Assembly (NCBI RefSeq): GCF_002571385.2
Contig: NW_019217946.1
Span: 495,133-559,132, forward strand
Source of the DNA: Stylophora pistillata
Lineage: Eukaryota
Direction of reading: 5' to 3'
Length of the DNA stretch: 64,000 nucleotides
Shown: positions 1-64,000 of the stretch, piece by piece
Position numbering within the stretch: the first letter of the stretch is position 1
Layout: each line of letters starts with the position of its first letter
Made by a program: the position numbers and the translations under genes
The notes under the pieces: generated by a model
What the model was told of the DNA's origin: nothing
Seen by the model: only the letters and a program-made list of their open reading frames with translations
Database searches by the model: none

Positions 1-63
1 ATAAAAATGCAGAAAAAGAACTCGGCCAATATCCAACCATCTTGACCTCACGCTTGGTTAATA
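1..63. repeat. End of a short interspersed repeat (MITE-like)
   Basis: aaagaactcggccaatatccaaccatcttgacctcacgcttggttaata; degenerate reverse-complement-like copies (ttattgaccgagcg(g/t)gaggtaaag) occur at ~7368, ~17717 and ~27178. Confidence 0.45.
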
Positions 64-537
64 GCGCATATTTGTTTAGCATCCTTATCCCAGAGCAACC
101 TTGGAACAGATTAATAAACTCCTCTTCTGTTAATTCTTAAGCAGGTTTGAATGATGACTGCTGACAATGCCTATTAAGCTATGATTGCCGTCTGAATGTT
201 ATGCAACACTATACGGAAGTCAAGAGTAAGGGGCAAACTATTTTTAGCAACTTGCTCATACGCAAGCAACAGATGATTAAAATATACAGACACGGGGAAA
301 CGAATAAGGAAACTGATAAAATAGCAGATCAATTAAAAGGGAAAGCTGGTTAACAGAGCTTAAAACATCTCAGTAATATCTGATCCCCCAGAGTGCATAC
401 ATTGAGGAAAACTAGAACTTCACAGTGCCATTTTTGGCACGCAATTTCACCGCGAGAAAAGCATTCAGCCGGAAATTAAACAATATTGGAACTTGGCTCA
501 TGTAAAAACTCTAGAAATTCCGTCTTGAAGTACTTAC

Positions 538-568
538 CCATCTCTGAAGACTCAGAGATGCTGTCAGT
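538..568 (-). CDS. Gene A0 (partial): first coding exon of a death-domain gene whose remainder lies left of the window
   Basis: Reads ACT GAC AGC ATC TCT GAG TCT TCA GAG ATG G|gtaagta, homologous to exon 1 of A1/A2/A3. Flanks (~70-1940) align with A3 flanks (~27440-30110). The first ATG of the paralogs is ACT here; the donor-adjacent ATG is kept. Confidence 0.6.
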
Positions 569-3043
569 CCAAGTGCTCTTGCCTAGTGATCGAAAGGCAT
601 TGATTGTCAGACAAAGCAAAACCAATTCAACCGGACAGCACGACGCGTATGATGGTCTCTACGTAAATAAGCGCTGAACAGGTTAATTGGCCGATTTTTA
701 TACCTGTCTGATGGGCTTATTGTCTTTATCTGGACTGAAATTGTGGAATTACAAAGTACGTAGTCCTCCCTGTATCGAAACTTCCGCGCAGTGTTGTGTA
801 CTATTTTCCGCTTATGTGCCGAATTTACTTTGGCAAACTTATCTTCTGTGCACGAACCCCTGCCACAAAATCTGCAAGTGACAAATGGAATGATAAACAC
901 CAGCTGTTTCTTCGCAAGGCGACCGCTAGTTGCAATGAAATGATCAAAGTGGAGCTGTGTGCTCAGACTTGTAAGGCAATTGAAGCTCATAAGAAAGTTA
1001 TTTCCTCACCACTTTGAAGCTATGACGTCAGTAGTGGACTGCCAACACTCCACAATTTTTAAAAGTAGCTTTGTCAAAGCCTTATCACAATGTGGAGCTC
1101 AGGAAAATTTTAATCAGCACAGAGTAAAGCTTAAGCTGTGTTCAGACTTGTAAATCCAAGGCATTTCATTTTGAAACTTAATGAAAGTAATTTCCTGGAT
1201 GCTTCGAAGCTATATATGACGTCAAATCAAGTTATAAAAATAGCTTTGGGAAATGCTGGTAGGGGTTTTCAGATATGTTAATTATGGGAAAAAAGATTAA
1301 AGTATTTATTAGACATGCTGCTCAAAGTCCCTCCAACGTCGTCACATTTAATTTTTGTCCCCTCTCCACTTTATTAATTAATTTACAATGATTAAAGTGA
1401 ATCTAGACTGATTGAGTATGTCAGTTTGTACAAAGAATGGTAATACAGTATCAGGTCTCGAGTGTTTTAAATATGTTTTGCTCTTCCTAATTTGACAAGT
1501 TTCCAGTTGTTAATCCACTATGTTTTTAAAGCTCAGTTGTTGCAGCATGCCTTTATTTGTGCGGGAAACTTTCCAGGCTCTCCAGTCAGTGACTAAGGCT
1601 CATAAGTAATAAATTTAACCATCCTTTTTTGTGAATAGTTCTCATTACGTACTTTAATTCTAAATAGAAATGAGATATTTATATGAACGTGTGTACGTTA
1701 AGGACAAAGAGCTTAATGGTTTATTCGTTTCACAAATTTCTGTACATGATGAAAAAAACAACAACGACAGTAAATTGTTGCAATCGAAAAAAAATTTTGT
1801 TCTACAGTTTTTTATTCGATAGGAAGATGTGGTCGACTTTGTCACAAATTTATGCAGGTCAAAACTAAGGTGAGATATAAAGATAATTGATCTAATTACC
1901 TCTGCGGAAACATGATCTCTGCATACAACTGACGTGGTATACCTGCAGCCTCCAAAACTGAACGAGATTGCAACATATGCATCACCACACTGTTACAACG
2001 CCAGCATCATCATCAAAACGTTTGTTCGTGCGTAAAACCTAAGTCATTAAATTCTTTTTTAAAGCTGACCAGCCAGCTAAAGCCGACGCTTAGCCTCCTC
2101 ACGTCCGTAGAAGAGAATTATGACACTTTTGACCGAGAATAACTATTAATCGTGGAATTCTTGAGCCTTTTTGCTGATACGAAGTCCAAGCGCCAAGAAC
2201 AAAGAGATCAATGTCATAATAAGGCTGACAGTACAACTAATGCTGACTCCCACGAATCACTTTTCTGTAGAGAGCAACGATTGGTCTGTTTGGTTTTTTG
2301 TTCTGATTACTATCCCGGACTGACTTTTTTTCGCGTACAATTTGGGATGAATAAGCCCTTGTAAATTTTTAAAAAGACTGACAAAATTGCATAAGCCCGT
2401 TGTATGATCCGCAAACTCGAAAGACAACAACACCGAGATGAATACTCTGACCCCTAATTTGGACTCGTCACGCAACACTCACTCTCCCACGTCGTTGTGT
2501 GACAAGACCAAACAACGACCTGCTCGTAAGCTATGATAATGCTTACTGCCTCTCCTTCGTCACAAGCAAAGTCTTAATTATTATTCTGGCCGTTAAAGGC
2601 CAGAAGCAGAAATTCCGTTTGGGTTTTCCTGTGCAGGAAAATGCGCCTTGTCCCCAATAAGTGCCCTCATTTGGGGTACCAAGAGTAAATTAGGGCCCGC
2701 CCGGCCCGGACGCTAAATGGAATCATAAGGGGACATGTTACTTAAAATAATTTTCAGTCATGTAACAATCGTTAGTTTATTTGTCTTAGCTCTTTTAATG
2801 CATTTACATCTGTATACTTTTTAAGTCTAAATTCTCGTGCGGGTTGGGCGTCTCGCATGGTCTCAGTGTCCCGTTCGCGTCAAAAAAGACAGGTCTTTAA
2901 CATTGATTTACAAGTCTTAAATGTCTCTCAGCTAACTACTACAATGTGACTTAGTTTGCTAATACTGACTTTATGCGTTTGGTAGATTTTCGACGACCAG
3001 TCACCTAGTGTTATGTGCAATTTAACTATCTTTCCTAAACCAT

Positions 3044-6000
3044 TCAAGAATTCCTGTGATTTATTGGCGAATAGGACATAAGGCGACACAGATTTTCTTC
3101 GCTTCCTTTTTTTCCGCTAAGGGTCTTCTTTGCAGTCTTTTTGATCTGTAAGAGAAGAATCATTTACTCCATGGCAAATAATGTAGAGGCACCATATGAT
3201 GGAACCAATTGACAGGACTGATATTGGAAAAGGAGGAATGGTGTTTAACTTATTCGGTTTCTCTTTTTTACTATTTCTCACTCGATAACTTTATGAAACC
3301 ATTTATTTTTTAGATATTCACTCGATAGAATTGCCAGTTCATTGACGTTTCTTAGTCCTCAAAAGCCAGCAAACAGACAGAAAAAATAGAAAGTTTTTGC
3401 CAGAATTTTCCCCAGTTGAGTTACAAAGTGAGCCAGAGTATATCGGATATAAATCGATCTGTCACAAGCAATTTCCCAAATTTTCCATAACCTCCCCTGA
3501 TAATTTGTTACGTTTGTACTCCCAGATACAGAGGGGTGTTGTGGGGGTAAAATGGTGAGACCGACTGGATCCTCTACCCGGACCATTAGAGAATTAATTT
3601 AACAGCTTACGGGACCTACTTTAGTAAAATACGTTCCAAACTTTTCATCCTCTCTCGTTGTTTCTGTCACTGGACTGGCAATCTGTTCACCTGGCCTGGC
3701 CTTAGGTTTGGACCTGGCGACTGGGTCTGTACATTGTCGTCTCAATTCCTATACAGCAGAGTAAAAAAATGTTCTGTTAAGAATGAATAAGGTCATGTCT
3801 TCAAGGCTGCCAAACGTCAAAAACGGCATGCAAACAAGGGTGGATCCGTAAATTTTTTGATAGGTAGGTCCAAAGTTTCATTCCGAAAATACAGTTTTTC
3901 CGCTAGAGCTTTAATGAGCAAGAGATATCTTAAGATAAGCGAAACTGAAATATTTAAACTTGATTGATAATACGCGATCCTATCGCTGGAAAAACTTTGA
4001 GAGGTGATTAAAATACCCAGAGGTCACGTGGGTAGCCCGCTGGATCCTCTTGACCGCTAATCTAAATCTGCTATTAGGTAAGTTCTCAAAGCGGCGAAGA
4101 CCAGAAAAGAAACAAAGGAACAAGCAGTTTTCAGATCAAACAAAGAGTGGATGGAAATAAATATGTAAAAGAATTTCATCTTAGGAGAGCTTTATTTCTC
4201 AACCTCAACGTTTTTTGGAGAGCAATTTGTTAACTTCATTCATAAGCTCAACATTTACCTTTTCCCAATGACATGTCTTTCCGGGGACTCCACATCCAAN
4301 NNNNNNNNNNNNNNNNNNNNNNNNNNNNNNNNNNNNNNNNNNNNNNNNNNNNNNNNNNNNNNNNNNNNNNNNNNNNNNNNNNNNNNNNNNNNNNNNNNNN
4401 NNNNNNNNNNNNNNNNNNNNNNNNNNNNNNNNNNNNNNNNNNNNNNNNNNNNNNNNNNNNNNNNNNNNNNNNNNNNNNNNNNNNNNNNNNNNNNNNNNNN
4501 NNNNNNNNNNNNNNNNNNNNNNNNNNCAATACAAATTTAAAAGCAAATTTTCATCCATACCGTTGAGAAAAGACCTCTCCACAGATTTTCCAACCTATTA
4601 ACCTGTCTCTGTCGGTTGGTCTGATAAAGTAGGAGTTTGCCAAACTCTTTTTTTTCTTCGTCGGTCATTTTATCTTGCGCCGTTGCCAAATCCTCAACTC
4701 GATGCACCGCGTCGTTGTGTTCCGCTCTGAGACCGTGATAAGCAAAGTCGTAAAACTCTCGTTTCACCTCCTCGCTGCATTTGCAAGTCTCTGCCACCAT
4801 GGAGAGGACTGCGCTGTAGAGCTCTTGTAGCCTTTTACTGATTGTTCCCAAGAGATCGAGCGTGACAGGAACTTTCAGTTTGTCTTCTTTTATTTCTGGC
4901 AATTCTAACACAGACGTTACATTTTTATAAAGGCGATCGTTGAGGTCTTTCAGCCTTTCGTTGATTTCACCCTCTTTGTCTGCTCTTTCTGGTTCAATGT
5001 AATTTGTGCTATCTTCTGATTCATCTTCCCGGTGTGAAATGTCAAAGTTCTGGGCTAAATTCTTCAAAAGTAAACAGAACGTTGCATGTCATCAGAAGGA
5101 AAAGTAGTGAGGTGAGTTACAATTTGCTCATAGCAGGATTAATGCGTAAATACTTAATTATAAGGCCGTGCGAGAACTCTGAAACAAGACGCACCGCTCG
5201 CCACACGCGTGACTATATTATTCTGTCGTTATCACCAGGAGTCTTTAGGTAATGACTAGTGGGTACTTATCTTTGTGCACGTGATTCGGGGATAAGCTAA
5301 AAAGCGCGCGATACTTGTGAATATGCTCTGGAAATTTCTTAAAAACTGAGGACATACCCAACGAAAAATTGCCAAAAGGCGAATCAAGAAAACATCTGCC
5401 TACCTGCTCTGGCCTGTCTCCTCTTATTCCAGCCAAGTCCTCTTTCGGCTTCGAACTTCTGGTCTTCCACTTTTGACACTGTTCTATAGTAGATGAAATC
5501 AAAAGAAACGTTTTCAGAATTAGGCTTTGCGAAAAACTTTTGGAGCATTGAGCAATTGTTTAAAGGTGTCAGGGAAATTCAGCCCAATTGTATTGGAAAT
5601 TATATATATGGCAAGGTATGTGTATGTCTAGAGAAGCAAGAACCAAAACAAAGCGTAAAATGTGGTTGCCAACCTCTTGAGAAGTGTCGTGAAGTTCTTG
5701 TTTCACTCTAGACAGCTCCTCTTCCAGTTGGTGAATTCTTGTACGTAATTTATTGCTCTGTTTCATCAAAAAGTACACAGGAAAATTTTATTTTAGGTTT
5801 TGTTTTTCCCACACGGAAAGAATTAGATAAAGTATCCATCGTTTGACAAGGGATAGTTTGTTACCATGCTTGTAGGAAACGCGAAAAGGGAAAAGGAATG
5901 AGGAAAAGGCCTTCACTGAATTCAGTTACCAACCTCTTCTAAACTGTCTTGAAGCTGTTTTGTCATACTCTGCTTTTCCTTTTCTAGCTCCTGCTTTCTC

Positions 6001-8278
6001 ATTTCCAGTTGATGACACTATTCATTTATGAATGTAAATCCGTTAAAAGTTACAAAGAGCTAATTCTGTTAAGAATAGGAAAAACTAAATTTTACTTCTC
6101 AAATCTCTCACCTCTTTTTTCAAATGTTTGCAGGTTTTCTCAATGACATCAATTCCATTCACCATCTGCAGTAAGATAACAAATCAAACTTTAAATTTTC
6201 TCAAGCTGATGACTCCTCTATACGCTAACCTCTTGCATAGTTTAAACTTTTTTCGGGAAGAACGTTTCAGTTCTTACAGAGGAAAAAACTCTGAAAATGC
6301 TCTTAGGAACATTTTAGCTCGTTTTGCTCCATATCCTTCAGCTTTTGACTTAAGGTCAAAGTCATCCATGCACACAGGAAAGATTCTTAGAGAGATATAA
6401 ACTAAGTCTTATCCTATTACACTTGTACTGCTAGAAGTTGATAATTTACCTGCTTTGAGTCGTTTGTTCCTGGTTCGACATCCTCTCCTGATAACAAGAG
6501 ATCTTAAAATAAAGTTGCATTGAGAATATTTTTCATTACCTACACTTTCATTTATAAGAAAAAAAACATATGTCATTCACTCTTTGTAAGACTTAAAAAC
6601 GGGTGAAGTGCCGCATAAAAAATAACTCAACAAAAGTTGACACAATAGTGGAAATCATCCCTAGTCCCTTACTAAAAGTACCATAGCTTAGAGTTATACA
6701 GAGAGCACGAGTTAATACGCGCTAAGAGGTTTTTGTTCAGCGTATTTCGTTCATTTGTCTTCGTTCGACTTAGAAATGAGTCTAGTATATCATTAAGAAT
6801 AAACTACCAATATTTAAAACGTGAAACGAGATCATCCCTAATCGCGAGTCAGCTTCCGAATACAAAGTAACATTTCGTACCCTGAAGTATTTCAGCCACT
6901 TTTTTAAGCCTTATTTTGGTTAGAGCATCAGCGAGCCTTTCAAGAGTAGCATCGTTTCCCTCCTGATTGATCCAGGCTACAATGACTGTGATGCAGCACT
7001 CATTGGTGACGCCCTTCTTGTCATTCTCAATCGTGCCAATAACAGCTTCTTGGAAATCTAGATGTCGTGCCATCTGTTTCCACTTGTCCCCAATCTTATC
7101 AGGCAATTGATGTTGGTGCATGACGTGGTCACTCATCAGTTTCCGGCTGCACTTAATGCTGGAACAACCTGCTAAAAGTACCGTAGCTTAGAGTAACACA
7201 GAGTACATGTTAATACGCGCTAACAGGTTTTGTTCAGCAAATTGGTTATAGTGAAAAAGTATGGAAGCGATAAAATTTTCCTGTATAAATAAAATCGCAC
7301 TCAAAGATGTTCTTGAGGATCAGTGATCGATGATCTGGTGCTAGTACGCCAGTAGGCTATTCACGTATTATTGACCGAGCGGGAGGTAAAGCTGGTCGGG
7401 CGCTAGCAAAGCTTTTGTTTGCGTCATCTTGGTAGACGAGGACTGAACCCTTTCAAACATCTGAATGGCCAGCACAAACTCTGACATGTTAATTTAGAAC
7501 AGTGTCCCCAATTACTTCTGCTGACCAAAATGATGTGAGGTATCTATTTTACTCGTTATTCAAATGAGCCGTGAATCATTGACATAATAAAGATGTAGGC
7601 TACGCTTTGTTTAACATCCTGATCCCCGAAAAAGTTTTTTTGTTTCTGCAGGATAGATAACACCACTTGTCTGCTAATTCTTAGGAAGAATTGAAAGATG
7701 ATACTGCTGGTAATACGTTTTAAAGCTACAATTGTCTTTGACGGACCAAATATGGGGGAGAAAGCAATTCGATGATACGATATGCCGCAAACGATAACGA
7801 TATACAGCGTAGAAAACTGTCAATTTTGCTGTCAGCGAACTGCATCTTAAGTAATTATATAGCTAAGAGACTCCGAATACGTGGAATGCCGGTTACGTAT
7901 ACTTTGAAGGGAATTGTCCCTTTGCCGTTCTTTATGCGGAAGTCAAGGGCAAAGGGGCAAAGTAGACTGAGCAACAACAAGGTTTTATACACGCACACGG
8001 AAACACTGAAGGAATATGATAAAATAGAAGATTGATCCGAAGAAAAAATATATTAACTGAACATTAAATACCTCACTCATATTTGATACATGCAATGCAC
8101 ATAATTAAAAAAAAAAATAACCAAAATTTTCAACTCTACTGCTACAATGTAATTTCGCTAAGAGAAATTATCTACCGGAAATTATTGCGGCAATATTGGA
8201 ACTTAGCTAAGATAGACCCTAACTAAATTCCGCTATGATGTACTTACCCATTTCTGAGGATTTAGAGATATTTTCCAT
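3044..8278 (-). CDS. Gene A1: death domain + coiled-coil + helical-bundle protein (~469 aa)
   Basis: Predicted exons: 8278-8248 (MENISKSSEM), 7168-6881 (death domain IGDKWKQMARHL...WINQEGNDATLERLADALTKIRLKKVAEIL), 6502-6450, 6165-6112, 6017-5934, 5757-5674, 5478-5404, 5061-4561 (helical domain), 3748-3611, 3145-3044 (TGA). All junctions are GT-AG with compatible phases and are conserved in A2/A3, except the A1-only 5478-5404 exon. One intron contains an N-gap. Confidence 0.8.
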
Positions 8279-9115
8279 GTGTCTTGTACCCTTCAAGATA
8301 GCGTGTCAAAGTAATCAGTTTCGTAGGAGTCAAACAGTATTGTCTGTCAGACAAAACAATATTAATATCTTAGGCAAGAGCTCGTACGAAAATTTTCATT
8401 TTAACTCAGGAGTTGTACATCTTTCAGACGGCCGTTTTGTTTACCTGTTTGAAAGGTAAATAACCTCTTCCAGGAAAACTGGAGAATCGCAAGGTGCACA
8501 ATCTAGAGCTAAATGGAGCTAGCCAGAAATGATTTCCTTGTCGGATGTTGTCAAGCTAAGCCAGTCGTCATGTGACAGCAGGTCAGTGAACCGTTAACAA
8601 CCAATGGGGTTTTTTAAATTAGAAGTTACAATGTCATCAGATTTCTATAAAAAAACTCGTATGTGTTATTTTAGAGGAAAGAACGAAGAACGGCACACTT
8701 TTGTCAAGTCAGCATTTTCTTTCTCTTCTTTCGAAGATGGTTGACTGGAAGTAAACTGCTACAGTCGTTGGGATTAATCTCATAGTCACGAAAACCCCTC
8801 ATACCTACACCAGCTTCTGAGAACTAGTGAAGACTCAAAACTGTCTTTAGTGTTTACAGATAATCATCCAGCCCAAATTATGAGATAGCTTGAGAGTCCA
8901 CGCGAGCCTCGAAGGCGGTTACGAAAGGCGCGCGCACTTTCCGAGAAAAGACTGAGGAAAAGAGCACTTTTAATTATAAATGGTTGATAAACATATTAAA
9001 TATATGTGGGATTGATACATGCTGCTTGGAACCGATCTAACATAATCAAAGTTGATTTTTGTTCCACGCCAGCTAATTAATTGATGAAAAATAATAAAAT
9101 GGAATCGCGTACGGT

Positions 9116-9185
9116 GATGACTTGTATCAAGTCGTGCGTGACTCGCATCAACTCGCGGGTGACTTGTATCAATTCGTGGGTGACG
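9116..9185. repeat. ~21-bp x3 tandem repeat upstream of A1 (homologous copy at 19541-19616 upstream of A2)
   Basis: Repeated unit approximately tgacttgtatcaa(g/t)tcg(t/c)g(c/g)g, visible in the sequence. Confidence 0.75.
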
Positions 9186-11654
9186 CTTAAAATAACGTGA
9201 ACCTGACAAGTTTTCAATTGTTTATGACTATCCACCAATTTTATAAAGCTCAGTCGCTACAAGATGCCTAATTTGTGTAGCAAATTGTCTAAGTTCTCAG
9301 TGGCCGAGGTCGATAGATAGGTAAACTTAACAATCCTTACTTAAATAGTTTTGATTGTATACAAATCGCATTAGATCACAAATGTTTGTTGGAGCGTGCT
9401 AGTGGTTTATTATTTTCACATATTTCTGTATAGGATAGAAAAATTAATAAAAAGAGTCACATCGAAACTTCCATATTAGTTCCATTTTCGAATGGACACA
9501 AATATGCAGGTCAAGCAAAGGTGAGGTATAAAGCAAATTATTTTATCATAACCTCTGCGGAAACATCATCTCTGCCACCAGACGAGGTTTTCATTAAAAG
9601 CGTAACTGTTTTATTCGGCTCTATCATTTCTCTAAAAGATTTAAATCATTTATGTATCCACTGTATAAAGTAACTTGCCTGAAATTTCAGACCAGAGGTT
9701 ACAGTTGGATAATTGCTGAGCTTCCCCGTACAGCAAAGGTGTTTTTCCCGGTTTTACAGTTTTATGTACTGAATTTCGGATCAAACGACATCGATCATGG
9801 ATGACGAAAGTCTGGAAAGGTTCCAGGTTAAGCGGAGGAATACCTTCCTTTACATTAATGCAGAGGTGCTTAGTAATCTAATTTCCTTCGAATAGCTTTC
9901 TCCATTGGGGCTTAGTTAAGATTTGTACAGTGACCGTTGGTTATCCTTCAATTTACTTTAACTTTCTCTTTCGTGGACGCCTCCGCAAAAACAAGAATCC
10001 CTCAACTTTAAGGGAGGGGGGTACCCCTCCTTACTGTAGAATACGAATGACCTGGTTAAAAAGCTTACTAAGGTAAACCAATCTATTTGCGAAGAAATCG
10101 TTCGCCTTCAAGCCCTTTAAAATAGAGATAAAAGTAAATCGTTATGTGGGGTGTTAGAAACTTGTCCTAAAAAGCGATTAAAGGATTACGATTTTAATGG
10201 AGAACTCGAAGTCACAAAAAGGTACGAAAAAAAAAATCCCTACGTGATGCTGGTGCGAGCCCATGAAACTTAACATACTGAGTGGCTGTTTGGAATCAGG
10301 TGATACGAGGCGATTGCGTGACGCATAACGAAAGCGGAAGGATACCCTCTCTATAGATGAATCCTCGTTACCATGTTAAAGAACATGTTTATTCTTACGG
10401 AATATTCTTTATTTTGCTAGAATTTGAGAAGTCTGCAATTCAGTTTTCATTTGAAGTACCGTCTAAAGTAAATGGTTGATGCGAAATGTCAACGAAAACC
10501 TGCTGCTCCTTTCTCTCAGACGCCTTTTTTTTTAACCAGCGCCTTAAAAGGCCGATAGTCCAATAAATGTCAGCAATAACTGGTTAACTTTTAAAAGCCA
10601 CCACGACTTTTAAGCTCGATGAGCAAACATGAAATCTGTTCGGTGTCCACTAACAGACTACTACCAACCAATTTTGTTTTTATTGTACGTTCTCAATCAG
10701 AACTAAAATAGTGGTGCTGCTTTTGAACCGAACGATTTGGAAAATCCTTAAGGATAGAGAGTGACTCATCTCAACAAATTATAAGAAATCCGACATGATT
10801 CTTAGTTACCTCTAATAATCCCTGTTTCTTCTGCTCAAAAGCCGGTTGCTTCTGGTAGAACTCTCTGTTTCTGACCTAAATCCCGTTGGTTTAAACAACT
10901 CATTTTATATCAACAATCCGGAACTTTTCCAAGGTCATTATTGCCCTTTTGTTTGGCAGCCTTTAAATTAACAAACCCATTTGTATTGTTTAAATATTCG
11001 TGTGGGCATCAACTTTGTAGGCCTGGCACACGCGAAATCTTTGAGGAGGTTCGTTTGTTTCTGATATCGTTACCGAAACGTTTTTCCTGCATGTTATTAA
11101 CACAGTTTCCCGTCATCATCAAGCAATATCAAGCATGAATATTTTTGGTGAGACAATGTTTGAATTTTATTTCACGATATATTTTGAATTGATGTTGAAT
11201 TGTTGGTTGTTCTAGGTTTTGATGTATTAGCGAGTGCGCCCGTCGTGCACACACGTGATTAACCATGACTCCTTGCGGGTTCTAATATATTCCATGTGCT
11301 TGATATGAGATAGCGACCAAGTTTGGCTCATCCTCGGTGTAAAAACCTGTGAAGCTCACGAGTGACGTAAAACAAAGACAACAAAACATTATAAACAATA
11401 GCGTACAGCAAAACAATACCTCATGAAACAAAGAAAACCTGGTCAGGTGTTTACACCGAGGATGACCCCAAATTACTCTTAGATCGCAGCTAACTTACAT
11501 GGTTCAAGAGAAAAACCAGACTTCTAACCACCTTGTTAAAAACACGGGGCTTCGCATTCTGCTTCCTATACAATTCCAAATGCTTGCAATGTCTTTACGT
11601 GCAAGTTGCACGGGTGGACGTTATTGGAGATAAAAGTACTGGGTTCTACACAAT

Positions 11655-12230
11655 TATAATAAAAACAGTTTAATACTTATATTGCTCAATTTCAATATGT
11701 TAAATGACCAAAGTTGCAGTACATAAAATGCTAAAACAGTTTATCTATCATAAACTTAAAATAAAAATTAATGGACAATTCAATTACTAACATATTAAAA
11801 ACAAATAAGAAATTTATTATATATAAATATCACATAAGATAAAATCTGATGAAAAGCAAGTCTAAAAAGATAGGTCTTTAACATTTATTTAAAAGTATGA
11901 ACTGTCTCTCATTAAGTAAATCCTGGGGTAAATTTTTCTATAATTTTGGAGCAGCCGCCAAATGTCAAGACATTTGGTAACTGCTAAAGTAAACCTTGAG
12001 AAGATCTGACATTATATGGATTGCTACCTATAATGCTAATCAGTTCACATGCATATTTTGGAGCAATCCTATAAATTACCTTAAATGTAAATAAAATGAC
12101 TTTGAAATCTATTCTAAATTTAACCGGTTACCAATGCAAAAAGTTAAAAACTGTTGTAATATGAGAGTATCTTGGTATATTGTATAAAAGCCTAGCTGCT
12201 TAAAGTTTTTGTAATTTCATTAATGGAACC
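11655..12230 (-). mobile_element. Decayed 3' end of an L2-group LINE
   Basis: Minus-strand translation AARLLYNIPRYSHITTVFNFLHW*PVKFRIDFKVILFTFK...FK*MLKTYLFRLAF matches the LHWLP..RI.FK and LKTYLF C-terminal motifs of L2 ORF2. Contains stop codons. Confidence 0.8.
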
Positions 12231-12279
12231 TTATCATCCCCGGTCAAGTTCATATCAGCTTTGGCTCTTTTGTTAACTC

Positions 12280-12430
12280 TTCGTTGACTTTGTGCGTTTG
12301 CTAGATCTTCGTTAACTTTGTGCCTTTTGCCTAATATTCGTTTACTTTGTGCCTTCGCTAGATCTTCGTTGACTATATGAGCCTTTTGCTAAATATTCGT
12401 TGACTTTGTGCGTTTGCTAGATTTTCGTCC
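12280..12430. repeat. 28-31-bp minisatellite (5 copies) in the predicted 3' UTR of A2
   Basis: Unit approximately tcgttgactttgtgcgtttgctagatct. Three copies at 22711-22798 (A3) and about one at ~2965-2990 (A1). Confidence 0.85.
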
Positions 12431-12477
12431 ACTCGTCACCTAATATTATATGCGATTTCATTATCTCTTCCAGCCAT

Positions 12478-15400
12478 TCAAGAATCCATAGGATTTATTG
12501 CTGAATAGGACGTAAGGTGGCACGAATTTTCTTCGTTTCCTCTTTTTCCGGAAAGGATCTTCTTCACAGTCTCTTTCACCTGTAACAGAAGGATCATTTA
12601 CTCTATGGAAAATAATGTAGAGGCACTATGGAACCAGTTGACGAGACTGATACTGGAAAAGAAGGAGCGGGTGTTGAGCTAATTCGGTTTTTTCCCTACT
12701 ATTTGTTACTCTATTACTAGATAGAATTGCCATTTCATTGACGTTTCTTAGGCCTCAGTCTTTCTCACTCGAAAACCAACAAACAGACAGACAAAGGGGA
12801 AAGTCTTTTGCCGGAATATTTCACAGTTTCTCAATTACAAAGTGAGTCAGAGTAAATCGGATATAAAACGATCTGTTACAGGTAATTTCCTAGAGACATT
12901 AGAGAATTTATTTAACATCTTACGGGACCTACATTAGTAAAATACGTCCCGAACTTTTTATCCTCTCTCATAGTTTCTGTTACTGGACAGGTGTTCTGTT
13001 CAGCTGGCATGGCCTGCTTGGGTTTGGTGCCTGAGTGTCTACATTGTCGTCTCAAGTTCTATGCAGCAGAGTGAAACAATATTATGTTAGGAAAGAATAA
13101 GCTAATGTCTTACGTAGCCATACGTCAAGAACTGCTTTCTAACGAGCCGTGCGGGATCCGTGAATGTTTGGTAGGTGAGTCCAAACTTGAATTTAGAAAG
13201 TCTGTTTACGAGCCAGTGACACACCAGTGGCCGGTGCTTAACTCCGGTTTACATAGCACGAAGCGACTAGGAGAATTTCTACTCCCCCCTAGATGGGATG
13301 CTAGTCCATCGCAGGGTTACCCCCCAGCATTAAATTTGCCGGTACCCATTTAAACACCTGGGTGAAGAGAGGCACGGTGAAAGTAAAGTGTCTTGCCGAA
13401 GAATACAACACAATGTCTCCGGCCAGGGCTCGAACCCAGACCACTCGACCCGGAGTCGAGCGCACCAACCTTGAGGCCACAGCGCCTCCACTTCATTTAG
13501 AAAACAGTTTTTTTTCTCTTCTCAAGACATGAGAAAGTGAAATATTTAAACTTTATTGGTAATATGCGATCCTATCGTTGAAAAAACTTTTTTTTTTGTT
13601 TCTTGTTTTTGAGTTATGAATTTGTTAGTTTGTTTCCGATTTGAGATTATTTTTGTACAATCTGCTCTTTGATCTTTTCCAAAACAAACATGAAGCTTTG
13701 GAATCAATAAAATTAAATACCGTTAGATTCTGTTGTTTATACCGAACAAGAGATTATAGTTTCTTGTACCAAACAAATCAAACAGATCCTTTCGTCATGA
13801 AACAAAGTCGTCCAGAACTTATGGTCTTGGGTTCGAATCTTTTAAAAGCACTTAGGATTTCTTCCTTTTTTTTTTCTAAAACGCTTCCAGATTTATCAAA
13901 AAAGATTCAAAAGCCCAGTTTTTCAATGAACAAGAAGCTCAAGGTAGCTTAGAATTATGCGCTGGAGGTTCCACCTTGTATAAAATAAGTACGCAATATG
14001 CACATAGTCGGAAATGCAGTTTGAAAACTGTGTCCAATACCCAATTAATCTCTGCTGTGTAGATCAAAAACTTTTGATCCAACATTAGGCAAACAGTATA
14101 TTGCTATTGTGTTATGTCAACTGTTAAAATAAATGCATGATAATTATCTAGGACCAAGGACTTAAAAACATCTGACAGTGATGTAACATAGAGAAAATCT
14201 GCAATTACAAGAGGTGCAACCCAATTTGCAAACCACTATAGCTTTCGCTGTAAGTCAATTGTTAGTTTATGTCAAGTTTGTGACCAAGTCAACCATAACA
14301 GGCAAAACTGTCAGCAACAGGAGTCTCTGTTTGGCTGATTGCGACAATGCAGAATACATATTGTTCCCAATGTTCAAAATTTGAACCACCTTAGCTGAAG
14401 AGGTTGTTGAATTTCTGAAGTTAAAAACAAGTGCTGATCGAAACTGACTTTGCCACAAATTGTGTGCCTGCATTTGTTATACCAATACCTCAACATTACA
14501 TTCACTGTAGGTTGCCGCAATAGTTTTAGTTAGATCAAGAATTCCTAGATGTGGATTTCTTTCGATGTCGGTGGAAAGCATAATATTGAAGTGATGGTGA
14601 AGCTTTTAAATACAGCAGGTTTTTAGTTGGCTCTAATTTGTGCTTTCTTATGATTTTTCTTGGGTTTTGTTTCCAACTGCTTAAAATAGCACTATGTTGT
14701 GCACAAGGTACGCAAATGTTTTAATGGCATCAATATCATAAACACTAGCGGGATCCTGGTTTGCCTCTACGTCATTTGCGAGTCGAATCAACTTAAGATT
14801 GCAATTTAGGCGATAAAAGTAGATCTGTGTAAGCTACAGGCGATTCATCCCCAACATTTCATATACGCGAACCAACCTTTTTAATACTAGCAAATATACC
14901 GCCTCTAAATAAAACAAAAAGATGATCGAGCACCAGAATTTCCCCTCGAAGGATCCTCGAAATTTCTTGACTACCAAATAAACGTGATGCATGTCAACGA
15001 CTTGCCTGTATTTTGTAAACTATTCCCCATTTACCCTCGTTGTACGCGCAGTTGGCGTTATTAGTAATTCTTAGAAATGCTCATATTTGCTTATATTAAT
15101 GAAGGTTCAGTTCTGCTCAGGTTAACCCCAGGTTAAGGTTAGGGTTAGAGTTAGGGTTGTTTCTCTAAGGCTATGTTGCTCTTTCCATGCATTTTCTCAA
15201 CAGCTTAGCGCATTTTTTGCCGCCACAGAATATTTCTAGTAATCCCCCCCCCCCGCTCCCTTTCCCCACCAAAATCGACAATCAACACAGTGCTTAATAT
15301 ATCCGTGTACAAATTTGCATACAAAAATGTGATACCAAAAATAAGAAGAAATGGAAGGCATTTTACCACTCATGCATTTAGTGCACATGAGTAATAACGA

Positions 15401-18400
15401 GTATCCTTACCCTTGAGAAATGACCTCTGCACAGACTTTCTACCCTATCGACCTTTCTCTGTCGGTTGTTTTGAAGTTTTTGGAGTTTGCCAAACTCCTC
15501 TTTCTCTTTGTCGTTCATTTTTTCTGATGCCGCTGCCAAATCTTCAACTCGATGCACCAGATCGTTGTGTTCCGCTCGGAGACCGTGATATGCAAAGTCG
15601 TAAAACTCTCCTTTCACCTCCTCATTGGTGCATTTGCAAGTATCAGCCGCGATGGAGAGAACAGAGTTATACAACTCTTGTAGACTTACACTGAGTCTTG
15701 TTAAAACAATCAGTTTGTCTCTTGTTTCTTGCTCTTCCAACACAGACGTAACTTTACTACAAAGCAGCCTGTTGAAGTGTTTCACCTTTGCCGCGTCGAT
15801 TTCAACCCCTGTATTAGCCCGATTTGGTGCGAGATTATTTCTGGTATCTTCTAAATCAACCTCTCGGAGTGAATTATCGAAGTTCTCGGCAAAATTCTGC
15901 AAAAGTACACCAAAACTTCCTTTTTATCACGCGAAAAAGAAGAAAAGTGAGTGAAAAGTATTAAATAGTGGTATTAATGTCGGTAAAAATGAATTTGTTA
16001 GGTCGTGCAAGAACTTTTAAGAAGACGCATTGCTCGCCACAGATAACTATATTTTTTCCTTAGTACCTGGAGCGTATTAATTAAGTAATGAGTATTCGCG
16101 AAGAGCATAAAATTAGAGCATAAAATGCGGTAACCAACCTCTTGAGATGTGTCTTGACGTTCCTGCTTTAGTATGGACAGTTCTTTTCTCAATTCTTGAA
16201 TTAATCCGTGTAATTCCCGGCTCTGTTTCATCAAACAGTACAAAGTAAAATGTTCATTTCTTTTTTGTTTCCATGAAACTCAAGTACCAGATAATTAAAG
16301 TATCCGTCGTTTGGTATTTCCTTTTCCTTCGGTTTCTTTTGCTTTTGTAGCTCCTGCTTTATCACTTCCAATTGGTGGCACTATTCATTTGTGTATACAA
16401 ATGCTTTTCGTGTTAGTAATGACCATTTCTGCCATTAAGGAATAACTAATTTTTTTCATAGAATTCCTCACCTCTCTTCTTAATTGATCGTAATTTTTCT
16501 CTATTTTATTCATTCTGTTCTCCATCTGAAATAAGATAACAAATAAAACTTTGAATATTTCACCAGCCGATGACTCCTCTATGGGCTTACCTCTTGCAGA
16601 GTTCATCTTTTTTTAGAAGGAGCCATGGTTTCAGCTCTTACAATGGACAAAATCGAAGGAATCCCTTTTACGAATGGTTAAGCCCCTTTTGCTAAAAGTC
16701 CTTTGGACCTAAATTCGTAGTCATCCATTCATCCAAGAAAGATTCTTAGAGAGATGTAAGACCTTATCCTATAACACTTGTGCTGCTGGAAGTTTGATTA
16801 TTTACCTGCTTTGAGTCGTTTGTTCCTGTTCCGTCATCCTCTTCTGATAACAAGAGACCTTGAAATAAAGTTGTATGGAGAGTATCTTACATTACCTACA
16901 CTTTTATTTTATAAGATAAAAGACATAAGACAGTCACCCTTCGTAAAACTTAGAAAAGGGTGAAGCACTGCATTAAAAATAACTTTCAAAAATTTAACAC
17001 GTTAGAGGGAATCTTCCCTAATCCCCTGCTAAAAGGTACCATAGGCTTAAGGTTACACAGAGAGCATGTCAATATGTGCTAAGAGGTTTTGTTTAGCGTA
17101 TTTCGTTCGTTTGTCTTCGTTCGACTTAGAAATGAGTCTAATATATTATTACGAATAAATTACTAATGTTTAGAACGTAAAACGAGATCATCCCTATTTA
17201 CAAGTCAACTAGCGAGTACTGGAGTAGCATTACGTACCCTGAAGTATTTCAGCCACTTTCTTAAGCCCTATACTGGTTAGAGCATTAGCGAGCCTTTCAA
17301 CAGTAGCGTCCTTTCCCTCCTGATTGATCCAGGCTACAATGACTGCGATGCAGCATTCCTTGGTGTCGCCCTTGTCATTCTTAGTCGTGCCAATAAAAGC
17401 TTCTTTGAAATTTAGCTGTCGCGCCAGGTTTTTCCACCTCTCCCCAACCTCATCAGGCAATTGATGTTCGTGCATAATGCGCTCGCTCATCAGTTTCCGG
17501 CTGCACTTAATGCTAGAACAATCTGCTAAAAGTACCATAGCTTAGAGTTACACAGAGTACATATTAATACGCGCTAACAGGTTTTGTTCAGCAAATTGGT
17601 TATGGTGAAAAAGTATGGAAGCGATAAAATTGTCCTTGTGTAACTAAAAATCGAATACAAAGATGTTTTTGATGATCGATGATCTGCTGCTAGTAAGCCA
17701 GTAGTTTATTCAGGTATTATTGACCGAGCGTGAGGTAAAGTTGGTCGGGCACTTGCAAAGCTTTTGTTTGCGTCATCTTGGTAGACGAAGACCGAATCCT
17801 TTCAGACATCTGATTGGCTAGTTTGATCGAAATTGAGACAGATATAAAAGGAAATAAGTCCACTTTTCGCAAACTCTGACAAGTTAGTTGAGAGCAGAGC
17901 CCCTAATCACTTCTGCTGAACAAAAAGAAGTGAGGTATCTAGTTTACTCGTTAGTCAGATGAACCGTAAAGACGTTGGCGACGCTTTGTTTAGCATCCTC
18001 CTCCCTGAAAAAGTTGTTTTTGTCGCTGCAGAGCAGCCTCAGAATAGATAACACCACTCGTCTGCCAATTCTTAAGCAGATGATACTGTTGGTAATGCGT
18101 TTTTAAGCTACAATTGTCTTTGACGGACCAAATATGGCGGCGGGAGCAATTTGAAGATACGATATGCCGCGCGCGTTAAAGATTCACAACGTAGAAAACT
18201 GTCACTTTTGTTGTCAATGGACTGCATGTTGATTAATTATATCGGCTAAGAGACCTTACATGATGAGCAGGAAGTTTTCTTTCCGAATATGTGCGGTATG
18301 CCGGTTAAGTAGCCTTTGAAGGGAATTTTCTCTTTGCCGTTTTTTTTTATGCGGAAGTCAAGGGCAAGGGAGCAAAGTAGACTGAGCAACAACAAGGTTT

Positions 18401-18699
18401 TTAAACACGCACACGGAAGCATTGAAGGAATATGATAAAAAACAAGATTGATTCGAAAGAAAAATAAATGAACTGAACATTAAATACCTCATACATATTT
18501 TTATCCCTACAGTGCACATAATTACAAAAAAAAAAAATAACCAAATTTTTCAATATCACTGCTAGTATGTAATTTCACGAAGAGAAATTATCAANCCGGA
18601 AATTACTGCGGCAATATTGGAACTTAGCTAAGATAGACCCTAACTAAATTCCGTTATGATGTACTTACCCATTTCTGAGGGTTTAATGATATTTTCCAT
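12478..18699 (-). CDS. Gene A2: death domain + coiled-coil + helical-bundle protein (~440 aa)
   Basis: Predicted exons: 18699-18669, 17522-17238 (death domain), 16858-16806, 16525-16472, 16380-16288 (donor uncertain), 16222-16139, 15896-15411, 13058-12924, 12579-12478 (TGA). GT-AG junctions, consistent phases, and in-frame indels relative to A1. Confidence 0.8.
13200..13489 (-). mobile_element. tRNA-derived SINE with a V-domain-like core
   Basis: Minus strand begins GGAGGCGCTGTGGCCTCAAGG (A-box-like), then GGTTCGAGCCC (B-box) and CCTGCGATGGACTAGCATCCCATC (V-SINE-like). Absent at the homologous intron position in A1 and A3. Imperfect TSD acttgaatttagaaa / acttcatttagaaa. Confidence 0.8.
13900..15260 (-). 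mobile_element. Decayed transposon fragment (probably Helitron-associated) with a remnant papain-like/C76-like peptidase ORF
   Basis: A2-specific intronic insertion. Frameshifted translation: MLSTDIERNPH..TKTIAATYSECNVEV/GITNAGTQFVA/SALVFNFRNSTTSSAKVVQILNIGNNMYSALSQSAKQRLLLLTVLP. Telomere-like ggttaaggttagggttagagttagggtt at 15132-15158. Family call is from recalled similarity only. Confidence 0.45.
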
Positions 18700-19624
18700 C
18701 TGTCTTGTACCCTTAAAGATAGCGTGTCAAAGTAATCAGTTTCCTAGGAATCAAACAATATTGTCTCTCGGACAAAACAATTTTAATATCTTAGGCAAGA
18801 GCTCGTCTGAAAATTTTCATTTTAACTCAGGAGTTGCACATCTTTCGGACGGCCGTTTTGTTTACTTGTTTGGAAGGTAAATCGCCTCTTCAAGGAAAAC
18901 TGGAGAATCGCAAGGTACACAATCTAGACCCAACTGGAGCTAACTAGAAACTATTTCCCCCTCGGATTTTGTCAAGCTAAGCCGGCCGTCATGTGACAGC
19001 GGGTCAGTGAACCGTTAATAATCAAGGGGTTTTCTAAATTATTTAGAAGTGTCAATGTCGTTAGACTTCTGTAAAAAACTCGTATATGTCATTTTAAAGG
19101 CTAGAACGGCGCGTGTTTGTCAAGTTAGCAAATTTCTTTGACTTCTTTTGAAGATGGTTGAAATTAGAAGGAAATCAATGCACTCGTTAGGAGCAATCTC
19201 ATAGTCACGAAATCCCGTATACCTTCACAAGCTTTTGAGATCAAGTGAAATCTCACAACTGTATTTAGTTTTTACTCATAATCATCCAGCCCAAATTTTG
19301 AGCTAGCTGAGAGTCCACGCGAACCTCGAGGGCGGCTACGAAAGGCGCCCGCGCAGTTTCCGATGGTCGGTAAACGAATTAAATATATATGGAATTGATG
19401 CCTGCTGCTTGGAGCCAATCTAACGCAATCGCAGTTGATTTTTGTCCCACGCCAGTTAATTAATCGATGAAGAATAATCAAATTGAGTCAGGTACGGTCC
19501 GTTCAAATTTATACGTTGGCACAGCGATTACTGATGGGGTGATGACTCGTATCTAATCGTGCGTGACTCGCATCTATTCGTGGGTGACTTGCGTCATGAT
19601 CAATTCGCAGGTGACGCTTAAAAG

Positions 19625-21070
19625 ACGAAAATTCAAAACAAAGATGGCGGCGTGAGGCTTTATTCTACTTTTGTAAGAAGTTTACCTAACAGCGTGTATT
19701 TAATGTGTTGAACGGCCACTGCGTATGCAGGAGACAGAAACGAAGATAAAGAAGACGATTCTCGGAGACATAAAGGTTGCTTCATATCTAAACGAAATAT
19801 CCAACCGATATGAAATCTTGCGCAACGGCGAAAAAAGGAGAACTCAAGAGAAGGATAATCTGCCTGAAGTGGAAGAAGACTGGGAAACTTCAAGGAAAAT
19901 AATATAATATAGCCAGAAGTTCTGAGTAGGTCCTTTAAGATGAGCCCGGGAGGCTGTCTTTGACGACCATTGATTGATTTTCTGAGCAGCAAACGTCTGT
20001 AAACATGAGATCGTAGGTGCTCGCGCGAACACACGCGATAGTCAGCGGTAGCTACAACAGATTATGAGCAAATGTCGATCTTATAGAATCCGGATTTTTA
20101 AATGCGCGAGAACGCGCGTGGGAATTGCTAAACTCATGAAAAAAAGTCCGGTGACCCCCTTCTTTTTATTGTTCCAGTATGATAATAACGTTGAAAGAAA
20201 TCGTCAGAAAAAAAAAAATAGAAAATTCTACAGAAGGACATTTGCGATTAGGCCTTTATAGATTATGCTAGAATAATTTTGGGCATAATTTGAGCAAACT
20301 GGCATAATTTCTGCCAAGTAGCAATGCTAGCATGTTTTGATAATTATCGGATCATTTTTGACGGATGTTGCAATTTGATCATCATTCACCTCTACTCCCA
20401 AGCACTTGGTGATGTTATTCAATGTTTTACGTTTTAGTTTAAGTAGTAGCATTTGTAGTTCAATGTGAATCACTGAGCGGCGTCTGAAATGGTCTGAGCC
20501 CGGGTCTGGGGTGCACCAGAACCGGAAGTCACATTGTAGGTCATGTTGGTGTGCATGTTCACATGAACCACATGTTTATTTGAATTTCATTGTGGATTTG
20601 TTGCGTTTCTTTATTGTAGACCAACGGCTTCTAACTTAATTATGTACTTTTTGGACTTATTTGCAATTTTTTCAAAGAGCATAATTTTAAAAAAAAGGCA
20701 TAATTTGGAAAAAAGAGCATAGTTTTAGCATAATTTCGCCGAAAAGAAAGCAATGCTACTAGCATAATATGCTACTTTTACTAGCATAATCTATAAAGGC
20801 CTATTTGCGATGCGTGAAAATTGCCTTTTTCTAGATTTTCTGAGACTCTGCTCCATAGGATTTTTTTCAAATCTTTGTGTATTTTCCTTTTCAAGTGCTG
20901 AAGGCAATCACTGAGAAAAATCACGGGGTCACCGGGTTAGTTTTCAAATTATTTCAGCCAAAAGCTAAAAAATGCGTCTGAATAATCCTTTGAAAACGTT
21001 GCCATGGAAACTTCTAGTGACGAAATGACACCTATTTTTGGATAGCTAATGATTAAATAATTCAACCCAT
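19625..21070. mobile_element. Non-autonomous DNA-transposon-like insertion replacing part of the A2 upstream region (hosts the hAT MITE)
   Basis: A1/A2 homology breaks after gtgacgcttaaaa (9190/19622) and resumes at gaat(a/g)ccttccttt (~9838/21071). Internal inverted motifs ccggtgacccc / ggggtcaccgg. Boundaries are approximate. Confidence 0.45.
20249..20803. mobile_element. hAT-type MITE (555 bp)
   Basis: Perfect 23-bp TIRs (taggcctttatagattatgctag / ctagcataatctataaaggccta), a perfect 8-bp TSD tttgcgat (20241-20248 and 20804-20811), and subterminal gcataat repeats. Confidence 0.9.
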
Positions 21071-21286
21071 GAATGCCTTCCTTTCAGATTAATACAGAAG
21101 TGCCTGGTTATCTAATTTTATCCGGAGAGGTTTCTCCATTGGACTTTGCTAAGATTTGCACAGTTACCGTTGATTAATCTTCAACTTCACTTTAACTTTC
21201 TTTCTCGTAAAAGCCTCCGCAAAGGCAAGAATCCCCCCTTAGTTTAAGGGGAAATACCTCTCTTTATTTTAGGATTTCGAAGACTC

Positions 21287-21473
21287 AGTTAAATAGCTTA
21301 CTAAGATGAACCAATCTATTTGCGAAGAAATCATTCTCCTTCAAGCCCTTGAAAATAGAGACAAAAGCAAATCGTTGCGTTGAGTTAAATAGCTTACTAA
21401 GATGAACCGGTCCATTTGCGAAGAAATAATTCTCCTTCAAGCCCTTTAAAATAGCAATAAAAGCAAATCGTTG
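21287..21473. repeat. ~96-bp tandem duplication
   Basis: agttaaatagcttactaagatgaacc...aaagcaaatcgttg occurs twice; the homologous A1 region (~10055-10143) has a single copy. Confidence 0.9.
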
Positions 21474-22853
21474 TTCGGGGTATTAGAATCTAGTTCCAAA
21501 AAGTGAAAAAACAATTACGATAGTCCTATGGCAAAGATTATTATAATGAGTGGGCTGCCTGTGCTTAAGAAGAAGCTGAGTGATCTCCAGACTCAACACA
21601 GCCATGAAGTGGCTGCTGATGTCTTGACCATATAAGGATCGACAACCAGTGAAGTGTTTCTGTAATTATTTATCGCATACAAGTAAACTCAATCTGTACT
21701 GAAAAGCTTTGGTAGTCACTTGAAGTCATGTGTTCTTATCAGCGGAAACAACCATGTAACAAAAAATTTTGCAAAGGATAAACTAATATCAGCGCAATGG
21801 TGGCTTTGCGCTCTATGCGCATGTAGAAGATAACGTATGTTTCTCGAGGTCAGTCCCCTCTCGATCATAAATACGTGAATTAAGCAAATGCTCCCAACTT
21901 ACGCTTGTACTACTGTAAGAAAAAAATTGCGCAATAAAAAAAACTTTTGAGCCGGTGCTATAAGTGCAGCTTCAAAGTTACACATGTACGCCGTTACAGC
22001 TGCGATTTTCGCCGCGAATTATTGCTCCTATCTGGCCGCGGTTCAGGAGCTTACTCTTTTTAATTACCCTGGGTAAGCTGCGAATAAAGAAACTTAAGAA
22101 ATCGCTGGCGTGCTTTGATACTGATGAATCCGTGCATTCTCTCTAACAAGCTTGTGTATCGCTATCACCATGGTCAGTTTTAGCTATGACTGGCAAAGCA
22201 AATTGTGATCCTGCGTGGCAAAACTCTTAAAGAGTGCCGTGTATTTATAATTGTCACATTTGAATCAGAAAATATAATCGCAGCGAAATTGAATCAAGTT
22301 TTTAAGCACCTAGCTGTCAGTGAGCAACTCCAGAGATATCGCAGTGACAAATTACTCTTAGATCGCGCTGAAATCGCAGCAAAGTTACACGGTATGAGAG
22401 AAAAAGAAATTTAGCTCTAGACTTCCAACCACTTTCTTAAGGTGGTATGATGCTAAGAAAACAGGAATTTGTATTATACTTTCTAAATAATTCCAAATGC
22501 TTTCAATGCTTTTTAGGTGCATCATGCACGGTGGGTGTGCTTAGAGACGTCTTCCTCGAGGATGGCAGATTCATTATAATGCTAAGTTCTGCGTACTGAG
22601 ACCTTGTCATCGTCAACTTCATATCGGCCGCTGGCATCTCAACTGCATTCGAATCGAAGTACGACTAACCAGCTAACTGCTACAATGCGACTTCGAACAA
22701 TTGCTTAGTCTTCGCTGACTCTGTGCGTTTGTTAAATCTTCGTTGACTTTGTGTCTCTTGGTAGATCTTTGTTGACTTTGTGTGTTTGCTAGATTTTTGT
22801 CAACTAGTCATCTAGTGGTAATTGAGCTTTAACTATCTTCCCGGAAAAGCCTT

Positions 22854-25800
22854 TCAAGAATCCCTGTGACTTTTAGAAGAATAGGATATATGACAACACG
22901 TCTTTTCTTTGCTTTCCCTTTTTTTGAAAATAGTCTTCATCGTGGTCTTTTTGCAATTGAACTGCAAGAGAAGAATCATTTACATGGCATATTGGGTCAG
23001 TAAACGGGACTAATACTGGAAGAGAATGAATGGCGTTCAGCTTATTTGGGTTTTTTTCTTTACTATTTCTTATTTACAAGACTCTCGGATGTGATCGATT
23101 ATCATCACCCCAAGTTGCGCACTTATAGCATAAGCCGAGAAATAGTCTAATAGTGATATAAAAGCAAAATGGATGTTATAAAAAGGTTACCATGACAACA
23201 CGGTGAGGTTGAGGCAACAAAGGGGAGGAAAGATTGTTACGAACGCAGACGTCTGTGTCGACGTCTGTATTTCTTTTTTCAACCAAAACGAAAAAAAGTT
23301 CACTTGTGCGCTATCGAAAATTACTCGGCTTCTACTACAAACAAGTAATAGCATGACCTCTACGTGGTCAATAATACCCTCTCGTAATATCTCAAAATCT
23401 CCCAAATACCACTCATTGCTTCGCGGCTCGTGGTATCTTGGACAATTTTGAAATAACACTGGCAGTATTATTGTCAAATACCACTACAAGTCAGGCTATT
23501 TTCTATACTAATTCAAAATCTTACGGGACCTACCTTTGTGAAACACACTTCGAACTTTTCATCCTCGCTCATTGTTTCTGTTACTGGACTGGTGTTGTGT
23601 TCGCCTGGCCTGACCTGTTTGGGTTTGACGCCTGGGTCTGTACGTTTTCGTCTTAATAAGTCCTATGCAGCAGCAGCAGCAGAGTAGAAAAATATTCCGT
23701 TAGGAATGAATGAGGTCACGCCTACAGGGCTGTCAAACGTACAGAAATGTTTGCTAACTAGGGTGGATCCGTGAGTTTTTGATTGGTGGGACCAGACTTG
23801 GGACAAGTAATAAAAATACCCAGAGGTCAGGTGGGTGGTCTGGATGCCCTAGCCCGTACCCTGCATCCGCCACGGGAGAAGTTTTTAGTGCGACGAAGAC
23901 CAGAAAAAAAAAGGATCAAACAAAACAGAATCGAAGTGTCTTCAGATCAAACAAAGAAAGAATGGAAATATACATGAAACTAAATTTGAACTTACGAAAG
24001 CTTTATTTCAACCTCTACTTTTTTTGGAACAAATTTATTAACTTATTCATTAGTTTAGATTTACCTTATTACAATGACAAGTCGGACATGGTGCAGAATG
24101 GCAAGATGGAGGAAGACCTTCAGGCTGCAGTGCATAAAGACATAAGAAAGAAAAACTTAATATATGTCCTTGATGATATCTCTTGCTCGTTTTGTTTTTG
24201 TTATCAATTTATTAGTATCTCTCCGATGTTGATAATTTTCGATCAAAGCTCTCTACCAACATATTCAGCTTTGGTCTGTTAGGAAAATTAAAACGAAACT
24301 ATTGGATTATTAGACTGAAATATCGTTTGATTCTAGTGTCGATACGAAGCAAGTCCTTTAGTCATGAAACAAAATAGTGCAGATCAAAGGGTCTGTTCGA
24401 ATCTCTTTGAAAGCACTTCGGATCTCTTTTCTTTCCTGAAAATTCCACATGTATCAACATAGATTTAAAAGAATATTTTTCACTGAATCCGTGCAGGTAT
24501 TCTTACCGGCGAGAACAGACCTCTCCACAGATTTTCAAGTTTATCGACCTCTCTCTGTCGGTTGGTCTGAAGTTGTTGGAGTTTACCGAAATCCTTTTTC
24601 TCCTCGTCTGACATTTTTTCTCGTGCCGTTGCCAAATCCTCAACTCGGTGCACCAAATCGTTATGCTCCGCTCTGATACCGTGATACGCAAAATCATGAA
24701 ATTCTTGTTTCACCTTCTCACTGCATTTACAAGTCTCGGCTGCCATTGAGAGGACAGAGCTGTATAACTCTTGCAGACTTACACTGATTCTAAATAAAAG
24801 GTCTATTGTGACAGAAACTCTCAGCTTGTCTTCCTTTACTTCCGGCACTTGCAAAGGAGAAGTCACTTTTATATAGAGCTGTTCGTTGAGGTCTTTCAGC
24901 TTTTCATCAACTTCACGCTCAGCATCAGCTCTGGTATCTTCTGAATCATTCTCTCGGTGTGACACATCAAATTTGTACTCCAAATCCTGCAAAAGTTGAC
25001 AGAACCCTCTTTTCCATTAAAAAAGGAAGGAATGTGAGACATAAGTGATAAATAGCGTCTGTAAAAACTTGTCCATTCGGCTGACTGGGGTAAAACTATT
25101 AAAAAGACACACCGTTCGCCACAAGTGACTACTCCTTGTCCTTAGTAAGAACAATTCAGGTAAATAATGCTTTTGGCGGGCACTGATTGGCTGGTAAAGA
25201 GACAAAATCGCGCGTCAAGAATTCGATTTGTTTGATATCGATAGAAATAAACTAATTTGTTTGATTTCTGTGTGATATATACTAAAACAATTATTCATCT
25301 TAGTGTTGGTGAGAGTGGTAGGTATTTACTTCCCACTTTGGGGTGCCTAGCAAGGAAGGGGTGCGGGCACTTGTGTTATGCTAATGAGCTTCGAGCTACG
25401 CGCGACGGTTTAAGGGAACATGAACAAGAACAGATCAGAATATATGATTGCCAACCTCTTGAGCATTAGAAGTGTCTTGAAGTTTTTGTTTTACTATGGC
25501 CAGTTCCTCCTCCAGTTCCAGATTCCTTTGTGTTATACTCTCATTTTCCTTTTCTAGCTGCTGGATTCTGTCTTGCAACTGGTGGCGTTGTTAAGTGATA
25601 AAAATATAAATCCGTTTCAAGTTAGTAATAGATATCTCCGCTAAGAATCAGGAGAAATGCATTTTATCAATGAAAGAATTTCGTACCTCTATTTTTAAGA
25701 GTTCCCAGTTTTTCTCCATTTCATTTATTCTATTTTCTATCTGAAAAAAGATAACAAGAATGTCAAAATTTCTTAAGGCAGTGACTTACAGACTAAACCC

Positions 25801-28679
25801 TTACAAAGTTCAAACGTTTTTGGAAATAGCACTGTTTCAGCCCTAACAGTGGAAAAGAATTAAGGAGAAAACGCTTTTAATTAGTATCCTTTCAACATAG
25901 AGTTGGGTGATACGTTCAGGACAGACATCGAATAAATAGTAATGTCTCGTTAACCGCAATACGGCAAAGTTTGACTTACGCACAAATACGATCAAAGCAG
26001 TTTAAAGATAGTATTTGCTACACATGTAAATCCATATTTTCTTCCATCAAATTTAATGATTTAACCCACCTTTACTGCAACAGGAAAGTCGTCTCAAATG
26101 TGCAGCTTTGCTTAACATTTGCAATGGTATGTGAACATTGAGTAAATGCGGTATTTACCATCTTTACTTTGCGTGCAAATATAATGCAATCAAAAAAATT
26201 GCATCGGAGAAAATATGAACTAAGTCGATCAAATGTGGTATTTACTTCTTATTTACTATGATTTTGCTACGGTTGTAATTCAGTTTTTTCGGCGTGCAGT
26301 GAGTGCTCTTAGCCAGTAATTTATACCGAGCGCTTTATTTATATGGAGACCCTTTGTAAATAGCCCTTGTTTTGGTTGTACCATAATTATGTTGTAAATA
26401 ATTATTCAATTCAGCCTTTGGCTGAGACTTAGTTATTCCTATCGATTAAACTATCTATCTCGACTCATAAGGAGGTCTCAGGCCTTATCTTCAAACATAG
26501 ATTATTTTAAGCCGATTTTTGAGTATTTACTTGATCAGAGGCGTTTACTCCTGGTTCTTCCTTCACCGGTGAATACAAGGAATCTGAAAAATAACAGTGT
26601 ATTGGAAAAATCTTACAGGCACAGGTTTGTACTTTAGCCTTATAAAATGAAAGATATATATATATATAGTTCACCCCAATCGCTTGTCAACCATCGCTTT
26701 GAGTAGGGAGTAACATTACATACTGAGAAGTTTTTCCGCCACGGTCTTCAGCCCTATCTTTATTAGAGCTTCAGCAAGCCTTCCGACAGTAGCGTCCTCT
26801 CCCTCCTGATTAATCCACCTTACTATGACTGCGATGCAGCATTCATTAGTAGAAGAGCCACAGTCACTCTTGATGGTGCCAATGACAGCTTGTGTGAACT
26901 TCAGTTGTCGTGCCAATTCTCTCCAATTGTTTCCAATCAGTTGATGCAGTAGGTGATCATTCATGATGTCCTCTGTCATCCGAAGTTTCCGGCTGCATTT
27001 GCTGTTAGAACAAACTGCTAAAGATACCATAACTTAGAGTTATACAGAGCGCATGCAAAGACCCACTACTCGGAAAAGTAGTGATGAAGAAAACGTGCAG
27101 AAGTGACCATGATAGACAGACAAATGTTCTCGATGATCTACGAAGTGCTGCCAATGAGTCAGTAGCTTTTTCATGCGTTACTGATTGAGCGTGAGGTAAA
27201 GTTTCTTGGGTATAAGGGAAGGTTTTGTATCCGTTATCTTGGTAGACTAAAACCGAATCCGATTGGCTAGTTTAGCCAATAAAAGAGAAGTACATACTGT
27301 AGGAAATAAATCTCTGCGCAGACTTGTTGGTTACAAGCCGAGCCCCCGATCACTTTGTAGACCCAAAAGATATGAGTTATCTCATGTAGTGGTCGTCCAA
27401 ACGGGAAAATAAAACCCTAGACAAAATCACAATATTAGCATTGGCATCTAGCAACCTTAACCCAGAGCAACGTTACAATGGATGAAACTCCTCTTCTATT
27501 AATTTTTAGGCAGGTTTGAATAATGACATTGCTGGCAATGTCTATTAAGCCACGATTGCCTTTGATGATCCAAGTATGGAGGCCATTCAATTATTGTAAC
27601 AGTTAGCCGTAAGCTGCAGGAATAATAAGGCTTCTTGGTCAAAAACCAATGAGGATGTTTATAAAACGATAAGTCTTGCGCGTGAAAGGTTATTGATGTA
27701 AAAAACTGCCAATTTTGTCAGCTGTGAACTACATCTTAAGCCGTACTTAAGACGCCTTGTAAGATATGCATATTTAATCCCTCCATTGGACGGGAATTTT
27801 CCCTCTACCCGACAGTTGTCGGAATGTTATGTAACACTATGTAGAAATTGAGAGTAAGGGGCAAAGTAGATTCGCAACGGAGTCATGCGCAATCAACAGA
27901 TGATTGAAATATGCACACGCGGAAACGAAACTGGGAGATCAAATTGAAATTAAAGGGAATGCTGGTTCACCGAGTTTAAGATATTTTAGTCATATGAGTT
28001 TAAGATATTTTAGTCTGTCATGAACGAAGAATTTAAGTTAGTAGCTAAGTACTGCGCTACAAACAAATTATCTATGAACTTTTCAAAGACAAATTACATC
28101 CTAGTCTCATCCTCAAGATTAAGTGGAAGTATAAATGTAAATAACATTAAGATCCAAAGCCAAATAAAATACTTGGGTGTCTATGTTGATCAACACTTAC
28201 ACTGTGGACCTCAGATTAAACATATTAACAATAAATTAGCAAAAAATATCGGAATTATTACTAAATTGAGACACTATATAAATCTGCATACTCTGAAACA
28301 ATTGTATTACTCTTTCATCTATCCCTATTTGACCTATGCTATCACTAGTTGGGGAAGTGCTTGCAAAACTAGACTAAATAAAATCAGAACTAAGCAAAAT
28401 AAATGCATTCGTTCAATTTTTTTTGCACACAGTAGAGAGAATGCTACGCCTTATTATAATTTATTGGATATCCTAACAATTGATAATTTTTTCAAACTAC
28501 GGAGTGCATACATTTGAGAAAAACTTAAACTCTCAACGCCAATGCTGGCACGCAATTTCAGTGTAAGAAATGCATTCACACGGAAATTAAACAATATCGG
28601 AACTCGGCTTAAATAAAAACTCTAGAAATTCCGTCTTGAAGTACTTACCCATATCTGAGGATTTAGTGATGTTATCCAT
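22854..28679 (-). CDS. Gene A3: death domain + coiled-coil + helical-bundle protein (~425 aa)
   Basis: Predicted exons: 28679-28649, 27014-26724 (death domain IGNNWRELARQL...ATVGRLAEALIKIGLKTVAEKLL), 26583-26531, 25740-25687, 25578-25456 (acceptor uncertain), 24986-24507, 23662-23525, 22961-22854 (TGA at the same position as in A1/A2). Confidence 0.8.
23075..23512. mobile_element. Fold-back (hairpin) interspersed element in the last intron of A3
   Basis: Absent from A1/A2. Internal inverted arms aataatac..tctcaaaat..aaataccac / gtggtatc..attttgaaa..gtattatt surround GCTTCGC. Confidence 0.55.
28016..28500 (+). mobile_element. Internal fragment of a CR1/L2-group LINE reverse transcriptase in intron 1 of A3
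   Basis: ORF 28020-28517 (NKLSMNFSKT..IKYLGVYVDQHL..LYYSFIYPYLTYAITSWG) is the RT thumb region. Absent from the homologous A0 intron. Confidence 0.85.
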
Positions 28680-29974
28680 GGGTCTTGTATCTGGTGATTG
28701 AGTCTAGTGATCGAACAGCATCGATTGTCAGACAAACCAAAATCAATTTACAAGACAGCAAAAGACGTATGAAAGTTTCTACGTAAATAAGCGCAGAGCA
28801 GTTTAATTGGCCCTTTTGTTTACCTGTCTGAAGGGTGAATCGTCTTTATCTGGACAGAAAATGTACGATTTACGCACTCTTTCCTGTATCGAGACTTCCG
28901 CGCAGTGTTGTGCACTATTTTCCTTTTTGCCGAATTTATATTACTTTGGCAAAATTAGCTTCTGTGCACGAACCTCTGACGCAAAATCTTCAGATAACAA
29001 ATGAGACTGATAAACACAGGCTGTTTCTTAGCAAGGCGACCGCCAGTTGCCATGAAATGTTCAAAGTGGAATTGTGTGCTTTAATTTTGTGCAATTAAGG
29101 CATTTGAAGCTTAGATGAAAGTTATTTCCTCACCACTTGAAGCTATGACGTCATGCGTAGATTATATGGACCAGTGGACAGTTGATGATCTAGAATTTTT
29201 AAAAATAGCTTGTCAAAGTCTATAATGTAGAGCTTAGGAGGATTTTAGCCAGCACTAATTGGAGCTTTGTGCTCAGACTTCCAAGACATATTTAAGCTAA
29301 ATGAATATTATTTCCTGGGTGCTTGGAAGCTATAACATCAAATGATGACTACATGGACCATTGGATCGTAACTAATCTAAAAATTATAAAAATAGCTTTG
29401 AGAAATGCTGATAGGGGTTTTAAAGGAGACTAGTCAGATATGTTAATTACGGGACAACAGATTAAAAGTATATTAGAATTGATGCATGCTGCTCAAAGTC
29501 ACTATAACGTCTTCACATTTAATTTTTGTCCCTTGCTAGTTTATTAATTAATTTACAATGATTAAAACGAATCTAGACTGATTGAGTTTATCAATTTATC
29601 AATACAGTGTCAGGTCTCGAGTTGTTTAAACAGTTTTTGTTCTTCCTCATTTGACAAGTTTCCAATTGTTCATCCGCCGTTTTTTTTAAAGCTCAGTTGC
29701 TGCAGCATCCCTTTACTTGTGCGGCAAACTTTCCAGGCTCTCAATGACTAAGGCTCAGAAGCAATAAACTTAACAATCCTTATTTGGTGAATAGTTCTCA
29801 TTACGTAAACTGCAAAATCGTCACGATTTTAATGATTAGAAATCAGATATTTATATGAACGTGTATAACTTAAAGACAAGGAGCTTAATGGTTTATTCGT
29901 TTCACATATTTCTGTACATGATGAAAAAAACAACAAAGACAATAAATTGCTGCAATTGAAAATTTCTGTTCAGC

Positions 29975-29986
29975 AGTTTCAGTTTC
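29975..29986. promoter_or_regulatory. ISRE/IRF-like motif upstream of A3
   Basis: AGTTTCAGTTTC matches AGTTTCNNTTTC. Motif match only. Confidence 0.3.
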
Positions 29987-30522
29987 GACAGGAAGATGTG
30001 GTCGACTTTGACACAAATTTATGCAGGTCAAAACTGAGGTGAGATAAAAAAAATAATTGATCTAATTACCTCTTCGGAAACACGATCTCTGCATGCAACT
30101 GACGTGGTATTGATCAGAAATTTAATTATTAACACTATTATATCTTAGAAAAACTCTAATCGCTTCTGCGTGTTCTGCACTATATTTGATTTTGGACCGG
30201 AAATTATAGATGAACCATAATGATTAAAGGGGCTTTCCCACAGAGCATAATTGGGGTTTTTCCCTAGCTTCATATACTTTTCAGTACCTTACAGATCTCG
30301 AAGAGAATGTTGACGAAAGTCATTAAATCTAACATGTGAAAAGTTTCCAAGTGCAAGTTTCTTCTTACAGACAGAGGTGCCTAGTGATTTAATTTCCTCC
30401 ATATAGCTTTCTCTATTAGACCTTTCCAAGATTTGCACTTTTACCGTTTGTTATTCTACAAATTCTCTTTCTCTTTCGTGGATGCCTTTGCAAAGAATAG
30501 CAAGGCTCTTGGCATTTGTTTA

Positions 30523-30572
30523 GGGGAATCCCCTTACTTTAAAGGGTTTCCCCATTTCATAAGGGACTTCCC
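30523..30572. promoter_or_regulatory. Cluster of three kappaB-like sites at ~20-bp spacing
   Basis: GGGGAATCCC (30523), GGGTTTCCCC (30544) and GGGACTTCCC (30563), plus GGGGCTTTCC at 30228. Three of the four match GGGRNWYYCC exactly. Confidence 0.45.
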
Positions 30573-31146
30573 TCTCTTCAAAAGAGGACTCTAGTCACGA
30601 ACTCAAATAGCTTGTGAAGGTGATTTCATTCACCTGCAAAAAAAGCTGCCATTTAAAGTGCGTGGTGTTAGAGTCTCGCTTCAAAAGAAACTTATCCAAT
30701 TTCCGTAAAGATGTACAAGAAAAGGAAAGAAAATCCGTACAAAATGCTGACGTGAGCGCACGGAACGAAACGAACACAAGTGGCCATTTGGAATCAAGCG
30801 ATACGAGACAATTTCGTGACGCATAACATGACGCATGAATCCTCGTTACCAAGATAAAGATCATTTTAATCTTACGATTTTATTTAGCTGCGATTTGAGA
30901 AACATGCAAATAGCCTTCCATTTAAAGTACCGAATTAAAACAAATGGCAGTAAGAAATGCCAAAAGAAAACGGTTGCACTCTCTCACTGACGCCTTTCTA
31001 TATCAGCGCTTTGACGGCCTATAGACCAATTAGGATGCTTGTTCGGATGCTTGTAAATTCTTAAGAAGACTAACAAAATTGCACAAGTCCGTTATAGGAT
31101 CCGCGCGAAAGAAGCAAACTCGAAAGACAACAATACCGAGCTGTAT

Positions 31147-33039
31147 AATGTCGTGATAACAGACAAAAGACAAATGGCGGAGCTTTTTAATAGTTATTTT
31201 GTCAACATTGTGGACGGCATGCCAGAGATTACTGAACAGAGATATGGAAAAGAGTTGGATGCGCATCCTAGCATTCAGGCGATTTTCAACAACAATGAAC
31301 AGCTCGCTGTGAGAAACAAATTTGCTTTTCAATATACTAATAAAACCCAAGTGGAAGCCTTGTTACTCAAAATCAACTCCCGCAAAACCGGTGGTCATGA
31401 CAGAATACCACCGCGACTGGTAAAAGAGTCTGCCAACGCGATTGCTGGTCCTATTGCTGCAATAATGAATCACTCGATCAGGACAGGACAGTATCCGTCG
31501 CGCTGGAAACTAGGTCAAGTTACTCCTTTATTTAAAAAGGACGATGAACTGAACAAAAGCAATTATCGACCAGTGGCCGTTCTACCTGCGCTCAATAATG
31601 TTTTGGAGAGGCTGCTTTCAGCTCAAATGGGCGATTTTTACCAAAACATATTGTCTGAATACGTATCTGCGTACAGAAGGCACCATAGCTGTGAGACATC
31701 TTTGCTTAGGCTGACTGAGGACTGGAGGCGTAGTCTAGATAATAGAGAGATCGTGGCGATTATATCAATGGATTTGTCAAAAGCTTTCGACACCGTACCT
31801 AATGCTTTGCTGCTAGCGAAACTGAAAGCGTATGGTTTGCATGAATCCAGCTGTGCCCTTATCGGTGACTACTTGACGGATAGAATGCAGCGAGTGAAAA
31901 TTAGTGATACTTATTCGGATTGGATGAGCGTGAAGCGTGGCGTGCCTCAAGGCAGCGTCCTGGGACCCATGTTTTTCAACATGTTCCTCAGTGACCTCAT
32001 CTTTCACATTAAGTCTGTAAAACTAAACACTTATGCTGATGACTGCCAACTGCACACATCTGACGTAGACCCAGTAGCCTTGGAACAGCGGATCAATCAT
32101 GATGTACAAATAGCAAACAAATGGTTCGAAGACAATGGGATGAAAGCCAACCCCGCTAAACACCAAGGGATGGTTTTTGGCAAAACCGATTATCCTTTCT
32201 CCTTCTCAACCACAAGATGCCTGGAACTTTTTGGAATAATTCTTGATCATGAACTTAATTTCAAGGAACACATATCCTTTGTATGTAAAAAAATAAATTA
32301 TCAATTCAGTGTCTTCAAAAGATTTGGCAAACTTATTTCTACCGAAATTATGCTTCGCCTTTATAAAACGTTTATGTTACCCCATTTTCACTACTTTTCA
32401 ATGATATGGCATTTTTGTAACTCAGAGGACTCTGTTAAACTGGACACCTTAAAGAGACGTATTTTAAGATTTGTTTTAAAGGACTGGGACTCGAACTATG
32501 ATGATCTTTTAGACAAGGCAGGTGTGTGCGGTTTAGCCAACGGGAGGATACAAAATATGATGATTTGCATATTCAACTGTCTCCATCTTGATAAATATCC
32601 GTGCTATTTGAAACAACTGATGAAGCTAAGATCTACTGCTTACTCCCTAAGGGGCACCAATATTTTATCACTTCCTAGGCCGTTTACAACCACATATGGT
32701 CTAAATTCTTTTAGCTATTCAACTGTTAAGTACTGGAACTCCCTCCCTGACCACTTTAGAAAGACTGTAGATTATAGTGAATTTAAGCGCAAACTGTTAA
32801 TGAACCGTTTCTGTTAATATTACATTAATATTACATTATATTATTATATTAATGATTATTTTATTATTATATTATTATATTATGAATTATTTTTTTATCT
32901 TTTTAGCTTTGTTCTTGCGGTAACTTTTAAAATTAGTAATTAGGATCGGAGATACTAGCTTGTAAGCTACACTGAAATCCGAGGATAAATAAAGCTTATG
33001 TATGTATGTATGTATGTATGTATGTATGTATGTATGTAT
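31147..33039 (+). mobile_element. 5'-truncated CR1/L2-group LINE with a (TATG)n tail
   Basis: Open RT ORF, AT-rich 3' UTR, AATAAA, then (TATG)~10 at 32997-33039. The empty site is visible in the paralogous unit at ~2432-2455. Confidence 0.92.
31153..32817 (+). CDS. LINE ORF2 reverse transcriptase (endonuclease domain missing)
   Basis: 554-aa ORF with NYRPVAVL, DLSKAFD, GVPQGSVLGP, YADD and C-terminal WNSLP motifs. Confidence 0.92.
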   Translation: MITDKRQMAELFNSYFVNIVDGMPEITEQRYGKELDAHPSIQAIFNNNEQLAVRNKFAFQYTNKTQVEALLLKINSRKTGGHDRIPPRLVKESANAIAGPIAAIMNHSIRTGQYPSRWKLGQVTPLFKKDDELNKSNYRPVAVLPALNNVLERLLSAQMGDFYQNILSEYVSAYRRHHSCETSLLRLTEDWRRSLDNREIVAIISMDLSKAFDTVPNALLLAKLKAYGLHESSCALIGDYLTDRMQRVKISDTYSDWMSVKRGVPQGSVLGPMFFNMFLSDLIFHIKSVKLNTYADDCQLHTSDVDPVALEQRINHDVQIANKWFEDNGMKANPAKHQGMVFGKTDYPFSFSTTRCLELFGIILDHELNFKEHISFVCKKINYQFSVFKRFGKLISTEIMLRLYKTFMLPHFHYFSMIWHFCNSEDSVKLDTLKRRILRFVLKDWDSNYDDLLDKAGVCGLANGRIQNMMICIFNCLHLDKYPCYLKQLMKLRSTAYSLRGTNILSLPRPFTTTYGLNSFSYSTVKYWNSLPDHFRKTVDYSEFKRKLLMNRFC

Positions 33040-34155
33040 TCTCTGACCGCTATTCTGTTTCAAACGCCATTTGCGCTATTTTCTTCTTAATCACAATTGT
33101 TTCTAGTGCCTTTGCTTTTTAAAATTAAAGCTTTCACGGAGTCCTCATCAACTGAAATTTACAGAAAGTGCTTGAAACTTGGCAAAACTGACAGCAAACG
33201 CGGAATTGCTTTAACTCCTAAGTGCACTTTCACTTGCAAGTGGTTTTCGTTCTCATCAGAATAAGATTTTTATTAAATTTCTAAATAAAAATCCTATTTC
33301 TAGAAGCCAGAAAATGGGAACTTCTCCTTCTCGGCGAGCATTTTCGGGAAATCTAGTCTGGAATTTCCGAACTTCTTTCACTTTTGCTGCGCAGCGAAAA
33401 ATAAAGGACAAAAACGGCGCAAACTGTCAGTAATACATTTTAATAATGATAAATATTAGAAAAACAAAATCTTTCTCGTTGTTTTCGGCATTTAAAGCGT
33501 CCTCTGTCTTCTGCGGATTTAAAGTACTTTTATAATCTTCCTGATTTCCGCTGGTGAGATGAGTATTCGATCATTAACTGATATCACAAGACAGGCCCCT
33601 CTTCCGTTCCGCTTAAAGCTGACTCTCAGAAATCACTCTTCTGCAAAGAAGATATTATGGTAAATACCGTTACTGATACGTGACAATACACAGGGGAAAT
33701 ATTTAGTAAAGGTGGGTTAAAGATGGTGTAAAAAAGGCTGAGGAATGTTGAAATCACTCTTTTGTATGCAATTCAAATGATTTCATCGTCTTTCAATTGA
33801 ATAGTAACTTGAAGAAAACTTACGCACCCGATTTGGCATTTTAAATGATACGATAAGCTAAATTACACGCGCATTTTTATTGGTCTAGAAGACAGACTCA
33901 TAGATTACGTCACCATCACCAAGATTTTGCTTCTTTATCAAATAAAACATAAATTTCATGCTGCCGTGCACGGGTATGTGCATCAAATAAAGATTATTCC
34001 ATGGAAAGTGCGTGCGAACGATTTTAACTCATTTGTTGTAATATCTATATATACTAATTGTGAATTGTAGCCAGCACTGTTAAAAAGGGCTCGATACACA
34101 TTTGTGTAGAGCGGTATATAACGTTAAGTGACTAGAAGGAAACACACATGATTCG

Positions 34156-34196
34156 CTGCAACTCTGAGTTTCGTGCGTTAAGCACTCATCAGGCAG
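34156..34196 (-). ncRNA. Minimal type I hammerhead ribozyme (Penelope/retrozyme type)
   Basis: Minus strand reads CUGC-CUGAUGA-GUGC-UUAAC-GCAC-GAAA-CUCAGAG-UU-GCAG: both core boxes, 4-bp stems I and II, and a quasi-palindromic stem III. A partial inverted copy follows at 34201-34215. Confidence 0.75.
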
Positions 34197-34399
34197 ATTT
34201 GCCTGATGAGTGCTTCATAAATTTTATTAAAATTTTTTATATTTTTGACGTCAGAAGTCGTCCATCCTCGCAATTTTTAAACTTTCTACGTTCGTGTTTG
34301 CTGTGAGGTTTGGACTGCGAATCTTTTTTGATCCTCCTGGCACGGTGCACCTTTTTTGGCCTGAGAGTTCCACTAACGACTTGCTATATATATATATTT

Positions 34400-34476
34400 A
34401 ACAATTATTCCACGAGCGCGCGTTGGATATGAGATCATAGATAGCCAACGAGGTGCGTAGCGCCGAATTGGCTATA

Positions 34477-34513
<37 letters not shown>

Positions 34514-34514
34514 T
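34400..34514. repeat. ~115-bp fold-back palindromic element
   Basis: Arms aacaattattccac..gttggatatgagat..atagccaa / ttggctat..atctcatatccaac..gtggaataattgtt around a GC-GTA-GC apex. Confidence 0.85.
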
Positions 34515-34555
34515 TTTATTAAAAACGNNNNNNNNNNNNNNNNNNNNNNNNNNNN

Positions 34556-34606
<51 letters not shown>
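34556..34606. repeat. (AT)n microsatellite abutting an assembly gap
   Basis: Directly visible in the sequence. Confidence 0.95.
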
Positions 34607-34608
<2 letters not shown>

Positions 34609-35454
34609 AAGTCTGCAAGTCGATTTTCGCGTGGAACAGTGCTCAATACGTTGAAGCAGAGCAGAATAAATATTATGAGAGGAAAAAAAGGACGTAACTA
34701 CATTTCCCGACAAGCCTGTTTCGTGAATCGCTTCACTCTTCAGGGGTTTAATATATATATATATAACAACAAACGAGCGCAGCGAACAAGTGTGCTTTTT
34801 GAGACATCACAACGAGTGAATAAAAATCGTTGAGGCACTTTTCATGGTATGATGTTTTCATTTCATTTTCAAAGTACTGAGATCTCTTCTCTCTGAGCGA
34901 CACATTTCACAGATTGGAAGCGAACGAGTGGGAAAATACATCGCTCGTCCAATCAGAGACACGAACGATGACTTCACGGTATAAATCTCAGTATATATAA
35001 AATGATAGACCCCAAAAGGCGTTAAAATGTGGTAAGAACATCAGCGACACACTTCGCTGGGAAAGCTTACGTCATATTTTTTTACCACGTCGTGACGTCA
35101 CTCGGCACTTTTTTTTTAATCAGTTCTGAGGATAGTGAGTGAAAGAATGCACTTTCCTGTAACACCATAGAGACGCCGAAAGAAGTAAATCACTTATAGC
35201 AACCGCCAGCCAACAGTTGAAATGAGACTGTAAATATAGAATGGACATCTCGACTTCTTTGATTTTCCATGAAATGACGGGTATTGGAATCAAACGAGTC
35301 GCTAAGTCCTACTACTTTGCAATCAAAAAGTCCGTGTCAATAAACGCCTTATCCCCGTGTGATTTTCGGAATTCGAAGATCAAAACATCGTCTTGAAAAA
35401 TAACCAAAAGCTCAGGGTAACTATCAATTTAAAACAGCTAAGGACATTCGCTGA

Positions 35455-38400
35455 TTACCTCTCCTTGTTAAACCTCTTGCACGTCTTCATCAATGTCATG
35501 CGTTGAAATAGCAGTGGCTCTGATATGACCATTATGTCGTCCACGCCTGAACATTCATTCATACTTTGATGTCTGTTCTTTAGATCGGTTTTAGTTCGCT
35601 AAAACACAAATAAGTTATTAATTATAAAGCGTGAGAGGGATTGTATTTACATTTAACTGTTGACTTGTCAGGTCTTTAGGCTATCAAGACCGGAATATAA
35701 CACTCGGGAAACACGAGAAGTTAAGAGCCGTCTGTACAATACACAATATCCGTTCAAAAGAAACTGAAGCTTACTGATCAGATATAACATGCAATAGAAA
35801 ATTAAAAAGCTGGGTTTAACCCCAAGATAGAGTAACGCAGTACATTCAAATTGAGTCACTAACTCGGTAAAGTTGTTCGCCTAGAAAGAAGGAAATGACT
35901 ATTGAAAATACCTGACTTCTTTCCAATTTCCACTGAGATTGCTTTCTTTCTACATTTCCCTGATAAAGCAGATCTGAAAGTAGCTTTTCGACTTCTTCAA
36001 CACGTTGTTTTTGTTCCCTTCTCCACTTTTCTAGTTGTTCAAGTCGAGCAATTTGATTCTTATTGAAACGATGGATTTGATTGTGTGCCGATTCAATTCG
36101 GGAGAAAAATGTGCTTTCTCGGTCCTTCAATTCCATTGTTAACTCCAAGAGAGGATGAATACACTTCGAATTGTCTTTCATCATCTCACCAGCAACCACA
36201 CAAATCAGCTTGATGAGAGAAACAGTTATTCCTTCACAAGAACTGCACTGTTCTTCACAAAAGCGTAACCATTCATCGACAGAGGAATGGTTGCTATTTG
36301 GTTTTGTGTCATCTCTATCTTGGCCACTTTGAACTTTATCACTTGATTCTTCGTTGCCGCTATCTATTTTTACTTTTTTCAGTTGCCGCCTTAGTTCTTG
36401 AACCCCTGATCTCGTCCTGACAAGGCTATTTTGGCGTAAAAATGATGTTTGTTCTGTTTCCATGGCAACTCCTTGAGTGGACACAGCAACAGCCTTTAAA
36501 AGAAAATCTCTTTGTCAAGCAATTGATTGGCGCAGGTCAGTAGCCTAATTCTTGACAAAAAAAATGAGGAGTTGAGCGCATCCTCTCTTTTTTGTGAGTC
36601 ACATCTATGAGTAAAACAGGGGAGGGTTTCCTGGACTCGTTACAAAGATAAGTAGTCTAAGTGAAAACTTAAAATCTCGTATAATTGGACCTTACTGAGG
36701 AACTTGACCGGCTTTTGACGATTCCAAAAAGAACACCTGATCATTTTGCAGCCTATTTTAGACTGTGGTTTCACCAGGCTTATTTAGAAGGACTCGCAAA
36801 CACGCGGTTTCTTCACAGACGAAAGTTATTTTAAAACAAAAATGAGCTCACAATGATTCTGCAAAAAATATGCTAATTTCGTGTAATTTGTAGGGTTTTT
36901 TTTTCCCAACGGCGTTAAATATCATACTTTGTTGCCTTTAAATCTTGGTTGGTGCTCACTTTTTGTATTAGGTTTTAAGAGCTATCCTTAGATTACTGGG
37001 CAATAAAAATACCTCGTCAAAATCCGAACTTCGGAACTCTTCCCTTTTGCTCAGAGGTTTCACCACGTATAAATTTCCTTGTGTATCTTTGCATAGAATC
37101 GGCTGCAGTGAAACGATAATGTCCAAATCAGCATCCTATTAGCAGAAGAGACTAAGAATTCTGTATGAACTGAATATAAGGCGTCGTAAGACTGAAAAAT
37201 TCTACCATCAATTTTTAAGTTTGAAAGCATTTTTGCAATGAAACATTTATTCTTTGTAATATTAAGCTACAAACCTTGTTGTTACGATTTGAATCCAACA
37301 CTGTTAAACTGATAACATCGCCCTCGTCAACAATCGGTTTTTTGGACAGATTTTCATGACACATTTCTTAAAAAAAATGTTGAGAAGGAAAACCAAAGAA
37401 GTGAACTATTTAGGAGGTTTTGGCATTATTCTCCGTCAAGTGATCCTAACTGGTACTTAAGGGAATGCCAATATTTTTTTAAACTCGCGATTTTATTGGG
37501 GGGAGGGGAGGGGAAATGCACATAAATACCCCTTCACCGTAAGTAAACATTTAAGAATGCCTTAATGCCTCAAAAATGCAGCAGCACATATTACGATCAG
37601 AAAGACAGTGATAATTGAGCTGACCAGAATAGCGAAAAGAGCTTCGAAGTAGAAGACTCTGAGCCAGCTGACTTCAAAGGAGAAAAAAAAATATATGAGA
37701 AAACTAACTCTAAGGGTATAGAGACTCAATCAAAAACTCGAGCTAACCAGGAGTTCTACTTCATGAGTTGTGATGGCTACCATAGCTTATTCCACATACG
37801 TCAGCCACTCACCAAGCAGTCTTTCCGCGATATTTTTTCTTCCTATACTCCCTAAAGCATCCGAAAGAAGTCCTGCTGTTGCACCCTTTCCGTTTTTCTG
37901 TTTCCACGCAATAAGAAGGGAGTTTGCTTTGTCCCAGTTACATCTGCAATCTTCGTCCAGGTTCTGGACTTTTGATGAAGGAATTCCTAGTTTTGGTGCT
38001 AACTCGCGCCAAAAATTTCCGACGTCTTCACTGATATTTGAAAGTTGTAGTTCTGTTACTAAAGACCTCCTTTGATCAATAGTTTTTGCTGTGTATCGTA
38101 AACAATACAAGGTTTAAAAGAATAAACGTGAAGAGTGAGTAATTGATAAAAGAACTTCTTATGGTATTCAGGGTAACGCCTCGAATATTCGGGGTAAAGC
38201 CTCGAATAAAATCATCACTGAGCTTCGTTTGAAACTGAGTGCTGTAATAAGGGTGGACCTGTTCAGTTTCTGCATAGGTTATCCCTTTACACCCTAACAT
38301 TAACATGCATATTCTTCATGCTGTTCTCCATGCATTTCCCAGGATGCTTATAGGGAGAATTTCTTTAACAGTCAAGAGCTTCTTTTGATAATGATCATTT

Positions 38401-41218
38401 CCTTTATTCTCCTCACCTTAATGTTTGATTCAGGAGTGATATTATAAGGGGAAATTAGATGCTTGCTGCTCTTTGGGGGTTAAAGGGTTAAAAGTCACCA
38501 GCTTTTTCTTATTTCACATTGGCCTCTTAACACAGCAAGTGTACATATATCATCAAGCACTTGCTATTTCGAATTTTTCATTTTACTTTCCGGTGAGGAG
38601 TAACCATATGTGCGTTAAAAACTCTGGAACTCCACTTGAAAGCCAGTTGGTGAAGCGTCCAAAAGGTTTTGGTGAAGTACGAGTTCTTTTTACGTCGAGG
38701 AAGGTAGATCAATATCATTAATAGCCTGATTTCGAATTTTTCATTTTACTTTCCGGTGAGGAGTAACCAGATGTACGTTAAAAACTCTGGAACTCCACTT
38801 TATAGCCAGTTGGTGAAGCGTCCAAAACGTATTGGTGAAGTTCGAGTTCCTTTTACGTCGAGGAAGGTAGATCAACGTCATTAAAAGCCTGAGCAGTCTA
38901 TATTTTTGTGTGTGCTTTGGAGCGTTAAAGGGACACTGTCAGGGGTTGACAAGCGCAGTAGCATTCACTCTCTCCGAGACTTGTCACGCTCGACCGCCAT
39001 TATGTAAATATCGGTGAGTTGAAGAATTCTGCATATATTTTGCATTTAAATCAAGTTTATCCAAAGCAAATGCTCAGGAAAGTGAATTTCTTTTACTGAG
39101 GAACCTTTTGTGATCTTTTGTAAATGTAAAAGTGCTTGTACAACGAAGCGCAAAGAAAATAGTTCTCGTGGGTGCCCGTACAAAGGGAGAAACGTGCTGT
39201 GTACAGATGAATGTAAATATGGAACAAGCAATAAACCTTGCAGAAACGGGGTATGAATATAAATTTCAATACATGCATATAAAGTTGTATACATTCACTT
39301 CTTTTGTGGCTTGAAGGTCCAAAAAGCGTACGAAATAATTTGTGTATTCCCTTTCTTCAGGATTCGAACGAGCAGTCGTCATCTGCCTATACTTATGAAA
39401 GCCGTAGAGTTCGCCTGAGGCTTACCTGCATTCCATTTATAATGTGTAGTAGAATAAACATCTGCCTTGCAATTGCTACAAATGTCTGTGATATCTGGCA
39501 TTATTTTATTTTCGTATCAGTAAAATCGCTGTCACTAAAAAACTCAACCTGCATCAAATTTTGCCTGCAGCCACAACTTAAATGTCTTTTGTTCCACATA
39601 AATACGCTTATAGTTTCTCAGCCACGCTTTCTTGTATTCCCCTCTGTCTTCAACCTTTCGTTTCCGCCCTGAGTTGATGCGTTTACCGCCATGTCCGCAT
39701 CCTCCGCTAGACGCCATTTTGAATTTGTGAATGCAACTTTAAAAAGTCAGGATGACTTTTTCAAGTTTCGATCAGCTACACGAGCATGTGCAGACCATGA
39801 CCGTGTCCCTTTAAACTGCCAAAGTGTTAAAATTTGTATAAATTCTCAAATGTCTTCCTCTCCGCTTCCCTTTTCATTAAATGACAAAAATGAATGTTTT
39901 GTTTGCAGTTTCGGCCGTCCCTACACAAGGATGTCACCCATCAGGTTCTAGTGCTGTTGAGAAAACTTGACAACTTAAGAGGCAACTGAACTGTTCACGC
40001 AAAGTCAAAATTTAGAAGTCAATGATGATATCACAAAAAAATTCAAAGAATGTTAAACGTGAAGTGTCCGGCAAATATTGCAAAGCTCTTATTTGAGACT
40101 GAAATTGGATTGCAGAATATTACATCGCGAGGAAACAACACGAGAACAAGAATTCTAATCTTATTTAGATCCTTCATGATCTGACTGAGGCTAAAATATT
40201 CGATTCCACGTATATTGCATTATCTTCATTTCATGCATCACATATTTTTTACTTCAATCGACTGTGCTCCCATTCACAAAGCATTTTCGAAAGATTTCAA
40301 GGTAAAAAGAACAGCAATATCTTCATACTTCATGCCACTAACAAACGAACATTCATGATTAAGTCGGTAAGGATATGACTCAGCGTCCAAACTTGTCCGT
40401 TGACTTAAAATATCACCCCAGACTGATGAATAAAGATGAACCACTCAATATTTCAAAATATCAACCAAATTGACAAACGTCCTTAGATATACTCAAAATA
40501 CCGAAAGGGTCGTACTTTACGAACAATATGGAAAAAGCTGATAAGAAGTTTGCATCATCAGACTTAGTTTACTGTACATTAAACGTCTGACTCTTAAACA
40601 GTTAAATTACTGGCGAGTGCTTGTTATATTGTGTCATCAAACTGACAACAGACTTCAACAACTAACAAGGAGATTTCAAAAAGTTTCAAAAGGGTTTATC
40701 GTGCAGAAATAGGGGGTGTTTTGATTCTAAAGGTCCTCGGGCAAATAACTATTTAGTTAGAAATCGAAATTGTTAGGAATTGAAATTTCTGAGCGGTATT
40801 AAGCAGGGATAGGTATTCAAGCACTCATTGTTATTGTGAGATGTTTTGATTATTATTGGCACGAACAACTAAATATTTATTATTTTATATTAGGAAACTT
40901 ACTTCTCATTTCAACACATTGGTCAGATTCGCGTTCGTTCAACTTTGTTTCCCTGGTGTCCAAGGAACCATTTTCTCCGTCATGGGCTTCTGTTTTTTGT
41001 CTCGGAAGCGAAGTTCTGCCGTCCTCTCGTGAATCAGTGTCATTGTTCAAGAGAGTTGCACCATCGAGTTTGGGAGCATGTCCAAGCTCGTCCTCGGTGC
41101 TGATTGTACAAATTGCTTCTTCTATTTGACTATCATCTTCCGACCGGGCATAAATGAATATTTCTTCAGGTGCTACGTTTGTCTTCCCGTTCCTTTCGTA
41201 AACCACCGTAAACCACAT
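35455..41218 (-). CDS. Gene B1: acidic N-terminal region + death domain + beta-rich linker + helical-bundle protein (~500 aa)
   Basis: Predicted exons: 41218-40903 (ends GAA ATG AGA A|gtaagt), 38088-37813 (death domain VGNFWRELAPKLGI...WKQKNGKGATAGLLSDALGSIGRKNIAERLL), 37366-37275, 37102-37013, 36493-35912, 35598-35455 (TAA). Phases are compatible. The start codon and the last exon are less certain. Confidence 0.7.
38279..38491. mobile_element. piggyBac-like MITE (~210 bp)
   Basis: Termini ttatccctttacacc ... gggttaaagggttaa (CCCTTT/AAAGGG with TTAA-like flanks). Confidence 0.65.
38566..38891. repeat. ~163-bp tandem duplication in a B1 intron
   Basis: atttcgaatttttcattttactttccggtgaggag...aaggtagatcaa..cattaa.agcctg occurs twice with few mismatches. 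Confidence 0.9.
38929..39810 (-). mobile_element. Kolobok-type non-autonomous DNA transposon with a residual ORF
   Basis: TTAA on both sides (38925-38928, 39811-39814) and TIR agggacactgtca / tgaccgtgtccct. Minus-strand remnant ORF from ~39717: MASSGGCGHGGKRINSGRKRK...RIYVEQKTFKLWLQAK. Confidence 0.7.
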
Positions 41219-41755
41219 CAGGTGAGTTTAAATGTTAGTGGTTTCTTAACGAGTTAAAGATATTTAACCTCAACCTAGAGGCAGCTAACGCGCAGCATAG
41301 TAATTTAACTTCCTTCCTGTGAGGGGGTTTGATCGAATCCCTTCAATGCAATGAATAAGGGAGTTGTATATCTTTATAACTTGATCTGGTTAGAGACAGA
41401 TCTTACTGAAAGTAACAACTAATCAAGATCCTGACCGGAAAAGGCCCCTTCACGCTGTGAACCGTCCGACTATAACTAATCCCTGTCAACCAATTACCCT
41501 TCAGTACTTTTTAAAACTTCCCCCTTTGACGTGTACAAGTGCAATGTCAATTAATTTTCAAACGTCTCTCAAACTGATTGTTATCATGTTAAGGAGCAAA
41601 TATCATATAGAATAGCACAATTTTGTATCCCCAGACCACTTCTAAGATCACCTTTCGTATTATTTTGTTCAGGAAATCATGATGAAATGGATAATTATAC
41701 CAAAACATGTTGATTAGTGTTTTATAGCATACCTATCTCTTTCATGTAAACAATA

Positions 41756-42313
41756 GCTGTGGTTACACTCACCTCCTTCCCGAGCTAACCCTGTGGGTAA
41801 TAACCTTGGGTTGGGATGTGTTTGGATTTCCGGTCAGGTTTAATCCTCCGTTTACATTGCAAACAATTACCCGAGGTCATCTTTTGACCTAACACAGTTT
41901 GGCGGGAAATTAGTTCATCATGGAGATCGCAAACCGCGAAACTTATGGTTTTTATTGGAGTATTCAGAGCAAAAACGAGTAAAATATACTTAATGTGAAC
42001 CTCGAAAGTTGGCCATGTCTGATGCCGCGTGTCTTGAATTTGGTACTTGCGAGGATTTGCCGCGATTTCAGCGCAACACCACAAAAATGCCCAGCATGTG
42101 CTGCGGTTACCGGATTTACTATTTTCTTCCATCCGACTGGTTGAACTACTCTTGTGGTTAGATAAACCACTGCTAAACGCTACGACTTGGTTCGGGAAAG
42201 GTCATGGGTAATTCTTTTGTTTTCTTTTTATGTATCCATAGCGATTTCCCCTGGGCAGTTTCACTGTGGCAATAGAGGTCACACAAAACACAGCCTTCCC
42301 GTGTAACCCCAAC
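41756..42313. mobile_element. MITE with short imperfect TIRs
   Basis: gctgtggttacac ... gtgtaaccccaac (11/13 match). Absent from the homologous region upstream of B2 (~51633). Confidence 0.45.
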
Positions 42314-43897
42314 AAACCCTTGAAAGAAATAAACGGTAAAAATTTCAAGTCAATCAGTTAAGTACCATATGAGATATGTTCTCTAGAATGCGCAAAAAGC
42401 ATTTTCTGTGAAAAGAGGTATCCGAGTTAAAAAGCTGAATAGACGATTGTCTCCCCAAAGTTTTATGGCCACAAAGTGGTTGAAACATTTGCAATGTTTA
42501 TTTCAGTCACCTAGAAGGCTCCAGCTTCATAAGTTGTGCCCTCAGCCTCCCGTAGGGCTTCTTCTCTGCTTGTTCGCATCATTTGAAATCCTTGCCTCAT
42601 TTCTTCTTTGGCTTCAGAGGCTCAAGTATGGTATGAACTTGTTTATAATAGGCAGGTAGTGATAAACATGGCATGTTCATAATGCTACAAAATGATACCA
42701 AACCTTCATAACCACCTCCTGTCTCCAAGAAATGATAGACAGCACTCCTGTTGATATCAAAAGATTGTCCTCTCTTGGTTATCCTGGCTGATGTTTCTAG
42801 TGGTGTAGCTTCAAGGCAGAAGCTACATTCCAAAGAGGGGTCTGCCAGAAGCCCATTTCTCCCAGAAAAATTTTCTTCGACAGTTAAACAACCTAGAATA
42901 TGATGATGGTGTAGAATAAGGTTAAATCATGTGTATTTTTACATTTGCAAACAATAATTTTATTCAGCACACACCACAACAAACTTGAGTTACAACTGTA
43001 ATTTATGATGATGATTCTAAAGAGTACAAAGGATAACAATCAAGGGAAGACTATATTCAAGAGAAACAAAATAATCGTAAAAATAATAAATAAAAAACTT
43101 TCAATATGTGCTACCTGATATGAACAGTGATGAATAAAGAAATGGTTAGGAGCAGAAAAATGAACTCTCGTAATATTTTCTCACCTTCTTTGCACACATG
43201 TGCTTCAGACAATGCGGCAGATAATTTCTTCAGATCAACAAGCCTGTATCCCTCTCCCTGAAAATTTTTCTCATCATCAACACTCTCCGATGAAATGTCC
43301 GAAGCGTCTTCTCGCCTCATTTTCTGTCTCGAAGCACAAATTGTTTGATCACACTCCGCATCAGTTGGTGTCTGATCACACAAGGAACTCTGAGTAGGAT
43401 CGCCGATTTCTCCATCCACATGTGGCGTTTCTTTCGCTATTTTCCCGTATCTCTGAGCTCCAGTAAAAGCTTTCCCTTTCCTTTTTTTTCTGTATACAGT
43501 ATTCTTTTTACCTCCGGGCATTTCACACAAAACCTTCACTGATATATTAACCCTCAAACTTGCTCTCTCTTGATGCCATCAATCATGCTTCTTTTGATCC
43601 CATAAAGCTTCAGAGAAATGTACTGTTGTGTAAATGATCATATAACGTCCTCTTATAATTCCTTCACAAATTATAGGAATTGGATTTGGAGTACAACGGA
43701 AAAATGCTACTTTGCGTTGGCATGCTAACAATAATTTTTTTAACTAGTCCACAGAAAACGTTTCGCAAACACTAGAACACATCAATTAGGATCGTAAAAC
43801 ACTTGTCATGACTTTCCTCAATGCCTAAAGCTTCAGATTTTTGAAAAAAACAAAAATTGCATTTTGGAGTCGAAATTTAGGTTAAGTCCCGCCTTAA
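42314..43897 (-). mobile_element. Truncated Kolobok / 'Mutator-like' DNA transposon with the 5' part of a transposase gene
   Basis: Exon 43521-43185 (MPGGKKNTVYRKKRKGK...HVCKE) splices to 42892 onward (GCLTVEENFSGRNGL..ECSFC..SFDINRSAVYHFLETGGGYEGLVSFCSIMNMPC..YYKQ) and is then truncated. The terminus is gtcccgcc-TTAA at 43897. Absent from the B2 unit. Confidence 0.7.
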
Positions 43898-45613
43898 TTG
43901 CATATTACCCATTTTATAAATCTTTAACCCTTCAACTAGGAAAAAAACCCATGTACAGTAATAAGAACATTCCCGTTCTCAGACCCCCATCAGCTTACTC
44001 GGCCGGCAGTGCCTCTTCACTAATTTATGATAAATTGAAGGGCTCTAGTGATAAACACAAAAGTAACCTTTTTCCATATTCGTCAACTTCAGAAAAGTTA
44101 AATCTAAACAAGCAAGGAAATCAACAATCGAATATGAAAGTGGCGTCAAAGACGTGATAAAAAATATTTAGTGTGTGAGCTAATATTTTTTGTACAGAGG
44201 CAGGTTACCAGGTTACTTCTACATGTCAAAATTAGCGAAGATCACACATTCAAAGATTAAACGCGTAAGTTTTTTCGTCTCCAAGTCTATCTCGATTTTA
44301 TTTCTGGTAATAGCGTGAACTTCAATAAGAAATTGTTGTTAAAAAAAATCAGATTTCTGTTGATTATTGAGGTGTAATAATATGTAGTCGGGATGAGGTG
44401 AGAACCCGAACAATTTTATTTTTTCACTTTAAGGGCACGAAAAATTTTAAATTCATACGCATACCTACGTACGTGAACTTTATTGCGCCGGAAGAGAGTA
44501 TTTGGCCAACAAAGTTAGTTGGAGAAACTTGTAACGGAATTAAAGTATAACTGATGATCATGAATGCAAGAAATAGCAATCACCATTTAAGTTTAGAAGG
44601 GTTCTATCTTTATGTTTTGGGAATAGTCAAACACTCCCATAATCTAAAAAAAATACTGAAAGCTGATCAGCTAAATAGTTTGTCGTGTGCTTACGAATTT
44701 TTGTTCATGTTCGACTTCAGGTAGTTACAACTATGCCAGAAAGGCTAATTCACCTTTATAACAAGGCGAACAAGTAATTGCTTCTGTCAGTTAGTGATAG
44801 TCTTATTTTTTTAACATTATATATTTCAAATGAACATATGGTCTTCTAAATCTTCTCGTAATCAAGCGTCAATAAAATGAGTGATAAACAATATTAAAGT
44901 TGTTCTTGTGCCCCTTTCAATATCTTTCGCAACAGGGCTTCCATATAAGAGGTTATTCGAATCAATTTCAATTTTTTTTAATTATTATTATTATTATTAT
45001 TTTAAATAATGCCAGTCTATGAGTTCTTTTGTGTTATCTCTTCCTCCCGAATCCTTGGTTTAATGTTCTTTATCGCTGGAAGGTTTTGAGATCGAGAGAA
45101 GGAAGCAAGATTTTTTGTCTCCCGATCGCAGCCTCAACAAGAGGTTCTTGAACCATGAGGAAAAGAAAATAAAGAAAAAAATAGTTTTATTAGTTGTGTT
45201 GGCATTCTTGCTGTTTTCTTATGGAGATACTTCTATCATAGTACAACCAAGAAAATATAGAAGATGAAGGAAAAGAACAGTGAAGAACACAACTGTATAT
45301 GGATTACCACAAGGCTTTAAAAATACTTTTAAAATCTAATAGTATTATTCCAACGCAAAAGTTAAGCTGTATATGAATTCCGTACTTACGGTTGCCTTCC
45401 AGAGCTGAATGTTTAGCATTTCATTTTGGTGTCTAAGGTCAATAATTAATCATTCGTGTTCATGATAAATGCAATTTTCTTCCCGACACTGCGGGCCAAG
45501 TTTACGTTGTTGGGTCACAGAAAAGTTCTGTTCGTGTTTGAACTTAAAAACCTTTAACTTTTTTCTAACGTTCTTAGCATGATGGAGGTATTTCAAACAC
45601 GAGTACATCATAC

Positions 45614-45848
45614 CTTTGTTTTAGTCTCTTTTGGAAGGTCACATTCTGAAGAACGTCGGGAACTCTACGAAACAAAAATATAATTAAATCTAAACATAAA
45701 CTTTAAGCCTCTGTCCTGAAAACAGACGACAAAAGCAATATGACAACTTTAACCAGATTCGAACAAAGATATTGAGCGCATTGTAATGGCTCATATTTGC
45801 TATGATGCCGGCTTACCCAGTTACGTAACATCAACAGAATGAATAAGA

Positions 45849-45889
<41 letters not shown>

Positions 45890-48800
45890 GGTAACAAGGT
45901 AATTTGGTAATACCAACTAAGATGAAATTGTAAATTGGCCACCGTAATGAGTTAAAAAGCTGACGTTTCGAGCTTTAGCCCTAAAGTAACTGTTTCGTGA
46001 TTTTCCTCCACTGAGTTTTTTAAAATTCAATTACAAATTGCATTTAATATTAAGTAATTAAAGTGACAAAATGTTAGTCCATTGAAATTACCAGCCTCTG
46101 TTTATCACTCAGCCTTCTCTCCATTTTCCCTTGATAAAGCAGTCCTGACAGAAGCTTTTCAACTTCCTTGAATTGCACCTCATGTTGCGTTTTCCATTTT
46201 TGTAATTCTTCAATTCGATCCCCGTGTTTCTCGTCCGAGAGTTGGTTTTGAGTACATACCAATTCGATTTTCAAGAAAAGTGCTATTTCTTCTCGCAGGA
46301 GTTCCTTAGTATATTCCAAAAGTTGTTGAATACATTTTACATTATCTTCACTTTGTTGCGCAACCTCGGCAGTCACTTTGATGAGACCTTCAAACATCTT
46401 CTGAAAAAAGTTGCGATGTTCTTCACATGTTTGTAGCAATTTATCCACGCTTTCATCGTTTGATGGATCCACCTCTTAATTTAATGAGCTGCTTAATGGC
46501 TCTATTTTTTTCTTGGAGGTATCTTGAGTCCCATTTGCTGTATCAACATTTCCACAAGCCAGTTGCCCTTCCTTCATCTGGAACCTCAGGTCCTGAAGCT
46601 CTGATGAAATATAACGCTTTAGGCTTTCCTGTCTCGCCACAACAACAGTTTCTAAGAATCTTTTGCTTATAATTGTCTGTCAAAACAATTGAAATGAAAC
46701 TGGGTGAGACACTTAATCCAAAATATAACATCATTTTCGAGGACGTACCCCGAATCACAGAGTGAATTTTTTCTAAACATCCTAATTGGATTAAAGGGAT
46801 AANNNNNNNNNNNAGCACCGGATTTGATAATCAACTTTTGTAAAAGTCAAGGTCAGCAACTGCGACTCTCTGCTCATTGACCAAACCTTAAAATCTAGAC
46901 TTTATAGAGCTTTTCCTCTGAGCCATTCGCTCGCGGAAGTGAACTCTTCACCTTTAAACACCTCCATATCAGTGGAAAACACTTGTTTTCCACTAGAAAG
47001 AGTTGACACTTCGAATTCCCGTTCTAATGTCCTACCTAAGCCAGGCAAAGTTCAAATTCCCCACCTCAATCAGAAAAAAGGAAATAATGATCTCAGAGCC
47101 AAGTAAAAACAAGTAAACCTCCCGAGGCATTAGAAAACGCAAGTAAATACGTCACGACTCGTAGGTTGGCTTTAAGTTTTCAATTTGATGGGGTAAGTGA
47201 GTGATGCTTGTTTCCTGGGCCAACCAGAGATGAAAGGATGCTCAATTGAAAGGTTGCGCCTATCAATTGCCCTATCAAAACCTTATAAGCGTAAAGTGAT
47301 AACTGATAAGCGCTCCCTCATTAATCGGTAGTACTAGTTGCTTAGAGATGAGTTAAATATTTTATATTCGCACGTGATATCAAGAAATGTAGCAGCCTCC
47401 GCCAGACGCTCAAGGGAGGAGGATTTTGGAAGAAATATCCCAATCCGACAAGGAAACCACGAAAATCTCCACAATTGCGTAATACGCCAACAATGTCATT
47501 GTTTTCTAAGACTTCGTCGTGAAGTGATTCATCCAGCTCTACATTGAAAACATTTTAGCAACTATCTACACAGAACACTCACCCATATATAAAAGATACC
47601 TACTCACCGAGCAGCTTCTCTGCGATGCATTTTTTTCCAATGCTTTCTAAAGCATCCGCCAGACGCCCTGCCACTGCACTTCGCCCTTCTTTCTGTTTCC
47701 ACATGAGGAGGAGATTGTTCGCTTTGTCGCGACTACAGCGATAATCGTCGTCCAGGTTTTGGATCTTTGCTGCAGAGATATCAAGCTTTGGTCCCAACTC
47801 ACGCCAGCAAGTACCCACGTCATCACTTATGTCTGAAAGCTGCAGTTCTGATACCACAGACGCCCACGGGTCGATAACGTTTGCTGTGTGCGGCACAAAG
47901 GGTTATTAGATTCTTACCATATGTTGATGTTTTAGTGGCATGTAATTTAAACATTGGATTGCATGAGGTTTTACAGTCTTCTTGCCCTGGAGTAAAAAAA
48001 CTTACCGGGTTTTAATTGGACAATAATAACTTATAGGGGTTAAAATTCTGTTTAGTACTTCAGTTTGATATTTAATTCTAAACTGCCAGACACGTAAGTG
48101 AGAGGTTATGCCTGAGTTACGATGCATTAGGACTTGGTTAGTAATTTATGCATTGAAATTAATTTTAAGTCTTCTTTGCATCGTCACACCACTCAACTAT
48201 TAATTCATTTCAAAATTGCTGTTACTGAAAAAATTAGACTAAGTTATTCAATTTAGATATTTCTGATTATTGTAGCAGCCTCATCAATATTATTTATGTC
48301 AACGTTTTTTTTCATACATCTTTAATTGTTCTCTGAATATTGCTTAAGATCTTTCAAACGTCACGTATCTCCTTAGTTATATTTATAACAAGATCTCGCA
48401 AGTGCCATAGTCAACCACCGAAGCTTGACACAATATGCAGCAAACATAATGGCTATGTCGCAACGTCATTCGGCAAAAATACACCCTAATTTAACTCACT
48501 TTTTCCAAAATCCCCGGATGAAGCCTTCAAAAAACGACCGAAAATCTTTCGTTCACTATAAAAGCAAAAAGTTTACTTTATGACAATAGCGGCTTCATAG
48601 CGACAGGTACAATTTTAATTTCCTGTTTGTAGTTCGTCGAAAACATCATGCCAAAACTCTCATATGTCTGTCTAATACATAATCATAATATTGGAGTTTC
48701 TGCTTTGCAGGCAATCGAAGGGTTACCAGAAAACATAAGTCAGCTTTCTATTTATTCACACGAAGTTGGAATCAACAAATTTGAAAACATTCTGAGCCGG

Positions 48801-50779
48801 GTACAAAAGCTTTATGATCTTATCTGCTGTTTATTGTCAAGCTAATATTTTTGGTGCCATCGACGTCATTATCTCCTCATCGAGATTCTGTTCTTTACAC
48901 ATTGATTAAAAATTCTAACCAGTGCTGCTTCAATCCTGACCTTAACTTGAGAAGGGGGCAGTATGATAAACCCTGTAATGAAAAAAAAAACTCAGAACGA
49001 AGCCGATGCGACTTAGTTACTCTCCAGTCTAGTTCCGTTCTCTTCAGTTATCTTTCTCACAATAAAATCAATATAGCGGAACCTATCTTACCCCGGTGCA
49101 TTGTAAATATCACTGTGAATCAACGCACAAATGCAGCAATATGGCATACAAACCGCACATAGACAACTAAACTAACATCACAGGATATATGTAAAGCCTG
49201 CAGGTTAACTACAAGACCCGTTATATGTCAATTGAAGTAACAGATTATCATTCACAAAGACTGTTCCCAAAATTTATAAGTTTATAAGTTTTATTTATAA
49301 ATTAAAATTATATGATCAAGCTTTCGACCTATAAAGGAAAACCTGAAATTATTGCTTTTCAAAACAAAAGGATGACATTTTAAAATTGAACTCAAGTTCT
49401 ATTATGACAAGCTACCGAGACTGAACTAAACTAAATAGCCATATATATATTTACCACGAGCATATAATATTCATAAAAGCTTACTTCTAATTTCAATACC
49501 ATGCTCAGCTTCTCTTTCGTTTGTCGCAGCCAATGCAGGTGTCTGCGTTTCCTCTGTAGCCATAGGACTTGCTTCTCTTTTATCTACCTCTATTTTTTAC
49601 TTAATAACACTATCCTTTCCCTCTGTGATTTGATCAAAGCGTCACTGTTGACCAGAGGGCCATTTTCGACAACATTTTCAGCCACATCTTATCATGATTA
49701 AAGAAATATTATTCAAGTTTTTAGCTGAACATGCCTTCTCGTTCGTTCACTTCGACATCTGACGCTACTCAGATCCTTTGATATTGACAGAGCTGGCACT
49801 TTTCACCTTTGTACCAGTAAATACAACGAAGTGTAGAAGATTGTTTCGATTCGCCCCGCGTAATTATAAAACACGGAAATGCTACGTCTTATGATGACAA
49901 GGGAAAAAAAAAACCCAGTCTAAATATAACGACTGTGAGCTACCGGGGTCGTTCCGGATGGTTGCAGGTCCAGACGCAGTCAACTCAGAATATTCCGGAT
50001 CATTCACGAACATTCTAGGTCCCTGCTTAGTATCAACGATCCAGCTTTGGATGTATGTAAACTCTTTTCATGTTCACACAGGCCAATTTTTTTTTCCTTT
50101 CAAACAATCATCTATCAGATTCATACTAGACCTATTGTAACATTAAAAGTCTGACTGTTAAACACTTCAAATGACTGGCGAGTGCTTGTCACATTGTGTC
50201 ATCAAACTGATAACAGACTTCATTAACCAACAATGAGATTTCAAAAGCGTTTATCGTGCAAAAATAGCGGGTGTTTAGATTCTCAAAGTAATCGGGAAAC
50301 TCATAACTATTTAATTGGTAATTGAAATTGTTTGGAGTTGGAATTAGGGTGCGGTATTAAGCAAGAGTTAATAGGTATCAAAGCATCCATTGCCTGTTTT
50401 GACATCTTTTGATTATCATAAGCACGAACAACTTAATAGTTATTACTTGTATTATGATACTTACTTCTCATTTCATCACATTTTTCAGATTCACGTTTGA
50501 TCAGCTTTGTTTCCTTCAGGTCCAAGGAACCATTTTCTCCATCATGGGCTCCCGTTTTTGTCTCGGAAGTGAAGTTCTGCTTTCCCCCCATGAATCAGTG
50601 CCATTATTCAAGAGAGTCGCATTATCAAGCTCGGGAACATGTCCAAGCTCGCCGTCGGAGCTGACTGTGCAAATTTCTTCCTCTCTCTGAGCAGTATCTT
50701 CCGACCGAGCGTAAATGCAAATTTCTTTGGGTGCTTCGGTTGTCTCCCCGTTCATTTCGTAAACCACCGTAAATCACAT
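45614..50779 (-). pseudogene. Gene B2: disrupted paralog of B1/B3 with an intact death-domain exon
   Basis: The 5' exon ~50779-50464 has TGG>TGA at codon 2 and a 1-nt deletion in an A-run versus B1. The death-domain exon 47883-47608 is open. The large exon 46676-46092 has an in-frame TAA at 46478-46476 (GAG in B3). A small exon lies at 45664-45614. The two linker exons are not visible; their expected position coincides with the 11-N gap. Confidence 0.65.
45841..45982 (-). mobile_element. Penelope-type terminal-repeat fragment with a truncated hammerhead
   Basis: B2-specific sequence. Minus strand begins agggctaaagctcGAAAcgtcagc, i.e. stem II, GAAA and GUC, but the CUGANGA box is missing. Confidence 0.6.
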
Positions 50780-51210
50780 CAGTTGAGCTTAATAACTGTT
50801 GGTGGTTTCTTATGGAGTTCAGGGTATTCATCCTCAAATTAAAGGCAGCAAACGTGCAACATATTAATTTAATTTCCTCACTCTGAGGAGATTTTGATCG
50901 AACCACTTCAATGCAAGAAAGAAGGGAGTTATATATCTTTAAGACACGATCTGATTACAAACAGATCTTACTTTTCCTATCGGAAAAGGCTCTTCACACG
51001 GAGATATTCCGTTAGACGGCCATAACTAGTCCCAGTCAGCCAATCATCATTCAGTACTTTTTCAAACATTTTACTATCAACATTTTTAAGTGCACTTGAA
51101 TGTCATTTTACCTTTAATTTACGTCTCTCAAACATCATATAGCGGCACGGCGAAATTTTGAATTCAGAAGAATTCTAAGATCGCCTTTGGTATTATTTTT
51201 CTTATTATTT

Positions 51211-51595
51211 AACAAATGGTAAACGCCACAGCGTACACTATTGAGTTATGGATGCACGCGGGAGGTTGCTAAGCACGAAAGAAGCGTAAGAGTCGCTCGA
51301 GGCGATAGCCGAGAGCGACATCTAGCTTCTTGAGTGCTAAGCAAACCTCCCAAACGCATCCATAACTCAATAGTGTACGTTGTGGAGTTAACCAATTGTT
51401 TTATAACATAACATTGATACATTGTAGCTAAAGAGTTCCCTTTCATTTAACAAATCTTACGTGACCAGAAAAAACAAGCGCACGCGGAAAAATAGTCTTT
51501 GCATTTGCTCACGTCAGCTGCATACACCCATGGGCAAATGGGGGACGCTAAATTGACCAATCAGTGCGCGCGCTTTACTATGGTTATGTTATAAT
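51211..51595. mobile_element. Fold-back element with a 190-bp hairpin (51211-51400)
   Basis: Arms aacaaatggtaaacgccacagcgtacactattgagttatggatgc / gcatccataactcaatagtgtacgttgtggagttaaccaattgtt. Absent from the homologous B1-upstream region. Confidence 0.75.
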
Positions 51596-52868
51596 GGTGC
51601 ATAAAGCATGCTTATCTGTTTCATGTAAACAATATTCAATGCTTAATAGCCATTTTATAAATCTCTTGCTCCTCACCTATAAAAAAAAAATTGAATTCTC
51701 TCACGTATTCAGAACATTCTCGTTCCTAGAGCCCATCAATTTTCTCGGCAGGCAGTGAGCAAAATCAACAATCGATAAAGAAAGTGACGTCAAAGACATG
51801 ATATGAGTATGAGCTATAATTGTTTGTAGAGCGGCAGCTAACTTCAATCTATATGTAGTAATTCGCAAAGATCGCACTTCGAAAGATTTTTCGCCCGTGT
51901 CTCGCTCGATTTTATTATCAAACTTTAACAAGACGTTTTTGTTTTAAAAATCAAATTTATGTTGGTTATTGAGATGTTTTGATATAAGATGTAATCGAAA
52001 TCAGGCGAGAACACGAACAACATTTTTTAAAGTCAAATTCATACGCACACATACTTACATGCACTTTATTTCAGTTATATATAGTTAATATGGCTAATTA
52101 GAGAAAGTTGTGATGGAATTTTAAAAAAATATAATTGATAATCAAGAAAGACAAGAAATAACAATCCCCATTTTAGTATACAAGAGTTAATTCTATATTG
52201 ATGTATCGTGAATCCTCACACACTCCCATAATCTAAAGAATATATTGAAAGCTGATCAGCTAAATAGTTTGTCGTGTGCTTACAAATTTTTGTTCATGTT
52301 CAACTTGGCGATTACAATTATGCCGAAAAGGCTAATTCACCCGGCTGTACAACAAGGCGAAAAAGGAATTGCTTCTGTCAGTTATTGAGAGTCTTATTTT
52401 TTTAACATTATATTTCTCAAATAAATATAGGGTCTACTGAATCTTCTCGTAATCGAGTGTTAATAAAATGGGTGGTAAATAAAATTAAAGTTGTTCTTGT
52501 GCCCCTTTCAATATCTTTCGCAACAGGGCCTCCTCAAAAAGTGGTTATTCAAATCAATTTCAGTTTTTATTTTTTTTATTGTAAAAATTACCAGTCTATG
52601 AGTTCTTTTGTGTTATCTCTTCCTTCCGATTCCTTGGTTTAGTGTTCTTTATCGCTGGAGGGTTTTGAGATTGAGAGAAGGATTCAAGGTTTTTTGTCTC
52701 CGGATCGCAGCCTCAACAAGGGGTTCTTGAACCACGAGGAAAAGAAAGTAAAGAAAAATACAGTTTTGTTAATTTTGTTAGCATTCTTGCTGTTTTCTGA
52801 TGGGGATATATTTATCGTACTGCAACCAAGAAAATATGAGGAACATAACTATATGGATTACCACAAGG

Positions 52869-54401
52869 CACTCTGATGAAACCGCCCTATAATTTGAAAA
52901 CTCGAAAAATTCAGTTATATCATTATAATATGAATTTTTAGCGATTAATAAAGCCTTTTCAATAACAATTTCAGTTGAAAGCCAATTCTGAGGCGAGAAA
53001 TTACGATTTGAAAACCGTTCCGCCTTTAATTTTCGTAATCACGGCCAACTTATCTTCGGTCAGCGGTCACTCCCATTCTGGCGTAGATTACTCGACACAC
53101 TTTTATATTTATACGAAAACCTTGTGAAATTTAGTGAAATAGTCTTAGTCTTAGTGTTATAAAAAGAAATATATACGATCAAAATAGCCACGAGCACGGC
53201 GTGTCAAATGAGTAATCTACGTCACGGTCCCTCCCATTATGACGTGGATTAATAATAATAATAATAATNNNNNNNNNNNNNNNNNNNNNNNNNNNNNNNN
53301 NNNNNNNNNNNNNNNNNNNNNNNNNNNNNNNNNNNNNNNNNNNNNNNNNNNNNNNNNNNNNNNNNNNNNNNNNNNNNNNNNNNNNNNNNNNNNNNNNNNN
53401 NNNNNNNNNNNNNNNNNNNNNNNNNNNNNNNNNNNNNNNNNNNNNNNNNNNNNNNNNNNNNNNNNNNNNNNNNNNNNNNNNNNNNNNNNNNNNNNNNNNN
53501 NNNNNNNNNNNNNNNNNNNNNNNNNNNNNNNNNNNNNNNNNNNNNNNNNNNNNNNNNNNNNNNNNNNNNNNNNNNNNNNNNNNNNNNNNNNNNNNNNNNN
53601 NNNNNNNNNNNNNNNNNNNNNNNNNNNNNNNNNNNNNNNNNNNNNNNNNNNNNNNNNNNNNNNNNNNNNNNNNNNNNNNNNNNNNNNNNNNNNNNNNNNN
53701 NNNNNNNNNNNNNNNNNNNNNNNNNNNNNNNNNNNNNNNNNNNNNNNNNNNNNNNNNNNNNNNNNNNNNNNNNNNNNNNNNNNNNNNNNNNNNNNNNNNN
53801 NNNNNNNNNNNNNNNNNNNNNNNNNNNNNNNNNNNNNNNNNNNNNNNNNNNNNNNNNNNNNNNNNNNNNNNNNNNNNNNNNNNNNNNNNNNNNNNNNNNN
53901 NNNNNNNNNNNNNNNNNNNNNNNNNNNNNNNNNNNNNNNNNNNNNNNNNNNNNNNNNNNNNNNNNNNNNNNNNNNNNNNNNNNNNNNNNNNNNNNNNNNN
54001 NNNNNNNNNNNNNNNNNNNNNNNNNNNNNNNNNNNNNNNNNNNNNNNNNNNNNNNNNNNNNNNNNNNNNNTATACGGAAACCTCGGAAGTTTAGTGAAAT
54101 AGTCATAGTCTTAGTGTTATAAAAAGCAATATATACGATCAAAATACTGTTTTTGAAAATTAGCCACGAGCACGGCACTTCAAATGAGTAATCTCCAAAC
54201 TCACGCCAGTCTTCTTGAGTCTGGCAAGTGATTACGAAAATTAATGGCGGAGCGATTTTCAAATCGTAATTTCTCGCACTAGAAAAGGCTTTCAACTAAA
54301 GTTATTATTGAAAAGGCTTTATTAATGGCTAAAAATTCATATTATAATGAAATAACTGCATTTTTCGGGTTTTCAAATTATAGGGCGGTTTCATCAGAGT
54401 G
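52869..54401. mobile_element. Long-TIR (~170 bp) MITE/foldback spanning an assembly gap
   Basis: cactctgatgaaaccgccctataatttgaaaa... / ...ttttcaaattatagggcggtttcatcagagtg. Absent at the homologous site in the B2 unit (~45314). Confidence 0.75.
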
Positions 54402-54489
54402 TTCCTTTAAGAATAGTATTATCCTAACACAAAAGCTAAGCTTTATATGAATTCCGTACGTACGGTTGCCTACCAGAGTTGAATGTTTA

Positions 54490-56474
54490 GCATTTCATTT
54501 TGATGTCTTCGATCAAATCAATTCAATAATCGTGTTCATGATAAAAGCAATTTTCTTCCCGTTATGGCCAAGTTTACGGTGTTGGGTCTTAGAAAACTTC
54601 TCTTCGAGTTTCTGTTCCTGGGAAGACAGTCAAAGACCTTCAATTTGTTTTTCTAACGTTCTTAGCTTGATGGTAGTATTTTAATAACGACTACATCATA
54701 CCTTTGCTCCAGTCTCTTTTGGAGGGTCACATTCTGAATAACGTCTGGGACTCTGCAAAACAAAAATATAATTAAATCTCAACGTAAACATTCAGCTTCT
54801 GTCCTGAAAACAGGCGACAGAAGCAATATGACAACTTTGACAAGATTCGAACAAAGATATATTGAGCGCATTATCATGGCTCATATTTGCTATGATGGCG
54901 GCTTACGCAGTTACGTAACATCTGCAGTTTGACTCAGTCCAGTGATCTGTGTTTTGATAATCTCAGTTACCTCTCCATAATTCCCTTACCTTTCCTCCAT
55001 ATTCTGGAAGAGATTTTGAGATTCCTTCTGGCAAAGATTTCTGGTGAGAGAGCTTTAGAAAGAAAAGAATACAAAACACCAGAAAGGGGAGAAGATTTAT
55101 CAGGATCATCAATGATAAGATACTGCGGGCTAGTTTGAATCTGATGAAACAAACCTGAAGCAGAATGCGATAAAGAACTTAATAAGCAACAATTATGAGC
55201 CACTAAGGCCCTTGCCGGTTGGTTGTACAAAGTTCCATCTCTTGCCAAGTCCATTGGACTTCCAAACCTGAGTCTCTCTTCACTCTAAGTCAGTGCTTTT
55301 CGTGCGCGTTGATTGGCTTGTTCGTAAGTGACTAGCAATTAAGTTCTATTCAACGACATCTCGGCGAATAATTGTTAATTTATCACAAACATGTGACTTG
55401 GAGTATCGATCACGTTTATCTGTTTTATGTAAACAATGAAAATTGCATATTAGCTTCTTCGACCCTTTTCCTTAGAGAACAAAAATTAAATAGATTGTTT
55501 TAAAACATGTTCTTGTTAACCATTTCATTTTGATGTCTTAGATGAATAATCAATTCAATAATCGTGTTCATGATAAAAGCAGTTTTCATAAGGTCGTATT
55601 AGCAGCAAGTATGATAAATATTGTAAGAAATAGACAACTTTTTTGAGGGACATGTTTCGGCATGCTTATGCCATTATTGATTGAAGATGGCATAAGCATG
55701 CCGACGGAAACATATCTCTCAAAAAAGTTGTCTATTTCTTACAAAAGCAATTTTCTTCCCACGTATGGCCAAGTTTACGCTGTTGGGCCTTAGAAAAGTT
55801 CTGTTTGAGTTTCTCTTTCTAGGAAGACAGCCAAAAATCTTTAATTTTTTTTCTAACGTTCTTAGCTTGATGGTGGTATTTTAATAACGACTACATCATA
55901 CCTTTGCTCCAGTCTCTTTTGGAAGGTCACATTCTGAATAACGTCTAGATATGGGACTCTACAAAACAAAAATATAGTTAAATCTCAACACAGACATTTA
56001 GTTTCTGTCCTGACAACAGGCGACAGGAGCAATATGACAACTTTGACCAGATTCGAACAAAGATATATTGAATGCATTATAATGGCTCATATTTTCCGTG
56101 ATGGTGGCATACCCAGATACGTAACATCTACAGTTTGACACAGTCCTGTGATCTGTGTTTTGATAATCTCAGTTACCTCTCCATAATTCCCTTACCTTTC
56201 TTCCATATCCTGGAAGATATTTTGACATGCGTTCTTGCAAAGATTTCTGCCGAGAGGGCTTTAGAAAGAAAAGAACACAAAGTGTGACAATAACATAACA
56301 CCAGAAAGGGGAGAAGATTTATCAAGATCATCGATGATAAGATTCTGCCTACCACTTTGAATTTGATGATACAAACCTGAAGCAGAATGCGACTAGGAAC
56401 TTAATAAGCAATAAGTATGAGCCACTAAGGCCCTTGCCGGTTGGTTGTACGAAGTTTCATCTCTTACCAAGTCC
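54490..56474. repeat. ~0.8-0.95-kb tandem duplication containing the B3 small 3' exon
   Basis: 54490-55253 aligns with 55521-56474. Confidence 0.85.
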
Positions 56475-57890
56475 AAACCTGGGTCTATCTCCCCGCTCTA
56501 AACCAACTGTTTCCTGATTTTCCGCCACTGAGTTTTTCAAAATTGAGTTACAAATTGTACTTAGTATTAAGTGATTAACGCGACAAAATGTTAGTCCATT
56601 GAAATTACCGGCCTCTCTTTATTACCCAGCCCTCTCTCCATTTTCCATTCAGCATTCAGCAGTCCTGACAGAAGCTTTTCAACTTCCTTGAATTGCACCT
56701 CATGTTGCGTTTTCCATTTTTGTAATTCTTCAGTTCGATCCGCGTGCTTCTCGTCTGAGAGTTGGTTATGAGTACAAGTCGATTCAATTTTCGAGAAAAG
56801 TGCTTTTTCTTCTTGCCGGAGTTCCTTAGCATAGTCCAAAAGCTGTTGAATACAATTTACGTCATCTTCATTTTGTTGCGCAACTTCGGCAGTCATTTTG
56901 ATAAGAGCTTCAAACATCTTCTGAAAAAAGTTGCGATGTTCTTCACATGTTTGTAGCAATTCTTCCACGCTTTCATCGTTTGGTGGACCCACCTCCTCAT
57001 TAAATGAACTGCTTGTCGGCTCTATGTTTTCCTTGGAGGCATCTTGAGTCCTATTTGCTGTACCAACATTTCCACAAGCCGCCAGTAGCCCTTTCTTCAT
57101 TTGAAACCTCAGGTCCTGAAGTTCTGATGATATATATCGCTTTAGGCTTTCCTGTCTCGCCACAACAGTTTCTAAGAATCTTTTGCCTATATTTGTCTGT
57201 CAAATAAAATAAAATTGGGTGAACACTTAATAAAAAAGATAGCATCATTTTCGAGGACGTACACCGAAACACAGGGTGAATTTTCTTCCAAACATCCTAA
57301 TTGGATGGATTAAAGGGATAAGTGAAAAAATTACCTCTTCCAGATTCAAAAGTTTGTCACTGCTGTTGAATGGTTTTACCGTGTATTTATTTCCCTGCGC
57401 ATCTACGCACACCATATGCTAAAGAAATGACAAAAAGTTGAGTGTTAACAAACCTGGACTAATTTGATAAAAATGTTCGTTAAACAAAGATAAGTTTCAT
57501 ATTTGATTAGTAAAGAGTAAGCGATAGTGGAGAATGGTGAAAATCCAAGAGAATGGATGAAATTCGTATTCTGCAAATCCGTGTGAGAGACATCTCTGTT
57601 CTATACTCGGTCTAGGTTTCATCCCGTTCAGTTCACGAGTCGTAATCACTTGAAAAGTGAAAGTTATTAGCTTTGGAGGGGTCACGGGCAGACATACTAA
57701 TCATCAGTTTTGGAGGAAACGGATTATAACTACGTTGTATCAAAGAATGCATGTGGCTATTGTAAAAATTGTATCTTTCAGTAGTTATGGTAGAACACGT
57801 GTTGTTAACTACTAACCTTATCAAGCCCTGCACCCAACTCATGTATAACTGTCAAACTGATAACATGGCCCTTGGGTACATCATCCACTC
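54702..57890 (-). CDS. Gene B3 (partial, 3' part): linker and helical-bundle exons; death-domain exon not in the window
   Basis: Exons: 57890-57817 (GVDDVPKGHVISLTVIHELGAGLDK), 57418-57335 (HMVCVDAQGNKYTVKPF...), 57196-56609 (open, highly similar to B2), and a duplicated small exon at 55958-55902 and 54752-54702. Upstream sequence runs into transposons from ~58.4 kb. Confidence 0.7.
55621..55744. mobile_element. Inverted (palindromic) Penelope-type terminus with degenerate hammerhead motifs
   Basis: Near-perfect palindrome containing ttgaagatggcataagcatgccgacgGAAAcatatc. It lies in an insertion flanked by an aaaagca(g/a)ttttc duplication and present in only one of the two tandem copies. Confidence 0.65.
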
Positions 57891-59282
57891 CTGGTAATAT
57901 ATGTTATAAAAGGAAAGCATTTAATAGTTATGCGTCGATGAATTTGAAGTTTCCATAGCCCCCTAGGCAACTCCCGGGCAATCCCCGGGCAGTCTCCGCC
58001 ATCATTAGAATTTTTGAAGATTTGTTTGTTCAAAGTCTCTCCCCTGAGACCAAATTGTGTTCGAATTCCCCCCCCCCCCTCCCAGTTAGTTATGTTCAAA
58101 TGCCCTACTCAAGTTTTGGATTTGATGGTCAAGTTTTTGCAAAAGGCAAAATCTGCGATTGTGACTTCCCGCTCATTGACCAAGCCTTGAAATCTAGACT
58201 TTAAAGAGCCATTCGCACGCTAAAGTGAACTCCTGACCTTTAAATACCTCCATATCAAAAGATAAAACATTTGTATTCCACTAGGAAGACTCGAAACTTC
58301 GAATTCCGGTGCAAATTTCAGTTTGTCAGCCAAGCAAAGTTCCGATTCCCCAGGCCACCCCTTGTGCACGGACGATAATAGCCACCTTAAGCACCAATCG
58401 TTCGTGATTCACGGAGGCGAACCGGAAGTGAGATTTCGAATATTTTGCCTACTGCGCATATCAAGAGGTCGTCGCGATTTGTCACGGCGGCCACCAAGGC
58501 GCTTGTGGCCTCCGTGCTGATTTTCCACGACCACGAATGGATTCGCACGAGGAAGGGAAAAAGAAGTCTTCGAAAGTACAATTTCATTTGTTTTTGTGTT
58601 CCGAGAGTTGTCTTGTCACACTTAAATTCGACGCGACCTGTTTACTTGAATACTTGCCTTTCTAGCTTTCTGCACACTCGTCTTTCATTTACAAAATCTT
58701 ATTCAATGAAAATTGAACTGACACTAATTTCAGTTTTTTGTCAAAAAACTCATTCATATAAACTTTTAGGAGTTTCTTTACCGACAGTTTCCTTCAGTTG
58801 GCAACCCCACATGCGACTTGTTTACTTTGTTAGGTGCAAGGTTAACGATTTAGAAACCCAAGTATTCTTCGTTTTCACGTTAAGTCACGGCTAATTATCC
58901 AATGGCCTGTGAACCGNNNNNNNNNNNNNNNNNNNNNNNNNNNNNNNNNNNNNNNNNNNNNNNNNNNNNNNNNNNNNNNNNNNNNNNNNNNNNNNNNNNN
59001 NNNNNNNNNNNNNNNNNNNNNNNNNNNNNNNNNNNNNNNNNNNNNNNNNNNNNNNNNNNNNNNNNNNNNNNNNNNNNNNNNNNNNNNNNNNNNNNNNNNN
59101 NNNNNNNNNNNNNNNNNNNNNNNNNNNNNNNNNNNNNNNNNNNNNNNNNNNNNNNNNNNNNNNNNNNNNNNNNNNNNNNNNNNNNNNNNNNNNNNNNNNN
59201 NNNNNNNNNNNNNNNNNNNNNNNNNNNNNNNNNNNNNNNNNNNNNNNNNNNNNNNNNNNNNNNNNNNNNNNNNNNNNNNNNN

Positions 59283-61466
59283 TGAAAACTCTCGCGTTTG
59301 TAGCAATCATTTTATTTCTGGTAAGTAGATGATGTGAAATACTTTGGTAAGATTTTTAATCTCTTCTCGGGAATCAGTCCTCACTTCCACAAGGAATAAA
59401 ATTGTTGACCGAACCAAATGATAGCAAATCACCTCGCGCACATGTTCGCACGTATGGTCTGTCATCTTTGAAGTTGCGTGAATTATCAAGAGATAACCAA
59501 GTTATTTCTTACGAATTGTCCGACAAAATGACCTAAATTAATGATTTTTATCATTACATAGAAATTTTGTCAAAGAAATAGGACATTAATGAATGTTTAC
59601 TTGTAGGAGAACGTGCTGAGCTCCTGGACACCACCAACCATTACTGGGCACCTACCATAAATCTTGGTCACGACAAAATTAAAAATTTTTCCCTGGCAGT
59701 TGATCAAAATGCTCGTGCTCAAAAGAGGAATGAAATCAAACGGAAATATGATGAGTTAACTTCCTCTAGTACTACCCAAGACAGCACTGTGGAGGAGGTT
59801 ATACAAAGTTGCGAGTTTGTCGAGACTGAAACACCTTGTAAGTGTACTTTGTCATGACCCAAATGCGGTCCTAAAATCGCACACTTGCTTACTTGTTTCA
59901 AGTTTCTTCAAGGGGTGTTGTGTGTTAACTAAAAATAATGTTGGCACTTGCATCTTGTCTTCTAGTTGTCACTGTGCCAGAATGCAAATTTATATGGAAT
60001 AATATTATCCCTTTCATTTCAATTAATTCAAATTGTAGACAGTATTGTATTTTGTAAGACAGATATGTTGGTAAATCCCAACAGCAACCCTGTTTTTGGC
60101 CTTTCATTCATGCCACCTACAAGCCTATGTTGGAATATTTATACAGCCATTACTAGATAAAATTATACAGTTGACATAGGATGCATTTATATTTTTCATT
60201 GCAGCACGCACAAGCAATTTCACTTCAGGGTTATGTCCCATTGAGGATGGCACTTCAGGGTCATGTCCCATTGATTATGGCACTTCAGGTTCATGTCCAA
60301 TTGATGATGCCATTAACCTTGCTGACAGCAGTGATTGTAATGATAATGATAAACATGACCAATTTTGCCAGACTGAAAAAAAGGTTTTGTCAGAGGGATG
60401 CTACCAGACTGACCTTGATATGGCCCAACTGGAGAGACAGCAGATCTACTTGCAACACATCACTGATGAGCTAAGCAGTACAAAGGGGCAACTACTTTCT
60501 CTTCAGTTAACAATGGAAAGCTTTACAAATAATGATGAAAAAACCAAGTTTTATACATTTTCCCTTTCAATGCATGTTTTTAATATTATTGCTCCTTGCA
60601 TAAAAATAACCACCCAAAATGCACTAGGCCAGTTTCAAGAGTTTCTCTTAGTTTTAATTAGACTTAAACTCAATTCTCCATTGCAGGATTTAGCTTTTCG
60701 TTCCAATATATCTGTGCCAACCACATCAAGAATTTTTGACAGGTGGACACATGTAATGTCTATCACACTAAAGTTTTTAATCCAGTGGCCAAATCATGAT
60801 GAACTGCAAGCCACCATGCCTGCAGTTTTCCAACACAATTTTGGCAAGAGAGTTGCAGTCATCATTGACTGCTTTGAGATCTTTATGAAGAGACCATCTA
60901 GCCTAAATGCTAGGGCAATGACCTGGTCTAATTATAAACATCACAATACTATAAAGTTTCTTATTGGTGTAACACCACAAGGTGTTATCTCATTCATTTC
61001 AAAGGCATGGGGAGGGAGAGTGAGTGACAAATATCTCACAGAAAAGTCTGGTTTGTTGAGAAAGCTTTTACCTTGGGACATAGTGCTTGCTGACAGGGGC
61101 TTTGATATTGCTGACTCTGTTGGTCTTTATCAAGCTCACCTTCATATACCAGCATTTACTAGAGGTAAGAAACAGTTGTCTGCAGAGGAAGTGGAGCAAA
61201 CCAGAAAAATTGCTAATGTCCGAATCCACGTGGAAAGGGTGATTGGTCTTGTCCACAGAAAGTACACTATATTGCAAGAAATACTCCCTATTCAGCTGGT
61301 GACAGTTCGGCAAGGTGATGACTTGGCTCCAATAGACAAAATTGCGGCAACTTGCTGTGCGCTTACTAATATATCAGAGTGTCTTTTGCTGCCCAGTTAT
61401 CCACGAGGTCTGGAGTACCAGATAATTCACAATGTCGGGATATTCCACGCTAGGATAATCCACTAA
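59283..61466 (+). CDS. THAP + HTH + DDE_Tnp_4-type transposase
   Basis: Exons <59283-59320 (ENSRVCSNHFIS), 59607-59837 (YWAPTINLGH) and 60205-61466. Catalytic motifs IIDCFE, VLADRGF and RIHVERVIG are intact. The 3' end is fused to a duplicated piece of the second ORF. Confidence 0.85.
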
Positions 61467-61565
61467 ATCCTCGCTACACTCCGATTTTTTTAACGTGTAT
61501 GGATCAAATCCACAGGTAAGAACTTTTACTTTATACCAGCAATTCCAAATTTTTGCACATCAATT

Positions 61566-61874
61566 TCATGGTGCACATGAAGGGCAAATCCATTCTCCAT
61601 CAGGCTCTGTTCTAAGTCCCACACATGACTTGTACACTTTCATTTGCTGCCTGGTTATCCACGAGGTCTGGTGTACCAGATAATTCACAATGTCGGGATA
61701 TTCCACGCTAGGATAATCCACTAAATCCTCGCTACTCTCCGACTTTTTTAACGTGTATGGATCAAATCCACAGAAAAGAATTTCTACTCGATACCTGGCC
61801 TTAGCAGAACCGGTAAGACTGCCATAATTCTCCGAAAAAGGAACACTTTCGCTCAACGTGTCTGCCGAAGCCAT
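61566..61874 (-). pseudogene. Internally deleted second ORF of the ISL2EU-type element (N-terminus fused to a PHD-finger end)
   Basis: AKARY..GFDPY..PSVEYPDIVNYLV..QMKVYKS joins directly to CVGLRTEPDGEWICPSC. The expected SWIM/YqaJ middle is missing. Confidence 0.7.
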
Positions 61875-62559
61875 ATTTACTTTAACAGATGTTCACCAGC
61901 ATGGCAGTCGCGACTTGCGTTACAAAATTTGGTCACATGGCTGAAAACAAAGAATAGGTGGATAACTGAACAGTTTACAATATTTTGCTCATTAGCATAG
62001 GGTTGAAGTAGAAAATAATTGAAAACTGAGTCCAACACCTACAAGAGCTTGTTGATATGCTGCAAGCATTCTATGAGGCTAGTAGCTAGATGCATCCTAT
62101 ACATGTAGTACTCAAGAAGTCTGATTTTCACTATGTCTGGGTGGTAAAAGCACTAAAAGAGCCCAGCATAACCCTCCCATGCATTCTCTGTAAGAATTGG
62201 AATTCTTTTAAAAAATCTCATCACGCAGAACCTACCGTATTTCATCTGCCAGGCTCACACTTTGACGAAAGACTTATTTTACCATGTTCTTTCAACATTC
62301 AGTGCTGATTTGATGTTATTCAGGATAGAACCCTATGTTATTGAAGCAAAATGCATTTTGTGATGTTGAACAAATTGGACTTGAATCACTATTTACCAGT
62401 ACATTTAATTTTCAATCACCCTAGCTGCTTCTTCTATTATCAAGAGAAAACCACCCATGGAATGCACTCCAGAACACGATATTGCACTCTGCCGAGAGCT
62501 GCTACTTGTCAACCCATTCAAAGAAAAATATAAGGCAACTAAGCATGCAAAGCTGTGGG

Positions 62560-63800
62560 ATGAAGCACCAATCAGTGACACCATCTTTTAAAAAGAGCCT
62601 CGAGAAACAAGCAGTGCAGGAACGATATAGACACCTTGTAGATAAGTTAAAGAAAAAGATGGCCAGTAAAAGAAGAAAAGAAAGTGGAATAAGCCCAACA
62701 ATGTCAGAGCTGGATACATTAGTGGAAGAGCTTGTTGAAGGAGAGCAGTCTGAAAAGGACCAACAGGATAATGAAGGTGAATTTTCCAGTATCTATAACC
62801 AGTGAGATATTAGGATTCCAGCCCTTTCCCAATCTTTCAAATTCTCCTTACCAAAAATTTTGTTTTTAGACAAACTTTATGAATTTCTGTTCCCAGAGGA
62901 AAATGATGCAACAAAGCTCCCCGTTATTTGAGGTATCCCCATGATCAGCCTGTGGTTAACCCCACTGAGGTTGATGACAAGTGCACAACAGGATGAGAAA
63001 AATAATTTTTACTTTATGAACCTATGAAGCCTCCAAATGCTAAACATGTCAAAGGTCCCTGTTTTGTGAACAGCAAAATATTAAATTGTTTGGCTTTGTT
63101 TATGCCTTGTGATTGGCTTTTCCAGTGATTATAATTCCTGCATGGATTGAAAAAATCTGGTACAATTTTGCTGGGTTGCCCCAGTAAGCACTCGCTCCTT
63201 CCAAAGCTATTGCATTGTGGGGTATTGGTAATTCATGTTTCCTTGCAAAACTTGGCAATTGCCCATCCAAAAGTTGTTGCTTCCTTATAAAGTCTATGAA
63301 TCTTTGATTCCTAGGGATTGTGGAGAAGGCTTTATAAGGCAACACTGTAAAACATCAAATATCCTTAATCTTTGTTACTGTGTATGCAGAACCAATTTTG
63401 AGCTGTTTTGAATTTGGAATATTTCTAGACAAGTCCATGAGATACAAAAGGAGAGAGGAGGGAGAGGAAATGAGATTAAAGGTACTAGAGCAACTGGGAG
63501 AAACAGGCAAGAAAAAGAAAGACAAGGAAGATGGAAAGGGGCAGAAAAAGTCAAGGAGAGAAGTGGAGGTGATACAATTCAAGATCTAAGAGAAAAAGTG
63601 AGCAAGAAATGAAGTTAAGAGAAAAAGATCAAGAGCTGGAAAAGAGTAAGCAAAAGGAGGAGAAAATAAAGAATGATGCATTTTTAAATGCCATGCTTCA
63701 GCAGCAGCAACAACAATAACAACAACAACAGCAACTTATGGTTCTGCTGGCCCAGCAGAATCAACTTATGATGAAAATGTTTGAGAAAAATGGAAAGTAA
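62560..63800 (+). pseudogene. Decayed Harbinger/PIF accessory (Myb/SANT-like) gene
   Basis: AVQERYRHLVDKLKKK..ESGISPTMSELDTLVEEL.. then, after an intron, EEMRLKVLEQLGET..poly-Q..QQNQLMM, with frameshifts and a stop. Family call from recalled similarity. Confidence 0.55.
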
Positions 63801-64000
63801 CCCCCAAGGTCTTGTTCCCACAGTTTTCCTTCACTATACATGTATCTCAGTCTAAGAATCTTTTGTTGCATCGATCATTCAGTACACTTTTGCAATGACT
63901 GCAGAAATTCTTACACCCTAATTGTCTAATTTTTTTTGTCAATAGGTCGACAGACACATGAATTTATAATTTAAATGCATTGTTGACACAACAGGCAAGA

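What the first reader, a model, noticed from the sequence alone, without database searches (positions are those of the whole stretch)
538..57890. Tandem array of at least 7 death-domain genes with an unassigned DD - linker - helical-bundle architecture: candidate lineage-specific immune/cell-death adaptor system
Seen: seven same-strand paralogous units at a ~10 kb period. Five visible exons encode a canonical death domain (W..LA..L / W....G..AT...L..AL..I....AE.L), each on its own phase-1/phase-1 exon, followed by a linker and a conserved helical domain. No NACHT, TIR, kinase, caspase, ZU5, ankyrin or transmembrane region is visible, so these are not recognisable FADD, MyD88, RIPK, IRAK, PIDD, TNFR or NLR genes. 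Established: death domains nucleate homotypic signalling assemblies, and DD genes are expanded in cnidarians. Inference: a birth-and-death cluster of soluble adaptors/effectors with diversified DD surfaces, including intact, broken and transposon-interrupted members.
Basis: partly seen in the sequence, partly recalled or inferred. Interest (0 to 1): 0.85.

Follow-up and report, generated by a model that had tools for sequence, protein, structure and literature searches.

The report
Coral death-domain adaptor gene array
This stretch of the coral Stylophora pistillata genome holds a real, transcribed tandem array of stony-coral-only genes that join a death domain to a coiled coil and a four-helix bundle with no known relative; they are probably cell-death or immune signalling adaptors, but no function has been tested.

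Summary
On the minus strand, at a period of about 10 kb, the window carries six units. At 538 it also carries the first-exon donor of a seventh unit, whose body lies left of the window.

Five exons are Pfam Death domains (E 1e-14 to 1e-16), and the three I checked are phase 1/1. Six large exons encode a helical domain. AlphaFold2 models it as a confident four-helix bundle (pLDDT 90) with no Pfam or PDB relative.

PolyA RNA contigs from four runs show every GT..AG junction of unit 3.

The units fall into two subtypes:
- Type A (units 1-3): death domain, heptad helix built from short exons, four-helix bundle, then a basic disordered tail.
- Type B (units 4-6): an acidic N-terminal exon, death domain, two small exons, a divergent bundle, then repeated tail exons.

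The family was found only in stony corals, in both major clades. Every member is annotated as uncharacterised or carries a spurious name. No paper names these genes.

Unit 5 has an in-frame TAA. Unit 6's death-domain exon lies about 9 kb upstream, past an intact Harbinger-type transposase ORF.

An adaptor or scaffold role, analogous to CARD-coiled-coil proteins, is inferred and untested. This is a new variant of the known death-domain expansions in corals.

The parts
538..600 (-). Unit 0: 3' end of its first exon (an ATG, then a G before a GT donor; exon ends at 538). The rest of this type A gene lies left of the window.
   Evidence: The local alignment to unit 3 exon 1 and its flanks places the donor at 538. 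The block 391-1940 is 77% identical to 28502-30110. The gene's DD and 4HB exons lie at C163:493223 and C163:489001.
3047..8278 (-). Unit 1, type A gene (NCBI LOC111330974). Exons: exon 1 about 8248-8278; DD 6881-7171; short coiled-coil exons about 6447-6500, 6112-6165, 5934-6017, 5671-5766 and 5404-5499; 4HB 4561-5063; a partial exon at 4259-4294 cut by the gap 4300-4526; tail exons 3620-3748 and 3047-3145.
   Evidence: P0003 is its NCBI product and P0079 a full-length transcript product. Both were mapped by tblastn. Splice sites were read, Pfam Death is, and exon boundaries were projected.
12481..18711 (-). Unit 2, type A gene. Exons: exon 1 about 18661-18711; DD 17238-17525; 4HB 15411-15896; tail exons 12933-13058 and 12481-12579. 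It is the longest branch in the tree, and no product matching it exactly turned up in my searches.
   Evidence: dN/dS against unit 1 is 0.96 for the DD and 0.61 for the 4HB.
22857..28679 (-). Unit 3, type A gene (NCBI LOC111330979, product P0084). RNA-validated exons: 28649-28679 (coding part of exon 1), 26724-27017 (DD), 26531-26583, 25687-25740, 25456-25578, 24507-24986 (4HB), 24065-24124, 23534-23662, and 22857-22961 plus the 3' UTR.
   Evidence: Seven of the eight junctions appear in all four polyA RNA runs with CT..AC ends, which is GT..AG on the minus strand. The exon 1 junction appears in one run (27017 to 28649), and an alternative acceptor at 27415 in two. Every exon is open in the expected phase. 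P0084 maps at 99-100% identity.
35849..41227 (-). Unit 4, type B gene. Parts: acidic N-terminal exon within 40883-41227; DD 37813-38088 (phase 1/1); small exons 37275-37366 and 37013-37135; large linker plus helical exon from 36493 down within the open frame 35849-36514. Its tail exons were not located.
   Evidence: Pfam Death at 8e-14. Splice sites and phases were read. The upstream exon is homologous to the one seen spliced to a DD in the RNA contig L001.
45008..50773 (-). Unit 5, type B gene, broken in this assembly. Parts: N-terminal exon ending at 50465; DD 47607-47883; gap 46803-46813 where the two small exons should be; helical exon 46094-46678 with an in-frame TAA at 46476-46478; tail exons 45614-45657 and 45008-45149. 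One tail exon present in unit 6 is missing.
   Evidence: The RNA contig L001 and its product P0098 carry a Lys codon at the position of the TAA.
52589..57878 (-). Unit 6, type B gene, the part inside the window. Small exons 57814-57878 and 57329-57420; helical exon 56609-57198; tail exons 56196-56259, 55902-55960, 54703-54754 and 52589-52728. Its DD exon lies outside the window at C163:562177-562451, equivalent to window 67045-67319.
   Evidence: L001 mapping. The DD exon and its flanks were found in L002 at 83% identity to unit 5's DD region.
60180..61463 (+). Intact 428-aa Harbinger/PIF-type transposase ORF (DDE_Tnp_4 plus HTH_Tnp_4). It sits inside the roughly 9-kb intron between unit 6's DD exon and its first small exon.
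   Evidence: Pfam 8.2e-52 and 1.4e-11. The position relative to the DD exon follows.
31057..32814 (+). Reverse-transcriptase ORF (586 aa) of a retroelement, lying between unit 3 and unit 4.
   Evidence: Pfam RVT_1 at 1.1e-27.
42600..42926 (-). Remnant of a Mutator-like transposase, lying between unit 4 and unit 5.
   Evidence: Pfam PF20700 at 1.3e-10.

Best explanation
What it is. The window is part of an array of about 115 kb on one Stylophora pistillata contig. The array holds nine genes: five of type A and four of type B. They belong to a gene family found only in stony corals (Scleractinia).

The protein. Each gene encodes a soluble protein with, in order:
- a short N-terminus, or in type B an acidic extension of about 100 residues;
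- a death domain most similar to those of RIPK1 and FADD;
- a helix of about 65 residues with heptad periodicity, built from short duplicable exons (type B has two small unassigned exons here instead);
- an acidic linker;
- a four-helix bundle of about 145 residues with no detectable relative;
- a basic, Ser/Thr/Pro-rich disordered tail with conserved short motifs.

Shown here: the domain content, the splicing and transcription, the restriction to stony corals, the tandem duplication, and the decay of some copies.

Inferred mechanism. As in other death-fold adaptors, the death domain probably joins helical death-domain assemblies with other death-domain proteins, such as receptors or FADD- and RIPK-like proteins. 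The coiled coil and the bundle would hold several death domains together or dock an effector, as the coiled coil does in CARD9 and CARMA proteins. The tail, with its basic Arg-x-x-Ser/Thr-type motifs, would regulate this. The output would be cell-death or innate-immune signalling.
For: - Death domain: Pfam Death at E 1e-14 to 1e-16 in five exons. The best PDB sequence matches are the death domains of RIPK1 (E 2e-7 and 1.6e-6), FADD, ankyrin and THOC1.
- Bundle: AlphaFold2 on the helical exon gives pLDDT 89.8 and pTM 0.79, with four helices of about 30 residues.
- Whole protein: the model of P0084 shows the death domain at 17-105, one long helix at 117-181, the bundle at 194-337 and a disordered tail at 339-437.
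- Helix and charge: heptad periodicity is present, and there is no transmembrane segment. The structured core is acidic (coiled coil -9, bundle -7) and the tail is basic (+8).
- Transcription: four polyA RNA runs carry the GT..AG joints of unit 3. A spliced type B transcript contig exists.
- Distribution: only 72 cluster representatives among 1.8 billion proteins. All named members come from Stylophora, Pocillopora, Oculina, Desmophyllum, Porites, Montipora or Acropora.
- Conservation: invariant bundle residues and conserved tail motifs hold across both coral clades.
- Selection: older paralogue pairs have dN/dS of 0.15-0.38.
- Types A and B: the two bundles are homologous. The hhalign score is 28.6 (P 7e-4), against shuffled controls of 11.9 +/- 2.1 and 13.7 +/- 2.5 with a maximum of 20.7.
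Against: - No functional, expression-response or interaction data exist for any member.
- The self-association test gave no verdict.
- The bundle resembles only generic helical bundles (Z 11.6 or less), so the fold gives no functional clue.
- Death domains also occur in proteins outside death and immune signalling, such as ankyrin and THOC1, and these are among the better sequence matches.
- Young copies evolve almost neutrally, and at least one copy is broken.
Confidence: 0.6

Rival explanations
1. Executioner model. The four-helix bundle is itself a membrane-acting effector, in the manner of the MLKL or fungal HeLo/SesA bundles. The death domain would only recruit it to an activated death-domain platform. 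The basic, Cys-containing tail would help it bind membranes.
For: - One family member (P0053) gives a weak sub-threshold hit to Pfam SesA, at E 0.0029 and 18 bits against a cut-off of 26.
- The tail is basic and carries conserved Cys residues near the C-terminus.
- The nearest Atlas feature clusters are unnamed fungal proteins (a lead only).
Against: - No MLKL, HeLo, Bcl-2 or pore-former stands out in Foldseek or VIA-align. The top 50 hold only generic bundles.
- The SesA hit occurs in 1 of 49 members.
- The bundle is strongly acidic, at -7, and has no hydrophobic helix.
Confidence: 0.1
2. Non-immune scaffold. The proteins are structural or trafficking coiled-coil scaffolds, and the death domain serves only as a general protein-binding module, as in ankyrin or THOC1. 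The tandem expansion would reflect dosage or neutral duplication.
For: - The ankyrin and THOC1 death domains are among the best PDB matches.
- The bundle superposes best on syntaxin/Sso2 and on STAT coiled-coil domains (Z about 11).
- Automated names such as 'myosin heavy chain-like' reflect the coiled coil.
Against: - Those fold matches are below the noise level stated for helical bundles.
- Rapid lineage-specific tandem expansion with decaying copies and nearby transposons is the pattern described for conflict and immune gene families in sessile marine animals (PMC8195603). It is not the pattern of housekeeping scaffolds.
Confidence: 0.2
3. Decoy or regulator model. The proteins cap or sequester death-domain assemblies. 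They would act as negative regulators of apoptosis or immune signalling, not as transmitters of it.
For: - They carry no enzymatic or further recruitment domain.
- There are many diverged paralogues with differing death domains.
- Transcripts are present in colonies from three studies.
Against: The conserved bundle and tail motifs, under purifying selection across both coral clades, suggest that the C-terminal half does something specific. A simple decoy would not need it.
Confidence: 0.1

Closest known systems
CARD-coiled-coil adaptors (CARD9, CARD10/11/14; PMC5978004)
   Same: A soluble protein with an N-terminal death-fold domain followed directly by a coiled coil and no enzymatic domain. 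The expected logic is oligomerisation-driven nucleation of a death-fold filament.
   Different: The death-fold domain is a DD (PF00531), not a CARD. The coiled coil is short (about 65 residues) and is followed by a four-helix bundle without known relatives and a basic disordered tail. There is no sequence homology outside the death fold. The family is confined to stony corals and is tandemly expanded.
RIPK1 and FADD death domains
   Same: These are the best sequence matches of both DD subtypes among solved structures (E 2e-7 to 1e-5).
   Different: No kinase, RHIM or DED is present. The DD is N-terminal here and C-terminal in RIPK1 and FADD. UniProt's automatic name 'RIPK1' for one relative (P0049) rests on the DD alone.
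Lineage-specific expansions of Death-like and TRADD-N proteins in sessile marine invertebrates (Kaur et al. 2021, PMC8195603)
   Same: Tandem, lineage-specific expansion of death-fold proteins in a coral, with transposable elements close by and fast turnover of copies.
   Different: There is no TRADD-N domain. The constant partner module is a bundle that was not found described in the library I searched.
Syntaxin/Sso2 closed four-helix bundle and STAT coiled-coil domain
   Same: A long antiparallel four-helix bundle of similar size (VIA-align Z 11.6 and 11.2).
   Different: Sequence identity is 9%, and the Z scores are below the value of about 13 that the tool gives as background for helical bundles. 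Foldseek E is 0.15 or higher. This is a shared shape only.

Membership tests
Death domain superfamily (Pfam PF00531) | Significant match to the Death profile above the curated cut-off | tested here: met
   Five exons score 52-61 bits against a cut-off of 22.6. Full-length products score 48-59 bits.
Death domain superfamily (Pfam PF00531) | Six-helix bundle fold | tested here: met
   The AlphaFold2 model of P0084 shows six helices in residues 20-104, with block pLDDT of 89-94.
CARD-CC family (CARD9/10/11/14) | N-terminal CARD domain | tested here: not met
   Pfam finds Death, not CARD, in every member scanned.
CARD-CC family (CARD9/10/11/14) | Coiled coil directly after the death-fold domain | tested here: met
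   There is a single long helix at residues 117-181 with pLDDT about 90 and heptad periodicity. Whether it actually forms a coiled coil was not tested successfully.
FADD | DED plus DD | tested here: not met
   No DED was found by Pfam on the full-length products.
RIPK1 / IRAK / Pelle kinases | Protein kinase domain joined to a DD | tested here: not met
   No kinase domain was found in the products or in the window's exons.
MyD88 | DD plus TIR | tested here: not met
   There is no TIR hit.
MLKL / HeLo / SesA executioner bundles | Sequence or fold match of the bundle to these families | tested here: not met
   A SesA hit occurs in only 1 of 49 members and is below the cut-off. None appears among the top 50 structural matches.
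MLKL / HeLo / SesA executioner bundles | Membrane permeabilisation after oligomerisation | not testable with these tools
   This needs liposome or cell assays.

The most novel reading that the evidence does not exclude
The conserved four-helix bundle and its basic tail are a new effector or hub module that arose in the ancestor of stony corals. The death-domain/coiled-coil/bundle proteins would then form a coral-specific branch of death-domain signalling, possibly working as type A/type B pairs, since the two types sit together in three separate clusters. That branch would decide cell death or symbiont tolerance during infection or heat stress.
Probability: 0.15. Interest if true: 0.75.

Novelty: new variant of a known kind. 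Interest (0 to 1): 0.45.

Why it matters
Corals carry very large death-domain repertoires. This genome has at least 150 DD exons. Almost none of their signalling wiring is known, although apoptosis and innate immunity are central to bleaching and coral disease.

This family is a compact and tractable case. It has one recognisable recruitment domain and one conserved module without known relatives. It is confined to stony corals, present in both major clades, expressed in colonies and tandemly amplified.

Working out what the bundle and tail do would give the first handle on a coral-specific death-domain pathway. It would also add a new domain family to the databases.

If the genes turn out to be ordinary scaffolds, the finding is just one more lineage-specific death-domain expansion.

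Tried and rejected
- Self-association of the coiled coil plus bundle (P0084 residues 112-340, two copies) gave no verdict. The score was 0.40 and one control scored 0.60. It is evidence for neither side.
- Foldseek against the PDB found nothing at E 0.001 or better.
- VIA-align found only generic helical bundles, with Z 11.6 or less.
- A profile search of PDB sequences gave only chance-level hits, the best being papillomavirus E6 at E 0.009.
- The ESM Atlas returned unnamed clusters for the bundle and for type B's small exons.
- Pfam on all 49 alignment members found no family covering the bundle. Sub-threshold hits were DEATH_SH3BP4 in 3 members and SesA in 1.
- The first hhalign comparison of types A and B (98.7%) was invalid, because alignment A1 contained two type B rows. 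It was redone without them.
- Literature searches for the gene and protein identifiers, and for a death-domain plus coiled-coil family in corals, found nothing. The held supplements of the S. pistillata cell atlas had no matching terms.
- The look-up of encoding contigs on P0084 returned nothing.
- An amphioxus protein (P0204) scored 171 bits against the full-length profile. It contains several death domains and no bundle, so it is not a member.
- I considered a Zn site formed by the conserved Cys-x-Cys and His residues. I dropped it because those residues lie far apart along helix 3 of the model, and I could not measure distances.
- I considered a RHIM in type B's small exons and saw no I/V-Q-I/V-G core.
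Full-length analyses used database proteins returned by the searches.
Full report
**Source and layout.** The window is Stylophora pistillata contig C163:495133-559132. An all-against-all comparison of open frames and a self-BLAST show repeated blocks at a period of about 10 kb, with the coding frames on the minus strand. Five open frames match Pfam Death (PF00531) at E 8e-14 to 1.4e-16: 6852-7187, 17233-17541, 26719-27033, 37790-38113 and 47603-47902. Six larger open frames, with no Pfam family, follow them downstream: 4540-5088, 15381-15923, 24483-25016, 35849-36514, 46077-46679 and 56594-57199. The first three and the last three form two groups, here called type A and type B. Identity is 55-79% within a group and at most about 25% between groups.

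**Transcription and exon chain.** Contigs from four polyA RNA runs, from three studies, were laid on 22700-28699. All four show the same seven joints with CT..AC ends, which is GT..AG on the minus strand. One run adds the exon 1 joint (27017 to 28649), and two runs show an alternative acceptor at 27415.
- After the two '+1' shifts that the tool itself flagged, unit 3 has these exons: 28649-28679 (start codon), 26724-27017 (DD, phase 1/1), 26531-26583, 25687-25740, 25456-25578, 24507-24986 (helical domain), 24065-24124, 23534-23662 and 22857-22961.
- All exons are open in phase.
- They match the NCBI protein P0084 (LOC111330979) at 99-100%.
- Unit 1 is LOC111330974. Its NCBI product is P0003, and P0079 is a full-length transcript product from another colony.
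Full-length work used database proteins.

**The seventh unit and the ends of the array.**
That gene's DD exon (C163:493223) and helical exon (C163:489001) lie left of the window.
- Unit 6's DD exon is not in the window. It lies at C163:562177-562451, about 9 kb upstream of unit 6's small exons. Its flanks are 83% identical to unit 5's DD region.
- The intervening intron holds a 366-N gap and an intact 428-aa Harbinger-type transposase ORF at 60180-61463.
- The contig as a whole carries nine DD exons, five type A helical exons and four type B helical exons over about 115 kb.

**Gaps.**
- 4300-4526 removes the acceptor and the 5' part of the small exon after unit 1's helical exon. Only 4259-4294 is visible, and the NCBI model therefore reads on into the intron.
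- 46803-46813 stands where unit 6 has about 800 nt, including both small exons. Unit 5 is not continuous there.
- 53269-54070 and 58917-59282 lie in introns of unit 6.
- 34528-34555 lies in a simple repeat.
- None was filled.

**Type B structure.** A spliced Logan RNA contig (L001, 1411 nt) shows the order of type B exons: an upstream acidic exon, the DD exon, two small exons, the large helical exon, then four short tail exons encoding repeated Arg-Arg-Tyr-Ser-type motifs. Splice sites and phases in unit 4 agree with this order.

Relative to the reference, this contig is a hybrid:
- Its 5' half is 97.6-99.3% identical to unit 5.
- Its tail is 98-100% identical to unit 6.
- It has a Lys codon where unit 5 has TAA (46476-46478).
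- It has a one-base difference in an A-run that breaks its own frame.

Assembly chimera, unequal crossing-over and reference mis-assembly cannot be told apart here.

**The protein.**
- AlphaFold2 on the type A helical exon, with 49 aligned sequences, gives pLDDT 89.8 and pTM 0.79. It shows four helices of about 30 residues.
- The full-length model of P0084 shows the six-helix DD at 17-105, one long helix at 117-181, an acidic disordered linker, the bundle at 194-337 and a disordered tail at 339-437.
- The long helix has heptad periodicity, and there is no transmembrane segment.
- The structured core is acidic and the tail is basic and rich in Ser, Thr and Pro.
- Across 24 full-length homologues the bundle keeps invariant residues, including a Cys-x-Cys turn and a His. 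The tail keeps two short motifs: a basic-x-x-Thr-Asp-Pro-Gly site and a basic, Cys-containing C-terminus.
- The bundle has no relative by Pfam, PDB sequence profile or Foldseek. VIA-align gives Z 11.6 or less to syntaxin/Sso2, STAT and spectrin-like bundles, below the tool's stated background for helical bundles.

**Are types A and B related?** My first profile comparison was contaminated by type B rows and is void. Redone without them, hhalign gives P about 7e-4 to 9e-4 over 97-139 colinear columns. The score of 28.6 compares with these controls:
- a reversed type B profile: 11.2;
- column-shuffled controls: 11.9 +/- 2.1;
- block-shuffled controls: 13.7 +/- 2.5, with a maximum of 20.7.

Together with the shared gene plan, this supports distant homology. 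The fold of the type B domain was not modelled.

**Distribution and evolution.**
- A search of 1.84 billion cluster representatives found 72 relatives of the bundle.
- Every named one comes from a stony coral: Stylophora, Pocillopora, Oculina, Desmophyllum, Porites, Montipora or Acropora. Both major coral clades are covered.
- All are annotated as uncharacterised or carry spurious names.
- The genome holds 21 type A-like and 7 type B helical exons. Types A and B sit together on three contigs: C163, C13 and C3.
- A maximum-likelihood tree groups the window's type A units with two neighbours on C163, one copy on C180 and a Pocillopora verrucosa protein (support 95/95). Unit 3 is sister to the off-window unit 0 (99/99). 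Acroporid copies form their own expansions.
- Nei-Gojobori dN/dS is 0.96 (DD) and 0.61 (bundle) for units 1-2 and 0.76 for units 5-6, against 0.15-0.38 for older pairs.
- This fits birth-and-death turnover with long-term constraint. It does not specifically show diversifying selection on DD surfaces.

**Function.** Nothing here tests function.
- The DDs are closest to those of RIPK1, FADD, ankyrin and THOC1.
- By established knowledge of death-fold adaptors, the most likely role is a scaffold that brings DDs together to seed or join DD assemblies.
- The closest architectural analogue is the CARD-coiled-coil family (PMC5978004). Membership fails, because the domain is a DD and not a CARD.
- The pattern of a lineage-specific, transposon-rich tandem expansion in a sessile marine animal matches what Kaur et al. 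describe for Death-like and TRADD-N proteins (PMC8195603).
- No paper names these genes.

**Verdict.** This is a new variant of a known kind and is of moderate interest.

Noticed in passing
L001 (Logan RNA contig) against window 45008-57878: The one type B transcript contig has a unit 5 front (97.6-99.3% identical) and a unit 6 tail (98-100% identical). It carries a Lys codon where unit 5 has TAA. It could be an assembly chimera, an unequal-crossover allele in another colony, or a mis-assembly of the reference.
   Followed up: partly
window 6881-7171 vs 17238-17525, and 4561-5061 vs 15411-15896: Units 1 and 2 differ by dS 0.13 in the DD exon but by dS 0.38 in the helical exon. This suggests gene conversion over the DD-proximal block 5973-9192 / 16336-19623.
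   Followed up: partly
P0192 (S. pistillata LOC111331832, contig C180): This 979-aa model carries the coiled coil, the bundle and the tail but no death domain. By eye, its N-terminal half looks like IPT/TIG plus ankyrin. Either the C-terminal module is portable or the gene model is a fusion artefact.
   Followed up: no
P0091 (Desmophyllum) and P0007 (Logan): These proteins combine a type B-like death domain with a type A bundle, so DD subtypes and bundle subtypes are shuffled among corals.
   Followed up: no
window 7160-7171 with exon 1 at 8248-8278; also P0083: The last codon of exon 1 plus the start of the DD exon reads Met-Gly-Cys-Ser-Ser, and the Pocillopora verrucosa protein starts exactly there. 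This looks like an N-myristoylation/palmitoylation motif. It is not conserved in unit 3 or in other paralogues.
   Followed up: no
window 391-1940 and 28502-30110: A 1.6-kb block, 77% identical between the two places, covers exon 1 and the upstream region of units 0 and 3. It includes a CCAAT box and a TTACGTA element. It is probably a shared promoter.
   Followed up: no
window 60180-61463 (+): An uninterrupted 428-aa Harbinger/PIF-type transposase ORF (DDE_Tnp_4 at E 8e-52, plus an HTH domain). The element may still be active.
   Followed up: no
window 31057-32814 (+) and 42600-42926 (-): A 586-aa reverse-transcriptase ORF and a Mutator-like transposase remnant lie between gene units.
   Followed up: no
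G000 contigs C13 (1153-1180 kb) and C3 (2312-2387 kb): Type A-like and type B helical exons, together with DD exons, also sit side by side in two other clusters of the genome.
   Followed up: partly
window 4540-4560 (P0003 C-terminus): The NCBI model for unit 1 ends with residues read from the intron, because the next exon is cut by the gap at 4300-4526. The annotated C-terminus is an artefact.
   Followed up: yes

Follow-up and report, generated by a model that had tools for sequence, protein, structure and literature searches.

The genome of the coral Stylophora pistillata carries tandem genes of two subfamilies, A and B, whose products join a Death domain (DD) to what is apparently a new domain, a helical bundle, within a known kind of protein. 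Our evidence comprises the DD, the domain shared by both subfamilies, splicing, purifying selection, tandem expansion, A-B linkage, and two-way DD swaps. On balance, we favor the view that A and B are old paralogous branches of one hexacorallian DD family with a new bundle, acting as non-enzymatic docking adaptors.

Six tandem genes join a Death domain to one large exon

The DNA analyzed (hereafter the window) is a 64,000-nucleotide stretch of S. pistillata contig NW_019217946.1. It contains six tandem genes, A1-A3 and B1-B3, arranged head to tail on the minus strand, each with a DD followed by one large phase-0 exon (Table 1). The window proteins are identical to S. pistillata RefSeq/GenBank models. 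PF00531 scored above the Pfam cut-off in all five DD exons of the window (52-61 bits, cut-off 22.6); the B3 DD exon lies ~3 kb past the window end (L018:3039-3341). The nearest DDs are those of RIPK1, THOC1, ankyrin, FADD, and PIDD, and a Pfam scan of 19 full-length proteins revealed no enzyme domain.

The large exons measure 480-588 nt, one per gene, and in 6/6 genes have AG/GT ends and a length divisible by 3. For A3 and B1, RNA joints together with the reading frame established phase 0 at both ends; for A2, joints did so. RNA contigs covered 7/7 introns of A3 and five of A2, and B1 introns were seen in four runs. A proteins, represented by the A3 translation P0001, are ordered DD, coiled coil, acidic linker, helical bundle, and basic tail, the A3 tail being also Ser/Thr-rich. 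B proteins have an acidic N-terminus, DD, short conserved segment, helical bundle, and basic tail.

Table 1. Features of the six genes in the window
Feature	Position	Strand	Evidence or remark
A1 large exon (four-helix bundle)	4561..5061	-	splice sites predicted from AG/GT; Logan protein P0005 96% match
A1 DD exon, A-type DD	6879..7175	-	PF00531 E=3e-14
A2 large exon, bundle	15411..15896	-	RNA joints; short deletion at helix 2 start; ends LCRGHF
A2 DD exon	17236..17538	-	PF00531 E=8e-16
A3 coding region, 8 exons, 437 aa (RefSeq LOC111330979)	22857..27030	-	seven introns in RNA contigs
A3 large phase-0/phase-0 exon	24507..24986	-	model pLDDT 85.8
A3 predicted helices	24944-24849, 24824-24729, 24719-24630, 24608-24516	-	structure model
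A3 DD exon	26724..27030	-	PF00531 E=1e-16
B1 large phase-0/phase-0 exon, bundle	35912..36493	-	RNA joints in 4/4 runs
B1 DD exon, B-type DD	37813..38088	-	PF00531 E=8e-14; RNA joints
B1 upstream acidic exon, spliced to DD exon	40903..41221	-	joint 38088-40903 in 4/4 runs
B2 large exon, bundle, in-frame TAA in H1-H2 insert of this assembly	46092..46676	-	
B2 DD exon	47609..47884	-	PF00531 E=2e-14
B3 large exon	56609..57196	-	model pLDDT 72.4
B3 predicted helices	57157-57074, 56968-56879, 56860-56759, 56743-56639	-	disordered insert between first two

Several further features of the locus were recorded. The B2 TAA (46476-46478, minus strand) is either an allele or an assembly error; it is read through in P0028, a Logan protein with 94% identity across the exon. 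B1 uses two acceptors 33 nt apart (37102/37135, minus strand) in different RNA runs. B2 and B3 stem from a recent duplication, with 77-88% DNA identity including introns, and a frameshifted copy of the acidic first exon of B1 lies upstream of B2 (40576-41574 / 50140-51133 and 44118-47063 / 51762-58352). A reverse-transcriptase frame (PF00078; 31057-32814, plus strand) lies between A3 and B1, and a DDE_Tnp_4 transposase (60180-61463, plus strand) sits inside the long B3 intron. A fragment at 42600-43578 (minus strand) is merged into B3-B2 by GenBank model P0026, which has a precomputed PF20700 assignment.

The large exons encode a predicted four-helix bundle

A sequence-only reading of the window had proposed that the A and B exons share an undescribed domain of three helices and ~105 aa. 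The peptides it quoted were located on the minus strand, for A3 at 24776/24701/24653/24530 and for B3 at 56926/56842/56671, and its A motif also occurs in A1 (4740) and A2 (15590). As it had noted, the subfamilies lack DNA similarity: self-BLASTN (E<=1e-5) joined A-A and B-B exons, never A-B. The size needed revision, since AlphaFold models of A and B have four helices (an extra N-terminal one) over ~135 aa, to which B adds a disordered insert of 25-40 aa. We consider this predicted fold highly likely. The proposed register, with A3 L58 opposite B3 F85 and F145 opposite L174 (model numbering), was recovered by multiple alignment and by several structural alignments. The end motif L.GL[FL] fits 2/6 copies as written, and L..GL[FL] fits 4/6; it ends two codons from the donor in A, whereas 16-18 codons intervene in B.

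Neither model had a Foldseek match at E<=0.001. Both align to common PDB chains, several in the register of the sequence alignment. The closest fold among the matches listed was the STAT coiled-coil domain, a generic match (PF01017; PDB 6nuq, 7ubt, 1yvl). It has the same four-helix order, but identity is 7-15%, the coral helices are shorter, and DNA-binding and SH2 domains are missing. Neither of two weak genome matches to the PF01017 profile fell at family loci, the full-length proteins lack STAT domains, and the STAT domain is a structural analogue only. The BAG and spectrin folds that had been suggested are look-alikes of helices 2-4 alone. Compared with a spectrin repeat, BAG domain, or syntaxin Habc, the coral bundle has an extra first helix, occurs singly, and has no profile match: none of 4 genome matches to BAG (PF02179) and none of 85 to spectrin (PF00435) fell at family loci, the window exons had no BAG match at E<=1, and each gene carries one bundle without tandem repetition. 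MLKL, HET-S, and RPW8 structures were absent from the best 50 rows of each of four structure-match lists. A PDB sequence search with A and combined profiles gave no natural relative (best E=0.096; a designed protein reached E=0.0015), and the ESM Atlas gave no usable match for P0001 200-340 or P0067. Homodimer prediction for the A3 bundle, run without an alignment, scored 0.16 against a mark of 0.32.

No Pfam family scored above its cut-off on the bundle, and PADLOC matches were few and weak. A description of the family was not found in the accessible portion of the open full-text literature; the genes may be included in the supplements to PMC8195603 and PMC10236652.

A bridging protein links the A and B domains

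Direct comparison of A and B gave weak signals. BLASTP of the exons found 28% identity over 87 aa (E=0.001). The profile-profile check proposed in the sequence-only reading yielded hhalign probabilities of 5-27% (5.4% and 8.8% for small profiles; 26.7% once the profiles held 42 A and 46 B sequences, P=0.0007 over 93 columns), weak and not decisive for homology by itself.

When 1.84 billion representative proteins were searched with a B profile built from 17 sequences, 42 matched at E<=0.001: 40 B-type proteins, P0092, and P0093, with no A protein among them. P0092 was a repetitive false positive. P0093 (E=8.7e-4) is an unnamed 172-aa ENA protein from outside the window. Absent from both profiles, it reached 68.3 bits with the A profile and 50.8 bits with the deeper B profile, and both of its halves scored on each. 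Reversed, it scored 2.8 and 1.6 bits (A and B), and 2000 shuffles reached at most 24.2 and 22.5 bits in 7-residue blocks and 33.0 and 33.2 in 14-residue blocks. Over the whole domain, hhalign assigned P0093 97.8% to A and 88.1% to B. As a single query against the 398-Mb genome, it retrieved 24 matches at E<=10 (29 candidates), namely 18 A, 5 B, and 1 other. In a tree of 65 domains, from which 24 of 88 rows were excluded as near-duplicate or partial, P0093 fell between the A and B clades, each supported at 100/99. A metagenome scan with P0093 gave one match, a bacterial false positive.

Cross-profile scores likewise exceeded those of unrelated coils, the comparison by which the sequence-only reading could be judged. 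The B profile scored a median of 17.2 bits (1.5-32.3) on 42 A domains, and the A profile 10.2 bits (1.7-26.2; best, Nematostella) on 46 B domains, the sequences being kin to each other and hence not independent trials. Maxima for the B and A profiles were 5.1 and 3.7 bits in reversed sequences, 9.7 and 9.8 in 118 spectrin-locus windows of the same genome, and 9.0 and 9.5 in 20 coiled coils of A proteins; shuffles of 28-residue blocks, which keep whole helices, reached 30.6 and 21.6. In a weaker control, single-sequence hhalign, 24/46 B and 5/42 A exceeded the best of 41 spectrin windows. The low direct hhalign probabilities, this partial overlap with spectrin controls, and the lack of DNA similarity would suit convergence, in which unrelated amphipathic helices match through heptad pattern alone. 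However, convergence is largely refuted, and we give it very little credence, given the P0093 bridge and its genome-wide retrieval of both sets, the cross-profile scores above controls, equal exon phase, A-B linkage, and common tail motifs. Because P0093 bridges both profiles, we regard homology as settled and think it very likely that the A and B domains have a common ancestor; the similarity that had been noticed by eye is above chance, and the shared bundle appears to be undescribed.

Conservation, selection, and tail motifs

Median dN/dS in A was 0.27 for the bundle (15 pairs) and 0.42 for the DD (10 pairs); in B it was 0.23 for helices 2-4 and 0.12 for the DD (6 pairs each). Across nine A proteins, identity was 78% in helix 3, 68% in helices 2-4, and 47% in the DD. 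The bundle had been described as among the best-conserved parts, which is true of A but not of B, where the DD (66%) exceeds helices 2-4 (51-52%; nine proteins). Helix 3 of A has a conserved polar face (Y84, D85, Y88, H89, R92, H95, R101). Median net charge of the bundle is -4 in 42 A and -5.5 in 46 B domains, reaching +9 in A.

Tails of A and B carry an S[ED]P motif followed ~15-20 residues on by a basic-Thr-acidic motif. The first occurred in 16/22 A and 10/18 B tails (shuffle expectation 2.3 and 1.3) and the second in 13/22 and 7/18 (3.1 and 1.1), both having been picked after inspection of the sequences. We take them to resemble basophilic kinase and 14-3-3 sites. A C-termini end in a polybasic stretch and a Cys-containing hydrophobic motif, and B C-termini in an Ile-Ser-x-Pro-x-Cys motif and then basic residues; both are, we presume, possible lipid-anchor or binding motifs. 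Between DD and bundle, B proteins have a segment of ~40-60 aa enriched in beta-type residues (37013-37366 and 57300-57888, minus strand; P0036 253-290), 54% identical, kept from Nematostella to corals and without a Pfam match. Judged from sequence, it is a second, putative undescribed small module.

Tandem expansion and Death-domain exchange

Genome matches in S. pistillata comprise at least 21 A-type and at least 7 B-type exons, several with stops and partial duplicates included. B-type proteins were found in Pocillopora, Montipora, Acropora, and Nematostella vectensis, and A-type proteins in Pocillopora, Desmophyllum, Oculina, and Montipora, the A-type range coming from a word-index search that sets no upper limit. 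A and B genes adjoin on three contigs (C163, C13, C3).

A DD tree of 33 rows, with one locus left out, resolved two clades (100/100) and showed exchange between A and B in both directions in different coral lineages. B-type DDs sit on A bodies at locus L013 (L013:3005-6941) and in Desmophyllum P0012, whereas the Acropora proteins P0070 and P0110 have A-type DDs on B bodies. Short Logan contigs encode P0016 and P0110 without interruption, suggesting that both derive from spliced transcripts.

Other arrangements were also seen. RefSeq model P0013 (LOC111331832; L012/L031), without a DD, joins an A bundle to an upstream region that we take to resemble IPT/TIG and ankyrin repeats, to which Pfam gave no match; the model may reflect a genuine fusion or the merging of separate genes. 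At L009:4298-9366 (G000:C870), two degenerate kinase frames are followed downstream by an 816-bp stretch that duplicates an A bundle exon at 97% identity. The 20 kb analyzed there contained no DD exon, and this copy is probably a duplicated fragment. A-type exons at L002:2796-4232 and L006:1436-2989 have a ~300-aa Glu/Thr-rich repeat insertion ahead of the bundle.

Discussion

Like FADD, TRADD, RAIDD, and PIDD (PF00531), the coral proteins join a DD to a second non-catalytic module, but this module is an all-helical bundle without a Pfam match rather than a DED, CARD, TIR, or TRADD-N; the coral proteins have their DD toward the N-terminus and supplement it with a coiled coil in A, a short conserved segment enriched in beta-type residues in B, and a basic tail in either subfamily. 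The accessible text of PMC8195603 describes expansions of Death-like plus TRADD-N proteins in cnidarians, likewise lineage-specific, variable in architecture, and found in sessile marine animals, and that of PMC10236652 describes tandem birth and death of genes in corals. From what is known of its family, the DD would join a TNFR/FADD/RIPK1/PIDD-type signaling platform. The role of the bundle would be to bind a partner that acts downstream or in regulation. The bundle would be soluble, with the polar face of A helix 3 a candidate partner site; basophilic phospho-sites in the tail may control the protein, and exchange of DD exons could rewire input while output is kept.

The bundle might instead kill cells, with DD clustering opening it so that its amphipathic helices damage membranes, and with helices 1-3 corresponding to permuted HeLo helices 2-4; we consider this improbable. 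Four amphipathic helices and a death-signaling context are shared with the MLKL 4HB, HeLo, SesA, and RPW8. SesA (PF17107) was the most frequent weak Pfam match among the matches listed (25 of 62 families; 4/47 members at E<=0.1; best E=1.2e-4, 22.6 bits against a cut-off of 26.3), its ~17-90 falling on helices 1-2 at the same place in A and B members, and it was not among the matches listed for 29 spectrin control windows. Two A exons were the best 2 of 5 matches in a SesA genome search, of which the third and fourth were transposon-type coiled coils, not HeLo domains. However, the SesA matches are below cut-off, span half of the SesA model, and belong largely to a single A clade, and the same 29 spectrin windows gave off-target matches of similar strength (E values of 4e-5 to 1e-4), including RPW8 and Rx_N. 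PUB10_N matched 1/47 members weakly (among the matches listed), a PigL_N genome search gave one unrelated match, and the MLKL_N search was uninformative, with 0 matches in the genome and 0 in controls. The bundle is internal, following the DD and beginning near residue 200 in A3 and near residue 180 in B3, and lacks the free N-terminal helix that HeLo, MLKL, and RPW8 need according to the accessible parts of PMC9815663 and PMC7705454. It is mostly acidic, compared with the basic cluster through which, by the same partial sources, MLKL acts, and its helices are ~30 residues long. The coral bundle has no hydrophobic stretch, which we dropped as an argument against MLKL because MLKL's own bundle lacks one too (PMC7705454, accessible text). 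MLKL/HeLo membership is not supported: of the effector or interaction roles raised in the sequence-only reading, interaction fits best, and an MLKL/HeLo effector fails on domain position and gained neither above-threshold profile support nor structure support among the matches listed. The bundle is likely a docking module in cell-death or immune signaling rather than a membrane-piercing killer.

A decoy or brake fits the same anatomy as an adaptor. The DD would cap platforms without onward signal, the bundle would serve as a spacer, stabilizer, or inhibitor-recruiting module, and expansion would widen the range of damped platforms. We think this unlikely, while giving it some weight: the proteins have no catalytic domain, DDs have been swapped, and the A DD diverges faster than the bundle in both dN/dS and identity, which fits changing targets with constant output. 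Faster A DD divergence also fits a positive adaptor, however, and in B constraint is stronger on the DD than on the bundle. We are more doubtful still of a scaffold role outside immunity, in which the proteins would be linkers in the cytoskeleton, trafficking, or the nucleus, their DD resembling that of ankyrin or THOC1 and their bundle that of spectrin or syntaxin. DD matches to ankyrin and THOC1 score as high as those to RIPK1/FADD, and spectrin repeats and closed syntaxin are among the fold matches, but the bundle is single and without a spectrin profile match, and tandem birth-and-death expansion, broken copies, and swaps are the pattern of coral immune-signaling families in the accessible text of PMC10236652 and PMC8195603.

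These proteins define a domain family not found in the Pfam, PDB, or literature searched and kept from Nematostella to reef corals, and dozens of proteins labeled just "Death domain-containing" or "myosin-like" gain a second definable domain. Should the bundle do no more than dock partners, the family would be a solid but specialized addition. Were the bundle to kill cells, it would be a new executioner, a permuted, internal MLKL/HeLo relative or analogue that gives anemones and corals a necroptosis-like pathway made of a single protein, with DD-exon swaps redirecting its input, an outcome to which we give a small chance. The two-way DD swaps are natural constructs with which the contribution of the DD as input can be told apart from that of the bundle as output in coral cell-death signaling, which bears on bleaching and disease.
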